From: a virus
IMG/VR virus record: IMGVR_UViG_3300045988_037140
Span: 11,143-75,142 of that record
Reading direction: 5' to 3' (one strand)
Length of the DNA stretch: 64,000 nucleotides
Positions 1 to 64,000 of this stretch are shown here, piece by piece; positions within the stretch are counted from its first letter, which is position 1, and the number at the start of each line of letters is the position of its first letter. The notes beneath the pieces were generated by a model. It was not told where the DNA came from, ran no database searches, and saw only the letters and a list, made by a program, of their open reading frames with translations. Position numbers and translations under genes: made by a program.

Positions 1-75
1 ATGGAATCGAAGTTGATGAATACCCGATCCCAGAAAAGAAGAAGCCAAAAAGGAAATTTGATTTCTAATAAAAAA

Positions 76-104
76 TATTGTATAATATTTATAGAAACTG
101 AGAG
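76..104 (+). promoter_or_regulatory. phage consensus promoter (TATAAT at 81-86 followed by ATTTATAGAAA box)
   Basis: First of about 20 copies of the motif TGnTATAATATTTATAGAAAGTTAAGAAAGGA seen across the window. Confidence 0.5.
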
Positions 105-280
105 AAATGGTTGCCACACACTTAACTCTTAAAAATAAGGTATGCGTGGTGAGGTTAACGGAAGGTGTTGCAAGGTCTATTAAAGACTTAACCGAGAGAG
201 AAAAACCCCTTTTGCTGAAGAGCAAAACAAATATACTGAGTCTTGAATGTTGGCAACTTGAACGAGAGACTCGTAAATAT

Positions 281-356
281 TGTCCTGTAGCTCAGCTGGC
301 AGAGCACGCGACTGTTAATCGTGGGGTCGAGGGTTCGAACCCCTCCGGGACAGCCA
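281..356 (+). tRNA. tRNA-Asn (GTT)
   Basis: Cloverleaf by hand. Acceptor tgtcctg/cgggaca; D-arm gctc-agctggca-gagc; anticodon loop ctGTTaa; T-arm gaggg-ttcgaac-ccctc; encoded CCA. Confidence 0.8.
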
Positions 357-407
357 AAGTCGATGTTTGAAGGAATCGTCGCGACTTTAACCCTAAACCT
401 TCAGTAT

Positions 408-490
408 GCGGGATTGGCGGAATGGTAGACGCGCTAGACTTAGGATCTAGTGTCTATGGCGTAAGGGTTCGAGTCCCTTATCCCGTACCA
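408..490 (+). tRNA. tRNA-Leu (TAG), type II
   Basis: Acceptor gcgggat/atcccgt; anticodon stem ctaga/tctag; loop ctTAGga; long variable arm; T-arm aaggg-ttcgagt-ccctt; CCA. Confidence 0.8.
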
Positions 491-628
491 ATGAGGCGTT
501 AACATGGATTTTGATTGGTAAACTACCACCGGCATCCAATGCGCGGCAATGCCAAGCAGCGAAGATATGTGGCTTAGTGGACAACGCCTGTCTAAATATA
601 AGAAAGCAAAGTAACCAATCGTGAATAT

Positions 629-715
629 GCGGCTATGTTGAAATCGGTAGACAAGCAAGCTTGAGGTGCTTGTGATCGAAAGGTCGTGTGAGTTCAAATC
701 TCACTAGCCGCACCA
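629..715 (+). tRNA. tRNA-Leu (GAG), type II
   Basis: Acceptor gcggcta/tagccgc; anticodon stem caagc/gcttg; loop ttGAGgt; long variable arm; T-arm gtgag-ttcaaat-ctcac; CCA. Confidence 0.75.
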
Positions 716-906
716 ATGAGTCTAATCCGCTCAAGTCATAAGGATTGGTGTCAACCGCTCACCTTACGCAGGTTGCCGATTGTGGGTGCAAGTTTGGAAA
801 CCCTCCCTGTGTCCACGGGATCTGGATAGTCTTTTGTTGTTTTATTACTTAAATAAAATTAACCGGTATAGCTTACCGTTAGAGGAGTGACTCTCCTTAA
901 GTATTT

Positions 907-983
907 GGTCTCGTAGTTCAGAAGAGTAGAACGCTAGCCTGTCACGCTAGAGGTCACGGGTTCAAGTCCCGTCGGGATCGCCA
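907..983 (+). tRNA. tRNA-Asp (GTC)
   Basis: Acceptor ggtctcg/cgggatc; D-stem gttc/gaac; anticodon stem ctagc/gctag; loop ctGTCac; T-arm acggg-ttcaagt-cccgt; CCA. Confidence 0.75.
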
Positions 984-1204
984 ATAAGAGAATATTGAAA
1001 CGGTTCAGGTCTTATCGGCCGTCTAGGCAGGCGAGGTAGAGTGAGGTAAGTTGCGGTGGAAATCCCTTGAATTAGCGTAAAAAAACCTACGCCTGAAATT
1101 CTGGAAGTGGAATTTTGCGAAGTCGGAGTAGCGTAAGCGTGTGGCTGAAATATGACCACCCGCCTAGACTTTAGTATTCTCTTTATTTGAAAAATAATAA
1201 ATAT

Positions 1205-1232
1205 TATGATATAATATTTATAGAAAGTAAGA
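1205..1232 (+). promoter_or_regulatory. phage consensus promoter (TGATATAAT + ATTTATAGAAAGTAAGAAAG)
   Basis: Motif copy; the transcript would begin at or into the AAGAC-clamped ncRNA module A. Confidence 0.5.
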
Positions 1233-1325
1233 AAGACACAGTACAGCAAGTTTTTTAATGGGATAATTCTTTTCTCGCCACGAAAATGATAACTGGTTCG
1301 AGTCCAGTGCAAAAACCTGTGTCTT
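1233..1325 (+). ncRNA. AAGAC-clamped tRNA-like ncRNA module A
   Basis: A 9-bp terminal clamp aagacacag/ctgtgtctt encloses a D-region (tacagcaa...), a hairpin ttttc-tcgccac-gaaaa, a T-arm actgg-ttcgagt-ccagt and an A/U acceptor-like pairing (tttttt/aaaaa). No CCA. It lies immediately after a promoter. Confidence 0.35.
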
Positions 1326-1334
1326 GCTGAATAT

Positions 1335-1425
1335 TGCCCCGTGGTGTAATGGTTAGCACGGCGGTCTCTAAAACCGTATCCCTCTGAAGGAGTAAGTCTG
1401 GGTTCGAACCCCAGCGGGGCTGCCA
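1335..1425 (+). tRNA. amber-suppressor tRNA (anticodon CUA, reads UAG), type II-like with Gln-like determinants
   Basis: Anticodon stem gcggt/accgt with a 7-nt loop ctCTAaa (U33, A37). T-arm ctggg-ttcgaac-cccag; acceptor tgccccg/cggggct with a U1-U72 mismatch; discriminator G73; CCA. The variable arm is 20 nt (ctct-gaa-ggag hairpin); D-arm gtgt-aatggtta-gcac. Confidence 0.7.
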
Positions 1426-1547
1426 GCAACACCTCCTGACATTTTTCGAGCGTTGTCGTTAACTAGAACTCGACCTCAGTGGTTTAATGTACGAGGTACT
1501 GGTAAGTGATGGTACTACCACTCTTCACTTTTCTCTATATATCTTAT

Positions 1548-1623
1548 GGGGCCTTAGCTCATCTGGGAGAGCGCCTGCCTTGCAAGCAGGAGGTGGCGGG
1601 TTCAAGTCCCGCAGGTTCCACCA
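1548..1623 (+). tRNA. tRNA-Ala (TGC)
   Basis: Acceptor ggggcct/aggttcc with the G3-U70 Ala identity pair; anticodon loop ctTGCaa; T-arm ggcgg-gttcaag-tcccgc; CCA. Confidence 0.85.
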
Positions 1624-1801
1624 AAGAGAAGTTTTTTTGGTTCTTCTCGGTTATATTAAATTAGTGATTATATTTGTTAAAAACCAGTTTAGGTTTGGTT
1701 TGATTACCCTTTTCTTTCCCCCTTATATAACGAAACGAAAACGGTAATGGTGCGTGACGCCGCGTTCCCTGAATAGCTTCGCAAGAAGAAGTGCGAGTTA
1801 T

Positions 1802-1878
1802 GGTCCCATCTACTAACTGGTCTAGGTAATCAGCCTCTCAAGCTGAAAATGTGAGTTCGAGTCTCGCTGGGATCACCA
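1802..1878 (+). tRNA. tRNA-Glu (CTC), atypical D-arm
   Basis: Acceptor ggtccca/tgggatc; anticodon stem tcagc/gctga; loop ctCTCaa; T-arm gtgag-ttcgagt-ctcgc; CCA. The D-arm is irregular. Confidence 0.5.
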
Positions 1879-1953
1879 CCTTACTTTTATCGCTTTTAGT
1901 AAGGAATCGAGACATTATTGCCCCAATAGACGGCTTTGTAGTCTATTTAATAT

Positions 1954-2028
1954 GCTCCCATGGACAAGTGGTTAAGTCCCCGCCCTTTCACGGCGGTGTC
2001 GTCAGTTCGATCCTGACTGGGAGTACCA
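1954..2028 (+). tRNA. tRNA-Glu (TTC)
   Basis: Acceptor gctccca/tgggagt; anticodon stem ccgcc/ggcgg; loop ctTTCac; T-arm gtcag-ttcgatc-ctgac; CCA. Confidence 0.75.
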
Positions 2029-2070
2029 TTAACAATAGGAAATATACATAGATGAAAAGGAGAAGATATT

Positions 2071-2307
2071 ATGAAGCAGGTTCACGGTACTTTCGATTCT
2101 TTTAAGACTCTGGGTGCGGCAATGGGCTTTAAGGCTCCTAAGGTCAAGGAGAAGGAGCATAAGTGCCCCAATTGCGGTGGCGTGATGGAGCGAGCTGGCG
2201 ACTCCAATGTTTTTGTTTGTCCTTTCAATAAGCTGGAAGAGCGTGACCTGAAGGGTAAGCCGGTGCAGGTGTTTAGCAAGTGCGGTAAGTTTGTTATCGC
2301 TGATTAA
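2071..2307 (+). CDS. small zinc-ribbon protein (CPNCGG...CPFN...C)
   Basis: 78-aa ORF with RBS aaaggagaag; Cys4 pattern; embedded in the tRNA array. Confidence 0.45.
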   Translation: MKQVHGTFDSFKTLGAAMGFKAPKVKEKEHKCPNCGGVMERAGDSNVFVCPFNKLEERDLKGKPVQVFSKCGKFVIAD

Positions 2308-2344
2308 CATATTGACCTGAGTAAGTCGGTAAACTGCTCTTTAT

Positions 2345-2420
2345 ATCGCGGTAGCTCAGTTGGTAGAGCGGCAGGTTGAAGCCCTGCGCGTCGCTGGTTC
2401 AAGCCCAGCCCGCGGTGCCA
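2345..2420 (+). tRNA. tRNA-Phe (GAA)
   Basis: Acceptor atcgcgg/ccgcggt; D-arm gctc-agttggtaga-gagc; anticodon loop ttGAAgc; T-arm gctgg-ttcaagc-ccagc; CCA. Confidence 0.85.
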
Positions 2421-2495
2421 TTGCGGTGGTGGAGCAACGGTAGCTCACTAGCCTCATAAGCTAGAGACGACGTTCGAATCGTCCGACCGCAACCA
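2421..2495 (+). tRNA. tRNA-Met/Ile2/fMet family (CAT), irregular acceptor
   Basis: D-arm gagc-aacggta-gctc; anticodon stem ctagc/gctag; loop ctCATaa; T-loop ttcgaat. The acceptor pairing needs one mismatch or an offset. Confidence 0.55.
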
Positions 2496-2517
2496 TAGGC
2501 ATAAAGCCATTATGGGT

Positions 2518-2634
2518 AAGACGCACACAGCAAATTTTTTCTTTTGAAAAATATTTTAGCTCATTGGTAGAGCATCAAACTGTTAATTTGACTGTAGCTG
2601 GTTCAAATCCGGCAAATAATTTTCTTTGCGTCTT
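2518..2634 (+). ncRNA. AAGAC-clamped module F enclosing an AT-rich tRNA-like (Asn GTT-like) element
   Basis: Clamp aagacgca/tgcgtctt with an acagcaaa box just after the 5' strand. It encloses the cloverleaf at 2550-2621. Confidence 0.4.
2550..2621 (+). tRNA. tRNA-like Asn (GTT) with an all-A/U acceptor stem (A2-A71 mismatch), no CCA
   Basis: D-arm gctc-attggta-gagc; anticodon stem tcaaa/tttga; loop ctGTTaa; T-arm gctgg-ttcaaat-ccggc; acceptor aatattt/aaataat. Confidence 0.45.
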
Positions 2635-2743
2635 GTAAAATTAAATAAGGAGGTTATTTTCTATGTTCCAAGACATTGATGACATGATCTTTGCTGATGT
2701 AGAACCCACGATTAGTGAGAAGTAAACATCATGTCCTTTATAT

Positions 2744-2835
2744 GTCGGGTTGGCTGAGTGGCTTAAAGCAGCAGTTTGCTAAACTGTCGACCGTGGAAAC
2801 GCGGTCCGAAGGTTCGAATCCTTCACCCGACGCCA
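2744..2835 (+). tRNA. tRNA-Ser (GCT), type II
   Basis: Acceptor gtcgggt/acccgac; anticodon loop ttGCTaa; long variable arm; T-arm cgaag-gttcgaa-tcctt; CCA. Confidence 0.8.
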
Positions 2836-3138
2836 GGGAAATGAGGAATAAACTCCGTAGAACAAAGAGTAAGTCTTTAGGATATGCTGTGCCTGCACAG
2901 AAATCTATTAGTGGTACTGATGCCTAAGTACACGGTGCGGAGGCCACCAAGAGGAAATAGCTGACGTGAAAAGCGTCTTGTCTTGCTGACATGACAATAA
3001 ACTTTGAACGGGTCGCTTAATGCGGGATTCGTGCCTGCGGGTGTAAAGTCAGAAAAGTAGGGGTATGCAGTTTGAAATCTGCAGGAGTAGCTATCGGTGA
3101 ATCCCCACCTCCACCGTCCCTTAAAATTCAAATAATAT

Positions 3139-3214
3139 GCTGGCATAGCTCAGTTGGTAGAGCTACTGATTTGTAATCAGTGGGTTGGGAGTTCGAGTCT
3201 CTCTGTCAGCTCCA
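3139..3214 (+). tRNA. tRNA-Thr (TGT)
   Basis: Acceptor gctggca/tgtcagc; anticodon stem actga/tcagt; loop ttTGTaa; T-arm gggag-ttcgagt-ctctc; CCA. Confidence 0.8.
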
Positions 3215-3345
3215 TAGGCTTAGGAAGTAGCCTACAACTTCCACAAGGCGTGAAATCGCTCTAGCGACGAAACGGATATTACCAATTGGTAGTAGCACGG
3301 TATCTAATGATGCCCTATATCGGTGCTGTGCACCGATATAGATAT

Positions 3346-3422
3346 GTCCCTTTAGCTTAGTTGGACAAAGCGTGCGGCTACGAACCGCAAGACCGGGAGT
3401 TCGAGTCTCTCAAGGGATGCCA
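3346..3422 (+). tRNA. tRNA-Arg (ACG)
   Basis: Acceptor gtccctt/aagggat; D-stem gctt/aagc; anticodon stem tgcgg/ccgca; loop ctACGaa; T-arm gggag-ttcgagt-ctctc; CCA. Confidence 0.8.
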
Positions 3423-3423
3423 T

Positions 3424-3500
3424 GTGGCTGTAGCTCAGTTGGTTAGAGCACTTGATTGTGGCTCAAGTTGTCGTGGATTCGAATTCCACCAGTCACCCCA
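3424..3500 (+). tRNA. tRNA-His (GTG), no encoded G-1
   Basis: Acceptor gtggctg/cagtcac; anticodon stem cttga/tcaag; loop ttGTGgc; discriminator C73; CCA. The nucleotide at position -1 is T, not G. Confidence 0.8.
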
Positions 3501-3566
3501 CGAGACCCAAACAGCAATTTTCAATCATATGTTTTTGGTACATACAAGATGAAAGGGGTCTAGAAA

Positions 3567-3718
3567 TGAATAAGAAGATTTACAAGCAAGCTATGAAGAA
3601 AACTGGCGATGAACTACAAGAGTGGCTTCAGTTCAAGCATCGAGGATCTTCTGTGCAAGCTAAGAAGGGAAAAGGTTCCTATTCCCGCAAACAAAAGCAT
3701 AAAGATAGGGAGTGTTGA
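3567..3718 (+). CDS. hypothetical small basic protein
   Basis: ATG with RBS gaaagggg; 50 aa; Lys-rich. Confidence 0.4.
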
Positions 3719-3720
3719 GT

Positions 3721-4035
3721 ATGTCTCGTTCTTATCGAAAACAGCCTGTTTGGAAAGATCATAATCGGGGTATGAAAGCGATGGCCAATCGAAAAGTGCG
3801 GCGGGCGCTTAACCGAGATGCTAATTTTGAGTTACCCAATTCTCTCTATAAAAGATACTTTTGTCAATATGACATTTGTGACTATTGTTTTCTTGTTTCT
3901 CGTAGCTTTGAGCAGTTTTATCAAAGTCGTATTAGAAACTGGAAAGAGCGTAGATATTATTGGTTCTGGAAAGATCAGCCATATCCTACGAGAAAAGAAG
4001 TTTACAAGGATTGGCTTAATTATCGTGGTAAATAA
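3721..4035 (+). CDS. hypothetical protein
   Basis: ATG after RBS ggag; 104 aa; no recognisable motif. Confidence 0.4.
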   Translation: MSRSYRKQPVWKDHNRGMKAMANRKVRRALNRDANFELPNSLYKRYFCQYDICDYCFLVSRSFEQFYQSRIRNWKERRYYWFWKDQPYPTRKEVYKDWLNYRGK

Positions 4036-4112
4036 GCGGCTATCGCCTAATGGATATGGCAACAGCCTTCTAAGCTGTCACAATCTGAGTTCGAATCTCA
4101 GTAGCCGTACCA
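4036..4112 (+). tRNA. tRNA-Arg (TCT)
   Basis: Acceptor gcggcta/tagccgt; anticodon stem acagc/gctgt; loop ctTCTaa; T-arm ctgag-ttcgaat-ctcag; CCA. Confidence 0.8.
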
Positions 4113-4116
4113 ATAT

Positions 4117-4462
4117 GGGGGTATAAAGGTTTCGACGGGGCATTGAGAAGTTAGAACACACGGGTAGGCGACCTCCTTACGGCGCAACAAACAATTAACT
4201 GACAACAATTATTTTGATTCTCACATGGCAGCTTGAGCTTTTGCTCGCTGACCATTAACTGTATACCTCTGGTTTCTTTGTTTTCCTTCTAAAAATAAAG
4301 TGGTGGATGCGTTGTACTTATAACCGGTACGGCCCTATAGTTTAGTTAGTTTGTTCTTGACTTGTGGCTCTATTCAAAAGCTATAAATAAGGACTATCGT
4401 GTAAGAATGTTCTGATTAAGTAGATGTTTCGGACACGGGTTCGACTCCCGTTACCTCCACCA
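4117..4462 (+). ncRNA. ssrA: tmRNA (SsrA), phage-encoded
   Basis: 5' end gggggtataaaggtttcgacgggg and 3' end tttcggacacgggttcgactcccgttacctccacca match the canonical tmRNA ends (GGGG...GGUUUCGACGGGG ... UUCGGACGCGGGUUCAACUCCCG...CUCCACCA). The acceptor gggggta/tacctcc pairs. Candidate tag ORF: ...DNNYFDSHMAA followed by TGA. Confidence 0.75.
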
Positions 4463-4467
4463 AACTT

Positions 4468-4544
4468 GTCCGCTTAGCTCAGCTGGCTAGAGCAACCGAC
4501 TCTTAATCGGTGGGTCCAGAGTTCGAATCTCTGAGTGGGCACCA
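4468..4544 (+). tRNA. tRNA-Lys (CTT)
   Basis: Acceptor gtccgct/agtgggc; anticodon stem accga/tcggt; loop ctCTTaa; T-arm cagag-ttcgaat-ctctg; CCA. Confidence 0.8.
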
Positions 4545-4548
4545 ATAT

Positions 4549-4638
4549 GCGGGGATGGCCGAGTGGTTGATGGCGCCAGTCTAGAAAACTGGAGGCCCAG
4601 CAATGGGTCCGGGAGTTCGAATCTCTCTCCCCGCGCCA
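4549..4638 (+). tRNA. tRNA-Ser with anticodon AGA (A34), type II
   Basis: Ser-like D-arm gcc-gagtggttgat-ggc; anticodon stem ccagt/actgg; loop ctAGAaa; long variable arm; T-arm gggag-ttcgaat-ctctc; acceptor gcgggga/tccccgc; G73; CCA. Confidence 0.6.
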
Positions 4639-4642
4639 GTAT

Positions 4643-4719
4643 AGTTTGGTAGCTCAGTTGGTTAGAGCACTCGATTGATAATCGAGAGGTCGTGAGTTCA
4701 AGTCTCACCCAGACTACCA
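4643..4719 (+). tRNA. tRNA-Ile (GAT)
   Basis: Acceptor agtttgg/ccagact; anticodon stem ctcga/tcgag; loop ttGATaa; T-arm gtgag-ttcaagt-ctcac; CCA. Confidence 0.8.
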
Positions 4720-4781
4720 TTTGGAGATATTTCTTTAATTTAATTATCTTTTTCTTTATAAGTATTGAGGAAGGTGATAAA

Positions 4782-5642
4782 ATGAAGATTTATAATCCAA
4801 TTAACTATTCCTATATCACTGTTGTAGAAATTCCAAAGACAGAGATTTCAAAGTTCGATATGGCGCTATGTCAACAGCCTCGTTAGACTTTGAAAGCCTA
4901 CTATGATAGTTGCGCTGTTAAGCCTTCTATCGTTTCCAATGGTGGTTTCTTCAGCATGACTGATGGTTCAACAGCCTTTAACTATACCGATGAAGGTATA
5001 ATCATTAGTTCTAATTCTCTTTACAAAGAAGGATTTGGAACTGTCAATGGAGAGTTAAAGTACGGTGTAATTGGTCAAGAGAAGTTTGAGGACTTCGTAA
5101 GTGGCTATCCAGTCTTAATTAAGGCGGGCGCCGCAGTTCCTATTACTATTGCTTCCGAGATTAACTACAAGGCTAGAAGAACTATTCTAGCTTATAATAA
5201 AGAAAATATCTTTATTGTAGCTATTGAATCTCCGGGCATGAACTTCTCACAAATGCAATCTTTCTTGCGGACTCTCAAGGTTGACTACGCTATTAACCTT
5301 GATGGAGGCGGAAGTACCAAGATATTGCATGATGGCAAGTGTATCACAAAGGCGCTTGCTAATCGTCCTGTTGATAATATAATGGCTGTTTATCTAAAGC
5401 CAAAAGTTATTTACAGAGTATAGCTTGGTGCATTTAGCAAGAAAGCTAATGCAGATGCATTTTTAGCTAAAATCAAGGCTCTTCCTGATACTATCAATGC
5501 AGGATATAAGAATGCTTATGTTCGCAAGGTTGGTAGTTATTGGAAGGTTCAAATTGGTGCGTTCTCTGTGAAAGCTAACGCAACACGAGTTGTAAATGAT
5601 CTAAAGAGTAAGGGCTATAATGCCTTCATTACGACAACTTGA
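4782..5642 (+). CDS. phosphodiester-glycosidase-like (NAGPA/DUF2233-type, ...INLDGGGS...) protein with a C-terminal SPOR domain; two in-frame TAG codons
   Basis: ATG at 4782 with RBS gaggaaggtga. In-frame TAGs at 4884 and 5421 join the ORF-track pieces 4692-4886 and 4890-5423 to a C-terminal extension ending at TGA 5640-5642. The extension contains two SPOR-type repeats, RV*LGAFS and KVQIGAFS. Confidence 0.55.
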
Positions 5643-5657
5643 TTTTCTAAAAATATT

Positions 5658-5685
5658 TTGTTATAATATTTATAGAAGATAAGAG
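5658..5685 (+). promoter_or_regulatory. phage consensus promoter
   Basis: tgttataat + atttatagaagataagag motif immediately upstream of ncRNA module B. Confidence 0.5.
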
Positions 5686-5791
5686 AAGACGCTTGCCGCA
5701 ACCACTACTATTGTAATAGTCAAAAGGTTAAGACATTTCTCTACAAAAGAAACAATTTGGGTTCGATTCCCAATTACACAAAAGGCGTCTT
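5686..5791 (+). ncRNA. AAGAC-clamped tRNA-like ncRNA module B
   Basis: Clamp aagacgc/gcgtctt. Interior: hairpin tttct-ctacaaa-agaaa (anticodon-arm-like), T-arm ttggg-ttcgatt-cccaa, and a 5-bp A/U acceptor-like pairing tgtaa/ttaca. No CCA. Confidence 0.35.
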
Positions 5792-5833
5792 GTTATGGTC
5801 AGCCCGTAAGACCTTAAATGGCGGGACACCTAT

Positions 5834-5909
5834 CCGGGTGTAGCGCAGTTGGTAGCGCGCCTGATTTGGGTTCAGGAGGCCCAGAGTTCGAATCTCTGCA
5901 CTCGGACCA
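5834..5909 (+). tRNA. tRNA-Pro (TGG)
   Basis: Acceptor ccgggtg/cactcgg; D-arm gcgc-agttggta-gcgc; anticodon loop ttTGGgt; T-arm cagag-ttcgaat-ctctg; CCA. Confidence 0.85.
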
Positions 5910-5947
5910 ATCCCCATTTGGTGGGGACTATGTATCACTCCTTTCCT

Positions 5948-6100
5948 ATGTTATATAAAGACCTATACAGCAAATCTTTCTTTACTAATAGAAGAAGATA
6001 TAATGATTAGCAAGTCATTGCTGCCAGACGTCGAGATAGCTCTTTAGAACGAAGACAGGCGAGAGCTATGGAGTCATAAGTCTAAGTTTTCGTGGGTCTT
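5948..6100 (+). ncRNA. AAGAC-clamped ncRNA module E (no obvious T-arm)
   Basis: 5' aagacctatacagcaaa shares the acagcaa box with modules A, D and F. The 3' end gggtctt pairs with the 5' end. The interior has stems but no TPsiC-like loop. Confidence 0.25.
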
Positions 6101-6103
6101 GAA

Positions 6104-6150
6104 ATGTTATAATATTTTTGTTATAATATTTATAGAAAGTTAAGAAAGGA
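6104..6150 (+). promoter_or_regulatory. tandem phage consensus promoters (two TGTTATAAT boxes) + leader/RBS
   Basis: tgttataat(6106), tgttataat(6118), atttatagaaagttaagaaaggaag, then ATG at 6161. Confidence 0.5.
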
Positions 6151-6160
6151 AGTAAATGGT

Positions 6161-6346
6161 ATGAAGAAAATTGATATGGGTTGCTACTACTTTTCCGACA
6201 AGGGTTTGGTTCGTACAGTTGCCAGAGCAACAGATATGGAGACGAAGAAGTCGATGATTATGTTCGTTAACATTGAATCTGGCGGGTGTGCAAGTCAGCC
6301 TCTTTTAATTTCTGAGGAGAAGTTTGCGGCGACTTACATCAGGTAA
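6161..6346 (+). CDS. hypothetical protein
   Basis: 61-aa ORF directly behind the promoter and leader. Confidence 0.4.
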   Translation: MKKIDMGCYYFSDKGLVRTVARATDMETKKSMIMFVNIESGGCASQPLLISEEKFAATYIR

Positions 6347-6353
6347 GTCGTAT

Positions 6354-6430
6354 GCGGGATTAGCTCAGCAGGTTAGAGCATTTGCCTTACAAGCAAGGGG
6401 TCACAGGTTCGAGTCCTGTATCCCGTACCA
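6354..6430 (+). tRNA. tRNA-Val (TAC)
   Basis: Acceptor gcgggat/atcccgt; anticodon stem tttgc/gcaag; loop ctTACaa; T-arm acagg-ttcgagt-cctgt; CCA. Confidence 0.85.
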
Positions 6431-6702
6431 GCGTTGGGAGCGCTACAGTGGTCACACACAAAAACTGCCTTAGAACAAATAAACAAAAGCTAAGGTGAGG
6501 AATTTAACCGCCTAAATGAAGGGTTATGATTTAGAATAAGACGCTAGCCAGCAATTTTATTTTCTATAAAGAAAGTTTATACAGAGGATTGTGAAGAATC
6601 ATCTATGATCGCCGTTTGGCTAGTTCTCCTGGGGTAAGAGAGAGTTAATTGACAGAAGAGCGAATGTAAATTGATTAAAACTCTTTAGCGTCTTGATTAT
6701 TT

Positions 6703-6778
6703 AGCGGTGTTGCGAAGTGGTTAACGCGCATGGCTTTGACCCATGTATTCGAAGGTTCGAACCCTTCCACCGCTGCCA
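6703..6778 (+). tRNA. tRNA-Gln (TTG)
   Basis: Acceptor agcggtg/caccgct (A1-U72, G73); anticodon stem catgg/ccatg; loop ctTTGac; T-arm gaagg-ttcgaac-ccttc; CCA. Confidence 0.8.
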
Positions 6779-14766: not shown

Positions 14767-14901
14767 AAGACCTTAACAGCAATAAAAATGGACTGTAAAT
14801 CCGTCGCTTATGCTACGCAGGTTCGAATCCTGCCCTCCCCACCACTATATGGCGGAGGTAGGGAAGTGGTTAAACCCAACGGAACCGAAAAGAAAAGGTC
14901 T
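14767..14901 (+). ncRNA. AAGAC-clamped ncRNA module C with a circularly permuted tRNA(Tyr-like) domain, immediately upstream of the Ro60-like vWA gene
   Basis: Clamp aagacctt/aaggtct. Interior order: anticodon-like loop ctGTAaa + tccgt; variable arm; T-arm gcagg-ttcgaat-cctgc; acceptor 3' strand cctcccc; A-CCA; loop ctatat; acceptor 5' strand gcggagg; U8-A9; D-arm ggg-aagtggttaaa-ccc; then acgga, which pairs back to tccgt. Confidence 0.45.
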
Positions 14902-14958
14902 AGAATTTAATCTCCCTTGTCCAAGGGAGTAACTAAAAATCAAAAGGAGATTGATACG

Positions 14959-16449
14959 ATGAATACTTTTATGAACGCTATGAAGCAAGATACCAACTTT
15001 ACCTTGACTGAGAATGGCGCAGTTACCCATAAGTCCACTCTGAATGGTCTTATGGATTTGTTCGCGCTCGGCGGAGCATACCGCACTCGTTCTGATGCAG
15101 ATTGTATCACTTTGTTCAAGGCGGCCTTTGACGAGGATGAAGCTCATGCTTTAAAGTGCCTGTTCTATCTGCGTGATGTGCGCGGCGGCCAGGGTGAGCG
15201 TCGTTTCTTCCGCGTTGTGACCAACTGGCTTGCTTCTCACGAGACTGAAGCCATGCGTCGTAATCTCCAGTTTGTGCCTGAGTACGGTCGCTGGGACGAC
15301 CTGTATATCTTCGTTGGCACTCCTCTGGAGAAGGACGCTTTCAATTTGATGCGCCATCAGCTGGCTTTGGATGTCTCTTGCAAGACTCCTTCTCTGCTCG
15401 CTAAGTGGCTGAAGTCTGAGAATACCAGCTCTAAGGAATCTCGCCATCTGGCGGTGATTACTCGCAATCATTTTGGCATGACCGCAAAACAGTACCGCAA
15501 GACTCTCTCTACTCTGCGTGAGCGTATCCGCATCGTTGAGCGCCTCATGTCTGAGAATCGGTGGGACGAGATTGAGTTTGACAAGATTCCTTCTCGTGCC
15601 GGCGTAATTTATCGCAATGCGTTTGCTCGCCGCGATATGATTAAGGCTAAGTATGAGGCTTTCGCTAAGGATACTGAGACTAAGGTTAATGCCAGTGCTC
15701 TCTATCCTCACGACATTGCACATCGTGCCTTTGAAGCCAATCGTAAGGGATTGGGCGATCCTGATCGTCTGATGCTTCAGAAGTATTGGGAGAACCTTCC
15801 TAACTACTACGGTGATAATATCGAGAATGGCATTGCTGTTGTCGATGTTTCTGGCTCTATGACCGGTGTTCCTATGGAGGCTGCGGTCTCTATGGGTGCG
15901 TATATCGCAGATAAGGCGCACGGTCCTTTTGCCAACCACTTCATTACCTTCTCTGGTCATCCTGAGCTGGTGAAGTTCGAGGGGGCAGACATTACCGATA
16001 AGTTGTGCCGTTGCATTGGTGCAGATTGGGGTATGAACACTAATATCGAAGCTGTCTTCGATATGCTGCTCAACACCGCGATGAAGCAAAGTGTAAAGCC
16101 TGAGGATATGCCTACTCGCGTCTACATCTTCTCTGATATGGAGTTTGACAAGTGTGTTACCAGTAACTCTACTGATCGGGGTGGCTGGGGGTATGGTATG
16201 CACAGCGATGCCATCCAGACTCTCTTTGAGGCTATGAAGGCTAAGTGGGCACGCTACGGTTACAAGATGCCTAGCTGCATCTTCTGGAACCTGAACGCCC
16301 GCAATAACAACATTCCCGCAATCGGTGACGGCTTTAGCTATGTAAGTGGTTTTAGCCCTGTTATGATTCAGCAGATTCTCAGCGGCAAGGACGGACTCGA
16401 TCTGATTCTTGAGAAGCTGGACAGCGAGCGTTATGCTCAGATTCACTAA
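14959..16449 (+). CDS. vWA-domain protein with Ro60/TROVE-like architecture (helical N-terminal part + C-terminal vWA MIDAS DVSGSM)
   Basis: ATG 14959 after aaaaggaga. MIDAS motif IAVVDVSGSMTG, later FSGHP and FSDMEFD. The N-terminal ~300 aa look helical. The following genes are an AAA+ MoxR ATPase and an unknown protein. Confidence 0.5.
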   Translation: MNTFMNAMKQDTNFTLTENGAVTHKSTLNGLMDLFALGGAYRTRSDADCITLFKAAFDEDEAHALKCLFYLRDVRGGQGERRFFRVVTNWLASHETEAMRRNLQFVPEYGRWDDLYIFVGTPLEKDAFNLMRHQLALDVSCKTPSLLAKWLKSENTSSKESRHLAVITRNHFGMTAKQYRKTLSTLRERIRIVERLMSENRWDEIEFDKIPSRAGVIYRNAFARRDMIKAKYEAFAKDTETKVNASALYPHDIAHRAFEANRKGLGDPDRLMLQKYWENLPNYYGDNIENGIAVVDVSGSMTGVPMEAAVSMGAYIADKAHGPFANHFITFSGHPELVKFEGADITDKLCRCIGADWGMNTNIEAVFDMLLNTAMKQSVKPEDMPTRVYIFSDMEFDKCVTSNSTDRGGWGYGMHSDAIQTLFEAMKAKWARYGYKMPSCIFWNLNARNNNIPAIGDGFSYVSGFSPVMIQQILSGKDGLDLILEKLDSERYAQIH

Positions 16450-16454
16450 ACCCT

Positions 16455-16500
16455 CTCAAACGGGGAAATGGCAAGAAAATTGCCATTTCCCCGTCTTTTC
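16455..16500 (+). terminator. rho-independent terminator
   Basis: ggggaaatggcaa-gaaaa-ttgccatttcccc followed by gtcttttc. Confidence 0.5.
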
Positions 16501-16521
16501 TATTTATTGAAAAATAATTTA

Positions 16522-16560
16522 ATTTATGATATAATAAATATATAAGGTAAGGAAAGGAAG
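16522..16560 (+). promoter_or_regulatory. phage consensus promoter + leader
   Basis: tttatgatataataaatatataaggtaaggaaaggaag. Confidence 0.45.
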
Positions 16561-16568
16561 TTACATAG

Positions 16569-17465
16569 ATGCTATATCCATATCCAGCTGGAATGCCATT
16601 CCCAAGTTTGTTTACGTCTTCATTTGAACCGCCAGCGCAATCTGCTTCTGATTATTCTCTATATCGAGAAGATTTTGGTAGCATTTACAGTTTACTGAAT
16701 ACTATCAATAACCGTGAAAACAATAGCTTCATGCGTAACGAAGATTCGTCTCAGGAACGTGGAAATGAAGAGTGGAGTGGTACATCTTCTTATGAAGAAG
16801 CTCAATCTCTCTTGATTCATGGCTATGAAGATCCGGTTAAAAATATCAAGAGCAGCTTAGCTAAAAATAAGAAACTGACAAGTAAAATCTACAATTCAAT
16901 TCCTAAGCCCATAGTCCAAAATAGAGTGGTAGGATTTGTTCCAAATGTACCCAATGCTCTTAAAGGACTGCCGGAATCTATGATTACACTGGAAAAACTC
17001 CATAAGAAGAGAAAGACCATCTCTATTATCTATGCTACAGGCGGTAGCTGTGGCGTAGAAAGTGATGTTCTGGCATCTGCGGGTGCGGCGCTTGTATCCG
17101 CCATCAACCTCATTGAGTTGTCCGGTGTGCAAACTGAATTGTCGGTTGGTTTTATGCCTACGAAAGAAACTAAGCAGATTATTTTTCCAACTGTGAAGAT
17201 TAAAGGCTATGGCGAACGCTTTAACTTGCAGAAAATCTGCTTTCCGATGATTCATCCTGCGATGTTTAGACGAATTGGTTTTAAGTACCTTGAAACTTGT
17301 CCTGGTATGGTAGAAAATTTTTCTCATGGGTATGGCCGTCCGCCTGAGCTTGAAGTTTTGAAGACTCTTATCAAGGATAAAAATACCTATGTGATTAACC
17401 GTGCGTGGATTACTGAACATGAAAATGATATTGAAGAAATTCTTAAATATATGGAGGTCTGCTGA
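16569..17465 (+). CDS. hypothetical protein (partner of the vWA / MoxR pair)
   Basis: 298 aa; no motif recognised; lies between the vWA and MoxR genes in the same transcription unit. Confidence 0.4.
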   Translation: MLYPYPAGMPFPSLFTSSFEPPAQSASDYSLYREDFGSIYSLLNTINNRENNSFMRNEDSSQERGNEEWSGTSSYEEAQSLLIHGYEDPVKNIKSSLAKNKKLTSKIYNSIPKPIVQNRVVGFVPNVPNALKGLPESMITLEKLHKKRKTISIIYATGGSCGVESDVLASAGAALVSAINLIELSGVQTELSVGFMPTKETKQIIFPTVKIKGYGERFNLQKICFPMIHPAMFRRIGFKYLETCPGMVENFSHGYGRPPELEVLKTLIKDKNTYVINRAWITEHENDIEEILKYMEVC

Positions 17466-17466
17466 T

Positions 17467-18426
17467 ATGAATAGAGATAAGATGCTCGAAGCGATGATGA
17501 AGGCGGTGACTGATGCGGTCGTCGACGTGAATGTGGAAGAAATTCTGGCGAAAGTGTATCCTCAGATTGATGAGAAAATTCACGAGACTTATGGTTTCCT
17601 GCCGGAGGTTCATGAAGTGCGGACGCCGACTGCAACCCATAAGATCTGTGGCACTACGCATGAGAAGTTTGACGAGGTTCTCAATATTGTCAATCTGGAT
17701 ATCCCCGTTTATCTGACTGGCAAAGCGGGCACCGGCAAGAACGTCATTTGTCAGCAGGTTGCGGAAGCTCTGGGTCTGGATTTTTACTTCACCAACGCCG
17801 TTACGCAGGAGTACAAGCTGACTGGCTTCATTGATGCCAACGGTAATTATCAGGAAACCCAGTTTTATAAAGCTTTTACGAAGGGTGGTCTGTTCTTCTT
17901 GGACGAGATGGACGCATCTATCCCTGAGACTCTGATTATTTTGAACGCGGCCATCGCGAATAGATACTTCGATTTCCCCAACGGCAAAGTTAGTGCGAAC
18001 CCTAACTTTAGAGTCATCGCTGCTGGTAATACGGTTGGTACCGGTGCAGATAATAACTACACTGGTCGCTATTGCTTGGATAGAGCAAGTCTTGACCGTT
18101 TTGCTATGGTGAATATCGACTACTCTGAAAAGATTGAGATGGCTATGGCAGATAATAACAAGAATCTGGTATCTTTCTGCCATCGTTTCAGAGAGATTAC
18201 CGATAAGGCTGGCATCGAGTGTCTGTTCTCCTATCGTACTATTGATAGAATTGCGAAACTCGAAACGGTAATCAGCAATCTGTCCGAGGTTCTGTCTATC
18301 TCGCTGCTTAAGGGCATGGACGAGGATACCTTGTCTATTCTTAAGAACGAATTGTCTGAAGCTAAGGATATGACAAATAACAAGTATGCGAAAGCTATTA
18401 TCAATGGTAATAGCTGGGATTTTTAA
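17467..18426 (+). CDS. MoxR-like AAA+ ATPase (AAA_5: GKAGTGKN, FLDEMDA)
   Basis: ATG 17467 after ggaggt. Walker A LTGKAGTGKNVI, Walker B LFFLDEMD, sensor AAGNTVG. Confidence 0.65.
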   Translation: MNRDKMLEAMMKAVTDAVVDVNVEEILAKVYPQIDEKIHETYGFLPEVHEVRTPTATHKICGTTHEKFDEVLNIVNLDIPVYLTGKAGTGKNVICQQVAEALGLDFYFTNAVTQEYKLTGFIDANGNYQETQFYKAFTKGGLFFLDEMDASIPETLIILNAAIANRYFDFPNGKVSANPNFRVIAAGNTVGTGADNNYTGRYCLDRASLDRFAMVNIDYSEKIEMAMADNNKNLVSFCHRFREITDKAGIECLFSYRTIDRIAKLETVISNLSEVLSISLLKGMDEDTLSILKNELSEAKDMTNNKYAKAIINGNSWDF

Positions 18427-18438
18427 GGAGGTAAACCA

Positions 18439-18645
18439 ATGATGATGGAAGGTTGGCTTTGCCCTCGGTGTCATAAAGTAAATGCGCCTTGGGTGTCACA
18501 ATGTTCCTGTGAAGATTTTTGGCGTGACAAGATTACTTGCAATCCATGTACTACAGGAGCGTATCCGAGAGACAACTGGTCTGTTACTACAGCTACTAAC
18601 GCTGATGTGAACAGCGATTCTACGAAAGCTGTACCCTCGGTATAA
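18439..18645 (+). CDS. small zinc-ribbon protein (CPRCH...CSC...CNPC)
   Basis: RBS aaggaggtaaacca; 68 aa. Confidence 0.45.
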   Translation: MMMEGWLCPRCHKVNAPWVSQCSCEDFWRDKITCNPCTTGAYPRDNWSVTTATNADVNSDSTKAVPSV

Positions 18646-18649
18646 GAAT

Positions 18650-18690
18650 AAGGGGAGCTATCTATATAGCTCCCCTTTATTTTTTTGAAA
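18650..18690 (+). terminator. rho-independent terminator
   Basis: aaggggagctat-ctat-atagctcccctt followed by tatttttttt. Confidence 0.55.
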
Positions 18691-18691
18691 A

Positions 18692-18730
18692 ATTATAATA
18701 TAATATATATAGAAAGTTAAGAAAGAGGGT
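18692..18730 (+). promoter_or_regulatory. phage consensus promoter + leader
   Basis: aattataatataatatatatagaaagttaagaaagaggg. Confidence 0.45.
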
Positions 18731-18739
18731 TTGTGATAA

Positions 18740-19318
18740 ATGTTTGTTATTCTGTGGATTAAAGAAAATAAATATTATGCTTATGCCAAGGAAAATCATT
18801 GGACTGATAATATTTACGCGGCTGGTAAGTTCAATACCTTAGAGGCGGCTCAGAAGTATGCAAAGAATAGTCTAAAAGATAAACTGCAGGAATTGCAGTA
18901 TCTTACTCTTGATGGCAAGAAAGCAAGCGAAGACCCCATTCCTACTTTAACAAAAGAAGAAGCAGAAGCCGCTTATGAAGAACTGCGGCAGGCTGTAGAA
19001 ATCTTCGGTAAAGCTGCTGAAAAGATTCCGGCTATCACAAAATATTATGCTACTATACAATCTGAGCAGGATAGGCTGCAAGAAGATTTGCTCCATAAGT
19101 TTGAGTTTACCTCTCCTGGAAATATCATTTTCGTCAAACTGGGACGTATGCTTAAGGCTTGCCGAATCAAGAGAAGAGAGGCTAAAGATCGTCTTGGTTA
19201 TATGATTGCTATTGGCAATGCCAAGGGAAAGGATATTCTTAACGCACATAACAATCATAATCACCTGATTGAGACTCGCAACTATAATCCGCGAGTTATG
19301 CCTGAACTGTTTAACTAA
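18740..19318 (+). CDS. hypothetical protein
   Basis: 192 aa. Confidence 0.4.
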   Translation: MFVILWIKENKYYAYAKENHWTDNIYAAGKFNTLEAAQKYAKNSLKDKLQELQYLTLDGKKASEDPIPTLTKEEAEAAYEELRQAVEIFGKAAEKIPAITKYYATIQSEQDRLQEDLLHKFEFTSPGNIIFVKLGRMLKACRIKRREAKDRLGYMIAIGNAKGKDILNAHNNHNHLIETRNYNPRVMPELFN

Positions 19319-19333
19319 GAAAGAAGGTATACG

Positions 19334-19645
19334 ATGAAACTGTGGATTGATGATCTGCGGCCGGCTCCGAGCGAATATATCTGGGTTAAAAGTGTAAAAG
19401 CCGCTAAAACTGCGATCTGGCAGTATGAACATAACATGATAGATGATAATATCTTGATTGACCTTGACCATGATGCTGGTGACTATGCGTCTGAAGGTGG
19501 GGACTATATTAAGTTACTCGATTGGCTAGAAGCTAAAAACATTGTAGACACAGGATATAGCTTTCATCTCCATAGTATGAATCCTGTCGGCGTTCAGAAT
19601 ATGAGAGCAATCATTGAGAAGAATGGATGGGAGGAAATTAGATAA
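19334..19645 (+). CDS. hypothetical protein
   Basis: 103 aa; RBS gaaggta. Confidence 0.4.
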   Translation: MKLWIDDLRPAPSEYIWVKSVKAAKTAIWQYEHNMIDDNILIDLDHDAGDYASEGGDYIKLLDWLEAKNIVDTGYSFHLHSMNPVGVQNMRAIIEKNGWEEIR

Positions 19646-19821
19646 TGGTCAAAACTTGGGTACAATTATATGACAGATTGGGACGACAACCATTATCTAA
19701 AACGAAAGAATCCCGTATCGTCCTCAAGAATGAGGATGGAACTTTCACACCTTTAATGCTTGTATTTGATAGCAACGGAGCAAATTGGTGGCTTGAGAAA
19801 AGAAAGGAAGGAAAAGATTAA
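19645..19821 (+). CDS. hypothetical small protein
   Basis: taATG overlap coupling; 58 aa; not in the ORF track (<60 aa). Confidence 0.3.
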   Translation: MVKTWVQLYDRLGRQPLSKTKESRIVLKNEDGTFTPLMLVFDSNGANWWLEKRKEGKD

Positions 19822-20052
19822 ATGGGTAAGTTTTCAGAACTCGATCTAAAATGGTATGAAGAGGAAGATTTGGAAGACCTCGAAGCCGAATATCCGGGTC
19901 TTTTCGATAAATCAAGAGAAGAACTAGACAAGTTTGCAACCCAGCTATACTGGAAAGCGCAGAATCTAATCGAGGAAGCAAATAGCCTTGAGAGTAAGGC
20001 TGATGTTATTCGAACCTATCTGGGTGCGACAGAAAGAGAGGAAGTGTTGTAA
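19822..20052 (+). CDS. hypothetical acidic protein
   Basis: 76 aa. Confidence 0.35.
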   Translation: MGKFSELDLKWYEEEDLEDLEAEYPGLFDKSREELDKFATQLYWKAQNLIEEANSLESKADVIRTYLGATEREEVL

Positions 20053-20054
20053 TA

Positions 20055-20357
20055 ATGGGAAAAATTACTCGTCATAGCAAAGAGCGCATTGTTCAGAGGA
20101 CTGAGGGATGTGAGAGTTTCGCAGAAGCTAAGAAGTTAGCTAAGCAAGCTAAGCGATCTGGTGCAACTATAAATCAGTTTCAGAAGTTCCCTAAGTTCTT
20201 CTCGTATCTTCAGAACAAGAGAAACCAGACTAATACCTGTTCTATTAGAGTTTATCGAGGCAACATTTATATCTGGCGTGGCAAAGATACATTGATTACC
20301 GCGCATCCTATCCCCGAAAGATATATTAAAGAAATGGAGGCTATTGGCGATGACTGA
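20055..20357 (+). CDS. hypothetical protein
   Basis: 100 aa. Confidence 0.35.
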   Translation: MGKITRHSKERIVQRTEGCESFAEAKKLAKQAKRSGATINQFQKFPKFFSYLQNKRNQTNTCSIRVYRGNIYIWRGKDTLITAHPIPERYIKEMEAIGDD

Positions 20358-21147
20358 TGTTATGAGTAGAGTCCATGACCATCTCGATGAAAGTTTGCAG
20401 AGGTTTGACGAATCAAGAATCGTCGGTATCTTCTTGCAAGGCTCTCAGAACTATGGTCTTGAAACTCCTAAGAGCGATGTTGATACGAAGCTGATTGTTA
20501 CTCCTACTTTTGATGAAGTGGTTCTTAACAAGAAGCCTATCAGCACCACTCATGTAAGAGCAAACAACGAGCATACCGATCTGAAGGATATTCGATTGAT
20601 GCTCGCCACCTTCCGCAAACAGAATCTCAACTTCATTGAAATTCTCTTTACCCCTTATGCTTGGGTAAACCCTCTTTTTGAAAGTGAATGGGGTCGTCTG
20701 ACTGCGGCGCGCGAGCAGATTGCTCACTACTCTCCATATGGCGCAGTTAAGACCATGAAGGGTATCGCTATGGAGAAATATCATGCTATGGAGCATGAAT
20801 ATCCTAGCAAATTGGAAGTACTAGCCGAGTATGGCTACGATCCAAAACAGCTCCATCATCTCCTGCGGGTTCAGGAGTATATCCATAGATACATCAGCGG
20901 TGAATCCTATGAAGCGTGCCTGCATCCTAAGCGTCCTGAGTTTCTTGTAGCTGTTAAACAGGGGTATTTTAACCTTGAGCAGGCCCGCACTTCCGCGGAT
21001 GCGGCTATTGCTGACGTAATTGAAACTGCGGACGCCTTCTGTGAAAAAGTTGGTAAGACTTTCGATACCGCAGTTGATGAACTGCTTGATGATGTGCAGT
21101 ATAATATCGTAAAAAGTGCATTGAAAGGAGAGATTCTAAGTGATTAA
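20344..21147 (+). CDS. pol-beta-superfamily nucleotidyltransferase (GS-x12-DVD motif)
   Basis: GIFLQGSQNYGLETPKSDVDTKLIVTP is the classic minimal NTase signature. A helical C-terminal domain follows. Confidence 0.5.
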   Translation: MAMTDVMSRVHDHLDESLQRFDESRIVGIFLQGSQNYGLETPKSDVDTKLIVTPTFDEVVLNKKPISTTHVRANNEHTDLKDIRLMLATFRKQNLNFIEILFTPYAWVNPLFESEWGRLTAAREQIAHYSPYGAVKTMKGIAMEKYHAMEHEYPSKLEVLAEYGYDPKQLHHLLRVQEYIHRYISGESYEACLHPKRPEFLVAVKQGYFNLEQARTSADAAIADVIETADAFCEKVGKTFDTAVDELLDDVQYNIVKSALKGEILSD

Positions 21148-21934
21148 GAACTGGCTCGTTACAGGAGATACTCATGGTCAAGTCCTTGAGAGACTTAGTC
21201 ACATTGGGTACCCTCCTGATGAAACTGCGTTGATTATCCTTGGTGATATGGGTCTTAATTTCTATCTAAATAAGACCGACCAGAAGAACAAGAGGAATGT
21301 CAATGCAACCGGATTCCGCATTTATGCAGTTCGTGGCAACCATGAAGAGCGTCCAGAAAACCTTTTCATGGAGCAGATGTATGACGAAGATATTGATGGC
21401 GGAGTATATTATGAGCCAGAGTTTCCGAATATCAGATACCTCTTTGATGGAGAGAGTTATAACATTCATGGCTACTCTGTCCTTGTTATCGGCGGAGCGT
21501 ATTCCGTAGATAAGTGGTATCGACTTAGAGATCGTCCAGAAGATACAGATAGTTGGACTGGCTGGTTCAAGGATGAACAGCTAACCAAAAAGGAAATGGA
21601 TGAAATTGGCGCATGGGTTGAGGGTAAGCGTTATGATTTTGTCCTAACCCATACTTGTCCCATTTCTTGGGAGCCAAGAGATTTGTTTCTCTCTGGTCTT
21701 GACCAATCCAAAGTAGATAAAAGTATGGAACTTTGGCTTGAGGATATCAAGAGTAAAGTTGATTGGGAGGTATGGCTCTGCGGCCACTACCATGACGATC
21801 GGTTAATCCGGCCCGGCGCAGAAATGTACTTCCACGACATTGAATCTCTTGATACAATTTGGGAGCGTTGGCAAGATCCTGAGAGCCTTGACTGGTGGTT
21901 GAAGAAGGATCCAAACTACTATATGGGTAGATAA
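21140..21934 (+). CDS. metallophosphoesterase (calcineurin-like: GDTHG, GDMG, GNHE)
   Basis: Motifs I-III of the MPE fold. Confidence 0.65.
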   Translation: MIKNWLVTGDTHGQVLERLSHIGYPPDETALIILGDMGLNFYLNKTDQKNKRNVNATGFRIYAVRGNHEERPENLFMEQMYDEDIDGGVYYEPEFPNIRYLFDGESYNIHGYSVLVIGGAYSVDKWYRLRDRPEDTDSWTGWFKDEQLTKKEMDEIGAWVEGKRYDFVLTHTCPISWEPRDLFLSGLDQSKVDKSMELWLEDIKSKVDWEVWLCGHYHDDRLIRPGAEMYFHDIESLDTIWERWQDPESLDWWLKKDPNYYMGR

Positions 21935-21942
21935 AAAAATAA

Positions 21943-21975
21943 AGGGTCGAAGTATTTAATACTTCGACCCTTTTA
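21943..21975. terminator. bidirectional terminator
   Basis: aaagggtcgaagtat-ttaa-atacttcgaccctttt; lies between convergent + and - genes. Confidence 0.6.
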
Positions 21976-21976
21976 A

Positions 21977-22234
21977 TTAAAAGTCATGCCACTCAAGTTT
22001 CTGCGGACTTCCAGTTCCGCCGATCTTTTGATAGCCATTTGCTGTGGTATATTGCAAGATGGCATCTTCTACAAAGTAGATCTTGCCTTCTTCACCAACT
22101 TCAGGAAGCTCAGAACGCTGTGTTACTTCAATGCTTCCACCATTTTTAATCTGTTCCTTAACCCATTCTTTGAGTTTTGTATCATAGTGAGATAAAAGGT
22201 TAAGGTCAATAAGGTTTTCTAATGCGACTGCCAT
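21977..22234 (-). CDS. hypothetical protein (minus-strand island)
   Basis: 85 aa; RBS aaggag on the minus strand; one of only two convincing minus-strand genes. Confidence 0.45.
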   Translation of the reverse strand: MAVALENLIDLNLLSHYDTKLKEWVKEQIKNGGSIEVTQRSELPEVGEEGKIYFVEDAILQYTTANGYQKIGGTGSPQKLEWHDF

Positions 22235-22247
22235 TAGGAATCACTCC

Positions 22248-22517
22248 TTAACCAAATAGTTTATCAATGTCTGCAATGTCGGCTAAGCTGCCTTCAACGA
22301 CAACTGTCCCACCGCCTCCGCCGCCACTTGACTTTTGTTTAATCCATTGACCCTGGTTGTTCAATCTATAAGTGCTAGAAGTTGCGACAACCTCGCAAGT
22401 GCTGCCAGGGGTAAAGTGGGTAGGAAGGGTGGCAATTTCGTCTTCGGTATCAACTAGTAGACGAACTAGATAGGGAGTGATTTTCTCCCCACTCATCATC
22501 TGAGAATACATAGACAA
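22248..22517 (-). CDS. hypothetical protein with a Gly6 run (minus-strand island)
   Basis: 89 aa; RBS aaagggg. Confidence 0.4.
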   Translation of the reverse strand: MSMYSQMMSGEKITPYLVRLLVDTEDEIATLPTHFTPGSTCEVVATSSTYRLNNQGQWIKQKSSGGGGGGTVVVEGSLADIADIDKLFG

Positions 22518-22607
22518 TCTGCCCCTTTCATTATTTTCTCTATTGTTATCTAAAAAATGATAATGAGTGTATATCAGCTTTTGGCCAAAATAAATACCTA
22601 TTTGAAA

Positions 22608-22656
22608 AATGTTATAAAATATATTATAATATATATAGAAAGTTAAGGAAGAAAGA
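22608..22656 (+). promoter_or_regulatory. phage consensus promoter + leader
   Basis: tgttataaaatatattataatatatatagaaagttaaggaag. Confidence 0.45.
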
Positions 22657-22657
22657 A

Positions 22658-23062
22658 GTGATAACCATTCGTATCTGGCATCAAAAACTTATTCCCTATC
22701 TTGACCGTCAGCGTCTCTTAGGTCAGCATCGAGAATGTGCGGCTCTGAGAGGAAAAGGCTGGGGCAAGAAACACGCAACTGTAGACTATGCTTTTACACA
22801 TGACCCTGCCTTGCTTGTCGCTTATCATTATCTGATTATGGACGAGATGGAGAAGCGTGGTTACCATCCAGATAAGATTTGGAAGAATCCGAACTGGCGA
22901 GGAAGTACATTGGGCGAAGATACATGGATTTCTGATTCTAAGTATGAAGAGATTTATGAATCTGCCAAGCAGGGTAATATGATTTATCCTGAACATGATG
23001 ATGCTTATTTGCAGGAGTGTATCAATATCCTGCACGAAAAAGGTATCGACATTACGATGTAA
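22658..23062 (+). CDS. pyrimidine-dimer DNA glycosylase (T4 endonuclease V / DenV-like)
   Basis: GTG start. IRIWHQKLIPYLDRQRLLGQHRECAAL...AYHYLIMDEMEKRGY parallels T4 DenV [20 protein letters not shown]. Confidence 0.5.
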   Translation: MITIRIWHQKLIPYLDRQRLLGQHRECAALRGKGWGKKHATVDYAFTHDPALLVAYHYLIMDEMEKRGYHPDKIWKNPNWRGSTLGEDTWISDSKYEEIYESAKQGNMIYPEHDDAYLQECINILHEKGIDITM

Positions 23063-23081
23063 CAAGAGAGGAGATAGCTAT

Positions 23082-23252
23082 ATGATGCCCTATGTTTGTG
23101 ATGGAACTATCGTAAGAGTGAGAGACGGCCGCACCGGTAAAGTCATCTGCGTTGATAGAAACACCAAGATTGCAGTAGTCTATACTGGTAAGGCATCTAT
23201 CTCTACAAAGATTGAAAATCTTGAGGTCATTTCCTACAAGGAGGTTCAGTAA
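23082..23252 (+). CDS. hypothetical small protein
   Basis: RBS gaggag; 57 aa. Confidence 0.35.
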   Translation: MMPYVCDGTIVRVRDGRTGKVICVDRNTKIAVVYTGKASISTKIENLEVISYKEVQ

Positions 23253-23253
23253 A

Positions 23254-23547
23254 ATGCCCGGAAGAGTAAGAGTTCATCGACCCTCTCCAGAAAAAGAGGG
23301 AGAGTATAAGATGCGTATTCTTAGCATCTTAAATGAGTCTGAGGAAGCTATGACGATTGATGAAATCAAGAGTCAGGATATGATTCTCCAGCCATTAACA
23401 TCTCAAAAGATGGCAAGACTTATCGGCAATCTGATTGAAATGGGACTTGTGCGGAAGGGCAAGTCTAAGAGCCTCGGACGCATGGTTTATAAGGCTGTAG
23501 CAGTCATGATTAGTCAAGGCTATGACGTGAATGAAGAGGAGGAGTAA
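23254..23547 (+). CDS. winged-helix-like small protein
   Basis: RBS aaggagg; 97 aa. Confidence 0.35.
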   Translation: MPGRVRVHRPSPEKEGEYKMRILSILNESEEAMTIDEIKSQDMILQPLTSQKMARLIGNLIEMGLVRKGKSKSLGRMVYKAVAVMISQGYDVNEEEE

Positions 23548-23550
23548 GAT

Positions 23551-33430: not shown

Positions 33431-33664
33431 GTGGTTTTATTGGTAAATATTTTAATTGGAGTTCTCCTTATCACAGTAGGTGCCACCTTACTCAATAGTA
33501 TTAGTGAAATTATAAGTGCTATTACAGAACTTATTAAAGCTAATATAAATGAAAGGATTGTTCGTCACAATGTTACGATTAATAAACTTAGTGAAGGAGA
33601 AACTCAATCTAGTGCAATCGGATTTGCCACTACATACGAAGAGGAAGATGAACATGAACTATGA
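33431..33664 (+). CDS. small membrane protein
   Basis: GTG start; 77 aa. Confidence 0.3.
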   Translation: MVLLVNILIGVLLITVGATLLNSISEIISAITELIKANINERIVRHNVTINKLSEGETQSSAIGFATTYEEEDEHEL

Positions 33665-34922
33665 TGTACGGTTTCCAACAGATAGATACTTCTACGATAC
33701 TTGCTCCCTTTTGTTGGCCGGAGAAAGTCTATTTGAGCAGGACAAGAAGCCCTTCTTAGTTTCCTCAATTACATTAAAAGAATTAGAGAGAATTAAGACG
33801 GCTTCAAATAAGGATGCTGACATCAAGTATTCAGCTCGTCTATTGCTTCATTTGTTTGAAGAATATCCAGATAAGTATGAAGTAATCCCGCACAAAGTAG
33901 ACAATGAGTCCGTAATTAAAGAAGCGGGTTTCGATGTTACTGATGATACTCGCATCTTGTCTGATGCCATTGCGTGCGACAAAGAAAAAGATATTGTCTT
34001 TGTAACTAACGATTTAAGTCTAAAGCATATCGCTAACTGCTTCTTTGGTAATGGAATGATTGAGAGCGTTCCAGAAGAAGTAGACGATTATACTGGTTAT
34101 ATTGAAGTTACTTATAGCGACGAAGCTCTAGCAGAGTTTTATCAGAACCCGAACGATAATTCCTTTAACCTATTACCAGGACAGTATCTTATCCTGAAAA
34201 ATAGCAATGGAGAGATTGTTGATTTGCGGGTTTGGACAGGCGAAGAGTTCAGATACCTTTCTTCTAAGACCATTAACTCTAAGTGGTTTGGTAAGATTTC
34301 TCCATACTCTGGAGATATTTATCAGAAGATGCTATTTGATAGTTTGCGTAATAACAAGCTAACTCTTGTTAAAGGTCCAGCTGGTAGCGGTAAGACTTTC
34401 GTTTCTCTGGCTTACTTAATGGCAAAAATGGAAGCCCATGAACTAGATAAAATTATTATCTTCTGCAATACTGTTGCTACTGCTAACTCTGCTCGTCTCG
34501 GATATTATCCGGGAACAAAAGATGAAAAGCTACTTGACTCTCAGATTGGTAACTTACTAAGTAGTAAGTTTGGTGGTCGAGAGGAAGTTGAGAGACTGAT
34601 CGCAGAAGGTAAATTAGTTTTACTACCATTCTCTGATATTCGTGGTTATGATACTTCTGGTATGAACGCAGGTATCTATATTTCTGAAGCTCAGAACCTT
34701 GACCGCACACTAATGAAACTCGCTCTACAGCGTGTTGGTGAAGATTGTATTTGTATTATTGATGGTGATGAAAAAACTCAAGTTGATGACATTCACTTCT
34801 CTGGTGCAAATAACGGTATGCGGAGGGTATCAAAAGTATTCAGAGGTAAGAATATTTATGGAGAGGTAACTCTTAAGAATATCTATCGTAGTGAGATTGC
34901 GTCTATCGCTGATAAAATTTAA
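33648..34922 (+). CDS. PIN-domain + PhoH-like ATPase (PhoH2-type, GPAGSGKT)
   Basis: ATG 33648. N-terminal PIN-like acidic residues; Walker A LVKGPAGSGKTFV; PhoH core. Confidence 0.6.
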   Translation: MNMNYDVRFPTDRYFYDTCSLLLAGESLFEQDKKPFLVSSITLKELERIKTASNKDADIKYSARLLLHLFEEYPDKYEVIPHKVDNESVIKEAGFDVTDDTRILSDAIACDKEKDIVFVTNDLSLKHIANCFFGNGMIESVPEEVDDYTGYIEVTYSDEALAEFYQNPNDNSFNLLPGQYLILKNSNGEIVDLRVWTGEEFRYLSSKTINSKWFGKISPYSGDIYQKMLFDSLRNNKLTLVKGPAGSGKTFVSLAYLMAKMEAHELDKIIIFCNTVATANSARLGYYPGTKDEKLLDSQIGNLLSSKFGGREEVERLIAEGKLVLLPFSDIRGYDTSGMNAGIYISEAQNLDRTLMKLALQRVGEDCICIIDGDEKTQVDDIHFSGANNGMRRVSKVFRGKNIYGEVTLKNIYRSEIASIADKI

Positions 34923-34960
34923 TAATAAGGTCGAGGGAGAAATCCCTCGACCTATTTTTA
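34923..34960 (+). terminator. rho-independent terminator
   Basis: ggtcgaggga-gaaa-tccctcgacc followed by tattttta. Confidence 0.55.
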
Positions 34961-34983
34961 TACCCTAATTGGAGGTGAGGTCA

Positions 34984-36390
34984 TTGGCGGATAATGCTCA
35001 AGTTATTTGGGATTATCTCAAATCAAAAGGATTAAGTAACTGCGGCGCCGCAGGTCTAATGGGGAATCTATTCGCGGAAAGTGGACTTATTCCAACTAAC
35101 TTATAGAACTCATATGAGAGCAAGTTAGGAATGAACGATGCCTCGTATACTGCGGCTGTTGATAATGGCTCCTATACCAATTTCACGCATGATTCTGCTG
35201 GATATGGTTTAGCTCAATGGACATATTGGAGCCGCAAGCAAGGTCTGTTTTAGCTGTGCAAAAGTCGAGGAAAGTCTATTGGTGACTTGAACACTCAACT
35301 AGATTTTTTATATCAGGAACTAACTACAAGTTATTCCTAGCTATTAAAAATCTTGAAGACTACCTCATCTGTTGAAGAAGCATCTAATTTAGTGGTCACT
35401 CAATTTGAAAGACCGGTAGATCAAAGCTTTGATGCACTAAAACAACGTGCTTTATATAGTCAACGTTACTTCAATACTTATTCAACGCAAAAGGAGGAAA
35501 TGGCTAAGATGAAATATTCAAACGCCAATCAACCATTGGTTTGCATGATGACCAATAGTACCTGTTATAAGCAAACCCGTAAAATGGATATTAAAGGTGT
35601 ACTCTGGCATAGTACAGGCGCCAATAATAAAACTATTAAACGTTATGTCCAACCATCTGAGAATGATAAAAATTATCAATCTCTGATTGCTAAAATTGGT
35701 AAAAATACCAGTAGAACCGATTGGAATCATAGCTCGTAGCAAGCAGGCGTAAACGCTTGGATTGGTGCTCTTGCAGATGGAAGCGTAGCCGCGGTACAAA
35801 CGTTGCCTTGGAATTATAGACCTTGGGGCTGCGGCTCAGGCCCTAAAGGTAGTTGTAATACTGGATGGATTCAATTTGAAATTTGCGAAGACAATCTAAG
35901 TGACCCCAACTACTTCGCTAAAGTCTACAAAGAGGCTTGCGAATTGACCGCCTACTTATGTAAGACATATAATATCAATCCAAATGGTTCTGTAAATGTA
36001 AATGGCGTAATAGTCCCAACTATTCTTTGCCATCAGGATAGTTATCAGCTTGGTCTTGGCAGTAATCATGCCGATGTATACCACTGGTTCAAGAAATATG
36101 GCAAAGATATGGCAACTGTCCGCAAAGATGTTGCTGCTTTAATGCAGTCTAAAGTTATCGAGGAGGATGATGAAGACATGACTCAAGAGAAATTCAACGA
36201 AATGATGAATGTATATTTAAGCCAGCTTGCTGCACAACCAGTTACTTGGGAACAAGATGCAATGACTTGGGCACAAGCTAATGGCTTAATCAATGGCAAT
36301 GAAAAGGGCCAATTAATGCCAAAGCGTTTTATGACTCGTGGTGAATTTGCAGCCGTTCTAAAACGTTATGCTGAAAAGAGTGGTCAATAA
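34984..36390 (+). CDS. modular endolysin: phage-lysozyme2-type N-terminal domain (GAAGLMGNLFAESG) + central domain + C-terminal SLH cell-wall-binding domain; four in-frame TAG codons
   Basis: TTG start 8 nt after ggagg. In-frame TAGs at 35104, 35251, 35338 and 35737 join the ORF-track pieces 35353-35739 and 35803-36390 in one frame. C-terminal WAQANGLINGNEKGQLMPKRFMTRGEFAAVLKRY is an S-layer-homology motif. Confidence 0.65.
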
Positions 36391-36716
36391 TGACTCGTCA
36401 AACAAGAGGGAAAAGAAGACACAACTAGAAGAGAGAATTTTCTAAACAACTTATTTGCGATATTCGCTCTTTATTGTGGATTGTAACTATCTCTGGTATT
36501 GCTCTTGCTTTCTATTGCGTACATCTCGGTTATTTAGGCACTCTTCCATGGATTAGTGCATTAGTAGGATTGCCATGGTCTGCGCATGGTATTGTTTGCT
36601 CTTTTTACTTAAACATGAGTAAATCCGATCACCGCAAGGGTGGGATTACTTATGATTTAGCTATGTGTGAGAAACAATAGCAGCAAGTAGTCGAGGATGA
36701 AGCAACCATTTAATAT
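36390..36716 (+). CDS. holin (two TM helices) with a possible N-terminal KR-rich extension read through TAG (antiholin-like dual start?)
   Basis: ORF-track core 36474-36680 (two TM). ATG 36390 overlaps the lysin TAA and is in the same frame through TAG 36426. The TAG at 36678 extends the C-terminus by QQVVEDEATI to TAA 36714-36716. Confidence 0.5.
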
Positions 36717-36718
36717 TA

Positions 36719-36762
36719 AAGGCTTAGTAGACTTAATAGTCTACTAAGCCTTTTCTTATTTT
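36719..36762 (+). terminator. rho-independent terminator
   Basis: ggcttagtagact-taat-agtctactaagcc followed by ttttctt. Confidence 0.55.
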
Positions 36763-36853
36763 AAGCTTGATTTTTCATAAAATATATGGTATTATATATT
36801 CAGAAATAAAAAAGGAGAACTTAAAAATAAATGAAGTATTTGAGGTATAGCGA

Positions 36854-37357
36854 ATGATAGTGATATATACAGACGGCTCAACCTTAAAAAATGGCGCGAA
36901 AGATGCAAAAGGTGGTTTTGGAGTTGTAGTTTGTGAAGCTGAACCACACCAAGACCCGTCAACCTATAAAGTTGTCGCGGCGTATTCTGAACGCGCAGAT
37001 GGCACCACAAACAATAGAATGGAAATGTCCGCAATCTTGTGGGCATTAACCCATTATGGCGCGAAAGACGGTGACTTCTTCATTCCTATTGTTTATAGTG
37101 ATTCTATGTATTGCGTAAATAGCTTCACTAATTGGATTAAGAATTGGAAGGCAAATGGCTGGGTTCGTGCCGGTAATAAACCCTTAGAGAATAAGGACTT
37201 AATTCTCGAATATGATAGATTAACCACTAAAGAAGGATTACAGGTTGATTTAAGATATGTAAAAGGGCATAATGGAACGCTGTTTAATGAGCTTGCTGAT
37301 CAGTTAGCAACAGGCAAGATTACAGAACAGCAAGTATTAGATATGTATGGAGGTTAA
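36854..37357 (+). CDS. rnhA: ribonuclease H (RNase HI)
   Basis: IYTDGS...GGFG, MEM.A...AL, YSDS.Y, W..W..W, GH.G...NE.AD.LA motifs. Confidence 0.7.
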   Translation: MIVIYTDGSTLKNGAKDAKGGFGVVVCEAEPHQDPSTYKVVAAYSERADGTTNNRMEMSAILWALTHYGAKDGDFFIPIVYSDSMYCVNSFTNWIKNWKANGWVRAGNKPLENKDLILEYDRLTTKEGLQVDLRYVKGHNGTLFNELADQLATGKITEQQVLDMYGG

Positions 37358-37359
37358 AT

Positions 37360-39258
37360 ATGGGAAAACTATATGACGAGAAATCAATCGAGTCACTTTC
37401 TCCATTAGAGTTTACAAGACTGCGGCCTGGCGTTTACGTCGGTAGCACTGAGTATTCTACTCAGCTATTGATTGAGATTGTATCTAACGCGGTCGATGAA
37501 TTTAAAGCAGGTCATGGTAATAAGATTATTGTTACCATTAAGAATGATAATACGATTATCGTAGAAGATAACGGTCAGGGATTTATTCCTAATGCTAAGC
37601 GCGACGATGGTAAGACTGTACTTGAAGCATCCTTTAGTGTGCTGAATACTTCTGGTAAGTATTCTGACGATGGCGTTTATGAGGGTACTGCTCTCGGTCT
37701 GAATGGTATCGGTAGTAAGCTGACGACTTATCTATCTCATTGGCTTGAGGTAATTACTCATCGAAATGGTAGATATGAGCATATCTGGTTCAAGGAGGGT
37801 GTCTTTGACAAGCGAGACGTCGGTGTATGGGCTAATAAGGATCATCCTTCTGGTACTTTAGTCCAGTGGCAACCTAATGAAGAGTTCTTCACGCATCCAG
37901 AAGTAGATATGCCAGTTATTATCAATCTTTTCAAGGTAATTGCGTGCCTGTGTCCCGGTTTGACTATCGAGTTGAATAGAGAGGGACAACCGCAGGTTAT
38001 CTTCGCTTCTAAGAATGGTCTTATGGACTTAGTAGATGAAGCAGTTAAAGGTAAGGAAATCTTGAAGAACCGCTTAAACTTCAATTTTTCTGATGGCAAG
38101 AACAAGTTGGATTTAGTTCTGACCTATACAAATGCTTATTCTGCGACCATTGTTCCTTATGTAAATACCGGTCTTACAGATTCAGGTCCGCATATTACGC
38201 AAATTAAGACCATCCTCACAAGAGAAATGAATAAGTTCTTCCGTGAAAAAGGGTGGCTAAAAGATAAGGATGAAAACCTTACTGGTGAGGACTGCCAGGA
38301 AGGTATGTATATTGCCTTCAATGTGACCGCTCCAGGCGTCGCGTATGATGCTCAGACCAAGAGTAGAGTTGTTAAGTTGGATATGAAACCTTTTACCGCG
38401 GCGATCGCTGAGGAACTCCAGTATTGGTTTGCCGCAAACGAGAAAGATATTAAGGGAATCGCAGATAAGGCGCTTAATGCTCGTAAAGCTAGAGAAGCTG
38501 CTCGTAAGGCAAGAGACGCGGCTCGTGGAGTAAAAGCGAAAAAGGAAACTGGTCTTAAGGCGAAAATGCAAATCAGTAACAAGTTTATTGATTGCACGAA
38601 TAAGAATCCTAAAAATCGTAACCTTCTTCTTGTAGAGGGCTTGTCAGCAGGTGCATCTGCGGTGGAGGCCCGCAACCCCAAGACTGACTGCATCTATATG
38701 TTGCGAGGAAAGATTGTTTCTCCGCTGAAAACTGCGGTAGATAAGATTCTTGCGAATCAAGAGATGTCAGATATTGTACGTGTAATTGGCGCTGGATTTG
38801 ATTCTTCTTTTGATGTCAACAAGATGAATTTTGACAAGATTGTCATTACTTCCGATGCAGATAGTGATGGCGCAGACATTGAGCTTCTGCTTATTACTTT
38901 CTTCTATACTTATATGCGGCCTCTTGTGGAAGCTGGTAAGCTATACAGGGCTGTAACTCCATTGTATATTATTCGTCAAAAGGGAAAAGAGTATTACTGT
39001 TATTCTGAAGATGAATTAACAGAGTGGAAGAATAGTCATAGCGGCTCGTATGATTTACTGCGTGCTAAGGGCCTTGGCGAGTTGAATCCTGAAGATTTGC
39101 AGAAGGTCTGCTTTATGAATGAGAGATATAAGCGTATTTCTATCTCTGACGCAGAGAAAACCACAGAATTACTCAATATTCTAATGGGTAGCGCGGTTGA
39201 ACCTCGTAAACAGTATATCTACGACAATGCTAACGAACTCGGTTTCAATTTTGAGTAA
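37360..39258 (+). CDS. type II DNA topoisomerase, ATPase/Toprim subunit (GyrB/ParE; T4 gp39-like)
   Basis: GHKL ATPase N-terminus, Toprim (LLVEGLSAG), DxD motif. Confidence 0.7.
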   Translation: MGKLYDEKSIESLSPLEFTRLRPGVYVGSTEYSTQLLIEIVSNAVDEFKAGHGNKIIVTIKNDNTIIVEDNGQGFIPNAKRDDGKTVLEASFSVLNTSGKYSDDGVYEGTALGLNGIGSKLTTYLSHWLEVITHRNGRYEHIWFKEGVFDKRDVGVWANKDHPSGTLVQWQPNEEFFTHPEVDMPVIINLFKVIACLCPGLTIELNREGQPQVIFASKNGLMDLVDEAVKGKEILKNRLNFNFSDGKNKLDLVLTYTNAYSATIVPYVNTGLTDSGPHITQIKTILTREMNKFFREKGWLKDKDENLTGEDCQEGMYIAFNVTAPGVAYDAQTKSRVVKLDMKPFTAAIAEELQYWFAANEKDIKGIADKALNARKAREAARKARDAARGVKAKKETGLKAKMQISNKFIDCTNKNPKNRNLLLVEGLSAGASAVEARNPKTDCIYMLRGKIVSPLKTAVDKILANQEMSDIVRVIGAGFDSSFDVNKMNFDKIVITSDADSDGADIELLLITFFYTYMRPLVEAGKLYRAVTPLYIIRQKGKEYYCYSEDELTEWKNSHSGSYDLLRAKGLGELNPEDLQKVCFMNERYKRISISDAEKTTELLNILMGSAVEPRKQYIYDNANELGFNFE

Positions 39259-39272
39259 TAAGGAGTGATTTT

Positions 39273-41636
39273 ATGAGTTTAATTACAGAAGTTGATATTC
39301 TTGATGAAGCTAAAGATAACTTTCTAACTTATGCAGAAGAAGTTCTAACCGATCGTGCGATTCCTGCCGCGGAAGATGGTCTCCTTAGCGCTCAGCGAAA
39401 GATTCTTTGGACTATGGAAAGTTATCTAAAGATGGATAACAAGAGCAAGACTAAAAAGTGTAATGCCATTATTGGCTCTACTCTGGCAACCTCTTACTTC
39501 CATGGCGATATTGCCTGCTATGGTGTTCTGCGGAAGATGGCGCAGGAGTTCCTCATGCGCTATCCTCTTGTTACTGGCCAAGGACAGTTGGGCACGCAGG
39601 AAAATAACGATATGTTCTCGTCTTCCCGTTATACTGAGGCTAAGCCTTCTAAGTTTACCGATTTGATGATGAATGACTTTAGTAAGAATGTTGTTCCTAC
39701 TAAAGAGACTTATAATGGTGAGTTCCAAGAGCCTGTCATTCTTCCCTCACTATTCCCTAACGCAATCTGTAACGGTCGTCAGGCAATCGGCATTTCTATG
39801 GCGCATAACTCCGCTCCGCATAATCTGACAGAGGTATGTAATGCTGCTATTGCTTTGATTGAGAAGGGTGACCTGACTATTGATGAAGTCTTGTCTTATA
39901 TCCCCGGTCCAGATTTCCCTCTCGGTGGTACAGTTCTTAACATTAAGGATGTGCGGACAGCTTTTGCATCCGGTAAGTCTAATATTTCTCTGAAAATTCA
40001 GGGTGATTATGAGATTGATGGACAGGATATCGTCTTCACTAGTATTCCTTATCGTACCTACCGCAATAAGATTAAGGAGCAGATTGAGAAGAATATTGAT
40101 GTTCTAAGTGAGCTGATTGATGACTTTGATGATGAGTCTAATATCGGTCAGAACAAGTTGGTATTCCATGTAAAAGATGGAGTGTCTGTATCTAAGGCAT
40201 TGAATAAGTTATTCTTGCTGACAGATTTACAGTCTACTTTATCCTATAACATGAATTATATTGTCAATGGTACTCCAAAACTGTGCTCTATGGTTGACTT
40301 GCTTCACGCTTATGTTGACCATCAAGAGGAAGTTCTTGTCAACGCCACGACTTTTGATAAAGAGAAAGCTGAAGCAAGAGCACATATCCTTGAGGGTCTG
40401 ATTGCCGCAGTTGATAAGATTGATGAAGTAATTGCATTGATTAAACAATCTGCGGGACGTGCTGATGCGAGAATCAAGCTAATGGATTTCCTCTCTGTTG
40501 ACGAAGTGCAAGCAAACGCAATCCTCGATATGAAGCTCGGCAAATTAACTCGTATTGATAAAGAAGAATTAGTCAATGAGTTAAAAGAAAAGAAAGAGTT
40601 TATTGCTAAGTGTATTGAAATCTTAACTAATAAGGAAGTAAGAAATAAAGTTTTAATCTCTAAGATTACTCAGTTAAGAGACACTTATGGCGATGCTCGT
40701 AGAACTAAGTTGCTTAATACAGACATTCCTAAGCAAGAGAAAGAAGTAGTCGTTGTTGAGCCGAAAGATTGCGTAGTTGTAGTGACTAAAAAGAATACTA
40801 TTAAGCGTATTGATGCTAAGAACTTCAAAGCTCAAAAGCGTAATACTACTGGTGTTAAAACCGGTGATATTGTTCTCTTCTCGCAAAAAACTAATACACA
40901 AGATACCTTGATGGTATTCTCCTCTAAGGGCAAGATGTATCGTGTATTAGTGGATAATATTCCAGAAGGTACAAATGCGTCTAACGGAACGCCTATCTCC
41001 ACTCTAATTGAGTTTGAGAATGGCGAGAAACCTATGGCATTTACAACAATGACCAGAGATACTGACAAGAAGTTTATCTTCTTTGCCACAAAGAATGGTA
41101 CTATCAAGAAGGTTCCCCTTGATGAATATGATAAGATGAAGCGTACTGGTATTATCGCTATCAGTTTTAAAGATGGTGATGAACTTGCAGATGTTACATT
41201 TATCAATCAAGAGCAGATGTTATTGGTAACAAAGAATGGCATGGCTATTCGATTTGGAACCGCGGAAATGCCTATCTCTTCGCGCACAGCGCAAGGTGTT
41301 AAGGGCATGAAACTAAATGATGGCGACAGTGTAATCGCGGCATTGCCGATCGTGGATCCCGCAGATTATCTCGCTATTGTTTCCAAAAATGGCTTAGGTA
41401 AGAAAATGCAGATTGATGAACTTACTTTGCAGAATCGTGGAGGCAAGGGATTACTCTGCTATAAGGGAGAAATCGCCGGAGCGGAGATTATCAAAGAAAG
41501 TGATAATCTCCTTATCAATGGCGACAAGTCTTCTATTGTTATTAGCGGTAAAGATATTCCCACTCTTGGGCGAGTTTCCATGGGCAATATCATGCTGAAG
41601 AACAACGAACAAGTGATTTCTATTACGCAAGTATAA
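39273..41636 (+). CDS. type II DNA topoisomerase, cleavage subunit (GyrA/ParC; T4 gp52-like)
   Basis: QRKILW..., active-site Tyr context SSRYTEAK; 787 aa. Confidence 0.7.
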   Translation: MSLITEVDILDEAKDNFLTYAEEVLTDRAIPAAEDGLLSAQRKILWTMESYLKMDNKSKTKKCNAIIGSTLATSYFHGDIACYGVLRKMAQEFLMRYPLVTGQGQLGTQENNDMFSSSRYTEAKPSKFTDLMMNDFSKNVVPTKETYNGEFQEPVILPSLFPNAICNGRQAIGISMAHNSAPHNLTEVCNAAIALIEKGDLTIDEVLSYIPGPDFPLGGTVLNIKDVRTAFASGKSNISLKIQGDYEIDGQDIVFTSIPYRTYRNKIKEQIEKNIDVLSELIDDFDDESNIGQNKLVFHVKDGVSVSKALNKLFLLTDLQSTLSYNMNYIVNGTPKLCSMVDLLHAYVDHQEEVLVNATTFDKEKAEARAHILEGLIAAVDKIDEVIALIKQSAGRADARIKLMDFLSVDEVQANAILDMKLGKLTRIDKEELVNELKEKKEFIAKCIEILTNKEVRNKVLISKITQLRDTYGDARRTKLLNTDIPKQEKEVVVVEPKDCVVVVTKKNTIKRIDAKNFKAQKRNTTGVKTGDIVLFSQKTNTQDTLMVFSSKGKMYRVLVDNIPEGTNASNGTPISTLIEFENGEKPMAFTTMTRDTDKKFIFFATKNGTIKKVPLDEYDKMKRTGIIAISFKDGDELADVTFINQEQMLLVTKNGMAIRFGTAEMPISSRTAQGVKGMKLNDGDSVIAALPIVDPADYLAIVSKNGLGKKMQIDELTLQNRGGKGLLCYKGEIAGAEIIKESDNLLINGDKSSIVISGKDIPTLGRVSMGNIMLKNNEQVISITQV

Positions 41637-41687
41637 GAGAAAGAATGGGTATACCCATTCTTTCTCTTAGTTGACTTTTCTTTTTAA

Positions 41688-41722
41688 TTATTATAATATA
41701 TTTATATAAGAAGAAAGGATTT
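41688..41722 (+). promoter_or_regulatory. phage consensus promoter + leader
   Basis: aattattataatatatttatataagaagaaagga. Confidence 0.4.
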
Positions 41723-41731
41723 AATTATTAT

Positions 41732-41965
41732 ATGAGTGCATTTTTAGTTGGACTAATTACTGTAGTAGCATTTGTATTGCGTGAGATAGTAAGAATTGGA
41801 TGTATAGCTTTAAGTATAAGTATTGTTATGCAACTTATAAACCTTCCCGACGAGGAAAAATCCGCCCAATGGTCTAGGATATTTTGGATAGAATTTACCA
41901 TAAGTTCTATTTGTACTCTTGGCATTTTTGCTTGTGCCGGTTTAATGTCACTGCTCGCGGGATAA
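41732..41965 (+). CDS. small membrane protein
   Basis: 77 aa; 2-3 TM. Confidence 0.4.
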   Translation: MSAFLVGLITVVAFVLREIVRIGCIALSISIVMQLINLPDEEKSAQWSRIFWIEFTISSICTLGIFACAGLMSLLAG

Positions 41966-41979
41966 GGAGTTTGCAATAA

Positions 41980-43191
41980 ATGAGTTTTGATAAAAGTAAG
42001 ATACATGAGTTGTATCCTGAAGCAGAAAACTTAATGATTGAGCCAATGCTTATTTGGAAGTTGCCTGCGGGAAAGGAATCTATGCTCTCTGAAGTATGTT
42101 CTAATGGGGAATATTTCCTTGAGGAGAAAATTGATGGAGCATTTTATCAGTTTGTAAAAACTGAAAACCATTCTTATCTTTTTGGTCGCACAGTAAGTAA
42201 ACTATCTGGTATCCTTACAGAAAAAAGTGACAATGTACCTCACTTAAAAGAGGCATTGAACTGTCTTCCCGCAGGAACAATTCTCATTGGAGAAATTTAT
42301 GTTCCCGGTGGTACATCGAAAGATACTGTAAGTATTATGGGATGTTTACCTGCTCTTGCTATCAAGAGACAAGAGAAGGAACCAATCCATTATTATGTGC
42401 ATGATATTATTGCATATGATACAGTCAATCTTATTGACTCACCTGCGGATTTGCGCTATAAAATTCTTGCGGCAATCTGGAAGAAACATGATCTCAACCA
42501 GTATAGTTTCTTAAGACTTGCCACTCGCGTCGATGAAGATATGGAGGCTGAAATCTCTCGTATCTTAAAATCTGGCGGCGAAGGCGCGGTCTTAAAGAAG
42601 AAAGATTATCCATATACTCCCGGTAAAAGACCTGCATGGTCTACAATCAAAGTTAAACAGATGGATTCTATTGATTTAATTTGCACTGGATTTTGTGATG
42701 CTACAAAGGAGTATACCGGTAAAGAGTTGGCCTCTTGGGAATATTGGGAAGAGACAGAACCCTCATTCTATGATTGCTTTGAGGAAGATCATTGCTTTGG
42801 CGGATGGTGTAATCCTCGCTTGGTTGAGGGTAATCTATATGCGAAGTATCTCAATAATCCTCCAGTTAATGGTTTTAGCTGGTTGGATGAAACGGATAGA
42901 TTTTATACTCCTGTAACTAAACCTTATTTTCTTGGCTGGAAAACCGCAATTAGGATTGGTGCGTACAATGATAAGGGTGAACTTGTTGACTTAGGTACAG
43001 TTAGCTCTGGATTAACTGATGATAACAAAAGAGAAATGACTGAGAATCCCGATTTGTGGCTTGGTCATGTTGTAGCTCTTGATTGTATGCAAATTGATAA
43101 GAAAGAGCATACTTTGCGACATCCTGTCTTCAAGTGTAAAAGAGACGACAAGGATGCAAAAGATTGCGTAATATCAGAAATTTTTTGTTGA
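41980..43191 (+). CDS. ATP-dependent DNA ligase (motif I EEKIDGAF)
   Basis: KxDG adenylation motif plus downstream ligase motifs (ILIGEIYV..., GEGAVLKK). Confidence 0.65.
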   Translation: MSFDKSKIHELYPEAENLMIEPMLIWKLPAGKESMLSEVCSNGEYFLEEKIDGAFYQFVKTENHSYLFGRTVSKLSGILTEKSDNVPHLKEALNCLPAGTILIGEIYVPGGTSKDTVSIMGCLPALAIKRQEKEPIHYYVHDIIAYDTVNLIDSPADLRYKILAAIWKKHDLNQYSFLRLATRVDEDMEAEISRILKSGGEGAVLKKKDYPYTPGKRPAWSTIKVKQMDSIDLICTGFCDATKEYTGKELASWEYWEETEPSFYDCFEEDHCFGGWCNPRLVEGNLYAKYLNNPPVNGFSWLDETDRFYTPVTKPYFLGWKTAIRIGAYNDKGELVDLGTVSSGLTDDNKREMTENPDLWLGHVVALDCMQIDKKEHTLRHPVFKCKRDDKDAKDCVISEIFC

Positions 43192-43250
43192 CTTAAAAAA
43201 TATTTTCTGATATAATATATATGTAATTCAGAAAAGCAATAGTAAAAGGA
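43188..43250 (+). promoter_or_regulatory. sigma70-type promoter TTGACT-17-TGATATAAT + leader
   Basis: ttgact at 43188 and tgatataat at 43208 with a 17-nt spacer; followed by atatatgtaattcag leader. Confidence 0.55.
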
Positions 43251-43258
43251 CAGATTGT

Positions 43259-43459
43259 ATGACCCGTAAACAGATGAAGCGGTTCGCAGATGAAATCTAT
43301 AAATGCGAACTTATTCACCAAGATGAAAATTCCTCAAAAGAGGAAAAAGCCCACGCAGAAGACCGAATTATGCAGTTAACTAACTAGATTATGGCTCTTC
43401 CCGATGGGATAAATGCTTTACTGGAAATTGATGCTTTAATTGCATCGAGAATTAAATAA
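43259..43459 (+). CDS. hypothetical small protein with one in-frame TAG (or two short ORFs)
   Basis: ATG 43259; TAG 43385 in frame; continues to TAA 43457-43459. Confidence 0.3.
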
Positions 43460-43483
43460 TACATTTTAGAGGAGATTAGTACA

Positions 43484-43747
43484 ATGGCTATGAAGGAAAA
43501 TACTCGTAAGGTTTTTGATTATCTAAAGGACAATACTGACAAGGATCTAACTGCCGCTGATGTGGCTGAAGCTCTTGGTCTTGAGAAGCGCCAGGTTGAT
43601 GGTATTTTTACCTCTGCTCTGCAGCGCAAGGACTATGGTGTGCGTGAGCCCGCTGAGGTTGAGCTTGCCGATGGCTCCCATCAGAAAGTTAAGTATCTTC
43701 GCTTGACTGACAAGGGCTTGGCTTTCGATCCTGACGCCCAGGAGTAA
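43484..43747 (+). CDS. hypothetical protein
   Basis: 87 aa; RBS ggagattagtacaATG; a terminator follows. Confidence 0.4.
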   Translation: MAMKENTRKVFDYLKDNTDKDLTAADVAEALGLEKRQVDGIFTSALQRKDYGVREPAEVELADGSHQKVKYLRLTDKGLAFDPDAQE

Positions 43748-43751
43748 TAAA

Positions 43752-43790
43752 TTAGATCGGTAAGAGGATTATGCCTCTTACCGATTTCTT
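43752..43790 (+). terminator. rho-independent terminator
   Basis: atcggtaagagg-attatg-cctcttaccgat followed by ttctttt. Confidence 0.55.
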
Positions 43791-43796
43791 TTACTT

Positions 43797-44714
43797 ATGA
43801 TTTATTATATATTATCAGGCTTGGTTATTCTTGCGTTAATAGGATATGTTTTATATCTCCGCAATAATCGGCTTTAGGTAGTATTGATAAATAAAGAAAG
43901 ACAAGAAGAAAATAAGCGTATTGAACAAGATATTGCATTGAAATAGAGAGAATTAGCAAAAGTAAAAGAAGATATTGTATCACATAATGAAATTGTCAAT
44001 TCTTTAAACGATACTGCGAATAAATTGCGGGAAAGCGCTGAATAGCGAGCGAAAGAGAGCGCTAAGGCTCAATTTGAAAAGAAAAGTAAAGAGCTTGATG
44101 AAACATATCAAGCTAAAGAAAAATATCATTTAGCAGAACTTCAGCAGATAACTAATCAAATTTCACATTAGCAAGATAAACTCCATGAATTAGAAGCTAA
44201 ATAGTTATCTTATATCTAGGCTCAATAGCGCCAAGAAGCGATTGCCGCAGATTAGGACTATTATCGTCTTGCTATTGATGAATTTAGTTTGAATGATATT
44301 ACTCTATTGCGTGATTTGCAAATTCACTTTGTGAAAAAGGAAATCATTGATAAAGTAATATGGGAGACCTATTATCGTCCTGCGTATGATATTCTTATGA
44401 CCCATCTATTTGCCACTAATAAAGGTAAAGTATGCGGTATCTATAAGATTACCGATCTAACAACTGGTTAGGCTTATATTGGTTAGTCTGTTGATATTAA
44501 AGAGCGTTTTAGACAGCACATTAAAACCTCTTTAGCATACGGACCTGCGACTAATAAGTTATATTAGGCGATGCAAAAATCTGGTCAATATAATTTTATA
44601 TTTGAGGTTTTGGAAGAAGTGCCTAGAGATTAGTTAAATGAACGAGAGACTTATTGGATTGAGTTCTATAAGACTAAAGAGCTAGGTATGAATGGAACTC
44701 GTGGAGGTTCATAA
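43797..44714 (+). CDS. GIY-YIG endonuclease domain fused to an N-terminal TM + coiled-coil (i-spanin-like) region; about 13 in-frame TAG codons
   Basis: ATG 43797. N-terminus MIYYILSGLVILALIGYVLYL (TM), then a Q/E/K-rich coiled coil. C-terminus GIYKITDLTTG*AYIG*SVDIKERFRQH...WIEFYKT = GIY-YIG. TAGs fall at conserved-motif positions. Ends at TAA 44712-44714. The ORF track shows only the fragment 44289-44471. Confidence 0.55.
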
Positions 44715-45025
44715 TGTTTAAAGTGATTGCGAGTCGTGGCGCAGGCAAGACAACTAGCTTAATGCGCTATGCAAATGATTTAGCATATAAATATCCTGAT
44801 AAGATGGTGCTCTTTGTTACTCAACATCCTCAACTGATGGTTAAAAAGTTCTTAGAGTTAACAAAAGAGCGTAGTCTACCGCAGAATTTAGGATTTATTA
44901 GCTATGGATATTTTCTAACAAAAGCGAGAGGTATGAAATGTATTGCTGTTATTGATGAACTAGATAGCTGGCTCGATCAATTTAACATTGTAGGATACAC
45001 AAATACTGTGGGAGACGATAACTGA
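44714..45025 (+). CDS. small P-loop protein (SRGAGKTT)
   Basis: 103 aa; Walker A. Confidence 0.4.
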   Translation: MFKVIASRGAGKTTSLMRYANDLAYKYPDKMVLFVTQHPQLMVKKFLELTKERSLPQNLGFISYGYFLTKARGMKCIAVIDELDSWLDQFNIVGYTNTVGDDN

Positions 45026-45877
45026 ATGAATAAAGCAGATAATTATATGGTTGAAACAATCAACCTTATTCTTGATAATGGATATAAGGATATTAACCCA
45101 AGACCGCATTACGCCGATGGCACTCCCGCGCATACTCTCTCTGTGAATCATAACTTCCGCACTTATGATTTATCCAAAGGAGAATTTCCTATTTGTACCC
45201 TGCGACCAATGGCTTGGAAAACTGGTATTAAGGAAATCTTCACTATTTATCAAAAGCCCACAAATGAAATTGCTAAGATGGAAGAAATGGGAGTTAATTG
45301 GTGGGGTGACTGGGATATTGGCGATGGCACGATTGGTCAACGTTATGGAGCAACAGTAAGTCGATATGATTTAATCAATAATTTGATTAAGGATATTGAA
45401 AATGACCCATATGGTCGCCGCAAGGTGGTTTCTTTATGGCAGGAAGCTGATCTTCGTGAAACTGCGGGATTGGCCCCTTGTGCGTTTCTAACCATCTGGA
45501 ATGTTCGTGGAGAATATCTTGATATGATGCTGGTTCAACGTAGCGGCGATATGCTTACCGCTTCTGGTCCCGGTGGTATCAATGAAATTCAGTATGCAGC
45601 GCTCTTGATGATGATTGCTCGTCATACTGGTTATAAACCTGGAGTATTTAGTCATGTAGTGGCTAATGAACAGATTTATGACCGTCATATGGATGCTGCA
45701 CATGAAATGATTTCAAGATTTTTCAATAGTATGTTCTTTGGCGATGATGCTTGCAAGAATCCTGTATTGCATCTAAATCCTGAGAAAACTAATTTCTATG
45801 ACATGACCATTGATGATTTTACGATAGAGAATTACTCTCCCATGAAACCGCAGTTAAAGTTGGAGTTGGGCATATGA
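45026..45877 (+). CDS. thyA: thymidylate synthase family (ThyA / dCMP hydroxymethylase-like)
   Basis: LAPCAFLTIWNVRGEYLDMMLVQRSGDMLTASGPGGINEIQYAALLMMIA parallels ThyA LPPCH.F.QF.V..G.LSCQLYQRS.D...G.PFNIASYALL. Confidence 0.6.
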   Translation: MNKADNYMVETINLILDNGYKDINPRPHYADGTPAHTLSVNHNFRTYDLSKGEFPICTLRPMAWKTGIKEIFTIYQKPTNEIAKMEEMGVNWWGDWDIGDGTIGQRYGATVSRYDLINNLIKDIENDPYGRRKVVSLWQEADLRETAGLAPCAFLTIWNVRGEYLDMMLVQRSGDMLTASGPGGINEIQYAALLMMIARHTGYKPGVFSHVVANEQIYDRHMDAAHEMISRFFNSMFFGDDACKNPVLHLNPEKTNFYDMTIDDFTIENYSPMKPQLKLELGI

Positions 45878-46392
45878 TTTCTGCTATTGTTGCGGTAGAC
45901 GAGAATTGGGGGATTGGCTATCAAGGTCAACTATTAGAACATATCCCAGCTGATCTAAAACATTTTAAAGAGCTGACCCAATATAATGTTGTAGTAATGG
46001 GGCGTAATACTTGGGAGAGTCTCCCTAAAAAGGATTCTCTACCAAGGCTTCCAGACCGTATCAATATTATTGTTTCTAACTCAATGGTTTCAAATGGGGT
46101 GATTTCTATTCTTGGAAATCTAACTGTTGCAATGCCATTAGAGGGAACTCTTGATTACATTAAGGCTTGTGATATGGATATTTTTGTTATTGGTGGAGGA
46201 CAGATTTACAATGCTCTTCTCCCCTATTGCGATAGAGTTTATGTAACAAAAATCTATGCAAGTCATGATAATATTGATACCTTTTTTCCTAATCTCGATG
46301 AATCAAAAGAATGGAATGCTATTGAGGAAGACTCAATGGCCTCATATAACGACATCAAATATCAATTTTGGCGGTATGATAGGGTCAGTTGA
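45874..46392 (+). CDS. folA: dihydrofolate reductase
   Basis: MISAIVAVDENWGIG... NVVVMGRNTWESLP... VIGGGQIY. Confidence 0.7.
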   Translation: MISAIVAVDENWGIGYQGQLLEHIPADLKHFKELTQYNVVVMGRNTWESLPKKDSLPRLPDRINIIVSNSMVSNGVISILGNLTVAMPLEGTLDYIKACDMDIFVIGGGQIYNALLPYCDRVYVTKIYASHDNIDTFFPNLDESKEWNAIEEDSMASYNDIKYQFWRYDRVS

Positions 46393-46399
46393 TTTTTCT

Positions 46400-46440
46400 T
46401 TAATTTTATGTTATTATATATGTATAAAAGGTAAGGAAAT
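46400..46440 (+). promoter_or_regulatory. phage consensus promoter + leader
   Basis: ttatgttattatatatgtataaaaggtaaggaaatgg. Confidence 0.4.
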
Positions 46441-46447
46441 GGATTAA

Positions 46448-46828
46448 ATGAATAATAAGTACAAAGCATTTACTGATTACTTCGATTGGCTAGTGCAGAA
46501 TTGCAAGGAGCCAGTTGTACTTCCCGATGAAGTACAAGATGTCTATAATCTCCTCCTTGCGCAGCAAGGTATGGAGAAACCTATGTTCACAGAAAGTGGA
46601 CTTTCAATCCTTGAGTATTTACAAACTTGTGATGCTACAAGTGTGAAAGCAAAAGATATTGCGGCTGGAATGGTTATTTCATCTCGCAAGGTATCTGGAG
46701 CTATTCGTAAACTCGTATCTGATGGGTTTGTAGATAAATATGGCCAGAATCCTGTCATTTATAGCTTGACGGAAAAGGGCAAAAATTTTGATATTAACGC
46801 TTATAAGGAGAATTTGAACAATGAGTAA
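46448..46828 (+). CDS. hypothetical (winged-helix-like) protein
   Basis: 126 aa. Confidence 0.35.
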   Translation: MNNKYKAFTDYFDWLVQNCKEPVVLPDEVQDVYNLLLAQQGMEKPMFTESGLSILEYLQTCDATSVKAKDIAAGMVISSRKVSGAIRKLVSDGFVDKYGQNPVIYSLTEKGKNFDINAYKENLNNE

Positions 46829-47777
46829 GAAAATGAAGAATGAATCCCATGTCGAAGGTTATGTTTACGAGCACAAGCTGGAAATGAAGGAGAGCGGTCC
46901 TAACTCTAAGAATCCCGGTACTGAGTTTATTAGTGGTACTCTTAGCGTGGCAACTGATGACGAGATGCTCAATGTTGTGCAAGTGCATTTCACTTATGTA
47001 ACTGCGGTGACCGCTAAGGGCAAGCCTAATAACACCTTTAATGTTCTGCAATCTATCATTGATGGCAAGATTGGTTCTGTAATGGAACACGGCAAAGAGA
47101 ACGCAGGTAAGGTCCGTATTGATACTGCCATTGGTCTAAATGAGTGGTATGATAAGGATGGTAATCTGGTGTCTGTCCGTCGTAACGAGGGAGGTTTCGT
47201 ACATCAGGTACAGGAACTGTGCGAGCCTAAGAGTCGTGCAACTTTCAACACTGATATGGTGATTACTAATGTCCGTCGTGTTGAGGCCGATGAAGAGAAG
47301 GAAACTCCCGAAAAGGTAATTGTTAAGGGTTGCGTGTTTGACTTCCGCAATGCTCTGCTCCCTGTTGAGTTTAGTGTTTATGAGCCATACGCTCCCGCAA
47401 AAGCTCTCGATTATTTCGAAAATCTCGGCGCTTCCTCTAGTTCTCCTGTCTTCACCAGAGTTCAGGGTATTCAGGTATCCAAAACTATTGTACGCAAGAC
47501 CGAGGAAGAGAGTGCATTTGGTGAAGCTGTTGTAAAGGAAACTCGTACTTCTCAGCGTGACTTTGTGATTAACTGGGCACAGCCTGAGACTTATGAGTGG
47601 GATAGCGAAGATACTTTGTTGGCTTCTGAACTGGGTGAGATGATGACCGCTCGTGAGGTTCATCTTGCTGAGATTAAGAAGCGTCAGGACGAGTATCAGG
47701 CTTCTCGTGGTAACGCGGCTGCGGCCGGTGCTTCTAAAGCAACTGCGGCTCCTGCAAAGGGCGACTACAACTTCTAA
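46821..47777 (+). CDS. putative ssDNA-binding protein
   Basis: Lies in the replication module; Ala/Gly-rich tail ending ...AKGDYNF (SSB-like amphipathic C-terminus). Weak call. Confidence 0.3.
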   Translation: MSKKMKNESHVEGYVYEHKLEMKESGPNSKNPGTEFISGTLSVATDDEMLNVVQVHFTYVTAVTAKGKPNNTFNVLQSIIDGKIGSVMEHGKENAGKVRIDTAIGLNEWYDKDGNLVSVRRNEGGFVHQVQELCEPKSRATFNTDMVITNVRRVEADEEKETPEKVIVKGCVFDFRNALLPVEFSVYEPYAPAKALDYFENLGASSSSPVFTRVQGIQVSKTIVRKTEEESAFGEAVVKETRTSQRDFVINWAQPETYEWDSEDTLLASELGEMMTAREVHLAEIKKRQDEYQASRGNAAAAGASKATAAPAKGDYNF

Positions 47778-47812
47778 TTAAATAAGGGGTAGTTATCTAC
47801 CCCTTTCATTTC
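47778..47812 (+). terminator. rho-independent terminator
   Basis: aaggggtagtt-atc-taccccttt. Confidence 0.5.
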
Positions 47813-47850
47813 CTCATTATAAATAAAATAATTAAAGGAGAAAGATAATT

Positions 47851-48825
47851 ATGAGTTTGCTTGACCTTAAACCACATGAAGTATCAAGAGATTTAAGAGG
47901 ATATTCAGTTTTATTCTATGGCACTCCTAAGTCTGGTAAGACTACGATTGCCAGTAAATTTCCCGGCGCGCTTCTTCTCGCTTTTGAGAAAGGTTATAAC
48001 GCGTTGCCTGGTGTATATGCCCAGCCTATCAATAGCTGGGGCGAATTTAAGAAGCTCTTTACAGAGCTGAAAACTCCAGAAGTACAGGAAAAGTTCCAGA
48101 CCATTGTTATTGACACCGCAGATATTGCTTATAGCTATTGCGAGAAGTATGTCTGCAATCGTGAAGGTGTTGATACCATCGCGGATCTACCCTATGGTAA
48201 GGGTTATTCCATGGTTGGTACCGAATTCGACGAGGCGATCCGCAAGATTCTTCAGTTGAATTATGGTCTGATTTTGATTTCTCACTCTACTGACAAGGTG
48301 TTTAAGGACGAAGAAGGTAATGAGTATAACCAAATCGTTCCTACTCTTGATAAGAGAGGTCGTCTGATTTGCGAGAGAACTTGCGACATCATCGGTTATT
48401 CTACTTCCGTAAATACTGACGAGGGCGTTCAGACTCGTCTCTTTATGAGAGGCACTCCTCGTTATGTAGCTGGTTCTCGTTTCAAGTATATCCCGAACTC
48501 TATTGAGTTTACCTATGATAACTTAGTAAATGCAATTGCGGAAGCTATCGACAAGCAGGCAGAAGAGACTGGTGGTAAGTTTATTTCTAATGAAGCTACT
48601 CAGGTAGTTACAGAAGATGTAACTTATGATTTTGATCGACTAAATGCTCGTTTCCAAGAATTGGTTGGCGAATTGATGTCTGCTAATCAGTCTAATGCCG
48701 GTAAGATTACCGCTATTGTTGATAAGTATCTTGGTAGGGGAAAGAAAGTCGGAGAATGTACTCCTGAGCAAGCTGAACAAATCGATCTTATTGTTCATGA
48801 CTTGGAGCTTCTAATTAAGGGCTAA
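47851..48825 (+). CDS. Sak4-like RecA-fold ATPase (AAA_24; GTPKSGKTT)
   Basis: Walker A VLFYGTPKSGKTTIA; Walker B VIDTAD. Confidence 0.55.
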   Translation: MSLLDLKPHEVSRDLRGYSVLFYGTPKSGKTTIASKFPGALLLAFEKGYNALPGVYAQPINSWGEFKKLFTELKTPEVQEKFQTIVIDTADIAYSYCEKYVCNREGVDTIADLPYGKGYSMVGTEFDEAIRKILQLNYGLILISHSTDKVFKDEEGNEYNQIVPTLDKRGRLICERTCDIIGYSTSVNTDEGVQTRLFMRGTPRYVAGSRFKYIPNSIEFTYDNLVNAIAEAIDKQAEETGGKFISNEATQVVTEDVTYDFDRLNARFQELVGELMSANQSNAGKITAIVDKYLGRGKKVGECTPEQAEQIDLIVHDLELLIKG

Positions 48826-48872
48826 GATTAAAGGAGAGTATTCTTGTATGGATACTCTCCTTTTGATTTTTT
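48826..48872 (+). terminator. rho-independent terminator
   Basis: aaggagagtattc-ttgt-atggatactctcctttt followed by gatttttt. Confidence 0.55.
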
Positions 48873-48874
48873 AT

Positions 48875-48915
48875 TATAATTATGGTATAATAGTTATAGA
48901 AAATGTAAAGAAAGG
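48875..48915 (+). promoter_or_regulatory. phage consensus promoter + leader
   Basis: ttataattatggtataatagttatagaaaatgtaaagaaaggag. Confidence 0.45.
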
Positions 48916-48921
48916 AGCGTA

Positions 48922-49458
48922 ATGATTATGGCAAAACATATGGTGAAGTGCTTGTACTGCGGCCAGATGTTTGATGCTAATACCGAGCCTTTCGTAAAAC
49001 CAAACGCAAGACGATATGCTCATGTAGCTTGTGCGAGGACCGAAGAAGAAAATCAAACTCAAGAAGAAAAAGACAAGCGTGAATTAGAAGAATATATCAA
49101 GGAATTATTTGGAGTTAGCACTATTCCAGTCAAAATTAGGAAACAAATGGATATCTTTAGAAAAGAAAAAAATTATAGCTATTCTGGAATGAGAAAAACG
49201 CTAAAATTTTTCTTTGAAGTTAAGGGTAATCCGATCGAAAAAGCTAACGGTGGTATCGGTATTATTCCTTGGGTATATGATAAAGCATTTGACTATTGGA
49301 GAGCTTTATGGGAAGCTCAAGAGCGCAATAAGGGAGTAGAAATTCAGAAGTATAATTTGCCTGTGCGGGAGATTCACATTGTTCCTCCTAAGAGAGAGCC
49401 AATGAAGCATACGCGGCAATTATTTACATTCTTAGACGAAGGAGAGGAAGATACATGA
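48922..49458 (+). CDS. hypothetical protein with an N-terminal zinc finger (CLYCG...HVAC)
   Basis: 178 aa. Confidence 0.4.
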   Translation: MIMAKHMVKCLYCGQMFDANTEPFVKPNARRYAHVACARTEEENQTQEEKDKRELEEYIKELFGVSTIPVKIRKQMDIFRKEKNYSYSGMRKTLKFFFEVKGNPIEKANGGIGIIPWVYDKAFDYWRALWEAQERNKGVEIQKYNLPVREIHIVPPKREPMKHTRQLFTFLDEGEEDT

Positions 49459-50996
49459 ATAGTAGTTATGTTGATACTGCTGCTATCACACAGATTATCG
49501 GTTGTGTCTTCAATAATGCCGCGATTCTCGATGACACAGACAAGTATATGATCCACGAAGAGGACTTCGTAGAAGATTTCCACAAGATTGTATTCGGTAG
49601 TATGTATAATATTCATCTGACAGGTAGTCAGGTTAATATCGACGCTATTATTGACTATCTAGCCAATAGACCTAAATTTGATGCAATCTTTAAGAAGAAT
49701 AAAGGTGTTGAGTATCTGTTAGAAGCTTCTCAAAATGCTCGACAAGACACTTTTAACTACTACTATGGTAGATTGAAAAAGTTCACTTTGTTAAGAGCTT
49801 ATGATAGCTATGGAGTGGATGTAAGTGGATTGTATGACGCAGATAATCTTCTTGATACTAAGAAGCGTCAGCAACAAGAGGATTGGTTAGATGCAACTTC
49901 ACTAATTGATATTGCAAATACGATTGATACCAAGATTGATGAAATCAAGAGTAAGTATATTGAAGATGATTTAGGTCTTGGGTATCAAGCGGGTGATGGT
50001 ATCATGGAGTTAATCGAAGACCTTGAGAAGCATCCAGAGGTCGGTATTCCTCTCTATGGACCGCTTATCAATACGGTAACAAGAGGAGCAAGATTGCGGA
50101 AATATTACTTGCGGTCCGCAGCTACTGGTATCGGTAAAACGAGAAGTATGATCGCGGATGCCTGCAATTTTGCGTGTAATCGTATCTACCATGAACAGTT
50201 TGGTTGGATTAAGAATGGCGCGTCTCAACCAACACTCTTTATTGCCACAGAGCAAGATAAAGGTGAAGTTCAAACAATGATGTTGGCTTTTCTTTCTTGC
50301 GTAAATGAGGAGCATATTCTTAACGGTCAGTATCTTGAGGGAGAACGCGAGCGAGTCGTAGAGGCGGCGAAGATTATTAAAGATAGTCCTATCTGGATTG
50401 AGGAATTACCAGATTTCTCTTTGCAAGATGTTGAGAATAAGATTAAGAAGAATATTCGAGAACATGATGTTAAGTATATCTTATTCGACTATATTCAGAC
50501 CTCTTTGAAAATCTTGGAGGAAATTACCAAGAAGACAGGCGGTATCCGCTTGAGAGAGGATAATATCTTGTTTATGCTTTCCGCAAGACTGAAAGATTTG
50601 GCAAATAAATATGGTATTTTTATCATGTCAGCAACTCAGCTGAATGGTGATTATAAAGATAGCGAAACTCCTGACCAGAACTTACTACGTGGTGCTAAGA
50701 GTATTGCCGACCGAGCTGACGTAGGTATGATTTTGCTAGGTGTTTCAGAAGAAGACTTAGCAAAGTTAGAACCAATTCTTGAAGCAAACCCCAATCTTCA
50801 AAGACCGAACATTAAACTCTCTGTCTATAAGAACAGACGAGGCTCTTATAAGGGCGTTTTCTTGTGGTGTACCGCGGATTTAGGTACTTGTCGTATTCAT
50901 CCTCAGTTTTGTACCACTTGGCATCATGAAATGGTTGGTATTGAAGATATTAAGGTTATTGTAGATGATGGACCCAGTGCATGGGATAATAATTAA
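49455..50996 (+). CDS. dnaB: replicative DNA helicase (DnaB family)
   Basis: N-terminal primase-interaction region, Walker A AATGIGKT, H4 motif SATQLNGDYK, C-terminal RecA-fold. Confidence 0.7.
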   Translation: MNSSYVDTAAITQIIGCVFNNAAILDDTDKYMIHEEDFVEDFHKIVFGSMYNIHLTGSQVNIDAIIDYLANRPKFDAIFKKNKGVEYLLEASQNARQDTFNYYYGRLKKFTLLRAYDSYGVDVSGLYDADNLLDTKKRQQQEDWLDATSLIDIANTIDTKIDEIKSKYIEDDLGLGYQAGDGIMELIEDLEKHPEVGIPLYGPLINTVTRGARLRKYYLRSAATGIGKTRSMIADACNFACNRIYHEQFGWIKNGASQPTLFIATEQDKGEVQTMMLAFLSCVNEEHILNGQYLEGERERVVEAAKIIKDSPIWIEELPDFSLQDVENKIKKNIREHDVKYILFDYIQTSLKILEEITKKTGGIRLREDNILFMLSARLKDLANKYGIFIMSATQLNGDYKDSETPDQNLLRGAKSIADRADVGMILLGVSEEDLAKLEPILEANPNLQRPNIKLSVYKNRRGSYKGVFLWCTADLGTCRIHPQFCTTWHHEMVGIEDIKVIVDDGPSAWDNN

Positions 50997-51008
50997 GGAG
51001 AAGATAAT

Positions 51009-51182
51009 ATGAAGAACTCTAAGGCTATTGATTATCAGATTACTAAGAAGCAGTTTGATGGTATTCTTTCTACTCGTAAGGATGATGAAGCAAAGAAGAA
51101 CCCTTATCAGTATGTAATGGGGATTATCAATGAGAGTTATGGTCTGCGTGGTACGGTAACTCATCTCGTTATTATTGAGTAA
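51009..51182 (+). CDS. hypothetical small protein
   Basis: RBS aaggagaagataat; 57 aa; not in the ORF track. Confidence 0.3.
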   Translation: MKNSKAIDYQITKKQFDGILSTRKDDEAKKNPYQYVMGIINESYGLRGTVTHLVIIE

Positions 51183-52285
51183 TGTCTCGTTATTATGATA
51201 AAGACGAGCTAAAGGAGAAACTAGAACTAGAGTAGATTTATGACTTGGTAGAAGCTTGGGGAGGCGAGCCTGAGTACACAGATGGAGGGCTTATCTCCCA
51301 AACCATTTGTCACAATTTACCTGGCGAAGGTTCCCGCAAGCTTTATTATTACACTAATACTCGATTGTTTAGATGCTATACTGGCTGTATTGATCCTACT
51401 TTTGATATCTTTGACCTATGTATCAAGGTAATGAAAAATCAAAAGCAACTGAAATGGGAAATGTACGATGCTATGGATTATATAGCATCGTACTTTGGTT
51501 TTGATGGTATCGAAAAACAAGAGGAACAATCGGAGTTAAAAGACTGGGACATATTTAAGAAACACAATCTGCGGCTTCCAGAAAAGAAACCTATGGTTCA
51601 ACTAAAAGAATATGATCCAGTTATTCTTACTCGCTTTGTTTATCCTCGAATTTCTCGTTGGGAGCGAGAAGGAATTAGTGATGAAGTAAGTAAGAAAAAT
51701 CTTATTGGCTACTATCCTGGCGGCGAGCAAATCACAATTCCGCATTTTGATATTGATAATCGTTTGATTGGTATTAGAGGTCGTTCTTTAGCGGCAGATG
51801 AAGCTGAAAGATATGGTAAATATAGACCTCTATTGATTGGTAAGCAATTATACAATCATCCATTAAGTATGAATCTGTATAACTTAAACAATAGCAAAGA
51901 TAATATCGCTAAAATCCACGCGGCGATTATTTTTGAGAGCGAAAAGTCTTGTTTGATGTATCAATCATACTATGGGCATGAGAATGATATTTCTGTCGCT
52001 ATTTGCGGAAGTAGCTTATCGAGCTATCAGGTTGATTTGTTGAAACAAGTTGGCGCGAGAGAAATTGTGATTGCTCTTGATAGGCAGTTCCAAGAAATTA
52101 GCGATGATGAGTTTAAGCGATTAAAAGCTAAACTTATTCATTTTTATAATAAATATAATAACTCTATAAGAGTAACAGCTATATTCGATAAAGCTATGAT
52201 TTCACCTTATAAAGCTAGCCCTATTGACCAAGGGCCGCAAGTTTTTGAGAAGTTATTAGCCGAACGAATTATTCCAAAAGGTTAA
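51182..52285 (+). CDS. DNA primase (CHC2 zinc finger + Toprim; DnaG/T7-primase-like)
   Basis: CHNLPGEGSRKLYYY...FRCYTGC zinc-binding domain and Toprim EIVIALDRQ. ATG 51182 is in frame through TAG 51233 and adds ...ELE*IYDLVEAWGG, which aligns with the DnaG N-terminus. The alternative start is TTG 51245. Confidence 0.6.
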
Positions 52286-52296
52286 GGAGGTAAATC

Positions 52297-54006
52297 ATGG
52301 ATTATTAGCTGATTAAGCCTATTCATGACGGTTACTCCGCTATTGAACAGGTGTTGACAAATAGAGGAATTAAATTTGAAGATATTGACCATTATCTTAA
52401 TGTATCAGAATCAGATAATTTATCGCCCCTTTTACTCAAAAATATTGAGAGTGCAGCTAAGATGATTTTTAATCAACTTAGTAAAGATAGTTTTCATATT
52501 CATGTGCAAGTGGATAGCGACTGCGATGGATACACTTCAGCAGCTTTGTTATTGAATTATATCCATGCTGTATTCCCATCTGCTATATCGCATATTTCAT
52601 ATAGTTTCCACGATGGCAAGATTCATGGTATTAACCCTGAGTTGATTCCACCAGAGACAACATTAGTCATTGCTCCAGATTCAAGCTCTAATGACTATGA
52701 TATTCACAAAGCTCTTCATGATAAGGGTATTGAAGTTCTTGTATTGGATCACCACTAGGCTGAGAGAATTTCAGAATATGCTTGTATTGTGAATAATCAA
52801 CTTTGTGATTATCCTACTAAATCGCTTTCCGGTGTTGGTGTAGTTTATAAGCTATGTCAGTTTATTGATTCTCTGCTTCCCGCAGATCAACAGAAAGCGG
52901 ATCAATTCTTGGATATAGTAGCTATTGGCTTAGTTGGAGATATGATGGATTTAAGAGATTTTGAAACACACTATCTAGTTCAGACTGGATTAAATCAAAT
53001 TCAAAATCCATTTATCAAAGGTATGGCAGAAAAGAATCATTACCAGTTAGGCGATCACCCTACTCCTATCGGGGTGGCTTTCTATATTGTACCACTTATT
53101 AACTCAATTACAAGAGTTGGAACGATGACTGAAAAGACTTTATTATTTGAGTCGATGCTTAACTGGAAAGCCTTTGATTTAGTTCCTTCAACTAAGAGAG
53201 GATGCTCTGGTCAGCAAGAGACAAGATTGGAACAAAGTTTGCGGACTTGCACTAATGTCAAGAATCGGCAAACGAGAAATCAGGATGCCGCGGTTGAACA
53301 GGTTAAAGCAATCATCGAGGATAATAAACTTCTCGATCATAAGATTTTGTTAATTAAATTAGAACACCCTTCTTTTGATAGAGGTATCACTGGTTTAATT
53401 GCTAACAAACTTATGGCAGAATACCAGCGTCCTGTGGCACTGTTAGTGGAAGTAGAAGAAGATGGGAAAATCGCTTGGAGCGGTTCGGCACGTGGATATG
53501 AGAAATCTAAACTAAATGATTTCAGAGGCTTTTGTCGAGATAGCGGTTTAGTTTATCTTGCTGAAGGTCATCCTAATGCATTTGGTTTCGGTATCTTAGA
53601 CGAGAATTTTGATGCCTTTCTCGAATATGCCGATAATGCACTCAAGGATATAGAATTTTCACCAAGTTATAAAGTGGATTTTATTCATTCTGTAAACAAC
53701 TTTAATCCTAAAGAAATTCTTGAACTAGGTAACATGAAAAATCTTTGGGGTCAAAATGTTGATGAACCACTTATCGCGGTGGAAAATGTTGCAGTAACAA
53801 AAGACATGATTACACTCATGGCAAGAGATAGGAACCCCACGTTGAAGATCCAATTACCCAACGGAGTTACTTGCATCAAGTTTAAATCAAGCGAAGAGGA
53901 GCTGGATAGTTTGTTCAGCGAAAACGGTTGCGTGACTATTAATCTTGTGGGTAAGGCCGAAGTAAATAAATACTTCAATACTGTAACACCACAACTTATT
54001 ATTTAG
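52297..54006 (+). CDS. DHH-family phosphoesterase (RecJ-like exonuclease / DHH-DHHA1) with two in-frame TAG codons
   Basis: Strong RBS aaggaggtaaatc + ATG 52297. TAGs at 52306 and 52756 (right after the DHH motif VLVLDHH*AER). ORF-track pieces 52351-52758 and 52789-54006 share one frame. DSDCDGYTSAA is DHH motif I. Confidence 0.6.
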
Positions 54007-54082
54007 AATTATGAGATTATAAATCGTCAGGAATATTATTTTTAATGATTGCGCGACCTCTTACTAAAGGAGGAACAATCAA

Positions 54083-54847
54083 ATGAGTCGTTTTATTAAA
54101 GTTATCACAAGTTTAATCATTATATTGTCTTTATGCGGATGTAGCTATGGCCTAGCGGTCACTACTCAAGCCTATTCCGTGCCGTATAACGAAACTGTTA
54201 GTTATACTCTTGATGATATGGATACATTGGTTGAGCTTATTGCGGAACAAATCTCGAATATGAACGCCGCACATCAAATGGCTGAAGCTGCTAGATAGCT
54301 AGGCTATAGTGAAGACCATGACGTCATTGTATTAGCAAAACAAGAACACGCTGATGCAAATGCTTTGAGAATGAAATATCAAAGCATATATGATCAACTC
54401 ATGGAACATTGGCATCAAAAGGAAGAAGAGTACCCAACAGCTACTTATATATGGACCTACTTCAAAGATCTGGGCTACAGTAACCAAGTTTGCGCTGGCA
54501 TTCTTGGTAATATAATGGCTGAAACTGGAGGTAACACATTAGACATTCAAGCCACGATTTCTGGTAACGGATATTATGGTATATGTCAATGGAATAAAGC
54601 CTACTCAAATGTATGGGGAGCCTCGTTAGAAGAGCAATGCGACTATCTGCGAGATACTATTGAGTACGAGTTCGATACATTCGGTTATGTTTATAAGAGA
54701 CATTTTGATTACAATAGTTTCTTGAATTTAACCGACATTAAGAGCGCTGCTCTAGCATTTGCTAAATGCTATGAGAGATGCGGTTCTGGGAGCTATTATA
54801 CGCGACAGCAAAATGCTATTGCTGCATATAATTACTTCATAAGTTAA
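54083..54847 (+). CDS. lipoprotein with a phage-lysozyme2-type peptidoglycan-hydrolase domain; one in-frame TAG
   Basis: Signal peptide + lipobox LSLCGC. TAG 54296 joins ORF-track pieces 54083-54298 and 54365-54847 in one frame. VCAGILGNIMAETGGN is paralogous to the endolysin N-terminal domain. Confidence 0.55.
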
Positions 54848-54935
54848 AATAAAGAATCGACGAACTGGCCGGAACCTAGACGGCCGTTCGCCGAAACTAA
54901 AATAGGGTTTACTATTTTTGGAAAGGAAAAGTGGT

Positions 54936-55145
54936 ATGAATATTTTATATGTAGATATGACTAGTATGAATGTTTCAGAAGTAGCTTCGCTGCATGAACA
55001 ACTCTCCTATAAGCTAAATGGAGATTTAATTACACTACCGATGAATACTAGACTGCTCTATGACGTGAGATTGGAAGATTTGTATGATTTAAAAGCTAAA
55101 GTAGATGCAGCGATTAAGGAGAAGGAAAATGGAACTAACACGTAA
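54936..55145 (+). CDS. hypothetical protein
   Basis: ATG after ggaaaggaaaag. Confidence 0.35.
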   Translation: MNILYVDMTSMNVSEVASLHEQLSYKLNGDLITLPMNTRLLYDVRLEDLYDLKAKVDAAIKEKENGTNT

Positions 55146-56289
55146 ACAAGAGGAAGGATTGAGAATCGCAGTAGAGCGATATCACCAAAATGAACCCTAT
55201 ACCGTGATTGCTGGATACGCTGGTACTGGTAAATCAACACTTATTAAATTCATTATTTCTGCTCTAGATATCAACCCTGAACGAGTGGCCTATATTGCTT
55301 ATACTGGCAAAGCCGCACAGGTGCTAAGAAATAAAGGTTGTCCAACTGCGATGACTGCGCACCGACTGCTCTATAAATCCTTACAGCGAGCTGATGGCAC
55401 CTTCATTCATATTCCAAGAGAGTCACTCAACTCTGATTGCGACATTGTCGTGGTAGATGAGGTATCTATGCTGCCAAAACAGATGTGGGAGCTATTACTA
55501 TCGCATAATGTTTATGTAATTGCTTGCGGCGACCCAGGTCAGTTACCTCCTATTGGCGAGGAGAATGGTATCCTCGATCATCCGCATATCTTCCTTGACG
55601 AAATTATGCGGCAGGCCGCAGAAAGCGAAATTATCCGCCTGTCCGCAGATATTCGAGCTGGTAAGATCATCAAACCTTACAAGGGTTCTGAAATCAACGT
55701 AGTTCGACAGAGAGACCTTTGTGATGGTATGTTCACATGGGCGGATCAAATCCTCTGTGGCAAGAATATCACTCGTCATACTATGAATACTTATTATCGT
55801 AATATGCGATATGGCGAAAATATTCCTGCTCCTATTGTTGGAGATAAGGTTATTTGTCTTAAGAATAACTGGGATAAGATTACTGCCACAGGTGATGCTC
55901 TTGTTAATGGAACCATCGGCACAATCGAAGAGATTGCTACTTACCCTAATCCATGGCTTAATCCCATGTGCATCATTGATTTCGCACCAGAGACCATTGA
56001 TGAAACCGATCCTCGTGATCAGGTATTCCATGAACTCTTGATGGACTATAAGCTTATCACCACAAAAGAAGCAACTGTAAACAAGGAAAACTTCCGAATG
56101 TTTCCTAAGCAGTTGCGACCAGAGCAATTTGATTATGGTTACTGCATTACCGTTCATAAGAGTCAAGGTAGTGAGTATGATAAAGTATTAGTGCTTGAAG
56201 AGGTGCTTAAAAGAGCAGACCATGCAAGATGGCTATACACGGCTGTAACAAGGGCTTCGCAGAAATTAACCTTGGTACTAAAAGATTGA
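55129..56289 (+). CDS. SF1 DNA helicase (Dda/RecD-like)
   Basis: GYAGTGKST, DEVSM, GDPGQLPP, TVHKSQGSE, TAVTRA motifs. Confidence 0.7.
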   Translation: MELTRKQEEGLRIAVERYHQNEPYTVIAGYAGTGKSTLIKFIISALDINPERVAYIAYTGKAAQVLRNKGCPTAMTAHRLLYKSLQRADGTFIHIPRESLNSDCDIVVVDEVSMLPKQMWELLLSHNVYVIACGDPGQLPPIGEENGILDHPHIFLDEIMRQAAESEIIRLSADIRAGKIIKPYKGSEINVVRQRDLCDGMFTWADQILCGKNITRHTMNTYYRNMRYGENIPAPIVGDKVICLKNNWDKITATGDALVNGTIGTIEEIATYPNPWLNPMCIIDFAPETIDETDPRDQVFHELLMDYKLITTKEATVNKENFRMFPKQLRPEQFDYGYCITVHKSQGSEYDKVLVLEEVLKRADHARWLYTAVTRASQKLTLVLKD

Positions 56290-56304
56290 TAACTTGCTTT
56301 TTGT

Positions 56305-56345
56305 ATTTAATTATGCTATAATGTTTATATAAAAGGTAAAGGAGA
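56305..56345 (+). promoter_or_regulatory. phage consensus promoter + leader
   Basis: ttatgctataatgtttatataaaaggtaaaggagac. Confidence 0.45.
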
Positions 56346-56351
56346 CAGTTT

Positions 56352-59300
56352 ATGAGTTATTTCAACAATCATGCTCATACAGAATACAGCAATCTCCGTC
56401 TTCTCGACTGTATAAATCACCCGGAAGAGTTGATTGACAAAGCTATCGAGCTTGGATTGACAGGAATCGCAATCACAGACCACGAGTCGTTGAGTGCCCA
56501 TATGAGAGTCAACAAGTATGCAAAAAAGCTTCAGGAAACTCATCCTGAGTTTACCGTGGCATTGGGCAACGAAATTTATCTGACCGATACGCGAGAAATG
56601 GGCCAGAAGTATTATCACTTTATTCTTCTCGCAAAGAATGAACATGGCTATAGAGGTCTGAAAGAATTATCCTCTATTGCATGGACGAACGGTTATTATG
56701 ACCGTCGAATGGAAAGAGTGCCTCTCCTCAAATCTGAACTCAAAGAGGTTATGCAGAGATTTAAGGGAGATATTATTGGCACAACCGCTTGTATCGGTGG
56801 AGAATTGGGACAATCCATTCTAAATCTTGATGCTTGCGAAAAAGCTAACGATGAAAATAATGCGCATCGTTACCATGAGCAGATTATCGACTTTATGGAG
56901 TTCGGTATTGATGTCTTTGGTAAAGATGATTTTTATATAGAGTGTGCGCCAGCAGACAATCAAGAGCAGATTATTGCGAACAAGAGAATGCTTAGCATCG
57001 CTAAAGCATTTGATGTAAAGATGTGTGTTGGCACAGATGCTCACTATCTCACTAAGGAAGATAGATATGTGCATAAATCATATCTTAATTCCAAATGTGG
57101 AGAAAGAGAAGTTGATTCATTTTATGAGTTTACTTATCTTATGTCTGAGCAAGAGGCAACAGATTTACTTTTGTCTAGCTACGACTTAAATACAATTTAT
57201 TGGATCTACGACAATTCCAATGAAATCAAGGATAAGATTGAGTTTTACTCTCTTGAGAAGCATCAGTCTATTCCAGAAGTAGAAGTAACTCATTATGATA
57301 AGTATGATTGGTCACGAGTTCCAGAAGATATGATGGATACTTTCCGTGACGACTATAAGGTACTCACTTCTTTGATTGAATCCGATAATGAGCAAGAGAA
57401 ATATTGGATTCAAGAGTGTATCATTGCGATGCAAGAGAAAGGTCTTATCCACAAGAAAGAGTATTGGGAAAGACTTGAAGAAGAAGCAAGAGTAAAGAGA
57501 GTTATCGGTGAAAAGTTGCAGACTTGTATGTTTGCATATCCTAATACATTGAAACACTATGTAGATTTGTTCTGGGATTGCGGCAGTACAGTTGGCGCAG
57601 GTCGTGGTTCTGCGTGTGCAGCTTTGAATCATTATCTCCTTGGTATTACTCAGCTTGACCCTATCGAATGGGATTTACCATTCTGGCGTTATATTAACGA
57701 TGAACGTGTTGAGTTAGGTGATATCGATCTTGACTTAGCACCGTCTAAAATTCAGAAGATTTTCGCCGAAATCCGCAAGGAAAGAGGAGAACTTGGTCTT
57801 ATTCAGGTTTGCACTTTCGGCACAGAAGGTACAAAATCTGCAATCTTGACTGCGTGTAGAGGTTATCGTTCTGAGGAGTATCCAGATGGTATTGATGTTG
57901 ATGAAGCACAATATTTGAGTTCTTTGATTCCTCAAGAGCGTGGTTTCTTGTGGCCTATTGAAGATGTTGTCAATGGCAATCAAGAGAAAGGCAGAAAGCC
58001 TGTTAAAGCATTTGTAACTGCGGTTTCGCAGTATGATGGACTCTTAGACATCATTGTTCGTATTCAAGGTATGGTGAATAAGAGAAGTAGTCACGCATCT
58101 GGTGTTATTCTCTTTGATGAAAATATCTATGATTCTGCCGCAGTCATGCGTACCCCAAAGGGCGCATTGATTACCCAGTGGGATCTACATGACCAGGAAG
58201 CCGCAGGCTCTGTGAAATATGACTTCCTGTTAACAAGCGTACAGGATATTATCATTCAGACTATTGAGCTTCTTCAAGCTGATGGAGTTATTGAGAAAGA
58301 CTTAACTCTTAGAGAGGTTTATAATAAATATCTACATCCATCTGTTCTTCCGCAGGATGATGAAGCTATGTGGACTGCTCTGGCAAATGGTGATGTAATT
58401 GGTTGCTTCCAGTTCGATAGTGCAGTTGGTGCACAAGCGGCCAAGAAAATCCGTCCGCATAATCCTCTCGAAATGGCGGACGCAAATGGTCTAATGCGTC
58501 TTATGGCTTCTGAGCCGGGCGCAGAAACTCCGATGGAAAAGTATGTCAGATATAAGAATAATATTTCTTTGTGGTATCAAGAGATGGATAATAATGGTCT
58601 GACGAAACAAGAGCAAAAGACTTTGGAGCCTTACTTCTTATCATCTTATGGTGTACCTCCTTCTCAGGAGCAGTTAATGAAGATGCTGCGGGACCCCGAT
58701 ATTTGCAACTTTAGTCTGGCTGAAGCAAACGCCGCAAGAAAGATTGTTGGTAAGAAGCAGATGAATAAGATTCCAGAACTTCACCAAAAGGTTTTGGATA
58801 CTGCAAAGTCAGAGACATTGGGTAAATATGTCTGGAAGTTTGGCCTCGGCCCGCAGATGGGTTATTCATTCTCTGTAATCCATGCTCTTGCTTATAGCTT
58901 TGTTGGTATGCAAACTCTTTATCTCGCCACTCATTTCAATCCCGTGTATTGGAATACTGCGTACCTAATCGTTAATAGCGGGGCTATTGATGAAGATGAA
59001 GGCGAGCAATCTGACTATACAAAGTTAGCAAAGGCTATTGGTGAAATTCGTAACAAGGGTATTAAGGTATCTCTTGTTGATATTAACCATTCTGCACTTG
59101 GATTTAAGCCCGACGCAGAGAACAATCAAATCTTGTTTGGTCTAAAGGGTTTAACTAATGTCAACAATGATTTGATTAAAGAGATTATTGCAAATCGTCC
59201 ATATGTATCTATGGTTGATTTTTATTATAGAGTAACGCCTAATAAGCAAGCTATGATTGCTCTTATTAAGGGCGGTGCTTTTGATCAGTTCTGCGATCGT

Positions 59301-60248
59301 AAAGAAGCTATGGTACAATATTTGTGGATGACCTGCGACAGAAAAAAGCGTTTAACTCTACAGAATATGCCGGGTCTTATTCGCTATGGTCTTCTGCCTG
59401 AAAATACAGAAGAACAAGTTCTTGCACGTCGGATCTATGAGTTCAATCGGTATCTAAAAGCAGAATGTAAGTACGATGGGACTTATTATAAGTTGGATGA
59501 ACGAGCGGTTGACTTCATCTATGAACTTAGTACGCAAGTCGGTGGCATCGAGGAGAATATCGTGAATGAGAATGATATGTTCTTATTCAATGTTAAAGAT
59601 TGGGATAACTTCTATCAGAAGGAAATGGATATATTTAGAGATTGGATTAAAGAGAATAAAGATAGTATTCTTGATGAACTGAATACTCGAATCTTCATGC
59701 AAGATTGGGAAAAATATGCTAAAGGAAATATCTCCTCTTGGGAAATGGAAGTCCTGTGCTTTTATTACCATGACCATGAATTGAGCGATGTAAATACTCA
59801 GAAGTATGGTTTAGTAGACTTCTTCTCTCTACCTGAAGAGCCAATTATTGAAAAGACTTTCAAGAAAGGCGCATCTATTATTCCAATCTATAAGCTCAAT
59901 AGAATTTGCGGAACTTGTATTGCAAAAAATAAGACTAAGAGCGTTGTATATCTACTCACAACAACAGGTGTAGTATCTGTTAAGTTCAGACAGGAGTATT
60001 TCGCTTTGTTCGATAAGCAGACCTTCCGCAAGAATAGTGATGGAACTAAAACCGTCATTGAGAAGTCTTGGTTCAACCGTGGCACTATGATTATGGTGCA
60101 AGGTATCCGCAGAGGCGATGAATTTGTAACTAAGAAGTATGCAAGTTCTAATGGTCACCAGTTATATCATATTGATGAAGTGACTGCTGATGGTTCTCTT
60201 GTTTTAAGAAGTGAGAGAGCAACTGGGGAGGAAGAAGAAGATGAATAA
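56352..60248 (+). CDS. DNA polymerase III alpha subunit (DnaE/PolC family; PHP domain)
   Basis: N-terminal PHP HAHTEYSNLRLLD...ITDHE; polymerase core; 1298 aa. Confidence 0.75.
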   Translation: MSYFNNHAHTEYSNLRLLDCINHPEELIDKAIELGLTGIAITDHESLSAHMRVNKYAKKLQETHPEFTVALGNEIYLTDTREMGQKYYHFILLAKNEHGYRGLKELSSIAWTNGYYDRRMERVPLLKSELKEVMQRFKGDIIGTTACIGGELGQSILNLDACEKANDENNAHRYHEQIIDFMEFGIDVFGKDDFYIECAPADNQEQIIANKRMLSIAKAFDVKMCVGTDAHYLTKEDRYVHKSYLNSKCGEREVDSFYEFTYLMSEQEATDLLLSSYDLNTIYWIYDNSNEIKDKIEFYSLEKHQSIPEVEVTHYDKYDWSRVPEDMMDTFRDDYKVLTSLIESDNEQEKYWIQECIIAMQEKGLIHKKEYWERLEEEARVKRVIGEKLQTCMFAYPNTLKHYVDLFWDCGSTVGAGRGSACAALNHYLLGITQLDPIEWDLPFWRYINDERVELGDIDLDLAPSKIQKIFAEIRKERGELGLIQVCTFGTEGTKSAILTACRGYRSEEYPDGIDVDEAQYLSSLIPQERGFLWPIEDVVNGNQEKGRKPVKAFVTAVSQYDGLLDIIVRIQGMVNKRSSHASGVILFDENIYDSAAVMRTPKGALITQWDLHDQEAAGSVKYDFLLTSVQDIIIQTIELLQADGVIEKDLTLREVYNKYLHPSVLPQDDEAMWTALANGDVIGCFQFDSAVGAQAAKKIRPHNPLEMADANGLMRLMASEPGAETPMEKYVRYKNNISLWYQEMDNNGLTKQEQKTLEPYFLSSYGVPPSQEQLMKMLRDPDICNFSLAEANAARKIVGKKQMNKIPELHQKVLDTAKSETLGKYVWKFGLGPQMGYSFSVIHALAYSFVGMQTLYLATHFNPVYWNTAYLIVNSGAIDEDEGEQSDYTKLAKAIGEIRNKGIKVSLVDINHSALGFKPDAENNQILFGLKGLTNVNNDLIKEIIANRPYVSMVDFYYRVTPNKQAMIALIKGGAFDQFCDRKEAMVQYLWMTCDRKKRLTLQNMPGLIRYGLLPENTEEQVLARRIYEFNRYLKAECKYDGTYYKLDERAVDFIYELSTQVGGIEENIVNENDMFLFNVKDWDNFYQKEMDIFRDWIKENKDSILDELNTRIFMQDWEKYAKGNISSWEMEVLCFYYHDHELSDVNTQKYGLVDFFSLPEEPIIEKTFKKGASIIPIYKLNRICGTCIAKNKTKSVVYLLTTTGVVSVKFRQEYFALFDKQTFRKNSDGTKTVIEKSWFNRGTMIMVQGIRRGDEFVTKKYASSNGHQLYHIDEVTADGSLVLRSERATGEEEEDE

Positions 60249-60795
60249 AGTCAAAGTCATCGCTTTGTTTGGTAAAGCTGGGAGCGGGAAGGATACAATC
60301 CTTCGCGCTCTCGTTAAAGTAGATCCTGATAAATTTAATGAGATTGTGAGCTGTACTACTCGTCCTCCTCGCGAAGGAGAACAAGAGGGAGTAAACTATC
60401 ACTTCTTGACAATTGATCAATTCACAGAGAAAGTCCTTAATGGCGATATGCTAGAAGCAACTGAATTTAATGATTGGCATTATGGAACTGCTTTATCTAG
60501 TTTATTAAAAGATAAAATCAATGTGGGCGTCTTTAACCCTCAAGGTATTAGATGTCTTATGGAAGATAAACTCGTAGACTTAACTGCCTATTATGTGCAG
60601 ACTAGCGATAAAGAACGTCTAATCAGGCAGTTGAATAGAGAAGAGAATCCTGATATTAAGGAGATTATTAGACGATTCTCGACAGATGAACAAGATTTTG
60701 AAGATTTAGAGGATATTGATTATCAAGTAATTAAAAATCAAGATGCAGGCGATTTACTTCGTGCTGTCGATCTTATAACTGGGCAATTTTGTTAA
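60241..60795 (+). CDS. guanylate-kinase-like (d)NMP kinase
   Basis: ATG 60241 after ggaggaagaagaag. P-loop FGKAGSGKDT and TTRPPREGE motif. Confidence 0.55.
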   Translation: MNKVKVIALFGKAGSGKDTILRALVKVDPDKFNEIVSCTTRPPREGEQEGVNYHFLTIDQFTEKVLNGDMLEATEFNDWHYGTALSSLLKDKINVGVFNPQGIRCLMEDKLVDLTAYYVQTSDKERLIRQLNREENPDIKEIIRRFSTDEQDFEDLEDIDYQVIKNQDAGDLLRAVDLITGQFC

Positions 60796-60860
60796 ATTTG
60801 CTTATCAAAAACACCAGATATAGTATCCGTTCATAAAAATAATACAAGGGAGTGTTTTGA

Positions 60861-63101
60861 TTGCTACAAGTGAAAAAGAGAAATGGTATCCTTGTACCAT
60901 TTGATAAGCAAAGAATCGTTAATGCCATCAATAAGGCTTTTATCGAAGTTGATGGTACTTTATATGAAGAAGATACAGCAAATGATATTGCTGATGAAAT
61001 TAAGTATAGTGTAAAAACCGCAGATAAAATTATCTCTGTTGAGGAAATTCAAGACATGGTTGAAGACTTCCTCATGCGGTCTGAGCGCAAGGACGTGGCT
61101 AAAACCTACATTCGTTATCGCTATAAGCGAGAAGTTGCGCGCTCCGGTAGAGACGATTTTATTAAGGCTTTCTCTGAGAAGATTAACGGTACAGCCATTG
61201 AGAATTAGAACGCTAATGTCGATGAAATGTCATTCGGCGGTCGAGTTGGCGCAGGTTCTGACTTGCAAATGAAGAGATACGCTCTAGATTACTGCGTCTC
61301 TGATATGGCTCGCCGCAATCACGAGAACAATGAAATTTATATCCATGATCTATCTGCATATGCAGTTGGTATGCACAACTGTCTTTCTATTCCTTTTGAT
61401 GATCTACTTGCAAAAGGCTTCAATACTAGACAGACTGACGTGCGGCCCGCAGGTTCTGTGAATACTGCTTTCCAATTAGTTGCTGTTATTTTCCAGCTTC
61501 AATCCTTACAGCAGTTTGGTGGAGTAAGTGCTACTCATCTTGACTGGACTATGGTTCCTTATGTAAGAAAAAGTTTTAGAAAACACTATATTGAAGGTTT
61601 AAAGTATATTGAGAATATCTCCGATAAAGAGCTTTTTGACCATATCCCAGATACTGCTGGAATTGAAGATAATGAATATATGATTTATGATAAAGCATAT
61701 CAATATGCTCTTGATATGACTGTTAAAGAAGTACATCAAGCTGTAGAAGGTATGTATCATAATCTTAATACTCTCCAGTCTCGCTCTGGTAATCAATTAC
61801 CTTTTACTTCTATCAACTATGGTACTTGTACGTTGCCAGAAGGTAGAATGGTCACGAAAGCATTGCTTGATGTTTCTATTGAGGGACTTGGTAGATTACA
61901 TAAGACTTCTATCTTCCCATGTGGTATCTTCCAGTGCATGAAAGGCGTCAATCAAAAGCCCGGTGATCCAAACTATGATCTGTTTAGACTGGCTCTAAGA
62001 TCTACTGCAACTAGACTTTATCCCAACTATGCTAATGTTGATTGGTCTGGTAATGCGGGATATGACATCAATGACCCCAAGACCTATTTCTCTACTATGG
62101 GCTGCCGCACCGCAAATGGCTGGGATATCAACGGTATGGGTCAAACAAAAGATGGTCGTGGTAATATTTGCCCCGTAACTATTATCATGCCTACTTTAGC
62201 TATGGAGTGTAAGATTAACTTTGATGCAGATGTAAAAGGCCATTATTCTTTTAATGATAGACAAATTTTAATTGACAGATTCCTTTATAAACTTGACCAG
62301 AAGATCCATGAAGCAAAAGATATGCTGATTGAACGCTTTGATTATATCTGCTCTCAACCCGCGGCATCCGCTAAATTCATGTATGAGAACGGCTTAATGG
62401 CAGGATATGATGGTAAGACTACTCGTAGTGCTCTTAGACATGGTACTCTTGCTGTTGGTCAGATCGGTCTAGCTGAGACTCTGCAAATCCTTATCGGTCA
62501 AGACCATACTACTCCAGAAGGTATGGAACTAGCGAAACGAATTGAACAGCTCTTCAAGGATAGATGTGCAGAGTTTAAAGAACAGTATAAGTTAAACTTT
62601 GGTGTATATTATACACCTGCTGAGAATCTTTGCTATACCGCTATGACAAAATTCAAAGAGAAGTATGGAGAGATTCCTAATGTGAGTGACAGAGATTACT
62701 TTACTAACTCTATTCATGTTCCAGTCTGGAAAGAAATGTCTCCGTTCGATAAGATTGATATTGAAAGCCAGTTAACTGGGTATTCTTCTGCTGGTTGCAT
62801 CACTTATGTCGAACTTGATAGCGGTGTCAAAAATAACATTGATGCTTTGGAAACTCTAGTGCATTATGCTATGGAACATGACATTCCTTACTTTGCTATC
62901 AATGTTCCTAATGATACTTGTCTTGAATGTGGTTTCATGGACGAATTTAATGATCACTGCCCTGTTTGTGGAAGCCATCATATCCAGCAGCTTAGACGAG
63001 TGACTGGTTATCTAACTGGTAACTATACGACTGCATTTAATGCAGGTAAAATTGCAGAAACAAATGATAGAGTAAAACACGCTGGTCGATTGGAGGAATG
63101 A
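60861..63101 (+). CDS. nrdD: anaerobic ribonucleoside-triphosphate reductase NrdD (ATP-cone + catalytic + glycyl-radical domain); one in-frame TAG
   Basis: ORF-track pieces 60861-61208 (ATP cone, VKKRNGILVPFDKQRIVNAINKA) and 61227-63101 (catalytic domain, C-terminal CLECG...CPVCG zinc ribbon, RVTGYLTG glycyl radical) share one frame through TAG 61206-61208. Confidence 0.7.
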
Positions 63102-63104
63102 CCT

Positions 63105-63599
63105 ATTCGTTACGCAGGAATTATTTATAATGACTTTTCTTCAGCGCCGGGTGTGTGCCTATCATTCTTTACTCAGGGGTGCCCCTTCCATTGTGAGGGG
63201 TGCCACAACCCTGAGACTTGGGATTTTGATGGCGGAAGAGAGTTTACACAAGATACTTTGCAATCAATCATTACTGGATTGCAAGCTAATGGGATACATA
63301 GAAATCTATGTGTCATGGGTGGAGAACCTTTATGCCAGAATAACTCATTCCTTACTCGCTTGATTGTAACAACAGTAAAGAAAGAGCTACCGGATACTAA
63401 AATCTACATTTGGACAGGTAATAAATATGAAGAACTTCTTCATTCTTCTGATACCAATATGCGGGAAATCCTTAAGACTGCGGATGTCTTGATTGATGGC
63501 CCTTATATTCAAGCTGAACGAGATATTACCTTGCCTATGCGCGGTAGCCGCAATCAGCGCATTATTAACTTACGCGAGGTTTACCATGAAAAAGCGTGA
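63105..63599 (+). CDS. nrdG: anaerobic RNR activating enzyme NrdG (radical SAM CPFHCEGC); probable AUU start
   Basis: Homology to NrdG (IIYNDFSSAPG vs T4 RIYPCDFVNGPG) extends upstream of the ORF-track start 63153 into a frame with no ATG/GTG/TTG. ATT 63105 lies 8 nt after GGAGG. Confidence 0.55.
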   Translation: MRYAGIIYNDFSSAPGVCLSFFTQGCPFHCEGCHNPETWDFDGGREFTQDTLQSIITGLQANGIHRNLCVMGGEPLCQNNSFLTRLIVTTVKKELPDTKIYIWTGNKYEELLHSSDTNMREILKTADVLIDGPYIQAERDITLPMRGSRNQRIINLREVYHEKA

Positions 63600-64000
63600 A
63601 TTGATTAAAAAGGGAATTACTCTTATGAATGATAAGATTTAGGCTGGAGTAGAATCTAGTCTAAATCGAATTGTTCAACAAGTTATTGCATATAGCAATG
63701 CTTTAGAAGAATCAAAGACTCTATTAGATAAAACTCAACAATTATTCTACGATTCTCTCACTTAGACTTATAGCATTACTTCAAATGAATTAAAATAGAT
63801 TTATTCTAGAACGAAAGATTTTGAAGTTAGCGATATATTATCTCTCACCTACAATAAAGACAATAAAACTTTAAATGAAAGAATCGCTGACCACTGGTAT
63901 AAAGCAGCATCATATGCAGATAAACAAGCAATGCGGGTATATTTAATTGACAAATATGATAGGTTGCTAAGAAATGAAACCTAGATTATTAAAAATACAG
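63586..64000 (+). CDS. hypothetical protein (partial, runs off the window) with at least four in-frame TAG codons
   Basis: ATG 63586 overlaps the nrdG end. TAGs at 63640 and three more downstream; no TAA or TGA before the window end. Confidence 0.4.

What the first reader, a model, noticed from the sequence alone, without database searches (positions are those of the whole stretch)
76..56345. About 20 copies of a phage-specific promoter/leader: TGnTATAAT followed by ATTTATAGAAAGTTAAGAAAGGA
The motif recurs before almost every transcription unit. An extended -10 (often duplicated) is directly followed by a conserved 20-nt box. That box doubles as the 5' leader and RBS (aaggag) for protein genes and as the 5' clamp (AAGAC) for ncRNA modules. 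Copies near 76, 1205, 5658, 6104, 14160, 16522, 18692, 22608, 25412, 27924, 29322, 36778, 41688, 43188, 46400, 48875, 56305, 12610 and 32860. One copy (43188) has a perfect TTGACT-17-TATAAT. Conservation of the initial transcribed region suggests recognition by a phage factor (sigma-like or anti-terminator) or a shared 5'-UTR structure.
Basis: seen in the sequence. Interest (0 to 1): 0.5.

Follow-up and report, generated by a model that had tools for sequence, protein, structure and literature searches.

The report
Repeated phage early promoter-leader cassettes
A large gut phage starts about twenty of its tRNA, RNA-repair and DNA-replication transcription units with nearly the same 50-base cassette (a textbook Gram-positive housekeeping promoter fused to a fixed start region and a short ribosome-binding leader), which is a real and widely shared motif but an ordinary kind of phage early promoter.

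Summary
Twenty sites, all on the + strand and all between genes, fit TTGAww-17 bp (AT-only)-TATAAT. Seventeen of them also carry the downstream box ATwTATAkAAAGTtAAGaAAGGA. Markov shuffles never approach their scores.

The core is a canonical Gram-positive sigma-A promoter: -35 TTGA, an exact 17-bp spacer, a TRTG-like -16 region and TATAAT. Nothing in it calls for a phage sigma factor.

The box has two parts. The first is a start-site and initially-transcribed part, conserved as strongly as the -10 and kept even in front of tRNAs. The second is an extended Shine-Dalgarno part, kept only in front of proteins. The leaders are 15-29 nt and unstructured.

Ten cassettes directly follow a terminator hairpin whose T-run runs into the -35.

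The same cassette recurs many times in dozens of related uncultivated gut and rumen phage contigs. A variant occurs in cultured Enterococcus phage H1, only in its replication block. The box is absent from the next ~23 kb, which includes the opposite-strand block.

Best reading: host-RNA-polymerase early/middle promoter-leader cassettes, the Gram-positive counterpart of T4-type PeSLs and T5 early promoters. A new member of a known kind, of modest interest. No transcription start data exist.

The parts
58..109 (+). Promoter-box cassette P81 (-35 TTGATT, 17-bp spacer, TATAAT at 81, box ATTTATAGAAACTGAGAGAAA). It leads into a ~190-nt non-coding leader and then tRNA-Asn at 281.
   Evidence: Leave-one-out score 46.7 (core 27.7, box 19.0). 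The SD half is degenerate (duplex -6.6 kcal/mol). In relative L086, homology with the window stops exactly after the box, at window position 97.
1187..1238 (+). P1210 (TTGAAA-17-TGaTATAAT, box ATTTATAGAAAGTAAGAAAGAC). The last bases of the box run into the AAGACACAG 5' clamp of a tRNA-like module (3' clamp CTGTGTCTT at 1317-1325). tRNA(CTA) at 1335 and the tRNA array follow.
   Evidence: Leave-one-out score 52.1. Clamp covariation is shown.
5639..5690 (+). P5662 (TTGATT-17-TGtTATAAT, box ATTTATAGAAGATAAGAGAAGAC). It leads into a clamp (AAGACGC...GCGTCTTG at 5787) that encloses a tRNA-like gene at 5709-5782, followed by tRNA-Pro.
   Evidence: Leave-one-out score 50.2.
6099..6150 (+). P6122, an exact copy of the full box (ATTTATAGAAAGTTAAGAAAGGA). 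A second TATAAT lies in the spacer. It leads to a 61-aa ORF at 6161 and then tRNA-Val.
   Evidence: Leave-one-out score 48.1. The 27-nt leader is unstructured.
12526..12577 (+). It lies in tandem, 79 bp upstream of P12628, and directly follows the terminator at 12491-12520.
   Evidence: Leave-one-out score 43.1.
12605..12656 (+). P12628 (TTGAAA-17-TATAAT, box ATATATAGTAAATGAGAAAAGGAG). It leads to a 110-aa ORF at 12667.
   Evidence: Leave-one-out score 49.4.
14145..14196 (+). P14168 (TTGCAA-17-TGaTATAAT, box ATTTATATAAGGTAAGGGAAG). It leads into a ~300-nt structured non-coding leader, then tRNA-Leu at 14484, tRNA-Cys at 14679, and the DUF2828/DUF7788 gene at 14959.
   Evidence: Leave-one-out score 46.5. 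The fold shows a hairpin at the 5' end of the leader.
16507..16558 (+). P16530 (TTGAAA-17-TGaTATAAT, box AAATATATAAGGTAAGGAAAGGAAG). It follows the terminator at 16460-16494 and leads to the DUF7192 gene at 16569 and the AAA_5 ATPase gene at 17467.
   Evidence: Leave-one-out score 41.4.
18676..18727 (+). P18699 (TATAAT, box ATATATAGAAAGTTAAGAAAGAGG). The 17-bp position holds TTTATT, part of the T-run of the terminator at 18650-18677. It leads to ORF 18740 and an operon running to 21934.
   Evidence: Leave-one-out score 50.2.
22602..22653 (+). P22625 (TTGAAA-17-TATAAT, box ATATATAGAAAGTTAAGGAAGAAAG). It leads to the Pyr_excise gene at 22658 and the RNA ligase gene at 23551.
   Evidence: Leave-one-out score 50.3.
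25406..25457 (+). P25429 (TATAAT, box ATATGTATAAGAGAGGGGAG). It follows the terminator at 25375-25407 and leads to ORF 25462 and the metallophosphatase genes.
   Evidence: Leave-one-out score 41.4.
27908..27959 (+). P27931 (TTGATT-17-TATAAT, box ATATGTATAAGAAAGGGGAG). It follows the terminator at 27882-27916 and leads to the Thg1-like gene.
   Evidence: Leave-one-out score 45.3.
29310..29361 (+). P29333, an exact copy of the full box. It follows the terminator at 29281-29315, whose T-run contains the -35 TTGATT. It leads to ORF 29373 and an operon running to the SPFH gene at 31256.
   Evidence: Leave-one-out score 56.1, the highest of all sites.
32868..32919 (+). P32891, a core promoter only (TTGATT-17-TGcTATCAT) without the box. 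It lies downstream of the terminator at 32758-32787, upstream of short ORFs and the PIN/PhoH gene at 33570.
   Evidence: Leave-one-out core score 25.4, box score 1.9.
36767..36818 (+). P36790, a core promoter only (TTGATT-17-TGgTATTAT). It follows the terminator at 36718-36753 and leads to RNase H at 36854, GyrB and GyrA.
   Evidence: Leave-one-out core score 32.8, box score 2.3.
41671..41722 (+). P41694 (TTGACT; the -10 region reads TTATAATAT with a 2-nt register ambiguity; box ATTTATATAAGAAGAAAGGA). It follows the terminator at 41643-41660 and leads to ORF 41732 and the DNA ligase gene at 41980.
   Evidence: Leave-one-out score 31.6 (box 14.6).
43188..43239 (+). P43211, a core promoter only (TTGACT-17-TGaTATAAT). 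Only ATATATGTAA of the box is present. It overlaps the stop codon of the ligase gene.
   Evidence: Leave-one-out score 14.9 (box -3.9).
46389..46440 (+). P46412 (TTGATT-17-TGtTATTAT, box ATATGTATAAAAGGTAAGGAAATGG). It leads to a 126-aa gene at 46448 with weak, sub-threshold winged-helix matches.
   Evidence: Leave-one-out score 45.7. The orthologous promoter is kept in the 82-97% relatives.
48863..48914 (+). P48886 (TTGATT-17-TGgTATAAT, box AGTTATAGAAAATGTAAAGAAAGGAG). It follows the terminator at 48830-48863 and leads to ORF 48922 and the DnaB gene at 49455.
   Evidence: Leave-one-out score 48.4. Terminator, -35, -10 and box are all retained in relatives of 72-99% identity, with compensatory changes in the terminator stem.
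56294..56345 (+). P56317 (TTGCTT-17-TGcTATAAT, box GTTTATATAAAAGGTAAAGGAG). It leads to the DnaE-type polymerase gene at 56352. It is the last copy: none follows up to the window end or for ~15 kb beyond.
   Evidence: Leave-one-out score 37.1. A promoter is kept at this position upstream of dnaE in relatives from 54 to 100% amino-acid identity. No further hits were found downstream.

Best explanation
These are the early/middle promoters of a large phage of a Gram-positive (Bacillota-type) gut host. They are read by the unmodified host sigma-A RNA polymerase, and each is fused to a standardised start region and a very short leader.

Anatomy, numbered from the first T of the -10 as position 0:
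- -35 TTGA(T/A)(T/A) at -23.
- A 17-bp spacer that is almost free of G and C.
- T-A-T-(G) at -5 to -2, a TRTG-type -16 element.
- TATAAT at 0 to 5.
- ATwTAT at 6-11, the discriminator.
- A(G/T)AA at 12-15. The predicted +1 is the A at position 12, preceded by T.
- A pyrimidine-poor run, AGT(T)AAGAAAGGA.

Inferred function, not shown:
1. The AT-rich discriminator and the T(-1)A(+1) step fix the start site. The purine-rich initially transcribed region favours efficient initiation and promoter escape.
2. In protein-leading copies, AAGAAAGGA(G) pairs with the last 8-10 nt of 16S rRNA and sits 4-10 nt before the start codon. The box is therefore the entire unstructured 5' UTR of 15-29 nt. A ribosome bound this close to the 5' end may also protect the RNA from 5' exonuclease.
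3. In RNA-leading copies the GGA core is lost, but the start region and purine run stay.

With the terminator hairpins that precede ten copies, the cassettes divide the tRNA, RNA-repair and replication part of the genome into short, insulated, strongly expressed units. The opposite-strand block downstream, presumably late genes, uses something else.
For: Shown by sequence:
- 20 of 20 sites lie on the coding strand, in intergenic positions, with an exact 17-bp spacer. TTG is at the -35 in 18 of 20, T at -5 and -3 in 20 of 20, and TG in 11 of 20.
- Information content at positions 6-15 equals that of the -10. Flanking positions (-1, -14, beyond -24 and beyond +27) carry none. This pattern points to position-specific constraint rather than recent copying.
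- 14 sites lead into an SD plus start codon. Predicted leaders are 15-29 nt (two longer), and folding z-scores are about 0.
- Anti-SD duplexes are -8 to -15.6 kcal/mol for most protein-leading copies (-5.9 at the boxless P43211) and -4 to -7 for RNA-leading copies.
- The leader never occurs at the 53 internal ribosome-binding sites inspected.
- Ten copies sit directly behind terminator hairpins.
- Downstream genes are tRNAs, RNA ligase, Thg1-like, RNase H, gyrase, DNA ligase, DnaB and DnaE, which are typical early/middle functions. No sigma factor was found.

Conservation in relatives:
- 107 of 114 distinct IMG/VR contexts of the exact 19-mer have TTG at exactly 17 bp.
- Dozens of lineages share the per-locus consensus TTGATTTTTtatAAAAAATATGaTATAATATaTATAgAAAgTtAAgaAAgg.
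- The dnaE and 48922 promoters are kept at orthologous positions down to 54% and 72% identity. The sequence turns over within the motif, and the terminator stem shows compensatory changes.
- Cultured Enterococcus phage H1 has ten such promoters (TATAAT-taattataaagttaaataaggagg and variants), all in its + strand replication block and none in the structural block.
- No box promoter occurs from 56.3 kb to about 79 kb (equivalent coordinates), which includes about 13 kb of the opposite-strand block.

From the literature:
- The initially transcribed sequence can change promoter output greatly and is best treated as part of the promoter (PMC5961368).
- SD-like polypurine elements near the 5' end stabilise Bacillus mRNAs (Hue et al. 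1995 and Agaisse & Lereclus 1996, as listed in PMC3997798).
Against: - There is no transcription start, RNA-seq or in vitro transcription data for this phage or any relative, so +1 and the use of host polymerase are inferred.
- The host is unknown.
- Ordinary sigma-A promoters do not conserve the discriminator and start region as strongly as the -10. Even the spacer has a family-wide consensus. This is more constraint than the polymerase is known to require and leaves room for an additional reader of the sequence.
- Several promoter-linked SDs (AAAGGAAG) are not the strongest possible cores. Internal genes use AAGGAGG. The leader is therefore not simply an optimised ribosome-binding site.
Confidence: 0.75

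Rival explanations
1. The box is a recognition tag for a dedicated trans-acting factor, phage-encoded or host. It could act as DNA (an operator over -10/+1 used to shut off or boost all early units together) or as the common 5' end of every early RNA (the target of an RNA-binding protein or of a RegB-like endoribonuclease).
For: - Positions 6-15 are as conserved as the -10, and the spacer has a family-wide consensus. That is more than sigma-A is known to need.
- TATAA-TAT-TTATA is a 5-bp inverted repeat across -10/+1, and relatives carry a perfect 16-bp palindrome, ATTTTTTATAAAAAAT, in the spacer.
- The purine run is kept in RNA-leading copies that have no need of an SD.
- Different lineages carry coordinated variants. 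Phage H1 has taattataaagttaaataagg where the window has atttatagaaagttaagaaagg.
Against: - No candidate factor was identified. Thirty window proteins gave no sigma factor and only one weak, sub-threshold winged-helix match.
- The same consensus is shared by lineages whose DnaE is only about 55-70% identical. That fits a highly conserved reader such as host polymerase or ribosome better than a fast-evolving phage protein.
- AT-only palindromes arise easily in such sequence.
Confidence: 0.12
2. The cassettes are kept alike mainly because they serve as homologous linkers for recombination. Like PeSLs in T4-type phages, they would shuffle gene and RNA modules between genomes, with promoter activity as a by-product.
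For: - The composite layout of terminator, promoter and SD is the same as described for PeSLs (PMC2839356, PMC4122927).
- Relative L086 loses homology with the window exactly after the box of P81, and a different RNA module follows up to tRNA-Asn.
- Relatives L259 and L261 are identical from the -35 of the dnaE promoter onward but differ upstream.
- The tRNA region is highly plastic between close relatives.
Against: - Of about eight breakpoints between the window and its close relatives, only one or two lie at a cassette.
- The 830-bp insertion next to P56317 is a free-standing HNH-like mobile gene with in-frame TAG codons, which explains that junction by itself.
- Information content is position-specific rather than uniform.
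- Orthologous promoters diverge in sequence while staying within the motif. Selection on function predicts this; homogenisation by recombination does not.
Confidence: 0.08
3. The conserved TATAGAAAG start region belongs to a promoter for a phage-encoded RNA polymerase or alternative sigma factor, and the TTGA/TATAAT match is incidental.
For: - TATAGAAG resembles the start region of SP6-type single-subunit polymerase promoters (my recollection, not tested here).
- The DnaE relatives include the SPbeta group, whose members encode their own polymerase, YonO (established knowledge).
Against: - The -35 lies at exactly 17 bp in 20 of 20 window sites and in 94% of IMG/VR contexts. The TRTG -16 element is present and the -10 is nearly invariant. 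These are the defining features of sigma-A promoters and would not all be incidental.
- No RNA polymerase or sigma gene was found among the window proteins scanned.
- The motif is missing from the presumed late block, where a phage polymerase would be expected to act.
Confidence: 0.03
4. It is a chance pattern of AT-rich intergenic DNA.
For: - The motif is AT-rich.
- About half of the exact 19-mer hits in bacterial genome contigs lack a -35 and look like chance matches in AT-rich genomes.
Against: - Shuffles gave 0 matches.
- The strand bias is 20 to 0.
- The register to the -35 and to start codons is fixed.
- The cassettes are conserved at orthologous positions.
Confidence: 0.01

Closest known systems
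PeSLs (promoter-early stem-loops), the composite terminator/promoter/SD cassettes of T4-type myoviruses (Arbiol et al. 2010, PMC2839356; Comeau et al. 2014, PMC4122927)
   Same: - Many copies per genome of a conserved cassette of about 50-100 bp.
- The cassette consists of a stem-loop terminator, a strong host-sigma consensus promoter, an SD and a start codon.
- The cassettes lie in the early part of a large lytic-type phage genome and insulate small transcription units.
   Different: - The phage lineage and host type differ: a Gram-positive -16/TRTG promoter and AT-only spacers.
- The stem-loops here are ordinary intrinsic terminators upstream of the -35, not G4/C4 stems inside the promoter.
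- The start region and leader are far more conserved here.
- Cassettes also head tRNA and ncRNA units and core replication genes, not mainly ORFans.
- Recombination at the cassettes is not demonstrated: one or two of about eight junctions.
Early promoters of coliphage T5 (PN25 and others), which have a conserved, purine-rich initially transcribed region
   Same: - Very strong host-polymerase promoters of a large virulent phage.
- Conservation extends past the -10 into the transcribed region, which runs straight into the SD. The N25 transcribed sequence, as I recall it, is AUAAAUUUGAGAGAGGAGUU.
- The transcribed sequence is known to modulate output (PMC12464699, PMC5961368).
   Different: - T5 works with E. 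coli sigma-70, not Bacillota sigma-A.
- The actual sequences are unrelated.
- Conservation here is tighter and is shared by many phage lineages.
- There are no functional data here.
T4 early promoters, a phage-specific extended consensus read by host sigma-70 polymerase (review PMC2988021)
   Same: A phage's early promoters form a recognisable family with conserved positions beyond the host consensus, while still using the host holoenzyme.
   Different: - T4 early promoters deviate from the host consensus and are favoured through ADP-ribosylation of the polymerase (established knowledge).
- Here the core equals the host-type consensus, and the extra conservation lies downstream of the -10.
5' mRNA stabilisers of Bacillus: the phage SP82 polypurine sequence (Hue, Cohen & Bechhofer 1995) and STAB-SD (Agaisse & Lereclus 1996), both cited in PMC3997798
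   Same: An SD-like polypurine run lies within about 10-17 nt of the predicted 5' end. It is retained in weakened form even where no ORF follows. One of the precedents comes from a phage early RNA.
   Different: Stabilisation is untested here. In RNA-leading copies the pairing to 16S rRNA drops to -4 to -7 kcal/mol.
Promoters of cultured Enterococcus phage H1 (OP534061) and its relatives EF1/EF5/VRE9, the closest cultured phages by DnaE (40% identity)
   Same: - Ten TTGAyw-17-TATAAT promoters are followed by (t/a)aaTTATAaAGTTAAAtAAGGAGG.
- All ten lie in the + strand replication block.
- The genome layout matches: a replication block followed by a convergent structural block.
   Different: - The box is a lineage-specific variant.
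- The record carries no promoter annotation, and I found no published description of the motif.

Membership tests
Sigma-A / sigma-70 housekeeping promoter (Gram-positive type) | -35 hexamer resembling TTGACA | tested here: met
   TTG is present in 18 of 20 sites and TTGA in 17 of 20. The two exceptions read TTTATT inside a terminator T-run.
Sigma-A / sigma-70 housekeeping promoter (Gram-positive type) | Spacer of 17 +/- 1 bp between the hexamers | tested here: met
   The spacer is exactly 17 bp in 20 of 20 window sites and in 107 of 114 IMG/VR contexts.
Sigma-A / sigma-70 housekeeping promoter (Gram-positive type) | -10 hexamer TATAAT | tested here: met
   TATAAT occurs in 15 of 20 sites, TATTAT in 3, TATCAT in 1, and 1 site has an ambiguous register.
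Sigma-A / sigma-70 housekeeping promoter (Gram-positive type) | -16 region TRTG / extended -10 TG (typical of Gram-positive promoters) | tested here: met
   T at -5 and -3 in 20 of 20 sites, A at -4 in 16 of 20, G at -2 in 11 of 20.
Sigma-A / sigma-70 housekeeping promoter (Gram-positive type) | Transcription starts 6-8 nt downstream of the -10 and is carried out by host holoenzyme | not testable with these tools
   No RNA 5'-end data exist. The sequence offers T(-1)A(+1) at the expected distance in 19 of 20 sites.
PeSL-type composite promoter/terminator cassette | Multi-copy conserved cassette with a host-consensus early promoter, an SD and a start codon | tested here: met
   There are 20 copies, and 14 of them have an SD and start codon within about 40 nt.
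PeSL-type composite promoter/terminator cassette | Associated stem-loop that terminates upstream transcription | tested here: met
   Ten of 20 copies have an adjacent G+C-containing hairpin plus T-run, usually fused to the -35. The stem covaries in relatives.
PeSL-type composite promoter/terminator cassette | Insertion/deletion/replacement junctions between close relatives lie at the cassettes; mini-circles form | tested here: inconclusive
   There is one clean junction at P81 and one at the -35 edge of P56317, which is explained by an HNH-like mobile gene. The other junctions lie elsewhere. Mini-circles cannot be tested with these tools.
PeSL-type composite promoter/terminator cassette | Sequence homology to the T4-type PeSLs / occurrence in T4-like myoviruses | tested here: not met
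   The phage group is different: the closest cultured relatives by DnaE are Enterococcus phages and SPbeta, at 40% identity. This is an analogue, not a member.
Phage-specific sigma or phage RNA polymerase promoter (for example SPO1 middle/late, T7-like) | Non-host -35/-10 elements, or a single contiguous about 20-bp promoter; a phage sigma or polymerase gene | tested here: not met
   The host-type elements are canonical. No sigma or polymerase domains were found in 30 window proteins.
Lambda Q-type promoter-proximal antitermination site | -10-like pause-inducing element in the initially transcribed region, and read-through of downstream terminators | tested here: not met
   The transcribed consensus AGAAAGTTAAGAAAGGA holds no TAnnnT-type element. 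Each unit is followed by a new promoter after its terminator.
Structured 5' UTR / known RNA family | Conserved secondary structure or a match to an Rfam model | tested here: not met
   mRNA leaders have MFE values of 0 to -4.8 kcal/mol, with z-scores within about +/-1 in 12 of 14 copies. No Rfam match covers any box.
5' polypurine / STAB-SD mRNA stabiliser | SD-like polypurine run close to the 5' end that pairs with the 16S 3' tail | tested here: met
   AAGAAAGGA lies at predicted +10 to +18. Duplex energies are -8 to -15.6 kcal/mol for most protein-leading copies (-5.9 at the boxless P43211) and weaker (-4 to -7) in RNA-leading copies. The B. subtilis 16S tail was used as a proxy.
5' polypurine / STAB-SD mRNA stabiliser | Increases the half-life of downstream RNA | not testable with these tools
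   This requires RNA decay measurements.

The most novel reading that the evidence does not exclude
The start region and leader are conserved beyond what polymerase and ribosome need. They could be a common address label read by a dedicated factor of this large, mostly uncultivated clade of gut Bacillota phages, several of which appear to recode TAG. Examples would be a phage protein that switches all early units off or on together at the DNA level, or an endoribonuclease or RNA-binding protein that recognises the shared 5' end of every early RNA. The cassette may also act as a portable linker for module exchange.
Probability: 0.12. Interest if true: 0.6.

Novelty: new member of a known kind. 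Interest (0 to 1): 0.3.

Why it matters
- Annotation: the cassette is a ready-made marker for the early/replication region and the transcription-unit boundaries of a widespread family of uncultivated gut and rumen phages.
- Host prediction: the cassette points to a Bacillota-type host.
- Engineering: it offers a compact, apparently very strong promoter plus 5' UTR part for gut Firmicutes.
- Biology: it is a clear natural case in which the discriminator, start site and initially transcribed sequence are conserved as tightly as the -10. This supports the view that these positions belong to the promoter proper.

None of this changes current understanding of phage transcription.

Tried and rejected
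1. Shared RNA structure in the leader. Folding of 14 leaders gave energies of 0 to -4.8 kcal/mol, with z-scores within about +/-1 in 12 of the 14. Rejected.
2. A known RNA family over the box. Rfam at gathering and at permissive thresholds found only tRNAs, the tmRNA and sub-threshold noise.
3. A close annotated relative. A megablast of 24 kb against 50,697 phage records gave only a 51-nt hit in thyA.
4. Promoter-mediated recombination at P56317. The 830-bp difference in L243 and L259 turned out to be an HNH-like mobile gene with in-frame TAG codons. Other junctions are mostly not at cassettes.
5. Whether the host's own genes use the box. Of 118 distinct contexts of the 19-mer in bacterial genome contigs, about half are chance hits without a -35. 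The rest sit in MAG contigs that carry several more cassettes and phage-like small ORFs. I could not show use by bona fide chromosomal genes, and the host stays unidentified.
6. A phage sigma factor or regulator in the window. Thirty proteins were scanned against Pfam. The only hint is a sub-threshold winged-helix match in the 126-aa product of 46448-46828.
7. A literature search for the motif as a text string found nothing relevant.
8. Whether the DUF2828/DUF7788 protein (14959-16449) is Ro60-like. A sequence search against PDB chains gave no hit. No structure prediction was run because it does not bear on the promoter question.

Full report
**What the window is.** The 64-kb window carries 32-33 tRNA genes and a tmRNA in its first 15 kb. 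These are followed by genes for:
- RNA repair and processing: RNA ligase, a Thg1-like enzyme, a RlaP-like nucleotidyltransferase, metallophosphatases, and a DUF2828/DUF7788 - DUF7192 - AAA_5 trio.
- DNA replication and nucleotide metabolism: RNase H, GyrB/GyrA, DNA ligase, thymidylate synthase, DnaB, RecJ-like, RecD-like, a DnaE-type polymerase, and NrdD.

All genes lie on the + strand. No annotated phage is close at the DNA level. By DnaE, the nearest cultured phages are Enterococcus phages H1/EF1/VRE9 and the SPbeta group, at about 40% identity. Many uncultivated IMG/VR contigs of 75-150 kb from human and animal gut samples are 72-100% identical.

**Checking the observation.**
- The exact 23-mer occurs twice, and twice more with three mismatches, against 0.01 expected.
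- The 17-mer spanning the -10 and the start of the box occurs 12 times with up to three mismatches, against 0.97 expected.
- An iterated weight matrix finds 20 sites on the + strand, including one new site at 12549. The single - strand hit is the palindromic shadow of site 18699. Shuffles give no hits.
- Leave-one-out scoring shows that 17 sites carry both the core promoter and the downstream box. Three sites (32891, 36790, 43211) have only the core.
- The other 102 TAnAAT hexamers on the + strand have a mean box score of -26.

TGn is present in 11 of 20 sites rather than all. The 'perfect' copy at 43188 is the one without the box. All copies also have a -35 element.

**Anatomy.** Positions are numbered from the first T of the -10 as 0.
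- T-T-G-A at -23 to -20: 20, 20, 18 and 17 of 20 sites.
- A spacer of exactly 17 bp in all 20 sites, with about 4% G+C.
- T-A-T-G at -5 to -2: 20, 16, 20 and 11 of 20. This is the TRTG '-16 region' typical of Gram-positive sigma-A promoters (established knowledge).
- TATAAT at 0 to 5.
- A-T-w-T-A-T-A-k-A-A at 6-15, each position present in 16-19 of 20 sites except the two-state positions 8 and 13. This stretch is as informative as the -10.
- Positions 20-26 contain essentially no pyrimidine.
- Positions -1, -14, everything upstream of -24 and everything beyond +27 carry no information.

With the -10 at -12 to -7, the invariant A at position 12 is the predicted +1. It is preceded by T, which gives the preferred pyrimidine/purine start step.

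**Relation to genes.** Fourteen sites run into an SD and a start codon, so the box is essentially the whole 5' UTR. Predicted leaders are 15-29 nt, with two longer ones.
- The leaders are unstructured.
- Their AAGAAAGGA(G) pairs with the 3' tail of Bacillus-type 16S rRNA at -8 to -15.6 kcal/mol in all but the boxless P43211 (-5.9).
- Five sites lead into RNA. Four of them are P81, P1210, P5662 and P14168, which head tRNA or ncRNA units. The fifth is P12549, which lies in tandem with P12628.
- In these five, the start region and purine run are kept but the GGA core is lost, and pairing falls to -4 to -7 kcal/mol.
- The leader sequence is never found at the 53 internal ribosome-binding sites, which use plain AAGGAG/GGAGG.
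- Ten cassettes directly follow an intrinsic-terminator hairpin whose T-run contains or abuts the -35.

**The 'clamp'.** The module has the form AAGAC-N3-5-(Y)ACAGCAA ... N3-5-GTCTTG.
- It occurs after P1210, and in a CCGCAA variant after P5662. It also occurs far from any promoter, near 2520, 5953, 7826 and 14762.
- Across the window and related loci, 40 of 76 distinct copies have an exactly complementary 3' strand within 400 nt, with 19 different variable stems. The control, in which the variable parts are swapped between copies, gives a mean of 7.
- Only 26 of the 76 copies are promoter-proximal. The box therefore does not 'double' as the clamp. The two elements abut at two window sites.

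**Conservation elsewhere.**
In 107 of 114 distinct contexts, TTG lies exactly 17 bp upstream.
- In bacterial genome contigs, about half of the hits are chance matches without a -35. The rest are MAG contigs, mostly Clostridia and Bacilli, that hold several more cassettes and look like binned phage DNA.
- In those loci, core-promoter matches split into two classes, with or without the box.
- Dozens of lineages share nearly the same per-locus consensus, spacer included.
- In an unbiased sample of 47 loci chosen only for a DnaE homologue of 53-73% identity, core promoters are 125 to 18 in favour of the gene strand. They retain a weaker A-T-A-w-a-T-A-k-A-A.
- A promoter is kept directly upstream of dnaE from 54 to 100% identity.
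- The terminator/promoter/leader cassette upstream of gene 48922 is kept from 72 to 99% identity. Its terminator stem shows compensatory changes, and substitutions in the box stay within the motif.
- Cultured Enterococcus phage H1 has ten such promoters with its own variant of the box, all in its replication block.

**Distribution along the genome.**
- A close relative (L025) shows seven more cassettes in the 5.7 kb upstream of the window start.
- Downstream of P56317 there is none to the window end or in the next ~15 kb of close relatives. Genes there switch to the opposite strand about 2-3 kb past the window end.
- The family therefore belongs to the early, tRNA and replication part of the genome.

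**Interpretation.** The simplest mechanism that fits all of this is a family of strong host sigma-A promoters, early or middle class, with a standardised start region and leader.
- Shown: the sequence anatomy, the positional relation to genes and terminators, the lack of leader structure, the SD complementarity, and conservation across lineages.
- Inferred: use by host polymerase, the start site, efficient escape, and any RNA-stabilising effect.
- The literature supports the plausibility of the inferred steps. The initially transcribed sequence strongly modulates promoter output (PMC5961368, PMC12464699). SD-like polypurine runs near the 5' end stabilise Bacillus RNAs, and one precedent comes from a phage early transcript (references in PMC3997798).

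The position-specific information profile and the turnover of orthologous promoters within the motif argue for selection on function rather than recent copying.

**Rivals.**
- A dedicated factor reading the box, as DNA or as the RNA 5' end, would explain why conservation exceeds known polymerase needs. No candidate was found, and the consensus is shared by lineages too divergent for a fast-evolving phage protein to be the obvious reader.
- A PeSL-like recombination role is suggested by the identical architecture (PMC2839356, PMC4122927) and by one clean junction at P81. Most junctions lie elsewhere, and the one at P56317 is explained by a mobile HNH-like gene.
- A phage-polymerase promoter and chance are effectively excluded.

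**Comparison and verdict.**
- What it works like: T4-type PeSLs, T5 early promoters and T4 early promoters. These are multi-copy, extended-consensus early promoters that exploit the host polymerase.
- Membership: it meets every sequence-level criterion of a Gram-positive sigma-A promoter. It is an analogue of PeSLs, not a homologue.
- I found no published description of this motif.

It is a new member of a known kind: real, well defined and useful for annotation and as a genetic part, but not surprising to a phage transcription specialist. Interest 0.3.

Noticed in passing
window 1233-1326, 2513-2635, 5688-5792, 5953-6101, 7826-7946, 14762-14900; also GTCTTG at 240, 2975, 6690; many related loci (e.g. 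L011, L019, L024, L056, L077, L128, L163, L175, L209, L227, L232, L235): A repeated RNA module: AAGAC-N3-5-(Y)ACAGCAA ... insert ... N3-5-GTCTTG. Its ends are complementary and covary: 40 of 76 distinct copies are complementary, against a control mean of 7. The insert is a tRNA, a T-arm-like element (GGTTCGAGTCC) or other RNA. The copy at 7840-7946 gives a weak, sub-threshold match over the full length of the Rfam YrlA (Y RNA-like) model: 24.4 bits against a gathering score of 69. The modules may be processing stems or Y-RNA-like tRNA mimics.
   Followed up: partly
window 14959-18426: A gene trio lies directly after the last clamp module: DUF2828/DUF7788 (496 aa), DUF7192 (298 aa) and an AAA_5 MoxR-like ATPase (319 aa). 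RNA ligase, RlaP-like and Thg1-like genes are nearby. This looks like an RNA-repair island. A sequence search of the DUF2828 protein against PDB gave no Ro60 hit, and no structure was predicted.
   Followed up: partly
window 1335-1425; L323 1-10000; L243 9189-9900; L259 9193-9900; L255: A suppressor-type tRNA with anticodon CTA and a long variable arm is present. In relatives, ORFs in the opposite-strand block beyond the window become longer when TAG is read as sense. A mobile HNH-like gene next to dnaE has several in-frame TAGs. The 73-78% relatives show in-frame TAGs even in replication genes. Within the window only 5 of 64 called genes end in TAG. Together this suggests TAG recoding in this phage group.
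   Followed up: partly
window 8450-8523 and 7017-7137: ARAGORN calls a tRNA with a 4-base anticodon (taaa) at 8450-8523; Rfam scores it at 42.5 bits as a tRNA. Rfam also finds a 121-nt tRNA match at 7017-7137 (46.5 bits) that ARAGORN does not call. That one may be a tRNA with an insertion or intron.
   Followed up: no
window 4117-4462: A phage-encoded tmRNA (Rfam 100 bits) with predicted tag peptide DNNYFDSHMAA lies inside the tRNA array.
   Followed up: no
related loci, e.g. L044, L056, L101, L180, L227, L231 (promoter spacers): [quoted passage not shown] I have no explanation. It could reflect DNA bending, a weak hairpin as in some PeSL classes, or a binding site.
   Followed up: no
window 47921-47926: Relatives L245, L254 and L257 carry an insertion of about 745 bp at this point, inside or at the start of the AAA_24 gene (47851-48825). 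It may be a mobile element or an intron.
   Followed up: no
about 2-3 kb beyond the window end (L273 20000-23894; L323): Gene orientation switches to the opposite strand shortly after the window. It has no box-type promoter on either strand.
   Followed up: partly

Follow-up and report, generated by a model that had tools for sequence, protein, structure and literature searches.

Introduction

The amber codon TAG is translated as glutamine (code 15) in several groups of phages, among others the crAss-like, Lak, Garnet and Amethyst phages and some of the Firmicutes-infecting Jade, Sapphire and Agate phages (bioRxiv 10.1101/2021.08.26.457843; PMC9523058). How the suppressor tRNAs of such phages are charged was left open by Borges et al., phages rarely encoding a synthetase (bioRxiv 10.1101/2021.08.26.457843). 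In an E. coli extract, 28 of 29 phage tRNA-CUA tested insert glutamine, and short ones are charged by the E. coli glutaminyl-tRNA synthetase, GlnRS (PMC12636597). The bacterial tRNA-Gln identity set comprises G73, U1-A72, G2-C71, G3-C70, G10, U34, U35, G36, A37 and U38 (PMC9976931). GlnRS, TrpRS and GlyRS all take anticodon bases as determinants, and the anticodon is dispensable for the Ser and Leu synthetases; the class II determinants are C72, C11-G24 and R4-Y69 for Ser, and A73 for Leu and Tyr (PMC9976931). A long-armed amber tRNA-Ser can be made to accept Gln by altering 1-72 and 3-70 (PMC9976931).

This work deals with 64,000 nucleotides of a phage from IMG/VR (hereafter the window), which carry a suppressor tRNA of unusual form. 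In the reading that we favour, with a probability of about 0.8, TAG is a rare glutamine codon of this phage read by its own tRNA(CUA), and a second, Gln-type arm of that tRNA would aid its charging.

The source phage, of ~147 kb, probably infects Bacillota of the gut or rumen. Its tRNA(CUA) gene sits within an array of 32 tRNA genes, and an identical gene is present on eight IMG/VR contigs of 82-148 kb. No close DNA relative was found among GenBank phages (megablast, 24 kb), the sole match being 51 bp of thyA. The 64-kb window holds no terminase, RF2 or aminoacyl-tRNA synthetase gene and no structural module; it codes for a large tRNA-repair-like module composed of an RNA ligase, a Thg1-like protein, RlaP, a kinase and phosphoesterases.

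The suppressor tRNA

A tRNA with the anticodon CUA had been proposed at 1335-1425 in an earlier note on this DNA. ARAGORN calls it on the plus strand with a length of 91 nt, the Rfam tRNA covariance model (RF00005) gives it 54.5 bits, above its gathering score of 29, and the cloverleaf is recovered in the minimum free energy (MFE) fold; that note is also right on U1.U72, G73, U35 and the 20-nt length of the variable region. Read off the sequence, the Gln identity elements present are G73, an unpaired 1-72 (here U.U, in the set of PMC9976931 U1-A72), G2-C71, G10, U35 and A37. G3-C70, G36 and U38 are missing, their places being taken by C3-G70, A36 and A38, and the sole equivalent of G36 in the molecule is G1386, in the loop of the variable arm. 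The D arm is common to phage tRNA-Gln(UUG) genes, which the 5' half of the tRNA also resembles, and these likenesses indicate that tRNA(CUA) is built on a tRNA-Gln body; identity over the whole tRNA with the other tRNAs of the window did not identify its isotype.

The label 'Pyl' given by ARAGORN reflects nothing beyond the CUA anticodon. The tRNA-Pyl fold has a 3-nt variable loop, a short D loop and a 6-bp anticodon stem and goes with pyl genes; in tRNA(CUA) the D arm is standard and its loop 8 nt long, the anticodon stem has 5 bp and the variable region 20 nt, and neither PylRS nor pylBCD was found among the scanned subset of window proteins. Repair of U1.U72 to A1-U72 by the Thg1-like protein was considered and dropped, because other members of the tRNA family described below have A1.C72, whose templated repair would yield G1-C72 and destroy the Gln identity.

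Table 1. Coordinates, in the window, of the suppressor tRNA and of the genes with in-frame TAG.
Feature	Position	Strand	In-frame TAG or detail	Evidence
Suppressor tRNA	1335..1425	+	anticodon CUA at 1368-1370	ARAGORN, Rfam RF00005, MFE fold
Acceptor stem	1335-1341 / 1415-1421	+	U1.U72	
D arm	1344-1359	+		
Anticodon arm	1361-1377	+	loop CUCUAAA	
Variable region	1378..1397	+	20 nt, AUCCCUCUGAAGGAGUAAGU	hairpin with Gln-anticodon-like loop
Hairpin stem	1379-1381 / 1389-1391	+	3 bp, UCC with GGA	covariation
Hairpin loop	1382-1388	+	7 nt, CUCUGAA; CUG at 1384-1386	
T arm	1398-1414	+		
Discriminator	1422	+	G73	
Encoded CCA	1423-1425	+		
NAGPA + SPOR protein	4782..5642	+	4884, 5421	Pfam SPOR match spans 5421
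Hypothetical	10002..10217	+	10068, 10137	open frame with TAG as sense
Hypothetical	10223..10735	+	10469	open frame
Hypothetical	27237..27599	+	27285	open frame
Metallophosphoesterase	30511..31197	+	31069	Pfam Metallophos match
Hypothetical	32932..33396	+	32983, 33376	CAG at 33376 in L005, L006
Endolysin (Phage_lysozyme2 + Amidase_2 + SLH)	34984..36390	+	35104, 35251, 35338, 35737	Pfam
Small transmembrane holin-like protein	36390..36713	+	36426, 36678	open frame, relatives
Hypothetical	43259..43459	+	43385	relatives
N-terminal transmembrane helix, coiled coil, C-terminal GIY-YIG	43797..44714	+	12 TAGs in 305 codons	Pfam
Primase-like (label of the earlier note)	51182..52285	+	51233	CAG in near-identical strains
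DHH / DHHA1 / RecJ_OB exonuclease	52297..54045	+	52306, 52756, 54004	Pfam
Lipoprotein with Phage_lysozyme2 domain	54083..54847	+	54296	near-identical strains
NrdD (ATP-cone + NRDD + glycyl radical)	60861..63101	+	61206	Pfam
Hypothetical, cut by window end	63496..64000	+	63640, 63763, 63796, 63982	relatives

A second anticodon-like loop in the variable arm

The loop of the variable-arm hairpin, CUCUGAA, is one base apart from the tRNA's own anticodon loop and looks, by its letters, like the anticodon loop of a tRNA-Gln (CUG). Variable arms were aligned as anchored fixed-length segments, since MAFFT placed them in two registers when run on full tRNAs. Taken over 18 distinct hairpin segments of the variable arm, pairing holds at 94% in the three stem positions, both strands varying, and the covariation score of the stem is 0.71 against 0.14 in shuffles, none of 500 shuffles reaching 0.71. 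The loop columns Y-U-Y-U-G-A-N are conserved across 21 distinct arms while the stems vary; around the constant loop stand UCC/GGA, UGC/GCA, GCC/GGC, ACGG/CCGU and CCA/UGG. The covarying helix is only 3 bp, and the thermodynamic MFE of the window arm prefers another register. That register, a GAA triloop favoured when the arm is folded alone, was rejected because it has no covariation and is broken in six loci (L124, L147, L156, L161, L165 and L146). Also rejected were GAAGGAG in the arm as a Shine-Dalgarno-like site, missing from other members, and the long arm of tRNA-Cys(GCA), at 14679-14765, as a further mimic, which ends in a GCAA tetraloop and not in a 7-nt loop. A relative's copy of this tRNA-Cys arm has UUCAAU.

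The earlier note had kept Ser and Leu in play on account of the 20-nt arm, a length typical of Ser, Leu and Tyr tRNAs. This reservation gives way before the geometry of the arm, which is not the long class II stem that sets out from the core but a 3-bp hairpin that copies the Gln anticodon loop and is followed by a single-stranded 3' tail of 5-6 nt; among 140 class II tRNAs (Ser, Leu, Tyr) of the same loci, loops are mostly 3-5 nt and just one has 7 nt. With U72, U11-A24, C4-G69 and G73, the tRNA also lacks the class II determinants. By these features the 20-nt arm is not of class II. A full-text literature search found no description of an anticodon-loop-like second arm in suppressor tRNAs.

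A proposed family of long-armed suppressor tRNAs

The same second-arm design is found in 28 distinct phage tRNA-CUA genes, and on these comparisons we propose a family of suppressor tRNAs that carry a copy of the cognate anticodon loop in the variable arm. The Gln loop core occurs in 28/38 long tRNA-CUA, as against 0/28 tRNA-UCA and 3/167 other long tRNAs (p = 1.6e-24). Long-armed UCA suppressors (of UGA), retrieved with a pattern silent on arm content, have a 5-bp helix that closes an N-U-CCA-A-A loop of Trp type, with the core UCCAA in 27 of the 28 (p = 5e-33), and the Gly-bodied ones have NCC loops in the same place. The acceptor ends go with the loops: CUA tRNAs with the mimic never have G1-C72 and have G73 in 27/28; UCA tRNAs with a CCA loop have A1-U72 in 22/24 and G73 in 24/24; and UCA tRNAs with an NCC loop have G1-C72 and U73. 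Across this set, the loop triplet of the second arm matches the acceptor-stem identity (Gln, Trp or Gly) of the same tRNA. The long tRNA-CUA genes devoid of the mimic (n = 8) all have G1-C72, and their D arms look by eye like those of class II bodies of Ser/Leu type. The window tRNA fits the family with its UCC/GGA stem, its CUCUGAA loop, G73 and U1.U72. Many phage tRNA-CUA, some with the identical D arm, have an ordinary length of 72-75 nt and no hairpin.

A proposed model for charging and other possible roles of the hairpin

On the ribosome, the CUA arm would decode UAG in competition with the host RF1, and the extra arm would be tolerated there as a class II variable arm is. We infer that the second arm supplies the synthetase with lost anticodon determinants: those of U35/G36 type, gone from the CUA anticodon (A36), would be given back to the Gln-charging enzyme, which could be GlnRS or a non-discriminating GluRS with GatCAB. 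The result would be a suppressor charged efficiently and specifically with glutamine. Stated in general form, phage stop suppressors would have two anticodon arms, of which the ribosome would use the suppressor one and the synthetase the cognate one, namely YUG (Gln), CCA (Trp) or NCC (Gly); we hold the odds on this generalization to be about even. The hairpin is not generally required, since ordinary short phage tRNA-CUA exist and E. coli GlnRS charges short ones. A point against the model is the difficulty of seeing how a domain that binds anticodons would reach the variable-arm loop with the acceptor end in the active site. Others are the absence of the E. coli Gln determinants G3-C70 and U38, and that the loop might be conserved for another partner.

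The hairpin might indeed serve a different partner, as a decoy or shield against a host anticodon nuclease, as a handle for an enzyme that modifies anticodon loops or as a device that sequesters the synthetase of the host. The tRNA-repair-like module of the window suggests pressure from tRNA-targeting defences and lends this some colour; however, a decoy leaves unexplained both the match of the loop triplet with the acceptor-stem identity of the same molecule and the absence of the hairpin from the eight long G1-C72 CUA tRNAs, which are apparently class II, and we consider such a role unlikely. Slightly less probable still is a functionless leftover, in which the anticodon arm of a tRNA-Gln was duplicated and one copy mutated to CUA. 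The single base between the two loops would suit this, and the Trp set, whose second arm with its 4-5-nt variable loop resembles a complete tandem anticodon arm, makes an origin of the second arm by duplication plausible. Nevertheless, a neutral relic is expected to drift or vanish, and the loop has stayed constant while the adjacent stem changed repeatedly on both strands; it is retained on bodies as unlike as UGGGGAG, AGCGGGU and UGCCCCG, and the one design recurs with three amino-acid identities.

TAG as a glutamine codon

Glutamine at TAG positions in the protein database was discarded as circular evidence, because the proteins there were called with code 15 (their loci fail to give the query under table 11), and the comparison was therefore moved to the DNA level. 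Gln, preferred in the earlier note, which had proposed to look up the homologous residues, is backed by this codon-level comparison with syntenic relatives: it is the commonest aligned residue at 17/29 window TAG sites, its background being 3.5%. In the reverse direction, 42 of the 79 window positions opposite a relative's TAG are CAA or CAG, and in orthologues at least 95% identical, 12/13 TAG polymorphisms are TAG versus CAG/CAA. Summed over the TAG sites, BLOSUM62 scores are 75 for Q, 38 for E, 31 for K and 0.6 for S, with Leu and Tyr outside the eight best-scoring residues. TAG positions are conserved or swapped with Gln codons in relatives at 45-99% identity.

At 61206, in NrdD, 36/47 diverged relatives have Gln (CAA 34, CAG 2). 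From the window sequence, the earlier note had aligned a TAG of the SPOR pseudo-repeat with a CAA-Gln and matched YIG*S with YIGQS/T. In relatives, site 5421 is CAA in seven distant ones and CAG in one near-identical strain, and YIGXS of the GIY-YIG protein aligns with YIGQS, as XLSYIXAQXRQ does with QLAYIQAQQRQ. In relatives, CAA or CAG stands at 35104 (endolysin), CAA at 63763 and CAG at 43385 and, in L005 and L006, at 33376; the same two relatives keep the TAG at 31069 (metallophosphoesterase). Near-identical strains are divided between TAG (11) and CAG (2) at 54296, and between TAG (4) and CAG (3) at 63982, while 13/13 have CAG at the primase-like site 51233. No informative relatives were found for 10002-10217. 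PDB homologues, with E, E and A at the NrdD TAG and A/E/T at the RecJ TAG, where the alignments run across 52756, are compatible with Gln but weak.

Very improbable in view of these comparisons is that a class II-like, long-armed tRNA has TAG read as Ser, Leu or Tyr, of whose synthetases those for Ser and Leu ignore the anticodon. The 20-nt variable region would allow it, real class II amber suppressors occur in other phage contigs (L149, L150, L154), a few TAG sites face TCG or TCT (e.g., 33618 and 35143, at both of which the TAG is in the relative, and 36426), and one relative's TAG is aligned with F/Y (35071). Against it stand the BLOSUM62 sums, the Gln codons in nearly all strain polymorphisms, the 7-nt loop on a 3-bp stem and the missing class II determinants. 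Taken together, the alignments indicate that TAG in this phage is Gln, and not Ser, Leu or Tyr.

Genes with in-frame TAG

Of 67 plus-strand genes (17,077 codons in total), 15 hold 38 in-frame TAGs and not one TAA or TGA, the 38 TAGs comparing with 569 CAA/CAG. The earlier note had listed at least 14 such genes; one (27237-27599) was previously unlisted, and it is the weakest of the 15, its evidence being the open frame. The TAGs at 4884, 5421, 10469, 35104, 35251, 35338, 35737, 52306, 52756 and 61206 were all found where that note had placed them. Three details needed correction: the GIY-YIG gene has 12 TAGs instead of about 13, the holin-like gene ends at 36713 and not at 36716, and the DHH/RecJ gene stops at TAA 54045 and not at 54006, TAG 54004 being its third sense TAG since relatives align through it. 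The claim that all ORFs end with TAA or TGA holds for the 66 complete genes of the window (53 TAA, 13 TGA, no TAG).

Since ORFs become longer under any relaxed code, stop-to-stop open-frame statistics under various stop sets did not discriminate; continuity of domains and comparison with homologues took their place. Among the stop-type trinucleotides of the plus strand 18% are TAG, but among the in-frame ones 38/38, for which the chance is 0.18^38, ~7e-29. Domains are contiguous across TAG, as had been claimed: single Pfam matches cross TAGs unbroken in the endolysin, where two domains are each one stretch, and in the GIY-YIG (across four TAGs), DHH and SPOR genes. TAG 61206 of NrdD lies between the ATP-cone and NRDD matches, and the primase-like gene has no Pfam match. 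Opposite the TAGs closest to gene ends (54004, 33376), relatives have sense codons. That the TAGs are true stops in split or decaying genes, with tRNA(CUA) idle or serving low-level readthrough, is the least probable reading of all; suppressor tRNAs without visible recoding do occur in some crAss-like phages (PMC12386605), but such a reading would truncate essential enzymes (NrdD after 115 codons, RecJ after 3) and runs against the in-frame continuity, the keeping or exchange of the sites with Gln codons in relatives and the lack of any complete gene ending in TAG.

The earlier statement that TAG appears in early, middle and lysis genes alike has to be qualified. The endolysin and holin-like genes are rich in TAG and the primase-like, RecJ and NrdD genes carry it, but there is none in Pol III alpha, GyrA, GyrB, ligase, DnaB and SF1 helicase, the large genes of replication. 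Per 1000 codons, TAG is most frequent in the GIY-YIG gene (39), followed by 10002-10217 (28), 63496-64000+ (24), the holin-like gene (19) and the endolysin (8.5). Following the literature, TAG-rich genes such as those of the endolysin, the holin-like protein and the GIY-YIG nuclease may have to await an active suppressor, which would delay their expression.

Significance

If genes were called with the standard code, ~3,400 codons of the window would be lost. The recoding itself is already known in other phages, to whose code-15 lineages this one, abundant in metagenomes, is an addition. If the proposed role of the second arm is true, the question of how suppressors are charged has a concrete candidate answer, namely that they carry the cognate anticodon loop with them as a copy. 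The design comes back with each of the three reassignments that phages show (Gln, Trp, Gly), and anticodon bases are read by the synthetase in every case; the design would then represent a general, modular separation of a tRNA's decoding from its charging. It would also be a natural design rule for giving a tRNA a new codon with an unchanged amino acid, useful for genetic-code expansion and therapeutic suppressor tRNAs.

Comparison with known systems

As in the described code-15 phages, in-frame TAG is aligned to Gln, a tRNA(CUA) lies in a tRNA array, the host probably uses the standard code, and lysis genes seem, within the window, heavily and replication genes variably recoded; at ~147 kb the genome is within the range of the Agate phages (154 +/- 27 kb). 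Unlike here, the structure of the suppressor tRNA is not described in those papers (Borges et al., Peters et al.). With E. coli supE (tRNA-Gln CUA) and the amber suppressors mischarged by GlnRS, which include tRNA-Trp CUA and tRNA-Ser CUA changed at 1-72 and 3-70, the window tRNA shares CUA with U35, G73 and a weak 1-72, leading to Gln at UAG, and the example of tRNA-Ser shows that GlnRS can accept a long variable arm (PMC9976931). Suppressors of the supE type are charged below wild type, because G36 is lost, and have no second anticodon-like loop, unlike the window tRNA with the YUG loop added in its variable region. An extra arm between the anticodon and T arms is also tolerated by the ribosome in class II tRNAs and in nev-tRNAs (PMC3333845) and allo-tRNAs (PMC7609411), which combine a variable arm with an unexpected anticodon. 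In class II tRNAs the arm contributes to recognition by the synthetase through shape and orientation, with a loop of 3-5 nt whose sequence is free; the present arm differs in its short stem with single-stranded linkers and in its loop, 7 nt long and conserved, which copies that of the cognate anticodon.

Copies of anticodon arms are also found in mRNA. The E. coli thrS operator is an anticodon-arm mimic bound by the synthetase. The yeast HisRS mRNA mimic (PMC6542539) is, like the arm described here, a hairpin that copies an anticodon loop outside its normal tRNA position; a synthetase recognises it with its anticodon-binding domain, as is proposed for the phage arm. However, the thrS and HisRS mimics regulate the translation of an mRNA, whereas the one in the phage lies inside the decoding tRNA itself and would serve its aminoacylation.

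Reading of TAG in the Window

When TAG was taken as a sense codon, 67 genes (17,077 codons) were called, all on the plus strand, whose GC skew is positive throughout. Fifteen of these genes hold 38 in-frame TAGs in total, and the 66 complete ones end in TAA (53) or TGA (13) and never in TAG. The earlier note, proposing recoding of at least 14 genes, had described such endings for the ORFs it checked. Since TAG represents only 18% of the stop-type trinucleotides on this strand, its occurrence at 38 of 38 in-frame positions (~7e-29) is not due to chance. Single Pfam matches span TAGs in the endolysin (Phage_lysozyme2 and Amidase_2) and in the GIY-YIG, DHH and SPOR domains, which bears out the recoding; in NrdD, a TAG lies between the ATP-cone and NRDD domains. 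The coordinates first assigned by eye stand in general, the exceptions being the GIY-YIG gene (12 TAGs, not about 13), the RecJ-like gene (ended at 54006, although TAG 54004 is a sense codon and the gene extends to 54045) and a fifteenth TAG-containing gene that had been overlooked. The window contains neither structural genes nor a gene for a terminase, a release factor or a synthetase. The highest TAG density is that of the GIY-YIG gene (12 in 305 codons), which keeps the same position in the relatives L001, L003 and L005 and has still more TAGs in L001. Its product is no typical homing endonuclease: it has a transmembrane helix at the N-terminus, a coiled coil rich in Gln, and its nuclease domain at the C-terminus.

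A close relative of the window was not found among GenBank phages; a large protein collection has over 100 endolysins that are ≥92% identical, several of them on 140-149 kb contigs. The Q present at TAG in these stored proteins is a product of gene calling with the TAG-to-Gln code (code 15) and was set aside as evidence. The loci fail to translate to the stored protein under the standard bacterial code (table 11), and therefore codons were compared instead. In four syntenic loci with 45-97% protein identity, TAG in one genome is mostly opposite CAA or CAG in the other (e.g., XLSYIXAQXRQ vs. QLAYIQAQQRQ). Adding a further 80 loci from the surroundings of the helicase gene gave informative orthologous residues at 29 window TAG sites; at 17 of these, Gln is the most frequent residue. 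In the reverse direction, CAG or CAA occupies 42 of the 79 window positions opposite a relative's TAG, against a Gln background of 3.5% of residues overall. Among orthologues at least 95% identical, TAG polymorphisms alternate with CAG/CAA in 12 of 13 cases, and the primase TAG at 51233 is CAG in 13/13 such strains. At 61206 in NrdD, 36 of 47 diverged relatives carry Gln, and the PDB homologues carry E, E and A. BLOSUM62 sums at TAG sites place Q (75) far over E (38), K (31) and S (0.6). By this comparison with relatives, TAG is Gln, the residue preferred from the outset, and its main reading cannot be Ser, Leu or Tyr. The reservation once made for Ser or Leu also has against it the suppressor tRNA itself, which lacks the Ser determinants C72, C11-G24 and R4-Y69 and the A73 of Leu and Tyr.

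The Suppressor tRNA and its Variable Arm

The first 15 kb of the window carry 32 tRNAs and one tmRNA on the plus strand (ARAGORN). The CUA tRNA noticed by eye is upheld by ARAGORN and by the Rfam tRNA model (54.5 bits vs. a gathering score of 29). Set against the bacterial identity table of PMC9976931, it presents U1.U72, G2-C71, G10, U35, A37 and G73, together with C3-G70, A36 and A38. Its acceptor and D-arm half, UGCCCCGUGGUGUAAUGGUUAGCAC, is very similar to that of true tRNA-Gln(UUG) genes from related phage contigs, such as UGCCACUUGGUGUAAUGGUCAGCAC in L126. In several phage contigs (L007, L009, L018, L025, L027), two adjacent tRNA(CUA) genes that differ from each other are present.

Features of the window (plus strand +)
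Feature	Position	Strand	Details
tRNA, anticodon CUA	1335-1425	+	91 nt; ARAGORN
Variable-arm hairpin of tRNA(CUA)	stem 1379-1381 with 1389-1391; loop 1382-1388		loop CUCUGAA
tmRNA	4117-4462	+	Rfam 100 bits; tag peptide DNNYFDSHMAA; within the tRNA array, flanked by tRNA-Arg(UCU) and tRNA-Lys(CUU)
tRNA-like gene, anticodon ACA (A34)	5709-5782	+	Rfam 50.5 bits; CCA not encoded
tRNA, 8-nt anticodon loop GUUAAAAG	8450-8523	+	Rfam tRNA 42.5 bits; ARAGORN four-base anticodon 'taaa'
tRNA-Cys(GCA)	14679-14765	+	87 nt; long variable arm CCC / GCAA / GGG
RlaP	20350-21147	+
RNA ligase	23551-24819	+
Fifteenth TAG-containing gene	27237-27599	+
Thg1-like 3'-5' polymerase	27964-28794	+
AAA_33/KTI12-type kinase	29984-30496	+
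GIY-YIG gene	43797-44714	+

Three IMG/VR scans with patterns leaving the arm content free, plus one GTDB genome scan, yielded 38 distinct tRNA-CUA genes of at least 82 nt. A common helix is present in 21 distinct arms aligned on the arm centre: its innermost two pairs are Watson-Crick in 21/21 arms, with varying types (CG, GC, AU, UA), and the third is standard (Watson-Crick or G-U) in 18/21. The loop at its end has 7 nt, [C/U]-U-[C/U]-U-G-A-N. For the covariation counts, the conserved loop triplet served as the alignment anchor, with the loop columns fixed and neither stem register favoured; in 18 distinct segments, 94% of cells are paired and 12 changed on both sides, for a covariation score of 0.71 vs. 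0.14 in shuffles (0/500 reach it) and 0.05-0.18 in slid controls. The GAA-triloop register chosen by minimum free energy was rejected, as it has no both-side changes and is no better than shuffles. The loop of the window arm is one base off the tRNA's own anticodon loop (CUCUAAA) and one base off that of the phage's tRNA-Gln(CUG) (CUCUGAC), and other members carry CUUUGAA or UUUUGAU, that is, UUG, the other Gln anticodon. In L165 and L177 the stem reaches 5 bp, the size of a full anticodon arm. Control class II tRNAs of the same loci have arm loops of 3-5 nt, with a 7-nt loop in 1/140. These comparisons show, at the level of the genes, that the window encodes a suppressor resembling tRNA-Gln, and that this suppressor has a second arm like that of a Gln anticodon.

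Other members of the array are unusual as well. The tRNA with an 8-nt anticodon loop has G73 and a short variable loop, and therefore not a Leu-type body; it may serve in quadruplet or frameshift decoding. The long arm of tRNA-Cys(GCA) is unusual for Cys and was rejected as an anticodon mimic, a similar arm with a different loop being present in the relative L018.

Agreement between Loop and Acceptor End

Long-arm opal suppressors were searched for in IMG/VR (CTTCAAA, 24-36 nt, then GGTTCGAATCC), which yielded 28 distinct tRNA-UCA genes, 27 of them with the Trp-type core UCCAA in the arm. In the 22 distinct Trp-type segments, with Gly-type arms left out, a 5-bp helix surrounds the loop N-U-CCA-A-A, with 88% paired cells, 39 changed on both sides and a covariation score of 0.97 vs. 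0.21 in shuffles (0/500 reach it). The two cores are reciprocal: the Gln core occurs in 28/38 long CUA, 0/28 long UCA and 3/167 other long tRNAs (p 1.6e-24), and the Trp core in 0/38, 27/28 and 1/167, respectively (p 5e-33). Across the suppressor classes, the acceptor ends agree with the loop.

Acceptor ends of long suppressor tRNAs by variable-arm loop
Class	Pair 1-72	N73	Set
CUA with YUG (Gln) loop	never G-C: U.U 8, A.C 9, U-A 8, others 3	G in 27/28
UCA with CCA (Trp) loop	A-U in 22/24	G in 24/24	bacterial Trp
UCA with NCC (Gly) loop	G-C	U	Gly
Long CUA without mimic (8)	G-C in all	G 5, A 3

The tRNA(UCA) genes of four IMG/VR contigs (L204, L207, L239, L282) have a different body, the loop UAUCCAA or CAACCAG, and a Gly-type acceptor (G1-C72, C2-G71, C3-G70, U73); their role is presumably UGA-to-Gly (code 25) suppression, and the arm would bear a copy of the Gly anticodon. 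The D arms of the mimic-free CUA class look, by eye, like those of class II (Ser/Leu type) bodies. Six amber suppressors (L149, L150, L154, L180, L182, L186) combine G1-C72 with D arms of this class II appearance, and in other phages or MAGs the residue they place at UAG may be Ser or Leu; L150 presumably resembles a CUA version of E. coli tRNA-Ser. Ser and Leu synthetases make no use of the anticodon (PMC9976931). On a sense codon, the 96-nt tRNA-Ile(UAU) of L013 (7718-7813) has a long arm containing CGAUAA, like the GAU anticodon loop of tRNA-Ile, and may follow the same second-anticodon design.

Proposed Mechanism

The CUA arm would decode UAG, and the second arm would restore the synthetase recognition weakened by the A36 anticodon, the anticodon bases used being U35 and G36 by GlnRS, C34, C35 and A36 by TrpRS, and C35 and C36 by GlyRS (PMC9976931). 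As with class II arms, the extra arm would be accepted on the ribosome. Two possibilities are suggested by the lengthy single-stranded linkers that flank the hairpin and by the tandem arrangement of arms in the Trp set: stacking of either arm on the D stem, or movement of the hairpin towards the anticodon-binding domain. Against the necessity of the arm count the many phage tRNA-CUA genes without it and the charging with Gln, in E. coli extract, of 28 of 29 assayed phage tRNA-CUA (PMC12636597). The second arm may be important only for some hosts. The MAG bins with family members belong to Clostridia, Bacillota, Acutalibacteraceae and Erysipelotrichaceae, groups in which Gln-tRNA is often made via GluRS and GatCAB. 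The window also has a dense tRNA/RNA-repair-like module (20350-30496, plus strand), comprising RlaP, the ligase, the Thg1-like polymerase and the kinase of the table as well as four metallophosphoesterases, which may counter host tRNA-cleaving defences.

Comparison with Known Systems

Full-text searches, largely outside the subscription journals, brought up no account of a variable arm that copies an anticodon loop, though an earlier one may exist; the suppressor tRNA seems to be of a variant, undescribed architecture. The recoding itself matches that of the code-15 phages of Borges et al., which include Firmicutes phages of ~150 kb, and the window phage is a new member of this group. Those authors considered that the suppressor tRNAs might be non-canonical and left their charging mechanism open.

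Follow-up and report, generated by a model that had tools for sequence, protein, structure and literature searches.

A gut phage tRNA-His gene lacking an encoded G-1 and a bacterial-type Thg1-like protein within an RNA-repair island

Without G-1, the main identity element for HisRS, histidylation of tRNA-His falls to ~1% or by more than 100-fold (PMC3245924; PMC5499578). In bacterial pre-tRNA-His, the shift of the RNase P cut to position -1 has been ascribed to the G-1:C73 pair (PMC3245924; PMC5499578). In archaea, a missing encoded G-1 goes systematically with the presence of Thg1, and Caulobacter belongs to a small alphaproteobacterial clade whose tRNA-His is without G-1 (PMC3245924). A characterized bacterial relative of Thg1 is the Thg1-like protein (TLP) of Bacillus thuringiensis (BtTLP), which adds exactly one templated G opposite C73 of tRNA-His with a kcat/KM of 5500 M-1 s-1, equal to that of yeast Thg1 on its natural substrate, and is 5-160x more efficient when the tRNA, whatever its identity, is truncated at the 5' end (PMC3061083). 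BtTLP prefers GTP for the activation of full-length tRNA-His (PMC3701042), and in the archaeal MaTLP a second, His-anticodon-dependent binding mode serves G-1 addition (PMC4820378). Overall, the chemistry of bacterial-type TLPs is well described, but no biological substrate is established for them, since G-1 is already encoded in the bacteria that own them. A simple natural test of maturation in vivo versus repair only is therefore offered by a phage in which a TLP accompanies a G-1-less, C73-bearing tRNA-His.

Phage TLPs and their presumed role in repair are already in the literature. Thg1 has been noted among the sporadic 5'-end restoring enzymes of jumbo phages (PMC7824862), and the TLP gene of Bacillus phage Bc431v3 has been remarked on as unusual (PMC3601020). 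On tested phage Thg1, the searchable literature offers annotations and one review remark only. It likewise holds no account of a phage G-1-less tRNA-His paired with a TLP, of the wider absence of G-1 from phage tRNA-His, or of how such tRNAs would be charged by a G-1-dependent HisRS.

Here, we describe such a pairing in a 64,000-nt stretch of a viral metagenomic record (IMG/VR IMGVR_UViG_3300045988_037140, positions 11,143 to 75,142), referred to as the window. The phage is ~147 kb and not a jumbo phage, and megablast of the window returned no near-identical phage in GenBank. Its closest isolate by protein is Fusobacterium phage Fnu1, whose TLP is 46.7% identical and whose gene order is similar (TLP, prohibitin, RNase H, helicase, ligase). 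Hundreds of near-identical copies of the TLP occur in gut metagenomes, on contigs of ~145-150 kb. Also present in the window are genes for a Pol III alpha subunit, for gyrase A and B, for the anaerobic ribonucleotide reductase NrdD, and for an amidase/endolysin with an SLH domain.

The preliminary description of this DNA reported a tRNA-His gene with C73 and a T at position -1, and the ARAGORN call, the Rfam tRNA model, and direct reading all bear this out (Table 1). The gene folds as a textbook, perfect cloverleaf by ARAGORN and direct reading, with a 7-bp acceptor stem (GTGGCTG/CAGTCAC) in which G1 (3424) pairs with C72 (3496), a discriminator C73 at 3497, and an encoded CCA at 3498-3500. 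Position -1 is T3423, the sole spacer base between the CCA of the upstream tRNA-Arg(ACG) and G+1; it cannot pair with C73, and no G-1 is encoded. A shifted register that takes G3424 as G-1 was rejected, as the 3' strand CAGTCAC pairs solely in the ARAGORN register, and direct reading gave no G-1:C73 pair in any alternative register of this tRNA.

Table 1. Position and supporting evidence of the tRNA-His gene, its upstream neighbor, the Thg1-like protein, and surrounding RNA-repair genes in the window.
Feature	Position	Strand	Evidence
tRNA-Arg(ACG), CCA encoded at 3420-3422	3346-3422	+	ARAGORN; Rfam tRNA 62.2 bits; sequence
Spacer T, position -1 of tRNA-His	3423	+	Sequence; same base in related contigs
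tRNA-His(GTG), C73 and CCA, without encoded G-1	3424-3500	+	ARAGORN; Rfam tRNA 66.7 bits (3424-3497)
RlaP-type (RNA repair pathway) Pol-beta nucleotidyltransferase	20344-21147	+	Pfam PF10127 2.8e-5
Calcineurin-like metallophosphoesterase	21140-21934	+	Pfam PF00149 6.4e-9
RNA ligase	23551-24819	+	Pfam PF09414 1.6e-9; weak TIGR02306; beside TLP in relatives
Metallophosphoesterase	25857-26600	+	Pfam PF00149 1.6e-10
Metallophosphoesterase	26594-27325	+	Pfam PF00149 2.7e-5
Thg1-like protein, bacterial/archaeal TLP type, 276 aa	27964-28794	+	Pfam PF04446; 4kgk match; family alignment
P-loop kinase, polynucleotide-kinase/PSTK type (AAA_33)	29978-30496	+	Pfam PF13671 4.7e-17; weak NCBIfam bacterial Pnkp, PSTK
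Metallophosphoesterase, ORF ends at TAG	30511-31071	+	Pfam PF00149/PF12850
PIN-PhoH protein, after the repair island	33549-34922	+	Pfam PF02562, PF13638

The T at -1 extends to related phages. An anticodon stem-loop scan recovered nine IMG/VR contigs from the family of this phage. Each reads ...GGGATGCCA-T-GTG[G/A]CTG..., and one of the nine features a compensatory G4-to-A change in the stem that replaces a G-U pair with A-U. A tenth, more distant contig (L033, 182 kb) also has the T (...CCA-T-GTGACTG). Retention of this base in at least ten related metagenomic contigs (L006, L010, L017, L021, L026, L027, L028, L030, L032, and L033) indicates that it is not an assembly accident. Seven of the nine family contigs recur in the TLP scan, six with TLPs 94-97% identical to that of the window and one with a TLP 69% identical.

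The tRNA-His gene is part of a dense array. ARAGORN called 33 RNA genes on the + strand in the first 15 kb of the window, namely 32 tRNAs and one tmRNA. Nearly all of the tRNAs encode CCA, and several are only 1-4 bases apart (Phe/Met, Arg/His, Lys/Ser/Ile, and Met/'taaa'). Across this array (281-14765), 28 of the 32 tRNA calls have T at -1, mostly within an AT leader; the T-1 of tRNA-His is therefore the phage's generic RNase P leader.

The array holds several unusual members. A tmRNA (4117-4462; Rfam 100 bits; tag peptide DNNYFDSHMAA) is flanked by tRNA-Arg(TCT), 4 nt upstream, and by tRNA-Lys, 5 nt downstream. Three nucleotides downstream of a tRNA-Met, a tRNA-like gene (8450-8523; Rfam tRNA 42.5 bits) with an encoded CCA features an 8-nt anticodon loop, to which ARAGORN assigns the 4-base anticodon 'taaa'; it could act as a suppressor, either of frameshifts or ochre-related, or could be degenerate. 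Two atypical calls, 'Asn gtt' and 'Cys aca' (2549-2622 and 5709-5782), have neither CCA nor the usual AT leader, and 'Cys aca' matches the Rfam tRNA model at positions 3-68 only; these may be pseudogenes or mis-assigned tRNAs.

The phage also makes use of in-frame TAG, with the sites and a suppressor tRNA at 1335-1425, 35353-36390, 52351-54006, and 4890-5642. In two genes, Pfam domains cross a single in-frame TAG. One encodes the Amidase_2-SLH endolysin and the other a RecJ-like DHH protein, in which the codon directly follows the DHH motif. A third gene has an NAGPA domain, a TAG, and then a SPOR domain. The suppressor tRNA(CUA) of the array, labeled 'Pyl' by ARAGORN, is 91 nt in length; its variable arm is long, it has G73 and mismatched U1.U72, and its CCA is encoded. 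It looks Ser-like by its type II shape and G73, which, if true, would depart from the usual TAG-to-Gln recoding of gut phages.

The second element of the pairing lies 24.5 kb downstream of tRNA-His on the same strand. It had been recognized as a Thg1-like protein by the motifs RIDGKAFHTFT and SDEITLIL; both are present, and profile and structure searches confirm the assignment. The protein matches the Pfam Thg1 family with 103.6 bits (cutoff 29.2; E 9.9e-30) over profile positions 3-130 of 130, and its best match among solved structures is BtTLP, over the full length at E 1.8e-58. The match to the Thg1C domain is weak (19.3 bits, under the cutoff of 26.3). Matches to archaeal MaTLP and eukaryotic Thg1 are far weaker than that to BtTLP (E 5e-10 to 4e-7), with human and Candida Thg1 at 3e-8 to 4e-7. 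Identity with BtTLP is ~45% over the aligned parts as a rough reading of the alignment rather than a computed value, and the phage protein features an insertion of ~35 aa (residues 124-158) that varies among relatives.

Eight residues of the active site are shared with BtTLP and are invariant or nearly so in 11 relatives in the family alignment. These include the two-metal carboxylates, D34, D79, and E80 (BtTLP D30, D75, and E76), and the NTP-site residues K47, S78, R32, K103, and R164 (BtTLP K43, S74, R28, K99, and R131); the BtTLP counterparts have been described as metal ligands and as activation and transfer-site residues (PMC3701042). The ATG at 27964 agrees with the N termini of TLP homologues, and a longer, TTG-initiated ORF was rejected because its N terminus is out of line with them. 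A eukaryotic-type Thg1 was ruled out, as the HINNLYN position reads TNLVYWRQ and the match to human and Candida Thg1 is weak. By these sequence comparisons, the phage protein groups with the TLP branch of the Thg1 superfamily and not with eukaryotic Thg1.

The TLP gene is embedded in a cluster of RNA-repair genes at 20.3-31.1 kb that also contains RlaP, an RNA ligase, a P-loop kinase, and five calcineurin-type phosphoesterases. As in a phage RNA-repair cassette, genes for a ligase, an end-healing kinase, and phosphoesterases are clustered. The neighborhood is kept in the close family and is partly recognizable in a distant relative that encodes G-1. In this relative, also a gut phage (IMG/VR 3300031555_003080), genes for an RNA ligase, a kinase, phosphoesterases, and an SPFH protein accompany the TLP. 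In Xanthomonas phage XacN1, 4 kb separate the TLP from an RNA ligase, and the TLP of Aeromonas phage 4L372D adjoins a tRNA nucleotidyltransferase. Many other gut phages harbor the TLP in unrelated contexts, such as beside the anti-Thoeris gene Tad4 and replication genes. Overall, the gene neighborhood of the TLP points to RNA repair as its conserved role.

Two further observations concern these neighborhoods. In a large group of gut phages of ~150 kb with TLPs ~65% identical to that of the window, the TLP lies 1.3 kb downstream of a homologue of the Thoeris inhibitor Tad4 (e.g., IMG/VR 3300029388_000241; L050 8251-8670) and beside replication genes, outside any RNA-repair island. In the window, the repair island is preceded by a trio of genes (14917-18426) encoding a DUF2828/DUF7788 protein, a DUF7192 protein, and an AAA_5 (MoxR-like) ATPase.

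The preliminary description further implied that the phage carries Thg1 because its tRNA-His lacks G-1, a claim that can be set against other phages. By matching contig names between scans and adding single GenBank records, we read tRNA-His in seven TLP-carrying phage lineages. G-1 is missing in two of these, the family of the window (T-1, C73) and the Bastillevirinae Bacillus phages QCM8, Emiliahah, and Bc431v3 (C-1, A73). It is encoded in the other five, represented by the related gut phage 3300031555_003080 (TLP 65% identical), Bacillus phage G, Burkholderia phage FLC9, Xanthomonas phage XacN1, and Fusobacterium phage Fnu1, which has G-1 but A73. As a background, two IMG/VR pattern scans blind to position -1 yielded 108 distinct tRNA-His sequences, 106 of them interpretable. 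About 13 of the 106 (~12%) are truly without G-1, all 13 with T at -1, and the G-1-less share is ~15% in loci with at least five tRNAs. Relative to this background, G-1-less tRNA-His is not enriched among TLP-carrying phages (two of seven lineages versus ~12%; one-sided Fisher p ~0.18 for two of six lineages, before Fnu1 was added, versus 13 of 106). The two features co-occur in the close family, but their co-occurrence is not systematic across phages.

Phages with no sign of a TLP likewise carry G-1-less tRNA-His. T5 and its relatives have a T-1, C73 gene of this kind, and the organism lists from the TLP searches include none of the 115 Escherichia and 232 Salmonella phage records with a T5-type tRNA-His. 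Among Bacillus phages, Tsamsa and Nate harbor the Bastille-type G-1-less tRNA-His by direct reading, and JBP901 and BCP8-2 match it closely, including the leader, from the match alone; the 44 Bacillus TLP records include none of these four phages. The T-1 also occurs in the T4-like Serratia phage CHI14 and in Vibrio phages nt-1 and D479, which were not counted as TLP-free. The persistence of G-1-less tRNA-His in TLP-free phages suggests that a TLP is evidently not required for keeping such genes. Together with the five TLP lineages that encode G-1, it gives no support to the view that a missing G-1 on tRNA-His is the reason for phages to have TLPs.

Among the best 80 of 378 IMG/VR TLP loci, no tRNA-His was found within 10 kb of the TLP; Lak-A1 has no tRNA within 20 kb of its TLP; and the 40 kb read around the TLP of Aeromonas phage 4L372D contain tRNA-Thr only and no tRNA-His. 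TLPs are annotated in 162 GenBank phage records, and their carriers include phages of the alphaproteobacterial hosts Caulobacter, Brevundimonas, and Sinorhizobium.

The survey also documents the variety of phage tRNA-His. G-1-less genes that keep C73 and have T-1 occur in the gammaproteobacterial phages T5 (L001), Proteus phage Stubb (L349), CHI14 (L002), nt-1 (L348), and D479 (L345), and clear IMG/VR loci of the same type are L130, L144, L221, L227, L235, L264, L267, L277, and L292. The Bacillus phage design features C1:G72, A73, no CCA, and C or A at -1 behind the leader ...TTAGTTT(C/A), and is common to TLP-carrying myoviruses (L346, L347, and L350) and TLP-free large siphoviruses (Tsamsa, L351; Nate, L352). 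In Fnu1 (L356 3067-3141), G-1 faces A73 and is unpaired, as in eukaryotes.

We lean toward a model, built by analogy with BtTLP, in which the phage TLP primarily repairs tRNA 5' ends and, in addition, places G-1 opposite C73. The tRNA-His would be transcribed from the + strand array with a leader ending ...A(-2)U(-1). As no pair can form between U-1 and C73, host RNase P would be expected to use its ordinary cleavage site; this would leave a pG+1 tRNA-His with an unpaired C73-CCA and no G-1, probably a poor substrate for HisRS. The conserved job of the TLP would be the template-dependent rebuilding of damaged tRNA 5' ends together with the ligase, kinase, phosphoesterases, and RlaP, and the RNase P product would be a substrate of the BtTLP enzyme class too. 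As with BtTLP and MaTLP, the enzyme would activate the 5' phosphate with GTP or ATP, add one C73-templated G, and stop, thereby restoring the G-1:C73 identity element; the 5' start, T-GTGGCTG in the genome, would become G-GTGGCTGTAGCTCAG. Retention of all catalytic residues, combined with the known activity of BtTLP, makes G-1 addition biochemically well founded. Weighing against the model are the lack of enrichment of G-1-less tRNA-His among TLP-carrying phages, the survival of such genes in TLP-free phages, and, for the analogy itself, the rough figure of only ~45% identity with BtTLP and the ~35-aa insertion.

The same model could account for the loss of the encoded G-1. One related phage has a TLP and still encodes G-1, which suggests that the enzyme preceded the loss; in the lineage of the window, the loss would then be secondary and would have been tolerated since the TLP was already there. 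Of the two functions originally put forward for the enzyme, G-1 addition and 5'-end repair, both stay viable given BtTLP chemistry, the conserved residues, and the repair island, but the implied reasoning that the absent G-1 accounts for the presence of Thg1 is not borne out by the other phages. A further function, mitochondrial-style mismatch editing of the 5' ends of other phage tRNAs, was considered and set aside: only the suppressor tRNA has a 1:72 mismatch, and no 5'-trimming enzyme is evident.

A stronger form of the model is that this gut-phage family has shifted its tRNA-His maturation to an archaeal/eukaryote-style route, in which RNase P cuts at +1 and the phage's own TLP supplies G-1 as an obligatory step. 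We regard this only as a tentative proposal. If true, this would be the first case of a bacterial-type TLP with a natural and obligatory substrate in tRNA-His maturation.

Alternatively, the TLP could act in repair only, rebuilding tRNA 5' ends damaged during infection (e.g., by host nucleases), with the G-1-less tRNA-His a coincidence and used without G-1 at low or adequate efficiency. This explanation is possible, if rather doubtful, and draws on much of the comparative evidence: TLP-free phages of the T5-like and Tsamsa-like types must use such a tRNA, five of seven TLP-carrying lineages encode G-1, and 4L372D combines a TLP with no tRNA-His in the region read. Phages of alphaproteobacterial hosts carry TLPs as well, among them phages of Caulobacter, whose tRNA-His is without G-1 (PMC3245924), and both the location of the TLP within an RNA-repair island and the preference of BtTLP for truncated substrates (PMC3061083) fit a dedicated repair enzyme. 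Against it, enzymes of the BtTLP class efficiently add G-1 to C73-bearing tRNA-His, the substrate would be in the same cell, and the reaction would be hard to avoid. The tRNA has also kept C73, so templating stays possible.

The remaining explanations fare far worse. One is that the host has a Caulobacter-type HisRS without need for G-1, so that an encoded or added G-1 would be irrelevant. This is very unlikely: the known systems are limited to a small alphaproteobacterial clade and use a G-1-less tRNA-His with A73, as opposed to C73 here. NrdD, the SLH-bearing endolysin, the gut-metagenome relatives, and synteny with a Fusobacterium phage also argue against such a host, as does the related phage that encodes G-1. 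What speaks for it is that such HisRS enzymes exist (PMC3245924).

Equally improbable is that RNase P cuts between A-2 and U-1, so that U-1 is retained and the extra 5' phosphate gives partial recognition by HisRS. Such retention could explain why every clear G-1-less tRNA-His in the two IMG/VR scans has T-1 and never A or C, but the Bacillus phage type from GenBank, with C or A at -1, is an exception to this pattern. Moreover, T-1 is the generic leader of 28 of 32 tRNAs in the array, and U is the base that bacterial RNase P prefers directly 5' of its cut. The cleavage shift in bacteria is also attributed to the G-1:C73 pair itself (PMC3245924; PMC5499578). Finally, a decaying or non-translational copy (decoy or pseudogene), to which the missing G-1 and the degenerate look of the nearby 2549-2622 and 5709-5782 calls might point, is scarcely credible for a gene with a 66.7-bit covariance score and a perfect cloverleaf with CCA that is kept in relatives with a compensatory stem change.

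More broadly, a sizeable minority of phage tRNA-His, including that of T5, is without the main HisRS identity element and has no obvious route to restore it. This bears on the purpose of phage tRNAs and on how well they are charged. It is possible that the recurrent loss of the encoded G-1, seen in T5-like, T4-like, and Bacillus phages among others, is deliberate and has been solved in more than one way.

Among known systems, T5-like, T4-like (Winklervirus), and Tsamsa-like tRNA-His are likewise without an encoded G-1, and those of T5 and CHI14 share T-1, C73, and CCA; unlike the window phage, the T5-like and Tsamsa-like phages have no detectable TLP (the T4-like phages are not included in this TLP-free set). 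Similarly, the clustering of a ligase, a Pnk-like kinase, phosphoesterases, RlaP, and a TLP resembles phage tRNA repair as represented by T4 Pnkp and Rnl1 and by the RlaP, CCA-adding, and Thg1 enzymes of jumbo phages (PMC7824862), and the presumed purpose, restoring tRNAs damaged in phage-host conflict, would be the same. It differs in its five calcineurin-type phosphoesterases, its separate kinase, and its occurrence in a ~147-kb, non-jumbo phage.

Among cellular systems, eukaryotic Thg1 (yeast and human) likewise adds G-1 post-transcriptionally to an RNase P product with G+1 as its first base, but the eukaryotic G is non-templated, is placed opposite A73, and is strictly ATP dependent, and the HINNLYN motif of the eukaryotic enzyme contrasts with TNLVYWRQ in the phage protein. 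With the archaeal route, the phage shares the combination of C73, no encoded G-1, and a TLP-type enzyme, and a templated G-1 after a canonical RNase P cut would be expected; co-occurrence is systematic in archaea but not among the phages sampled here. BtTLP (4kgk) is the closest characterized homologue of the phage protein. It has the same metal-binding carboxylates and activation and transfer-site residues, and, by analogy, the chemistry expected of the phage enzyme is templated 3'-5' addition, including a single G opposite C73 and the repair of 5'-truncated tRNAs. The phage protein differs in being phage-encoded and in its variable ~35-aa insertion. The substrate differs as well: B. thuringiensis encodes G-1 and so presents no obligatory maturation substrate to its TLP, whereas the phage genome contains a G-1-less tRNA-His with C73.

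What the first reader, a model, noticed from the sequence alone, without database searches (positions are those of the whole stretch)
4117..4462. Phage-encoded tmRNA inside the tRNA island
Both ends match the canonical tmRNA tRNA-like domain (GGGG...GGUUUCGACGGGG ... GGUUCGACUCCCG...CUCCACCA), with the acceptor gggggta/tacctcc. A short internal ORF ending ...DSHMAA-TGA has the expected Ala-Ala C-terminus, but the resume codon is not identified. tmRNA genes are rare in phage genomes. A phage copy could maintain trans-translation when host ssrA is targeted, or interact with UAG recoding (ribosomes stalled at rare UAG).
Basis: partly seen in the sequence, partly recalled or inferred. Interest (0 to 1): 0.55.

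Follow-up and report, generated by a model that had tools for sequence, protein, structure and literature searches.

The report
Phage tmRNA gene in tRNA island
This is a genuine, intact ribosome-rescue RNA (tmRNA) carried by an uncultivated gut phage that reads the stop codon TAG as glutamine; phage tmRNAs are already known, so it is a solid but fairly ordinary find, and its main new value is that standard software misses many of its relatives.

Summary
Window 4117..4462 (+) is a full-length one-piece tmRNA gene. ARAGORN and Rfam RF00023 (100.1 bits against a cut-off of 47, E 6e-38) call exactly these coordinates.

The gene lies 4 nt after tRNA-Arg and 5 nt before tRNA-Lys in a 33-gene tRNA island. 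The genome is phage-like, with about 140-150 kb relatives in IMG/VR, and it reads TAG as Gln.

Homologues occupy the same site in 13 of 15 close relatives, and the lineage also occurs in more distant phages. Eight acceptor-stem variants all keep G3:U70. In the ten-sequence alignment, 30 of 67 pairs show compensatory double changes (2-10 in slid controls), and in the close clade the tag stays 11 codons ending in Ala-Ala. The gene is therefore under selection as a working tmRNA.

No SmpB gene turned up among the window ORFs scanned, so host SmpB, AlaRS and EF-Tu are presumed.

Phage tmRNAs are already documented, so this is a new member of a known kind. Three points are new. ARAGORN misses about half of this lineage. 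The published TAG-recoded phage phAss-1 carries an unannotated copy. A functional link to TAG recoding is plausible but untested.

The parts
4117..4462 (+). Complete one-piece tmRNA gene (346 nt), CCA encoded
   Evidence: ARAGORN. Rfam RF00023 at 100.1 bits, full model.
4117..4123 (+). Acceptor stem, 5' strand GGGGGUA (G3 of the G3:U70 alanine identity pair)
   Evidence: Pairs with 4452..4458. G3:U70 is invariant and positions 4-7 covary across relatives.
4124..4135 (+). D-loop analogue of the tRNA-like domain (UAAAGGUUUCGA)
   Evidence: GGUUUCGAC is nearly invariant in the alignments and aligns to the Rfam consensus GGaUUCGAC.
4136..4162 (+). Long connector helix P2, 5' strand
   Evidence: Pairs with 4398..4431. 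All 23 pairs are 100% paired in 10 sequences, and 15 of them show compensatory double changes (helices 2-4).
4163..4188 (+). PK1 region: hairpin GGUAGG/CCUCC plus conserved UUACGGCGCAAC; the second pseudoknot stem is not resolved
   Evidence: By eye, the third pair of the hairpin varies U-A / C-G / U-G among relatives, and is U-U or shifted in the window (alignments). RNAalifold pairs only 3 bp here.
4195..4200 (+). [quoted passage not shown]
   Evidence: Conserved as AAUUAACU or AAUUAAAC in relatives. It aligns to the Rfam consensus UAAuU. Positions -6 to +1 set the frame in E. coli (PMC3985003).
4201..4236 (+). Tag reading frame: resume codon GAC, 11 codons DNNYFDSHMAA, stop UGA at 4234..4236
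   Evidence: ARAGORN and the Rfam alignment. In 15 further sequences of the close clade and L123 the tag is also 11 codons, D-[NE]-x-Y-F-x-x-x-[MLI]-A-A.
4229..4250 (+). Helix 5, which holds the tag stop codon
   Evidence: 8 pairs, 98.6% paired, one with a compensatory change that is also a synonymous GCA to GCG change.
4276..4307 (+). U-rich hairpin CUUUGUUU/AAAUAAAG followed by the invariant G-rich strand UGGUGGA (pseudoknot-like element)
   Evidence: Helix 7 has 3 compensatory pairs. AGUGGUGGA is almost fully invariant across the 14 sequences (only its first two bases vary, in one sequence), and UGGUGGA is invariant. The Rfam PK2 segment upstream is largely deleted.
4398..4431 (+). Connector helix P2, 3' strand
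   Evidence: Partner of 4136..4162.
4435..4451 (+). T-arm ACGGG-UUCGACU-CCCGU
   Evidence: 100% paired, 2 compensatory pairs (helix 10).
4452..4462 (+). Acceptor stem 3' strand UACCUCC, discriminator A, and CCA
4036..4112 (+). tRNA-Arg(UCU), ending 4 nt before the tmRNA (same transcript inferred)
   Evidence: The same neighbour precedes the tmRNA in all window-like relatives; in the more distant relatives a tRNA-Phe lies between tRNA-Arg and the tmRNA.
4468..4544 (+). tRNA-Lys(CUU), starting 5 nt after the tmRNA
1335..1425 (+). Context: amber-suppressor tRNA(CUA), Gln-like, in the same island
   Evidence: TAG sites align with Gln in relatives.

Best explanation
This is a functional phage-encoded tmRNA (ssrA).

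Inferred steps. It is transcribed with the surrounding tRNAs as one precursor. The tRNA-processing enzymes of the host then cut it out. Its CCA end is already encoded. Host AlaRS charges it with alanine through the G3:U70 pair. It enters stalled ribosomes with host SmpB and EF-Tu. Translation resumes at GAC (4201) and adds (A)DNNYFDSHMAA. It terminates at UGA. This frees the ribosome and marks the truncated protein with a C-terminal x-Ala-Ala degron.

Most likely benefit to the phage (inferred). Infection multiplies broken or stop-less mRNAs, and a phage copy adds ribosome-rescue capacity at that time. Three sources are likely: host mRNA decay, RNA-level defence and counter-defence, and read-through of TAG-terminated genes caused by the phage's own amber-suppressor tRNA.

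What is shown: the gene's identity, its intactness, its position, and purifying selection on both its structure and its tag frame. What is inferred: expression, charging, use of the host SmpB, and the benefit.
For: Identity: ARAGORN and Rfam agree on 4117..4462.

Selection on structure: a 10-sequence alignment of phage homologues gives 95.7% of cells paired, against 40-47% when partners are slid. 30 of 67 pairs carry double changes, against 2-10 when slid, and 0 of 500 shuffles reach the observed values. There are eight acceptor-stem variants (GGGGGUA, GGGGAUG, GGGGCCG, GGGGCUG, GGGGCAG, GGGCCUG, GGGCUUG, GGGCCCG). Each is matched by its 3' strand and each keeps G3:U70.

Selection on coding: in all 16 sequences of the close clade plus L123 the tag is 11 codons with no frameshift or early stop. 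It keeps D-[NE]-x-Y-F-x-x-x-[MLI]-A-A while synonymous and conservative changes accumulate.

Conserved synteny: a tmRNA lies at the same island position in 13 of 15 close relatives that cover the site.

Processing context: there are 4-nt and 5-nt spacers to the flanking tRNAs, and the only terminator-like match between them lies inside the tmRNA itself (4311..4333).

Demand for rescue: TAG is read as Gln. NrdD is split only by one TAG, with an ATP-cone before it and the NRDD domain after it. Relatives have Q at four TAG sites. Suppressor tRNAs are known to create stop-less complexes handled by SsrA (Ueda et al. 2002, cited in PMC3985003). The window also carries an RNA-repair style gene set: Ro-like, RNA ligase, Thg1-like, RlaP-like.
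Against: There are no expression, charging or tagging data. No SmpB gene was found among the window ORFs scanned, so function depends on compatibility with an unidentified host's SmpB. The window is less than half the genome, and the family list showed only 25 of 35 families. PK1 is not clearly a pseudoknot, and the PK2 segment of the Rfam model is largely missing, although in E. coli three of the four pseudoknots are dispensable in vitro (PMC3985003). One recoded subclade (L091, L097) lacks the gene at the syntenic site, so it is not indispensable. The minimum-free-energy z-score alone is unremarkable at -1.65.
Confidence: 0.8

Rival explanations
1. The tmRNA is specifically a companion of TAG-to-Gln recoding. 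Once the phage suppressor tRNA is expressed, host and early phage genes that end in TAG are read through to the mRNA end. In addition, ribosomes may pause at TAG while suppressor and RF1 compete. The phage tmRNA clears these ribosomes and marks the extended proteins for degradation, which makes the code switch affordable.
For: The window reads TAG as Gln and carries tRNA(CUA) 2.7 kb from the tmRNA in the same island. The published TAG-recoded phage phAss-1 also carries a tmRNA of the same lineage, unannotated. The non-recoded relative Enterococcus phage EF1, with 142 kb and 15 tRNAs, has none. Suppressor tRNAs raise the need for SsrA in E. coli (PMC3985003 citing Ueda 2002). Unassigned UAG codons are resolved partly by ssrA rescue (abstract of PMC6207430). 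No tag in the lineage contains or ends with TAG.
Against: The sample is tiny and phylogenetically non-independent: two recoded groups against one control. L097 carries tRNA(CUA) but no tmRNA within 10 kb. Many distant relatives with tRNA(CUA) show no tmRNA within 10 kb either. tmRNAs also occur in phages not known to be recoded, such as phage G and huge phages, and tmRNA 3'-end matches occur in Xanthomonas and Stenotrophomonas phages. The uniform UGA tag stop is not an adaptation to recoding: phAss-1 uses UAA, the nearest non-family relatives also use UGA, and 13% of a background set do too.
Confidence: 0.2
2. The phage copy replaces host tmRNA that is destroyed or blocked during infection, either by a host RNA-targeting defence or by the phage's own host shut-off. 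It would play the same role that phage tRNAs play in replacing cleaved host tRNAs.
For: The gene sits among 33 phage tRNA genes and next to an RNA-repair style gene set: Ro-like, RNA ligase, Thg1-like, RlaP-like and several phosphoesterases. This suggests heavy RNA damage during infection. Two tRNA-like-domain subtypes circulate among otherwise near-identical phages. L086 and L089 are 96-98% identical to the window in the marker protein, yet they carry the acceptor and T-arm of the L092/L095 type. Such variation is what escape from a sequence-specific nuclease might produce.
Against: I did not find, and do not know of, any defence system that cleaves tmRNA. The subtype mosaic can equally be neutral recombination with co-transfer of the two pairing strands. 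Nothing in the window identifies a tmRNA-directed nuclease.
Confidence: 0.12
3. The phage tmRNA re-programmes tagging rather than adding capacity. It outcompetes host tmRNA and attaches a different tag, which changes the fate of tagged proteins (a different protease, or slower or faster degradation) to the phage's advantage.
For: The tag (DNNYFDSHMAA) differs from the one clearly bacterial relative recovered (Clostridiales Firm_05, DEDNIYGELKAA). It is half the length of the tags of sister phage lineages, which run to about 21-24 aa. The middle of the tag evolves while the ends stay fixed.
Against: The C-terminal [MLI]-A-A is kept throughout, which is the canonical degron end. The true host and its tag are unknown, so 'different from host' is untested.
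Confidence: 0.08
4. It is not a working phage gene. It would then be one of three things: a remnant of an integration site (phages often integrate into ssrA and carry its 3' end), a recently captured host gene that is decaying, or bacterial DNA mis-assembled or mis-binned with the phage.
For: Many tmRNA 3' ends occur on IMG/VR contigs. Of 86 full tmRNAs found that way, only 2 lie in tRNA clusters, so most are probably host genes flanking prophages. One family member (L259) sits in a bin labelled Oscillospiraceae.
Against: The gene is full length, not a 3' fragment. It lies between phage tRNAs at the same site in many independently assembled contigs of 75-148 kb. Its structure and tag frame are maintained by compensatory change. 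No close bacterial copy was found. L259 is a 148,971-bp contig with the same phage tRNA island.
Confidence: 0.03

Closest known systems
Bacterial one-piece tmRNA (SsrA, Rfam RF00023), especially those of Clostridia / Eubacteriales
   Same: It has the tRNA-like domain with G3:U70, discriminator A and CCA. It has the long P2 connector, a tag frame preceded by U(-5)A(-4), a stop codon in helix 5 and a tag ending in Ala-Ala. It shares the motifs GGUGGUGGAG and CUAUCGUGUAAG, and an Asp resume codon, with a Clostridiales genome and an Eubacteriales MAG fragment.
   Different: It is carried by a phage inside a tRNA array rather than standing alone on a chromosome (where, from my own knowledge, ssrA often lies next to smpB). 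It is shorter (346 nt) because the PK2 segment is largely deleted. PK1 looks like a simple hairpin. No smpB gene lies nearby.
tmRNA genes reported in huge phages and in phage G (Al-Shayeb et al. 2020, PMC7162821; PMC12484599)
   Same: These are phage-borne tmRNAs accompanying large tRNA sets and other translation genes. They are presumed to rescue stalled ribosomes during infection.
   Different: This family is about 140-150 kb by relative contig length, below the 200 kb 'huge' threshold. It uses TAG as Gln. The earlier reports relied on ARAGORN, which misses about half of this lineage. The huge-phage paper also reports SmpB in huge phages, whereas none was seen in this window.
Phage phAss-1 / proposed genus Phassvirus (OQ749652, PMC10607447)
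   Same: It is a human-gut, roughly 136 kb, TAG-to-Gln recoded phage with 36 tRNAs and suppressor tRNAs. It is distantly related to Enterococcus phage EF1, and a Clostridia host is predicted. It carries a tmRNA of the same lineage at record 92139..92577 on the minus strand (Rfam 77.9 bits; nhmmer 67 and 35 bits against my family profile).
   Different: The phAss-1 tmRNA is 439 nt with a 24-residue tag (DNSNVIVMVHPALISAMMEVRQAA) and a UAA stop. It lies outside the main tRNA island, is not annotated in GenBank, and is not mentioned in the paper. There is no nucleotide-level similarity detectable by blastn.
Other uncultivated gut phage contigs L191, L212 and L164 (IMG/VR, 71-117 kb)
   Same: Among the sequences examined, they are the nearest tmRNA relatives outside the family. 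They also lie between tRNA genes, also have an Asp resume codon and a UGA stop, and are also missed by ARAGORN.
   Different: They are 404-428 nt with an extra structured segment after helix 5 and tags of about 21-24 residues. The window's gene looks like a streamlined derivative.

Membership tests
tmRNA (Rfam RF00023, one-piece) | Covariance-model score above the curated gathering threshold over the full model | tested here: met
   100.1 bits against 47, E 6.3e-38, model positions 1-374, not truncated.
tmRNA (Rfam RF00023, one-piece) | tRNA-like domain: 7-bp acceptor stem joining the 5' and 3' ends, G3:U70 alanine identity pair, discriminator A, CCA end, T-arm with a GUUCGANUC-type loop | tested here: met
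   GGGGGUA/UACCUCC with G3:U70, ACCA, and ACGGG-UUCGACU-CCCGU. G3:U70 is invariant in 23 lineage members.
tmRNA (Rfam RF00023, one-piece) | Internal tag reading frame with no start codon, a resume codon preceded by the conserved U(-5)A(-4) context, a stop codon in helix 5, and a tag ending in hydrophobic-Ala-Ala | tested here: met
   UUAACU|GAC..., DNNYFDSHMAA, and UGA within helix 5. The frame is conserved in relatives.
tmRNA (Rfam RF00023, one-piece) | Pseudoknot PK1 immediately upstream of the tag frame | tested here: inconclusive
   A conserved hairpin GGNAGG/CCNCC with a covarying pair is present. A second stem of only 2-4 bp can be drawn, and not consistently.
tmRNA (Rfam RF00023, one-piece) | Pseudoknots PK2-PK4 downstream of helix 5 | tested here: inconclusive
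   The PK2 segment of the model aligns mostly to gaps. Three conserved hairpins follow, two of them with compensatory changes (helices 7-9). The pseudoknot partners are not resolved.
tmRNA (Rfam RF00023, one-piece) | Structure maintained by compensatory evolution among homologues | tested here: met
   30 of 67 pairs with double changes against 2-10 in slid controls, and 0 of 500 shuffles reach the observed value.
tmRNA (Rfam RF00023, one-piece) | Works with SmpB; charged by AlaRS; adds the tag to stalled nascent chains | not testable with these tools
   No SmpB Pfam hit among the window ORFs scanned. The rest of the genome and the host are unknown. This needs biochemistry or proteomics.
Phage-encoded tmRNA (as reported for huge phages, phage G and others) | The gene lies within a bona fide phage genome rather than in flanking host DNA or an attachment-site fragment | tested here: met
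   It is full length and sits between phage tRNAs on the same strand as a phage replication module. The same arrangement occurs on many IMG/VR contigs of 75-148 kb. The genome reads TAG in frame as Gln, a property of phages in standard-code hosts. Structural genes were not examined because they lie outside the window.
Two-piece (permuted) tmRNA (RF04321 and related) | Circularly permuted gene order, with the acceptor piece upstream of the coding piece | tested here: not met
   There is only a sub-threshold match (38.3 bits against 47) at 4054..4236, which overlaps tRNA-Arg and the 5' part of the gene. The one-piece model fits end to end.

The most novel reading that the evidence does not exclude
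Phage tmRNA is an enabling accessory of stop-codon recoding. In gut phages that switch TAG from stop to Gln, a streamlined phage tmRNA is co-expressed from the same tRNA array as the suppressor tRNA. It rescues the ribosomes that the suppressor drives off the ends of TAG-terminated host and early phage messages, and it marks those extended proteins for destruction. If so, tmRNA carriage should be enriched in code-15 phages. That enrichment would have been hidden until now because ARAGORN fails on many of these genes. Examples are the window's sister subtype with a GUGCGAC T-loop and the unannotated copy in phAss-1.
Probability: 0.2. Interest if true: 0.6.

Novelty: new member of a known kind. 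Interest (0 to 1): 0.33.

Why it matters
On its own this adds one more phage to the list of those carrying tmRNA, and it confirms that the gene is under selection rather than a relic. Three by-products matter more.

1. Detection. In this lineage ARAGORN, the tool used in the published surveys, misses roughly half of the genes, including one in a published GenBank genome. Counts of phage tmRNAs are therefore underestimates and should be redone with covariance models.

2. A testable link to recoding. The gene sits in the same array as the amber suppressor of a TAG-to-Gln phage. The tag sequence is known, so gut metaproteomes can be searched directly for ...ADNNYFDSHMAA. This would show both that the RNA works and which proteins it tags.

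3. A natural experiment. The family shows eight acceptor-stem variants, all with G3:U70, and a swapped tRNA-like-domain module between near-identical phages. This is a natural experiment on what a tmRNA must keep.

Tried and rejected
1. ARAGORN alone as a presence/absence test. It suggested a patchy gene missing from very close relatives. Rfam and an nhmmer profile then found it in L086, L089, L092, L093, L095, L098, L109 and L112, so I withdrew the 'patchy' reading.

2. blastn of the tmRNA against 50,697 GenBank phage records found no match. The phAss-1 copy retrieves only itself plus tRNA-like-domain 3' ends of unrelated phage tmRNAs. blastn is too insensitive for this RNA.

3. The UGA tag stop as an adaptation to TAG recoding or RF2 dependence is rejected. 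It is a lineage trait shared with relatives outside the family. phAss-1 uses UAA, and 11 of 86 background tmRNAs use UGA.

4. Resolving PK1 and PK2-4 by a covariation scan of all column pairs and by eye gave only nested helices with good support. I do not claim pseudoknot partners.

5. The tag-pattern scan hits L134 and L136 have no tmRNA by ARAGORN, Rfam or the nhmmer profile. L134 is a coding-sequence chance match, a protein with ...LTDNNYFDV...; L136 was not inspected further. About three chance hits are expected for 18 specified bases.

6. The promoter and terminator scan of 1..10000 was not clearly above its shuffled controls (24 promoter-like sites against 17.7 +/- 3.9; 13 terminator-like sites against 7.6 +/- 3.2). 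It gave no usable transcript boundaries apart from a good terminator at 9844..9869.

7. The single-sequence MFE z-score (-1.65) is not informative by itself.

8. The genome-contig scan for a bacterial donor returned only distant Clostridia relatives and one mis-binned phage contig. The host and donor remain unidentified, and only one motif-limited scan was possible.

9. A search for SmpB or release-factor genes among the window ORFs found nothing. The family list was cut at 25 of 35 families, and more than half of the genome lies outside the window.

Full report
**1. The observation**

ARAGORN calls a tmRNA at exactly these coordinates, with tag DNNYFDSHMAA* encoded at positions 85..120 of the gene. 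Rfam RF00023 matches the same coordinates over the whole model (1-374) at 100.1 bits. The gathering score is 47 and E is 6.3e-38. A second run with laxer filters reproduces this. No protein-coding ORF longer than 36 aa lies within the gene.

**2. Anatomy, in window coordinates**

- Acceptor stem: 4117..4123 pairs with 4452..4458 (GGGGGUA/UACCUCC). It includes G3:U70, the alanine identity pair. Discriminator A and an encoded CCA follow at 4459..4462.
- D-loop analogue: 4124..4135.
- Connector helix P2: 4136..4162 pairs with 4398..4431.
- PK1 region: 4163..4188. It contains the hairpin GGUAGG/CCUCC and a conserved UUACGGCGCAAC.
- Resume codon: GAC at 4201, preceded by UUAACU, so U is at -5 and A at -4. 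This is the context that sets the frame in E. coli (positions -6 to +1; PMC3985003). The Rfam alignment places this GAC under the consensus GCa.
- Tag: eleven codons give DNNYFDSHMAA. The UGA stop at 4234..4236 lies in helix 5 (4229..4250).
- Downstream of helix 5: the PK2 segment of the Rfam model aligns mostly to gaps. A U-rich hairpin (4276..4300), an invariant G-rich strand UGGUGGA (4301..4307) and further hairpins follow.
- T-arm: 4435..4451.

I could not assign pseudoknot partners with confidence.

**3. Context**

The gene lies 4 nt after tRNA-Arg(UCU) and 5 nt before tRNA-Lys(CUU). It sits in an island of 32 tRNA genes plus one tmRNA, all on the + strand. A further tRNA-like gene appears with laxer filters.

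The rest of the window is a one-strand phage replication and nucleotide-metabolism module. It encodes the PolIII alpha subunit, GyrA and GyrB, DnaB, NrdD, PhoH, RNA ligase, thymidylate synthase, DHFR, DNA ligase and lysins.

The closest cultured relatives by DnaE are Enterococcus and SPbeta-type phages, at only 40% identity. By contrast, IMG/VR holds dozens of close relatives on contigs of up to 148 kb.

TAG is a sense codon here. NrdD is one frame interrupted by a single TAG, with an ATP-cone domain before it and the NRDD domain after it. Several other genes contain 1-12 in-frame TAGs. At four TAG sites the nearest TAG-free relatives have Gln. A Gln-like tRNA(CUA) lies at 1335..1425.

This matches the TAG-to-Gln gut phages described as phAss-1 / Phassvirus, which are also related to Enterococcus phage EF1 and are predicted to infect Clostridia (PMC10607447). 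An SLH domain in a lysin and a family member binned with an Oscillospiraceae MAG point the same way, but only weakly.

**4. Is it a working gene?**

I used a marker protein 4 kb downstream (8531..9667) to fetch 51 related loci.

- ARAGORN found the tmRNA in only some of them.
- Rfam and an nhmmer profile then found it in relatives that ARAGORN had scored as empty.
- Of the 15 close relatives that cover the syntenic site, 13 have it. The exception is the L091/L097 subclade, where in L097 the flanking tRNAs are only 77 nt apart.
- More distant members are L109, L112, L119, L120 and L123.

On a 10-sequence alignment the RNAalifold structure has 67 pairs. Of all cells, 95.7% are paired, against 40-47% when partners are slid by 1-3 columns. 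Thirty pairs show changes on both sides, against 2-10 when slid. None of 500 shuffles reaches the observed values.

Across 23 lineage members there are eight different acceptor stems. Each is complementary to its 3' strand and each keeps G3:U70.

In the close clade and L123 the tag frame is always 11 codons, D-[NE]-x-Y-F-x-x-x-[MLI]-A-A, with synonymous and conservative changes. One GCA to GCG change is matched by its partner in helix 5. Both the RNA structure and the coding frame are therefore under purifying selection.

A second subtype has acceptor GGGGAUG/CAUCUCC and a six-pair T-stem with a GUGCGAC loop. It occurs in L086 and L089, whose marker protein is 96-98% identical to the window's, and also in the much more distant L092 and L095. 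This implies that the tRNA-like-domain module is exchanged between phages. It is also the subtype ARAGORN cannot see.

**5. Origin**

- blastn finds nothing similar among 50,697 GenBank phage records.
- One motif-limited scan of GTDB genomes gave three relevant hits: a mis-binned family member (L259), a Clostridiales tmRNA (L260; tag DEDNIYGELKAA, UAA stop, no neighbouring tRNAs), and an Eubacteriales MAG fragment.
- Among the sequences examined, the nearest relatives outside the family are tmRNAs on other IMG/VR phage contigs (L191, L212, L164). They also sit between tRNAs and are also missed by ARAGORN. They are 404-428 nt with tags of about 21-24 residues.
- phAss-1 itself has an unannotated 439-nt tmRNA of the same lineage at record 92139..92577 on the minus strand (Rfam 77.9 bits). 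Its 24-residue tag ends in UAA. The paper does not mention it.

The window's gene looks like a shortened derivative of a Clostridia-type tmRNA that has long circulated among gut phages.

**6. Mechanism**

Shown: gene identity, intactness, conserved position and selection.

Inferred:
- co-transcription with the tRNAs and processing by the tRNA machinery;
- charging by host AlaRS;
- delivery by host SmpB and EF-Tu, since no SmpB gene was found among the window ORFs scanned;
- tagging with (A)DNNYFDSHMAA and release at UGA.

The most economical benefit is extra ribosome-rescue capacity when stop-less messages are abundant. Two features of this genome predict such abundance. One is the amber suppressor: suppressor tRNAs are known to generate SsrA substrates (PMC3985003 citing Ueda et al. 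2002). The other is an RNA-repair style gene set next to the island.

A specific link to recoding is attractive. phAss-1 has a tmRNA, and the non-recoded relative EF1 has none. But this rests on three genomes and is contradicted by L097, so I give it about 0.2.

The uniform UGA tag stop is a lineage trait, not an adaptation.

**7. Comparison with what is known, and verdict**

Phage tmRNAs are documented in huge phages (PMC7162821) and in phage G (PMC12484599). tmRNA 3' ends also turn up in several cultured Xanthomonas, Stenotrophomonas and Bordetella phages.

This is therefore a new member of a known kind. Its statement that such genes are rare is partly a detection artefact. Its functional ideas remain open.

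Interest is modest at 0.33. It is raised slightly by the detection failure of the standard tool, by the unannotated copy in a published recoded phage, and by the directly testable tag sequence.

Noticed in passing
window 1335..1425: The amber-suppressor tRNA(CUA) has Gln-like acceptor features (U1, G73) but is 91 nt long, with an extra arm of about 20 nt. Sister clades carry a normal 75-76 nt tRNA(CUA), and L107 carries both sizes side by side. TAG sites align with Gln in relatives.
   Followed up: partly
window 8450..8523: This tRNA has an 8-nt anticodon loop, GUUAAAAG (ARAGORN: 4-base anticodon 'taaa'; Rfam tRNA 42.5 bits). It is conserved at the same position in many relatives, with 'taga' in L090. 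It could be a quadruplet decoder, or an odd Leu or ochre-reading tRNA.
   Followed up: no
window 7017..7137: A tRNA-like gene (acceptor, D- and T-arms intact) carries an insertion of about 54 nt where the anticodon loop should be. ARAGORN misses it, and Rfam finds it only with lax filters (46.5 bits). Homologues of 116-120 nt occur in L092, L093, L095 and L259.
   Followed up: partly
window 14917..28791: An RNA-repair style gene set lies next to the tRNA island. Members are a Ro/TROVE-like protein (14917..16449), DUF7192 (16569..17462), an AAA ATPase (17401..18423), an RlaP-like nucleotidyltransferase (20344..21144), three calcineurin-like phosphoesterases, an RNA ligase (23551..24819) and a Thg1-like enzyme (27823..28791). 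This suggests the phage repairs tRNA damage during infection.
   Followed up: partly
window 43764..44714; also 34969..36390, 52294..54045, 60861..63101: TAG is used in frame very unevenly. There are 12 TAGs in one 316-codon ORF (my reading of its C-terminal sequence suggests a GIY-YIG-like endonuclease; not checked against Pfam), 4 in a lysin, 3 in a DHH/RecJ-like protein (one directly after the DHH motif) and 1 in NrdD. Most replication genes have none.
   Followed up: partly
L095 8185..8780; L109 14061..14650: ROOL RNA (RF03087; 350 and 277 bits) sits inside the tRNA islands of two related phages. The window has none, even with the permissive Rfam scan.
   Followed up: no
window 4301..4307 against 4456..4462: The invariant internal motif UGGUGGA is the exact complement of the tmRNA's own 3' end, UCCACCA. 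It extends to 8 nt in some relatives and is also present in the Clostridiales and Eubacteriales relatives. It may simply be the G-rich strand of a pseudoknot. Pairing with the CCA end is untested.
   Followed up: partly
L265 42139..42577 (OQ749652.1 record 92139..92577, minus strand): The published phage phAss-1 has an unannotated 439-nt tmRNA (Rfam 77.9 bits) with tag DNSNVIVMVHPALISAMMEVRQAA and a UAA stop. It lies in a gap between annotated CDSs and is missed by ARAGORN.
   Followed up: yes
L086 4725..5065, L089 5476..5816, L092 5240..5570, L095 5308..5638: A tmRNA subtype with a six-pair T-stem and a GUGCGAC T-loop (G where the near-universal second U of the T-loop stands). It still scores 71-76 bits with Rfam. 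It is shared by phages that are otherwise near-identical to the window and by phages that are distant from it, which implies module exchange.
   Followed up: partly
window 5709..5782: tRNA-Cys with anticodon ACA (A at the wobble position). The Rfam match is partial (model 3-68). It is conserved in close relatives alongside a normal tRNA-Cys(GCA) at 14679..14765.
   Followed up: no
L259 (CALWOP010000177.1, 148,971 bp): A contig deposited as part of an 'uncultured Oscillospiraceae bacterium' MAG is a member of this phage family, with the same tRNA island and a tmRNA with tag DNAYFENHLAA. This is either mis-binning or a weak hint about the host.
   Followed up: partly

Follow-up and report, generated by a model that had tools for sequence, protein, structure and literature searches.

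The window analysed here, 64,000 nucleotides of viral DNA (positions 11,143 to 75,142 of IMG/VR record IMGVR_UViG_3300045988_037140), carries genes of DNA and nucleotide metabolism and no structural genes. An array of 32 tRNAs and a tmRNA within it encloses a gene for a 286-residue protein which, with TAG read as glutamine, joins a catalytic module of the NAGPA type to a C-terminal SPOR domain; the neighbours of the gene are tRNAs and small ORFs. The features discussed below are as follows.

1335 to 1425, plus strand: amber-suppressor tRNA with anticodon CTA (ARAGORN; Rfam tRNA, 54.5 bits)
4643 to 4719, plus strand: tRNA-Ile(GAT), 62 nt upstream of the coding sequence (ARAGORN, Rfam)
4767 to 4777, plus strand: putative Shine-Dalgarno-like element GAGGAAGGTGA, read from the sequence and ending 4 nt before the ATG
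4782 to 5643, plus strand: coding sequence of the NAGPA-SPOR protein, 286 aa with TAG read as Gln; ATG at 4782, TGA stop at 5641-5643
4782 to 5402, plus strand: NAGPA-fold catalytic module, residues 1-207 (Pfam, structure model, homologue alignments)
4884 to 4886, plus strand: in-frame TAG, codon 35 (read from the frame)
5412 to 5633, plus strand: SPOR domain, residues 211-284, two beta-alpha-beta-beta repeats (Pfam, PDB matches, secondary structure)
5421 to 5423, plus strand: in-frame TAG, codon 214, in SPOR strand beta-1 (YRV-Q-LGAF; read from the frame)
5709 to 5782, plus strand: AT-rich tRNA with anticodon ACA, 65 nt downstream of the coding sequence (ARAGORN, Rfam)
35059 to 36390, plus strand: canonical endolysin, Phage_lysozyme2 + Amidase_2 + SLH, with four in-frame TAG codons; the start is approximate
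36390 to 36713, plus strand: holin-like protein of 107 aa with two hydrophobic segments and two in-frame TAG codons, directly after the endolysin

The first-pass annotation had placed a fusion gene at 4782-5642 inside the tRNA island, and the gene does lie there, between the tRNA-Ile and the tRNA with anticodon ACA, with features that go well beyond chance expectation. The fusion itself holds when TAG is translated as glutamine; it does not hold as an open frame of the standard bacterial code, in which two overlooked amber codons, 35 and 214, close the frame 4782-5643. Because of these codons the code-11 ORF list is reduced at this locus to a single 177-aa fragment, 4890-5423. The fusion is real only if TAG is decoded as an amino acid, and codon comparisons support its decoding as glutamine. 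The exact TAG-to-Gln product is present on 14 contigs of public collections, the longest of 147 kb, and its 90%-identity cluster has 802 members. Scans around the gene returned 13 promoter-like sites (8.2±2.9 in shuffled sequence) and 4 terminator-like sites (3.4±1.8); since these counts are no better than those of shuffled sequence, no transcription unit can be claimed.

Among 37 distinct homologous genes, TAG alternates with CAA and CAG at near-invariant glutamine positions, and at positions 32, 159, 214 and 257 the codons other than TAG are almost all CAA or CAG. Codon 214 is CAA or CAG in 30 of the 37 genes and TAG in four. The codon-35 column holds TAG in 23 genes, which represent three clades of at least 65% identity, GAA or GAG in 12 and CAA or CAG in two. 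In-frame TAG also lies within conserved domains of NrdD, a DHH/RecJ-like protein, the endolysin and a GIY-YIG gene, as it does in the NAGPA-SPOR gene, and in the first three of these the Pfam domain spans the codon. With TAG taken as a sense codon, 60 genes with products of 80 aa or more terminate at TAA (46) or TGA (14), a count that a few true TAG stops followed by short extensions would escape. The tRNA(CUA) of the same-strand array upstream of the gene resembles tRNA-Gln genes, when aligned with them, in its acceptor and D arm, has an enlarged variable region, and is predicted to insert glutamine at UAG. From the alternation of TAG with CAA and CAG, the presence of this tRNA and the interruption of other genes by TAG, we conclude that TAG in this phage is, judging by its sequence, read as glutamine.

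Translation of TAG as a stop would leave a decayed or fragmented gene in pieces of 34, 177 and 72 aa, and no fusion protein. The code-11 ORF list agrees with this, and a 34-aa stub from standard-code annotation is found on 52 public contigs. However, all three TAG-delimited segments are conserved as protein across 55-98% identity, the TAG positions shift between lineages and align with CAA or CAG at invariant glutamines, the first 34 residues belong to a confidently modelled fold, a tRNA(CUA) is present, and TAG likewise interrupts other essential genes of the phage. These observations effectively refute the fragmented gene, to which we attach almost no probability. The amber codons were also considered as a 'lysis gating' signal, an idea that was dropped: TAG accounts for two of the eight glutamine-like codons of the NAGPA-SPOR gene against a background of 5.4% (p = 0.066, not significant), and it occurs within the replication genes for NrdD, the RecJ-like protein and a primase-like protein, so that amber codons alone do not mark a late or lysis-gated gene. 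An obligatory gate at codon 35 was discarded as well, given that distant members have glutamate there and that one relative of 67% identity (L029), whose gene also lies within a tRNA array, has no TAG in the gene at all.

The catalytic domain and its DGGGS motif, both recognized in the first-pass annotation, are borne out by Pfam, by the family profile and by structural comparison. Pfam NAGPA (PF09992) matches residues 50-204 (nt 4929-5393) with an E-value of 3.2e-17 and 63.7 bits, against a cut-off of 25 bits, over profile positions 5-169 of 169, and the family profile finds PDB NAGPA chains at 2e-11. The AlphaFold model, computed for a protein (P0001) that is 98% identical to the TAG-to-Gln product, has a pLDDT of 92.6 and matches solved NAGPA catalytic domains; Foldseek places 6PKY and 6PKU at about 1e-11 and 3OHG at 7e-10, with TM about 0.6, and the top 13 PDB matches are all NAGPA, DUF2233 or Slr0280 (E 9e-12 to 4e-9). 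The modelled protein has the three-subdomain alpha/beta fold of solved NAGPA cores, and alignments with homologues cover residues 1 to about 208 whatever their C-terminal partner. The motif AINLDGGGSTKIL spans residues 170-182; within it DGGGS (D174-S178, nt 5301-5315) aligns with the DGGGS of 6PKU. A profile alignment to guinea-pig NAGPA puts F56, E126 and D174-G-G-G-S at the positions of human F140, E226 and D286-GGGS. In the human enzyme F140 and E226 belong to the GlcNAc pocket, E226 touching the N-acetyl group, and D286 is the essential Asp (PMC13474241). No variation is seen at D174-S178, R133 or R195 among 60 family members, and 117 distant representatives conserve these residues at 90% or more; the invariance and matching spacing of R195 suggest that it corresponds to the phosphate-binding R316 of human NAGPA. 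By analogy, the predicted activity is hydrolysis of the C1-O bond of alpha-GlcNAc-1-phosphodiesters, and the first-pass proposal of wall-polymer sugar-phosphate linkages as substrate is a reasonable guess. Our literature search found no characterized bacterial or phage phosphodiester glycosidase, and no NAGPA-family enzyme acting on a bacterial wall polymer.

The C-terminal SPOR domain had likewise been correctly assigned. Pfam SPOR (PF05036) matches residues 211-284 at 5.3e-17 and 62.3 bits (cut-off 21 bits), and profile searches of the PDB find CwlC (1X60, E 9e-13) and FtsN (1UTA, 8e-3); Foldseek also matches CwlC 1X60, with a TM(target) of 0.73. In the model the order of secondary structure elements, with strands at 211-218, 246-250, 253-261 and 281-284 and helices at 221-232 and 264-276, gives the RNP-like fold of a four-stranded sheet backed by two helices. 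Codon 214 occupies the position of RlpA Q270 and FtsN Q251, with a small residue, A217, at +3. Among the residues of SPOR domains that contact glycan, this glutamine alone is highly conserved (PMC6895207). Because TAG is read as Gln, the conserved beta-1 glutamine is present (YRV-[TAG]-LGA), and the coincidence of an amber codon with the most conserved functional residue of the domain serves as an independent internal check on the decoding. By analogy with other SPOR domains, binding to peptide-free (denuded) glycan and localization at the septum are predicted. The SPOR part matches amidase-SPOR endolysins of Faecalibacterium phages at 46-47% identity and the PHROG endolysin families 20388 and 15001, whose catalytic parts match the phage's own endolysin. 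When the whole protein was searched by tblastn against 50,697 phage records, the SPOR part alone was matched, in four records.

The wider family provides a lysin-like context for the protein. Pfam NAGPA matches 115 of 117 cluster representatives, and the domains that accompany it are SPOR (48), SH3_3 (24), SLH (14), Amidase_2 (12), LysM and PG_binding_1 (seven each), Amidase_3 (four), M23 (two) and GH25, CHAP and NlpC/P60 (one each); such partners are typical of lysins and autolysins, and structural neighbours in BFVD carry the labels endolysin, CHAP, autolysin or muramidase. The earlier statement that the protein is not a standard phage lysin is overstated, both in view of these fusions and because SPOR is a known endolysin wall-binding domain; with such partners the layout is that of an ordinary lysin, and what is unusual is an uncharacterized catalytic module. 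The family is confined to phages: it occurs on contigs of about 100-235 kb, and a scan of 185,579 species genomes gave just three matches, all on MAG contigs, which pointed to neither a prophage nor a host. SLH domains, the Faecalibacterium-phage SPOR matches and the MAG labels hint at Clostridia as hosts. Close relatives keep the gene within a tRNA array, and in a distant relative it lies between DNA ligase and helicase, among replication genes. Members are widespread in metagenomes, the family has already been catalogued, and the present gene is one more addition to it.

The lysis genes of the phage are found elsewhere in the window, where the canonical endolysin is followed by the 107-aa protein, which has no match in Pfam or PHROG and whose putative role as holin is suggested by its position and hydrophobic segments. 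The NAGPA-SPOR gene is 29 kb from this pair. Its product combines a catalytic and a wall-binding domain without a secretion signal, as expected of a canonical lysis-cassette protein; the gene lacks the adjacency to holin or lysis genes. The protein lacks a signal peptide, a lipobox and any transmembrane segment, and in the structure model its first 29 residues already belong to beta-strands of the catalytic domain (pLDDT 94-97). NAGPA and SPOR were the only domains detected in the protein, and NAGPA is not among the known peptidoglycan hydrolases.

The domain identities, fold, active-site motif, decoding of TAG, restriction to phages, lysin-type partners and lack of an export signal are direct results of the analysis, and from them we infer, with moderate confidence, an accessory lysin that reaches the wall via the holin and cuts GlcNAc-1-phosphate linkages of wall polymers; its target, the time of its action, its need for the holin and its cooperation with the amidase all belong to this inference. 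Full-length protein would arise only when the amber-suppressor tRNA places glutamine at the two UAG codons. It would build up in the cytoplasm and gain access to the wall once the phage holin permeabilizes the membrane. The SPOR domain may then dock it on peptide-free glycan strands, either septal or made available across the sacculus by the Amidase_2 endolysin (35059 to 36390), the putative partner that supplies such glycan. There the NAGPA module would hydrolyse alpha-GlcNAc-1-phosphate glycosidic bonds, the most plausible target being the GlcNAc-1-P-6-MurNAc link between peptidoglycan and teichoic acid or secondary wall polymers, to which SLH domains bind. The stripping of wall polymers would aid lysis and virion release. 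The 29 kb that separate the gene from the endolysin and holin-like genes, and the replication-gene setting in the distant relative, weigh against the proposed timing and holin dependence. Removal of SLH ligands could also free the phage's own SLH-anchored endolysin, a point against this proposal.

Other roles for a wall-polymer enzyme have to be weighed against the accessory lysin. A virion-associated depolymerase trimming teichoic acid or wall polysaccharide as infection begins, in keeping with the earlier suggestion of assisted entry, would have parallels in the NAGPA-like modules of large (800-1400 aa) multidomain proteins, in role-unassigned proteins of the cultured Gram-positive phages Staphylococcus vB_SscM-1, Bacillus VMY22 and Lactobacillus LP65, and in prophage-encoded NAGPA-like proteins of Curtobacterium that are predicted depolymerases (PMC9862828). 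However, the protein is small and lacks any domain for fibres or virion attachment, the module is joined on its C-terminal side to a wall-binding domain of lysin type, and the gene lies among tRNAs and small ORFs in a DNA-metabolism window devoid of structural genes, its distant relative being flanked by DNA ligase and helicase; we regard an entry function as unlikely. Wall polymers are typical receptors of Gram-positive phages, and an enzyme that removed them during infection could block superinfection, as had also been put forward, or the re-adsorption of progeny to debris from living cells, a role that the location of the gene in a tRNA-rich region of early type, not beside the holin, would suit. 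Such an enzyme must be exported from the living cell, whereas this protein has no known route to the wall of an intact cell, since an export signal is absent and the N-terminus is integral to the fold; its action on debris after lysis would be indistinguishable from that of an accessory lysin, and receptor stripping as a separate function seems improbable.

The lack of an export signal is, by the same token, what would be expected of a cytoplasmic hydrolase that shuts down host wall-polymer synthesis by attacking UDP-GlcNAc or undecaprenyl-PP-GlcNAc. Vertebrate NAGPA has been reported to hydrolyse UDP-GlcNAc. Turnover of GlcNAc-1-P is described in PMC13474241. An enzyme of this kind would nevertheless leave the conserved SPOR domain, and the SH3, LysM, SLH and PG_binding partners of its relatives, without a purpose, and we consider it very unlikely. 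The accessory lysin is the reading we prefer. A more specific form of it, which we offer only tentatively and think possible, is that the NAGPA module represents an unrecognized class of lysin activity, a 'reverse LCP' that would cut GlcNAc-1-phosphate-6-MurNAc and so free peptidoglycan of its teichoic acids, secondary wall polymers and S-layer anchors, guided by SPOR to amidase-stripped strands and with its synthesis in this lineage coupled to the tRNA array via the conserved amber codon 35.

If the predicted activity is true, phages of Gram-positive gut bacteria possess a lysin module directed at the anchor of wall glycopolymers and not at the peptidoglycan itself, which would provide a new tool for lysin engineering and for studies of the attachment and turnover of teichoic acids and secondary wall polymers. 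The splitting of this gene by standard-code annotation also holds a practical lesson: because such annotation splits genes at TAG, lysin surveys in recoded phages miss or truncate genes of this kind.

The vertebrate 'uncovering enzyme' NAGPA (6PKU, 6PKY, 6PKG, 6U11) and the DUF2233 protein 3OHG of Bacteroides ovatus share the fold and Pfam family of the catalytic module at about 20% identity, and vertebrate NAGPA shares its DGGGS loop and the Phe and Glu of the GlcNAc pocket (PMC13474241). In contrast to the vertebrate enzyme, the phage module is compact (about 207 aa) and lacks the propeptide, EGF stalk and membrane anchor; it is made in the cytoplasm as part of a protein that also has a peptidoglycan-binding domain, and a Man-6-P glycan is excluded as its substrate. 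The amidase-SPOR endolysins (Faecalibacterium phage FP_Lagaffe, PHROG 20388 and 15001, and CwlC of B. subtilis) have the same order of N-terminal catalytic and C-terminal SPOR domains and no signal peptide. SPOR is described as an established lysin binding module in two studies (PMC13284279; PMC11674121), and CHAP-NAGPA-SH3_3 and Amidase-SPOR are among the endolysin architectures of gut phages (PMC13284279). Unlike the amidase-SPOR endolysins, the phage protein has a catalytic domain outside the known peptidoglycan-bond hydrolases and no adjacent holin, and it is encoded by a phage whose canonical endolysin is another protein. NAGPA-containing multidomain phage lysins and predicted depolymerases, among them UniProt 'Phosphodiester glycosidase' entries from uncultured phages, possess a homologous module, with BFVD matches of up to 47% identity; a 297-aa entry labelled 'Sporulation related domain' aligns over nearly its full length (295 columns), which suggests the same NAGPA + SPOR layout. 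These proteins are known from annotation alone, and the tRNA-array site and amber codons are features of the present lineage.

The decoding finds its closest parallel in the code-15 gut phages, in which TAG is read as Gln with the aid of suppressor tRNAs (10.1101/2021.08.26.457843; PMC10607447; PMC9523058). In common with the crAss-like, Lak and Agate/Sapphire/Jade phages and phAss-1, this phage has in-frame TAG codons in conserved genes, those for lysis included, a tRNA(CUA) and a large tRNA set, and its genome of about 145-147 kb is in line with theirs. Unlike them, it lacks any close DNA relative in a set of 50,697 deposited phage records, against which a near-identity search with 22.9 kb of the window returned just a 51-nt thymidylate synthase match. 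The presence of TAG in replication genes means that recoding in this phage is not confined to late genes.

The gene under study opens with an ATG at 4782 on the + strand, with GAGGAAGGTGA upstream, and closes with a TGA at 5641-5643, as read from the sequence. Its frame holds two TAG codons, at 4884-4886 (codon 35) and 5421-5423 (codon 214), and because of these the standard-code ORF list contains only a 177-aa piece at this locus (4890-5423). With TAG read as glutamine the product is 286 aa long; PF09992 (NAGPA/phosphodiester glycosidase) matches residues 50-204 (E 3.2e-17), covering nearly the entire model, and PF05036 (SPOR) matches residues 211-284 (E 5.3e-17), both far over the curated cut-offs. 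The fusion of a NAGPA-type with a SPOR domain described in the first-pass annotation is thus real, and the motif quoted there, AINLDGGGSTKIL, corresponds to residues 170-182. Its frame does contain these domains, but it is closed in the standard code, and the amber recoding had been overlooked. The domain calls stand; their interpretation needs two corrections, namely that the gene is amber-recoded and that the protein has an ordinary modular lysin layout.

TAG is decoded as glutamine in this phage, on four lines of evidence. Across homologues on viral and metagenomic contigs (37 distinct genes), lineages differ in where TAG falls, and opposite a TAG the other genes have almost only CAA or CAG (CAA/CAG in 34 genes and TAG in 2 at reference position 32; 18 and 16 at position 159; 30 and 4 at position 214; 33 and 1 at position 257). 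Pfam domains span TAG codons in further genes of the window, and an amber-suppressor tRNA is present:

1335-1425 (+), tRNA with anticodon CTA (amber suppressor); U1, G73 and D arm like those of tRNA-Gln genes of related phages
35059-36390 (+), endolysin with Phage_lysozyme2, Amidase_2 and SLH domains (Pfam) and four TAG codons
52297-54045, DHH/RecJ-like protein, Pfam domain across TAG
60861-63101, NrdD, Pfam domain across TAG

The identity elements of the suppressor look glutamine-like from its sequence. It is 91 nt long, with about 17 nt extra in the variable region, whereas its counterpart in a clade with 75% identity has a normal 73 nt (L001, a relative's locus, 8490-8562). With TAG read through, 60 window genes of at least 80 aa terminate at TAA (46) or TGA (14). 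Codon 214 lies on strand beta-1 of SPOR, within YRV-Q-LGAF, where the glutamine is the counterpart of RlpA Q270 and FtsN Q251, the sole highly conserved SPOR residue, which contacts MurNAc and GlcNAc (PMC6895207); in a second copy of the motif within this protein, WKV-Q-IGAF, the glutamine is encoded by CAA. The exact TAG-to-Gln product is present in public databases, in 14 contigs of up to 147 kb, and falls into a cluster of 802 members at 90% identity. Standard-code calling gives a 34-aa stub (P0272), found on 52 contigs, NCBI records among them, which is the N-terminus of the product ended at codon 35; the gene is therefore mis-annotated wherever code 11 is assumed.

A homologue with 98% identity, modelled with AlphaFold2 from 59 family sequences, gave a mean pLDDT of 92.6. 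Foldseek searches of the PDB with this model returned the NAGPA catalytic domains of guinea-pig, zebrafish and Xenopus (E about 1e-11 to 6e-10) and the Bacteroides DUF2233 structure 3OHG (7e-10), and the C-terminus matches the CwlC SPOR domain 1X60. The family profile also matches NAGPA chains by sequence (E 2e-11), aligning F56, E126 and D174-GGGS with human F140, E226 and D286-GGGS, identified in a 2026 cryo-EM study as pocket base, N-acetyl-binding residue and essential aspartate, respectively (PMC13474241). D174-S178, R133 and R195 do not vary among 60 members, and their conservation across 117 distant representatives is at least 90%; R195 is probably the counterpart of the phosphate-binding R316, the aligned region stopping short of it. 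Residues 1-29 form beta-strands of the NAGPA domain (pLDDT 94-97), and the model contains no signal peptide or membrane segment.

A word-indexed search returned 582 relatives, the best 120 of which are all about 226-304 aa long, carry both domains and lie on contigs of up to 194 kb. The family is essentially phage-borne, because viral contigs carry its members (38 loci in IMG/VR, on contigs of 22-235 kb) and 185,579 species genomes gave three matches only, all on MAG contigs. The placement of the gene in a tRNA island holds: it is flanked by tRNAs within an array of 32 tRNAs and a tmRNA spanning 281-14765:

4117-4462 (+), tmRNA (Rfam, 100 bits), tag peptide DNNYFDSHMAA
4643-4719 (+), tRNA-Ile, upstream flank of the gene
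5709-5782 (+), AT-rich tRNA, downstream flank of the gene; anticodon ACA (A34, nominally Cys)
8450-8523 (+), tRNA-like gene (Rfam, 42.5 bits); anticodon loop of 8 nt, GTTAAAAG
14679-14765, tRNA-Cys(GCA), second and conventional

ARAGORN gives the tRNA-like gene a four-base anticodon, 'taaa', and assigns no amino acid. At one relative's locus (L050) a weak ArfA match lies nearby. An RNA ligase (23551-24819, +), an AAA_33 kinase-like protein (29867-30496, +) and a calcineurin-like phosphoesterase (30511-31197, +) could form a tRNA-repair set in this tRNA-rich phage. In clades at least 65% identical to the window protein (L001, L004, L006, L012, L014, L029, L044) the gene likewise lies within the tRNA array, often 61-63 nt downstream of a tRNA. 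Distant relatives have no tRNAs nearby; in one, the gene stands between DNA ligase and a PIF1-type helicase, near a Pol III alpha gene. In a 193-kb relative the gene is followed, a few kb on, by Flg_new-repeat and Mtd_N (major tropism determinant) proteins (L001, 9735-12858), which hint at a diversity-generating retroelement target.

The window is a region of DNA and nucleotide metabolism (gyrase B/A, Pol III alpha, ligase, RNase H, Dda-like helicase, NrdD, PhoH, RNA ligase). Between its PhoH and RNase H/gyrase genes stand the endolysin and an adjoining 107-aa, holin-like protein with two hydrophobic (two-TM) segments and two TAG codons (36390-36713, +). Since this canonical lysis pair is itself embedded in the metabolism region, how far a gene lies from structural genes is, in this phage, a poor guide to whether it acts in lysis. 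A second protein with a Phage_lysozyme2 domain (54083-54847, +) contains one TAG; its N-terminus resembles that of a lipoprotein (…LSLCGCS), and it may be a wall enzyme that is exported.

We give about an even chance to the protein being an accessory lysin, whose substrate, timing and cooperation with the amidase we infer. The protein would be made in the cytoplasm through amber suppression and reach the wall upon holin action, where SPOR would dock on peptide-free glycan strands, both at septa and as generated during lysis by the Amidase_2 endolysin. The NAGPA module would then hydrolyze alpha-GlcNAc-1-phosphate glycosidic bonds; the proposed target is the GlcNAc-1-P-6-MurNAc linkage unit, chemically the nearest bacterial counterpart of the vertebrate substrate GlcNAc-alpha-1-P-6-Man. 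Through this unit, teichoic acids and secondary wall polymers are anchored on peptidoglycan, and the SLH domains present both in the phage's own endolysin and in 14 relatives suggest hosts with such polymers. A role in the virion or at entry is unlikely, as the gene is without any structural context, and superinfection exclusion, also unlikely, requires export, for which the protein has no signal. Hydrolysis of a cytoplasmic precursor is rather less credible, since it would leave the SPOR domain without purpose, and a pseudogene, contradicted by conservation across the TAG codons, deserves hardly any weight.

Recoded stops have been proposed to postpone lysis genes (Borges et al., 10.1101/2021.08.26.457843), and the endolysin and holin-like gene do carry TAG. 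Replication genes carry it too, TAG enrichment of the NAGPA-SPOR gene is not significant (2 of 8 Gln-like codons vs a 5.4% background, p = 0.066), and the codon-35 TAG, common to three clades, is missing in L029, and distant members have Glu at that position; for these reasons amber gating of the gene is kept only within a novel reading, at low probability. The only significantly TAG-enriched gene in the window (12 of 26 Gln-like codons vs the window average of 5.4%, p = 3e-9) encodes a GIY-YIG nuclease (43797-44714, +) that has a hydrophobic segment at its N-terminus and a coiled coil rich in Gln; this gene resembles the strongly recoded homing endonuclease of Borges et al. (10.1101/2021.08.26.457843).

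An exhaustive profile search recovered 4,800 cluster representatives at E <=1e-3 (141 at E <=1e-30); the alignment of the NAGPA module (about 207 aa) starts at residue 1 irrespective of its C-terminal partner. In the best 117 representatives the partners are SPOR (48), SH3_3 (24), SLH (14), Amidase_2 (12), SH3_4 (8), LysM (7), PG_binding_1 (7), Amidase_3 (4), Peptidase_M23 (2), and GH25, CHAP, NlpC/P60 and M15_4 (1 each). Endolysins and autolysins usually have such partners, and the earlier remark that the fusion is 'not a standard phage lysin' is overstated. Viral structural neighbors, among them proteins of Staphylococcus, Bacillus and Lactobacillus phages, carry the annotations endolysin, CHAP protein, autolysin or muramidase, and a 297-aa viral entry annotated 'Sporulation related domain' aligns nearly end to end. 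Our literature search found no paper that characterizes what any NAGPA-family protein from bacteria or phages does; this is a catalogued, biochemically uncharacterized kind of protein, and its interest lies mainly in what NAGPA modules catalyze within lysins, a directly testable question. With its SPOR part the protein hits PHROG endolysin families 20388 and 15001, whose catalytic portions match the phage's own endolysin, which differs in having SLH at the place of SPOR. The SPOR part likewise matches that of amidase-SPOR endolysins of Faecalibacterium phages, and a 2026 survey of gut-phage endolysins lists both Amidase-SPOR and CHAP-NAGPA-SH3_3 architectures (PMC13284279).
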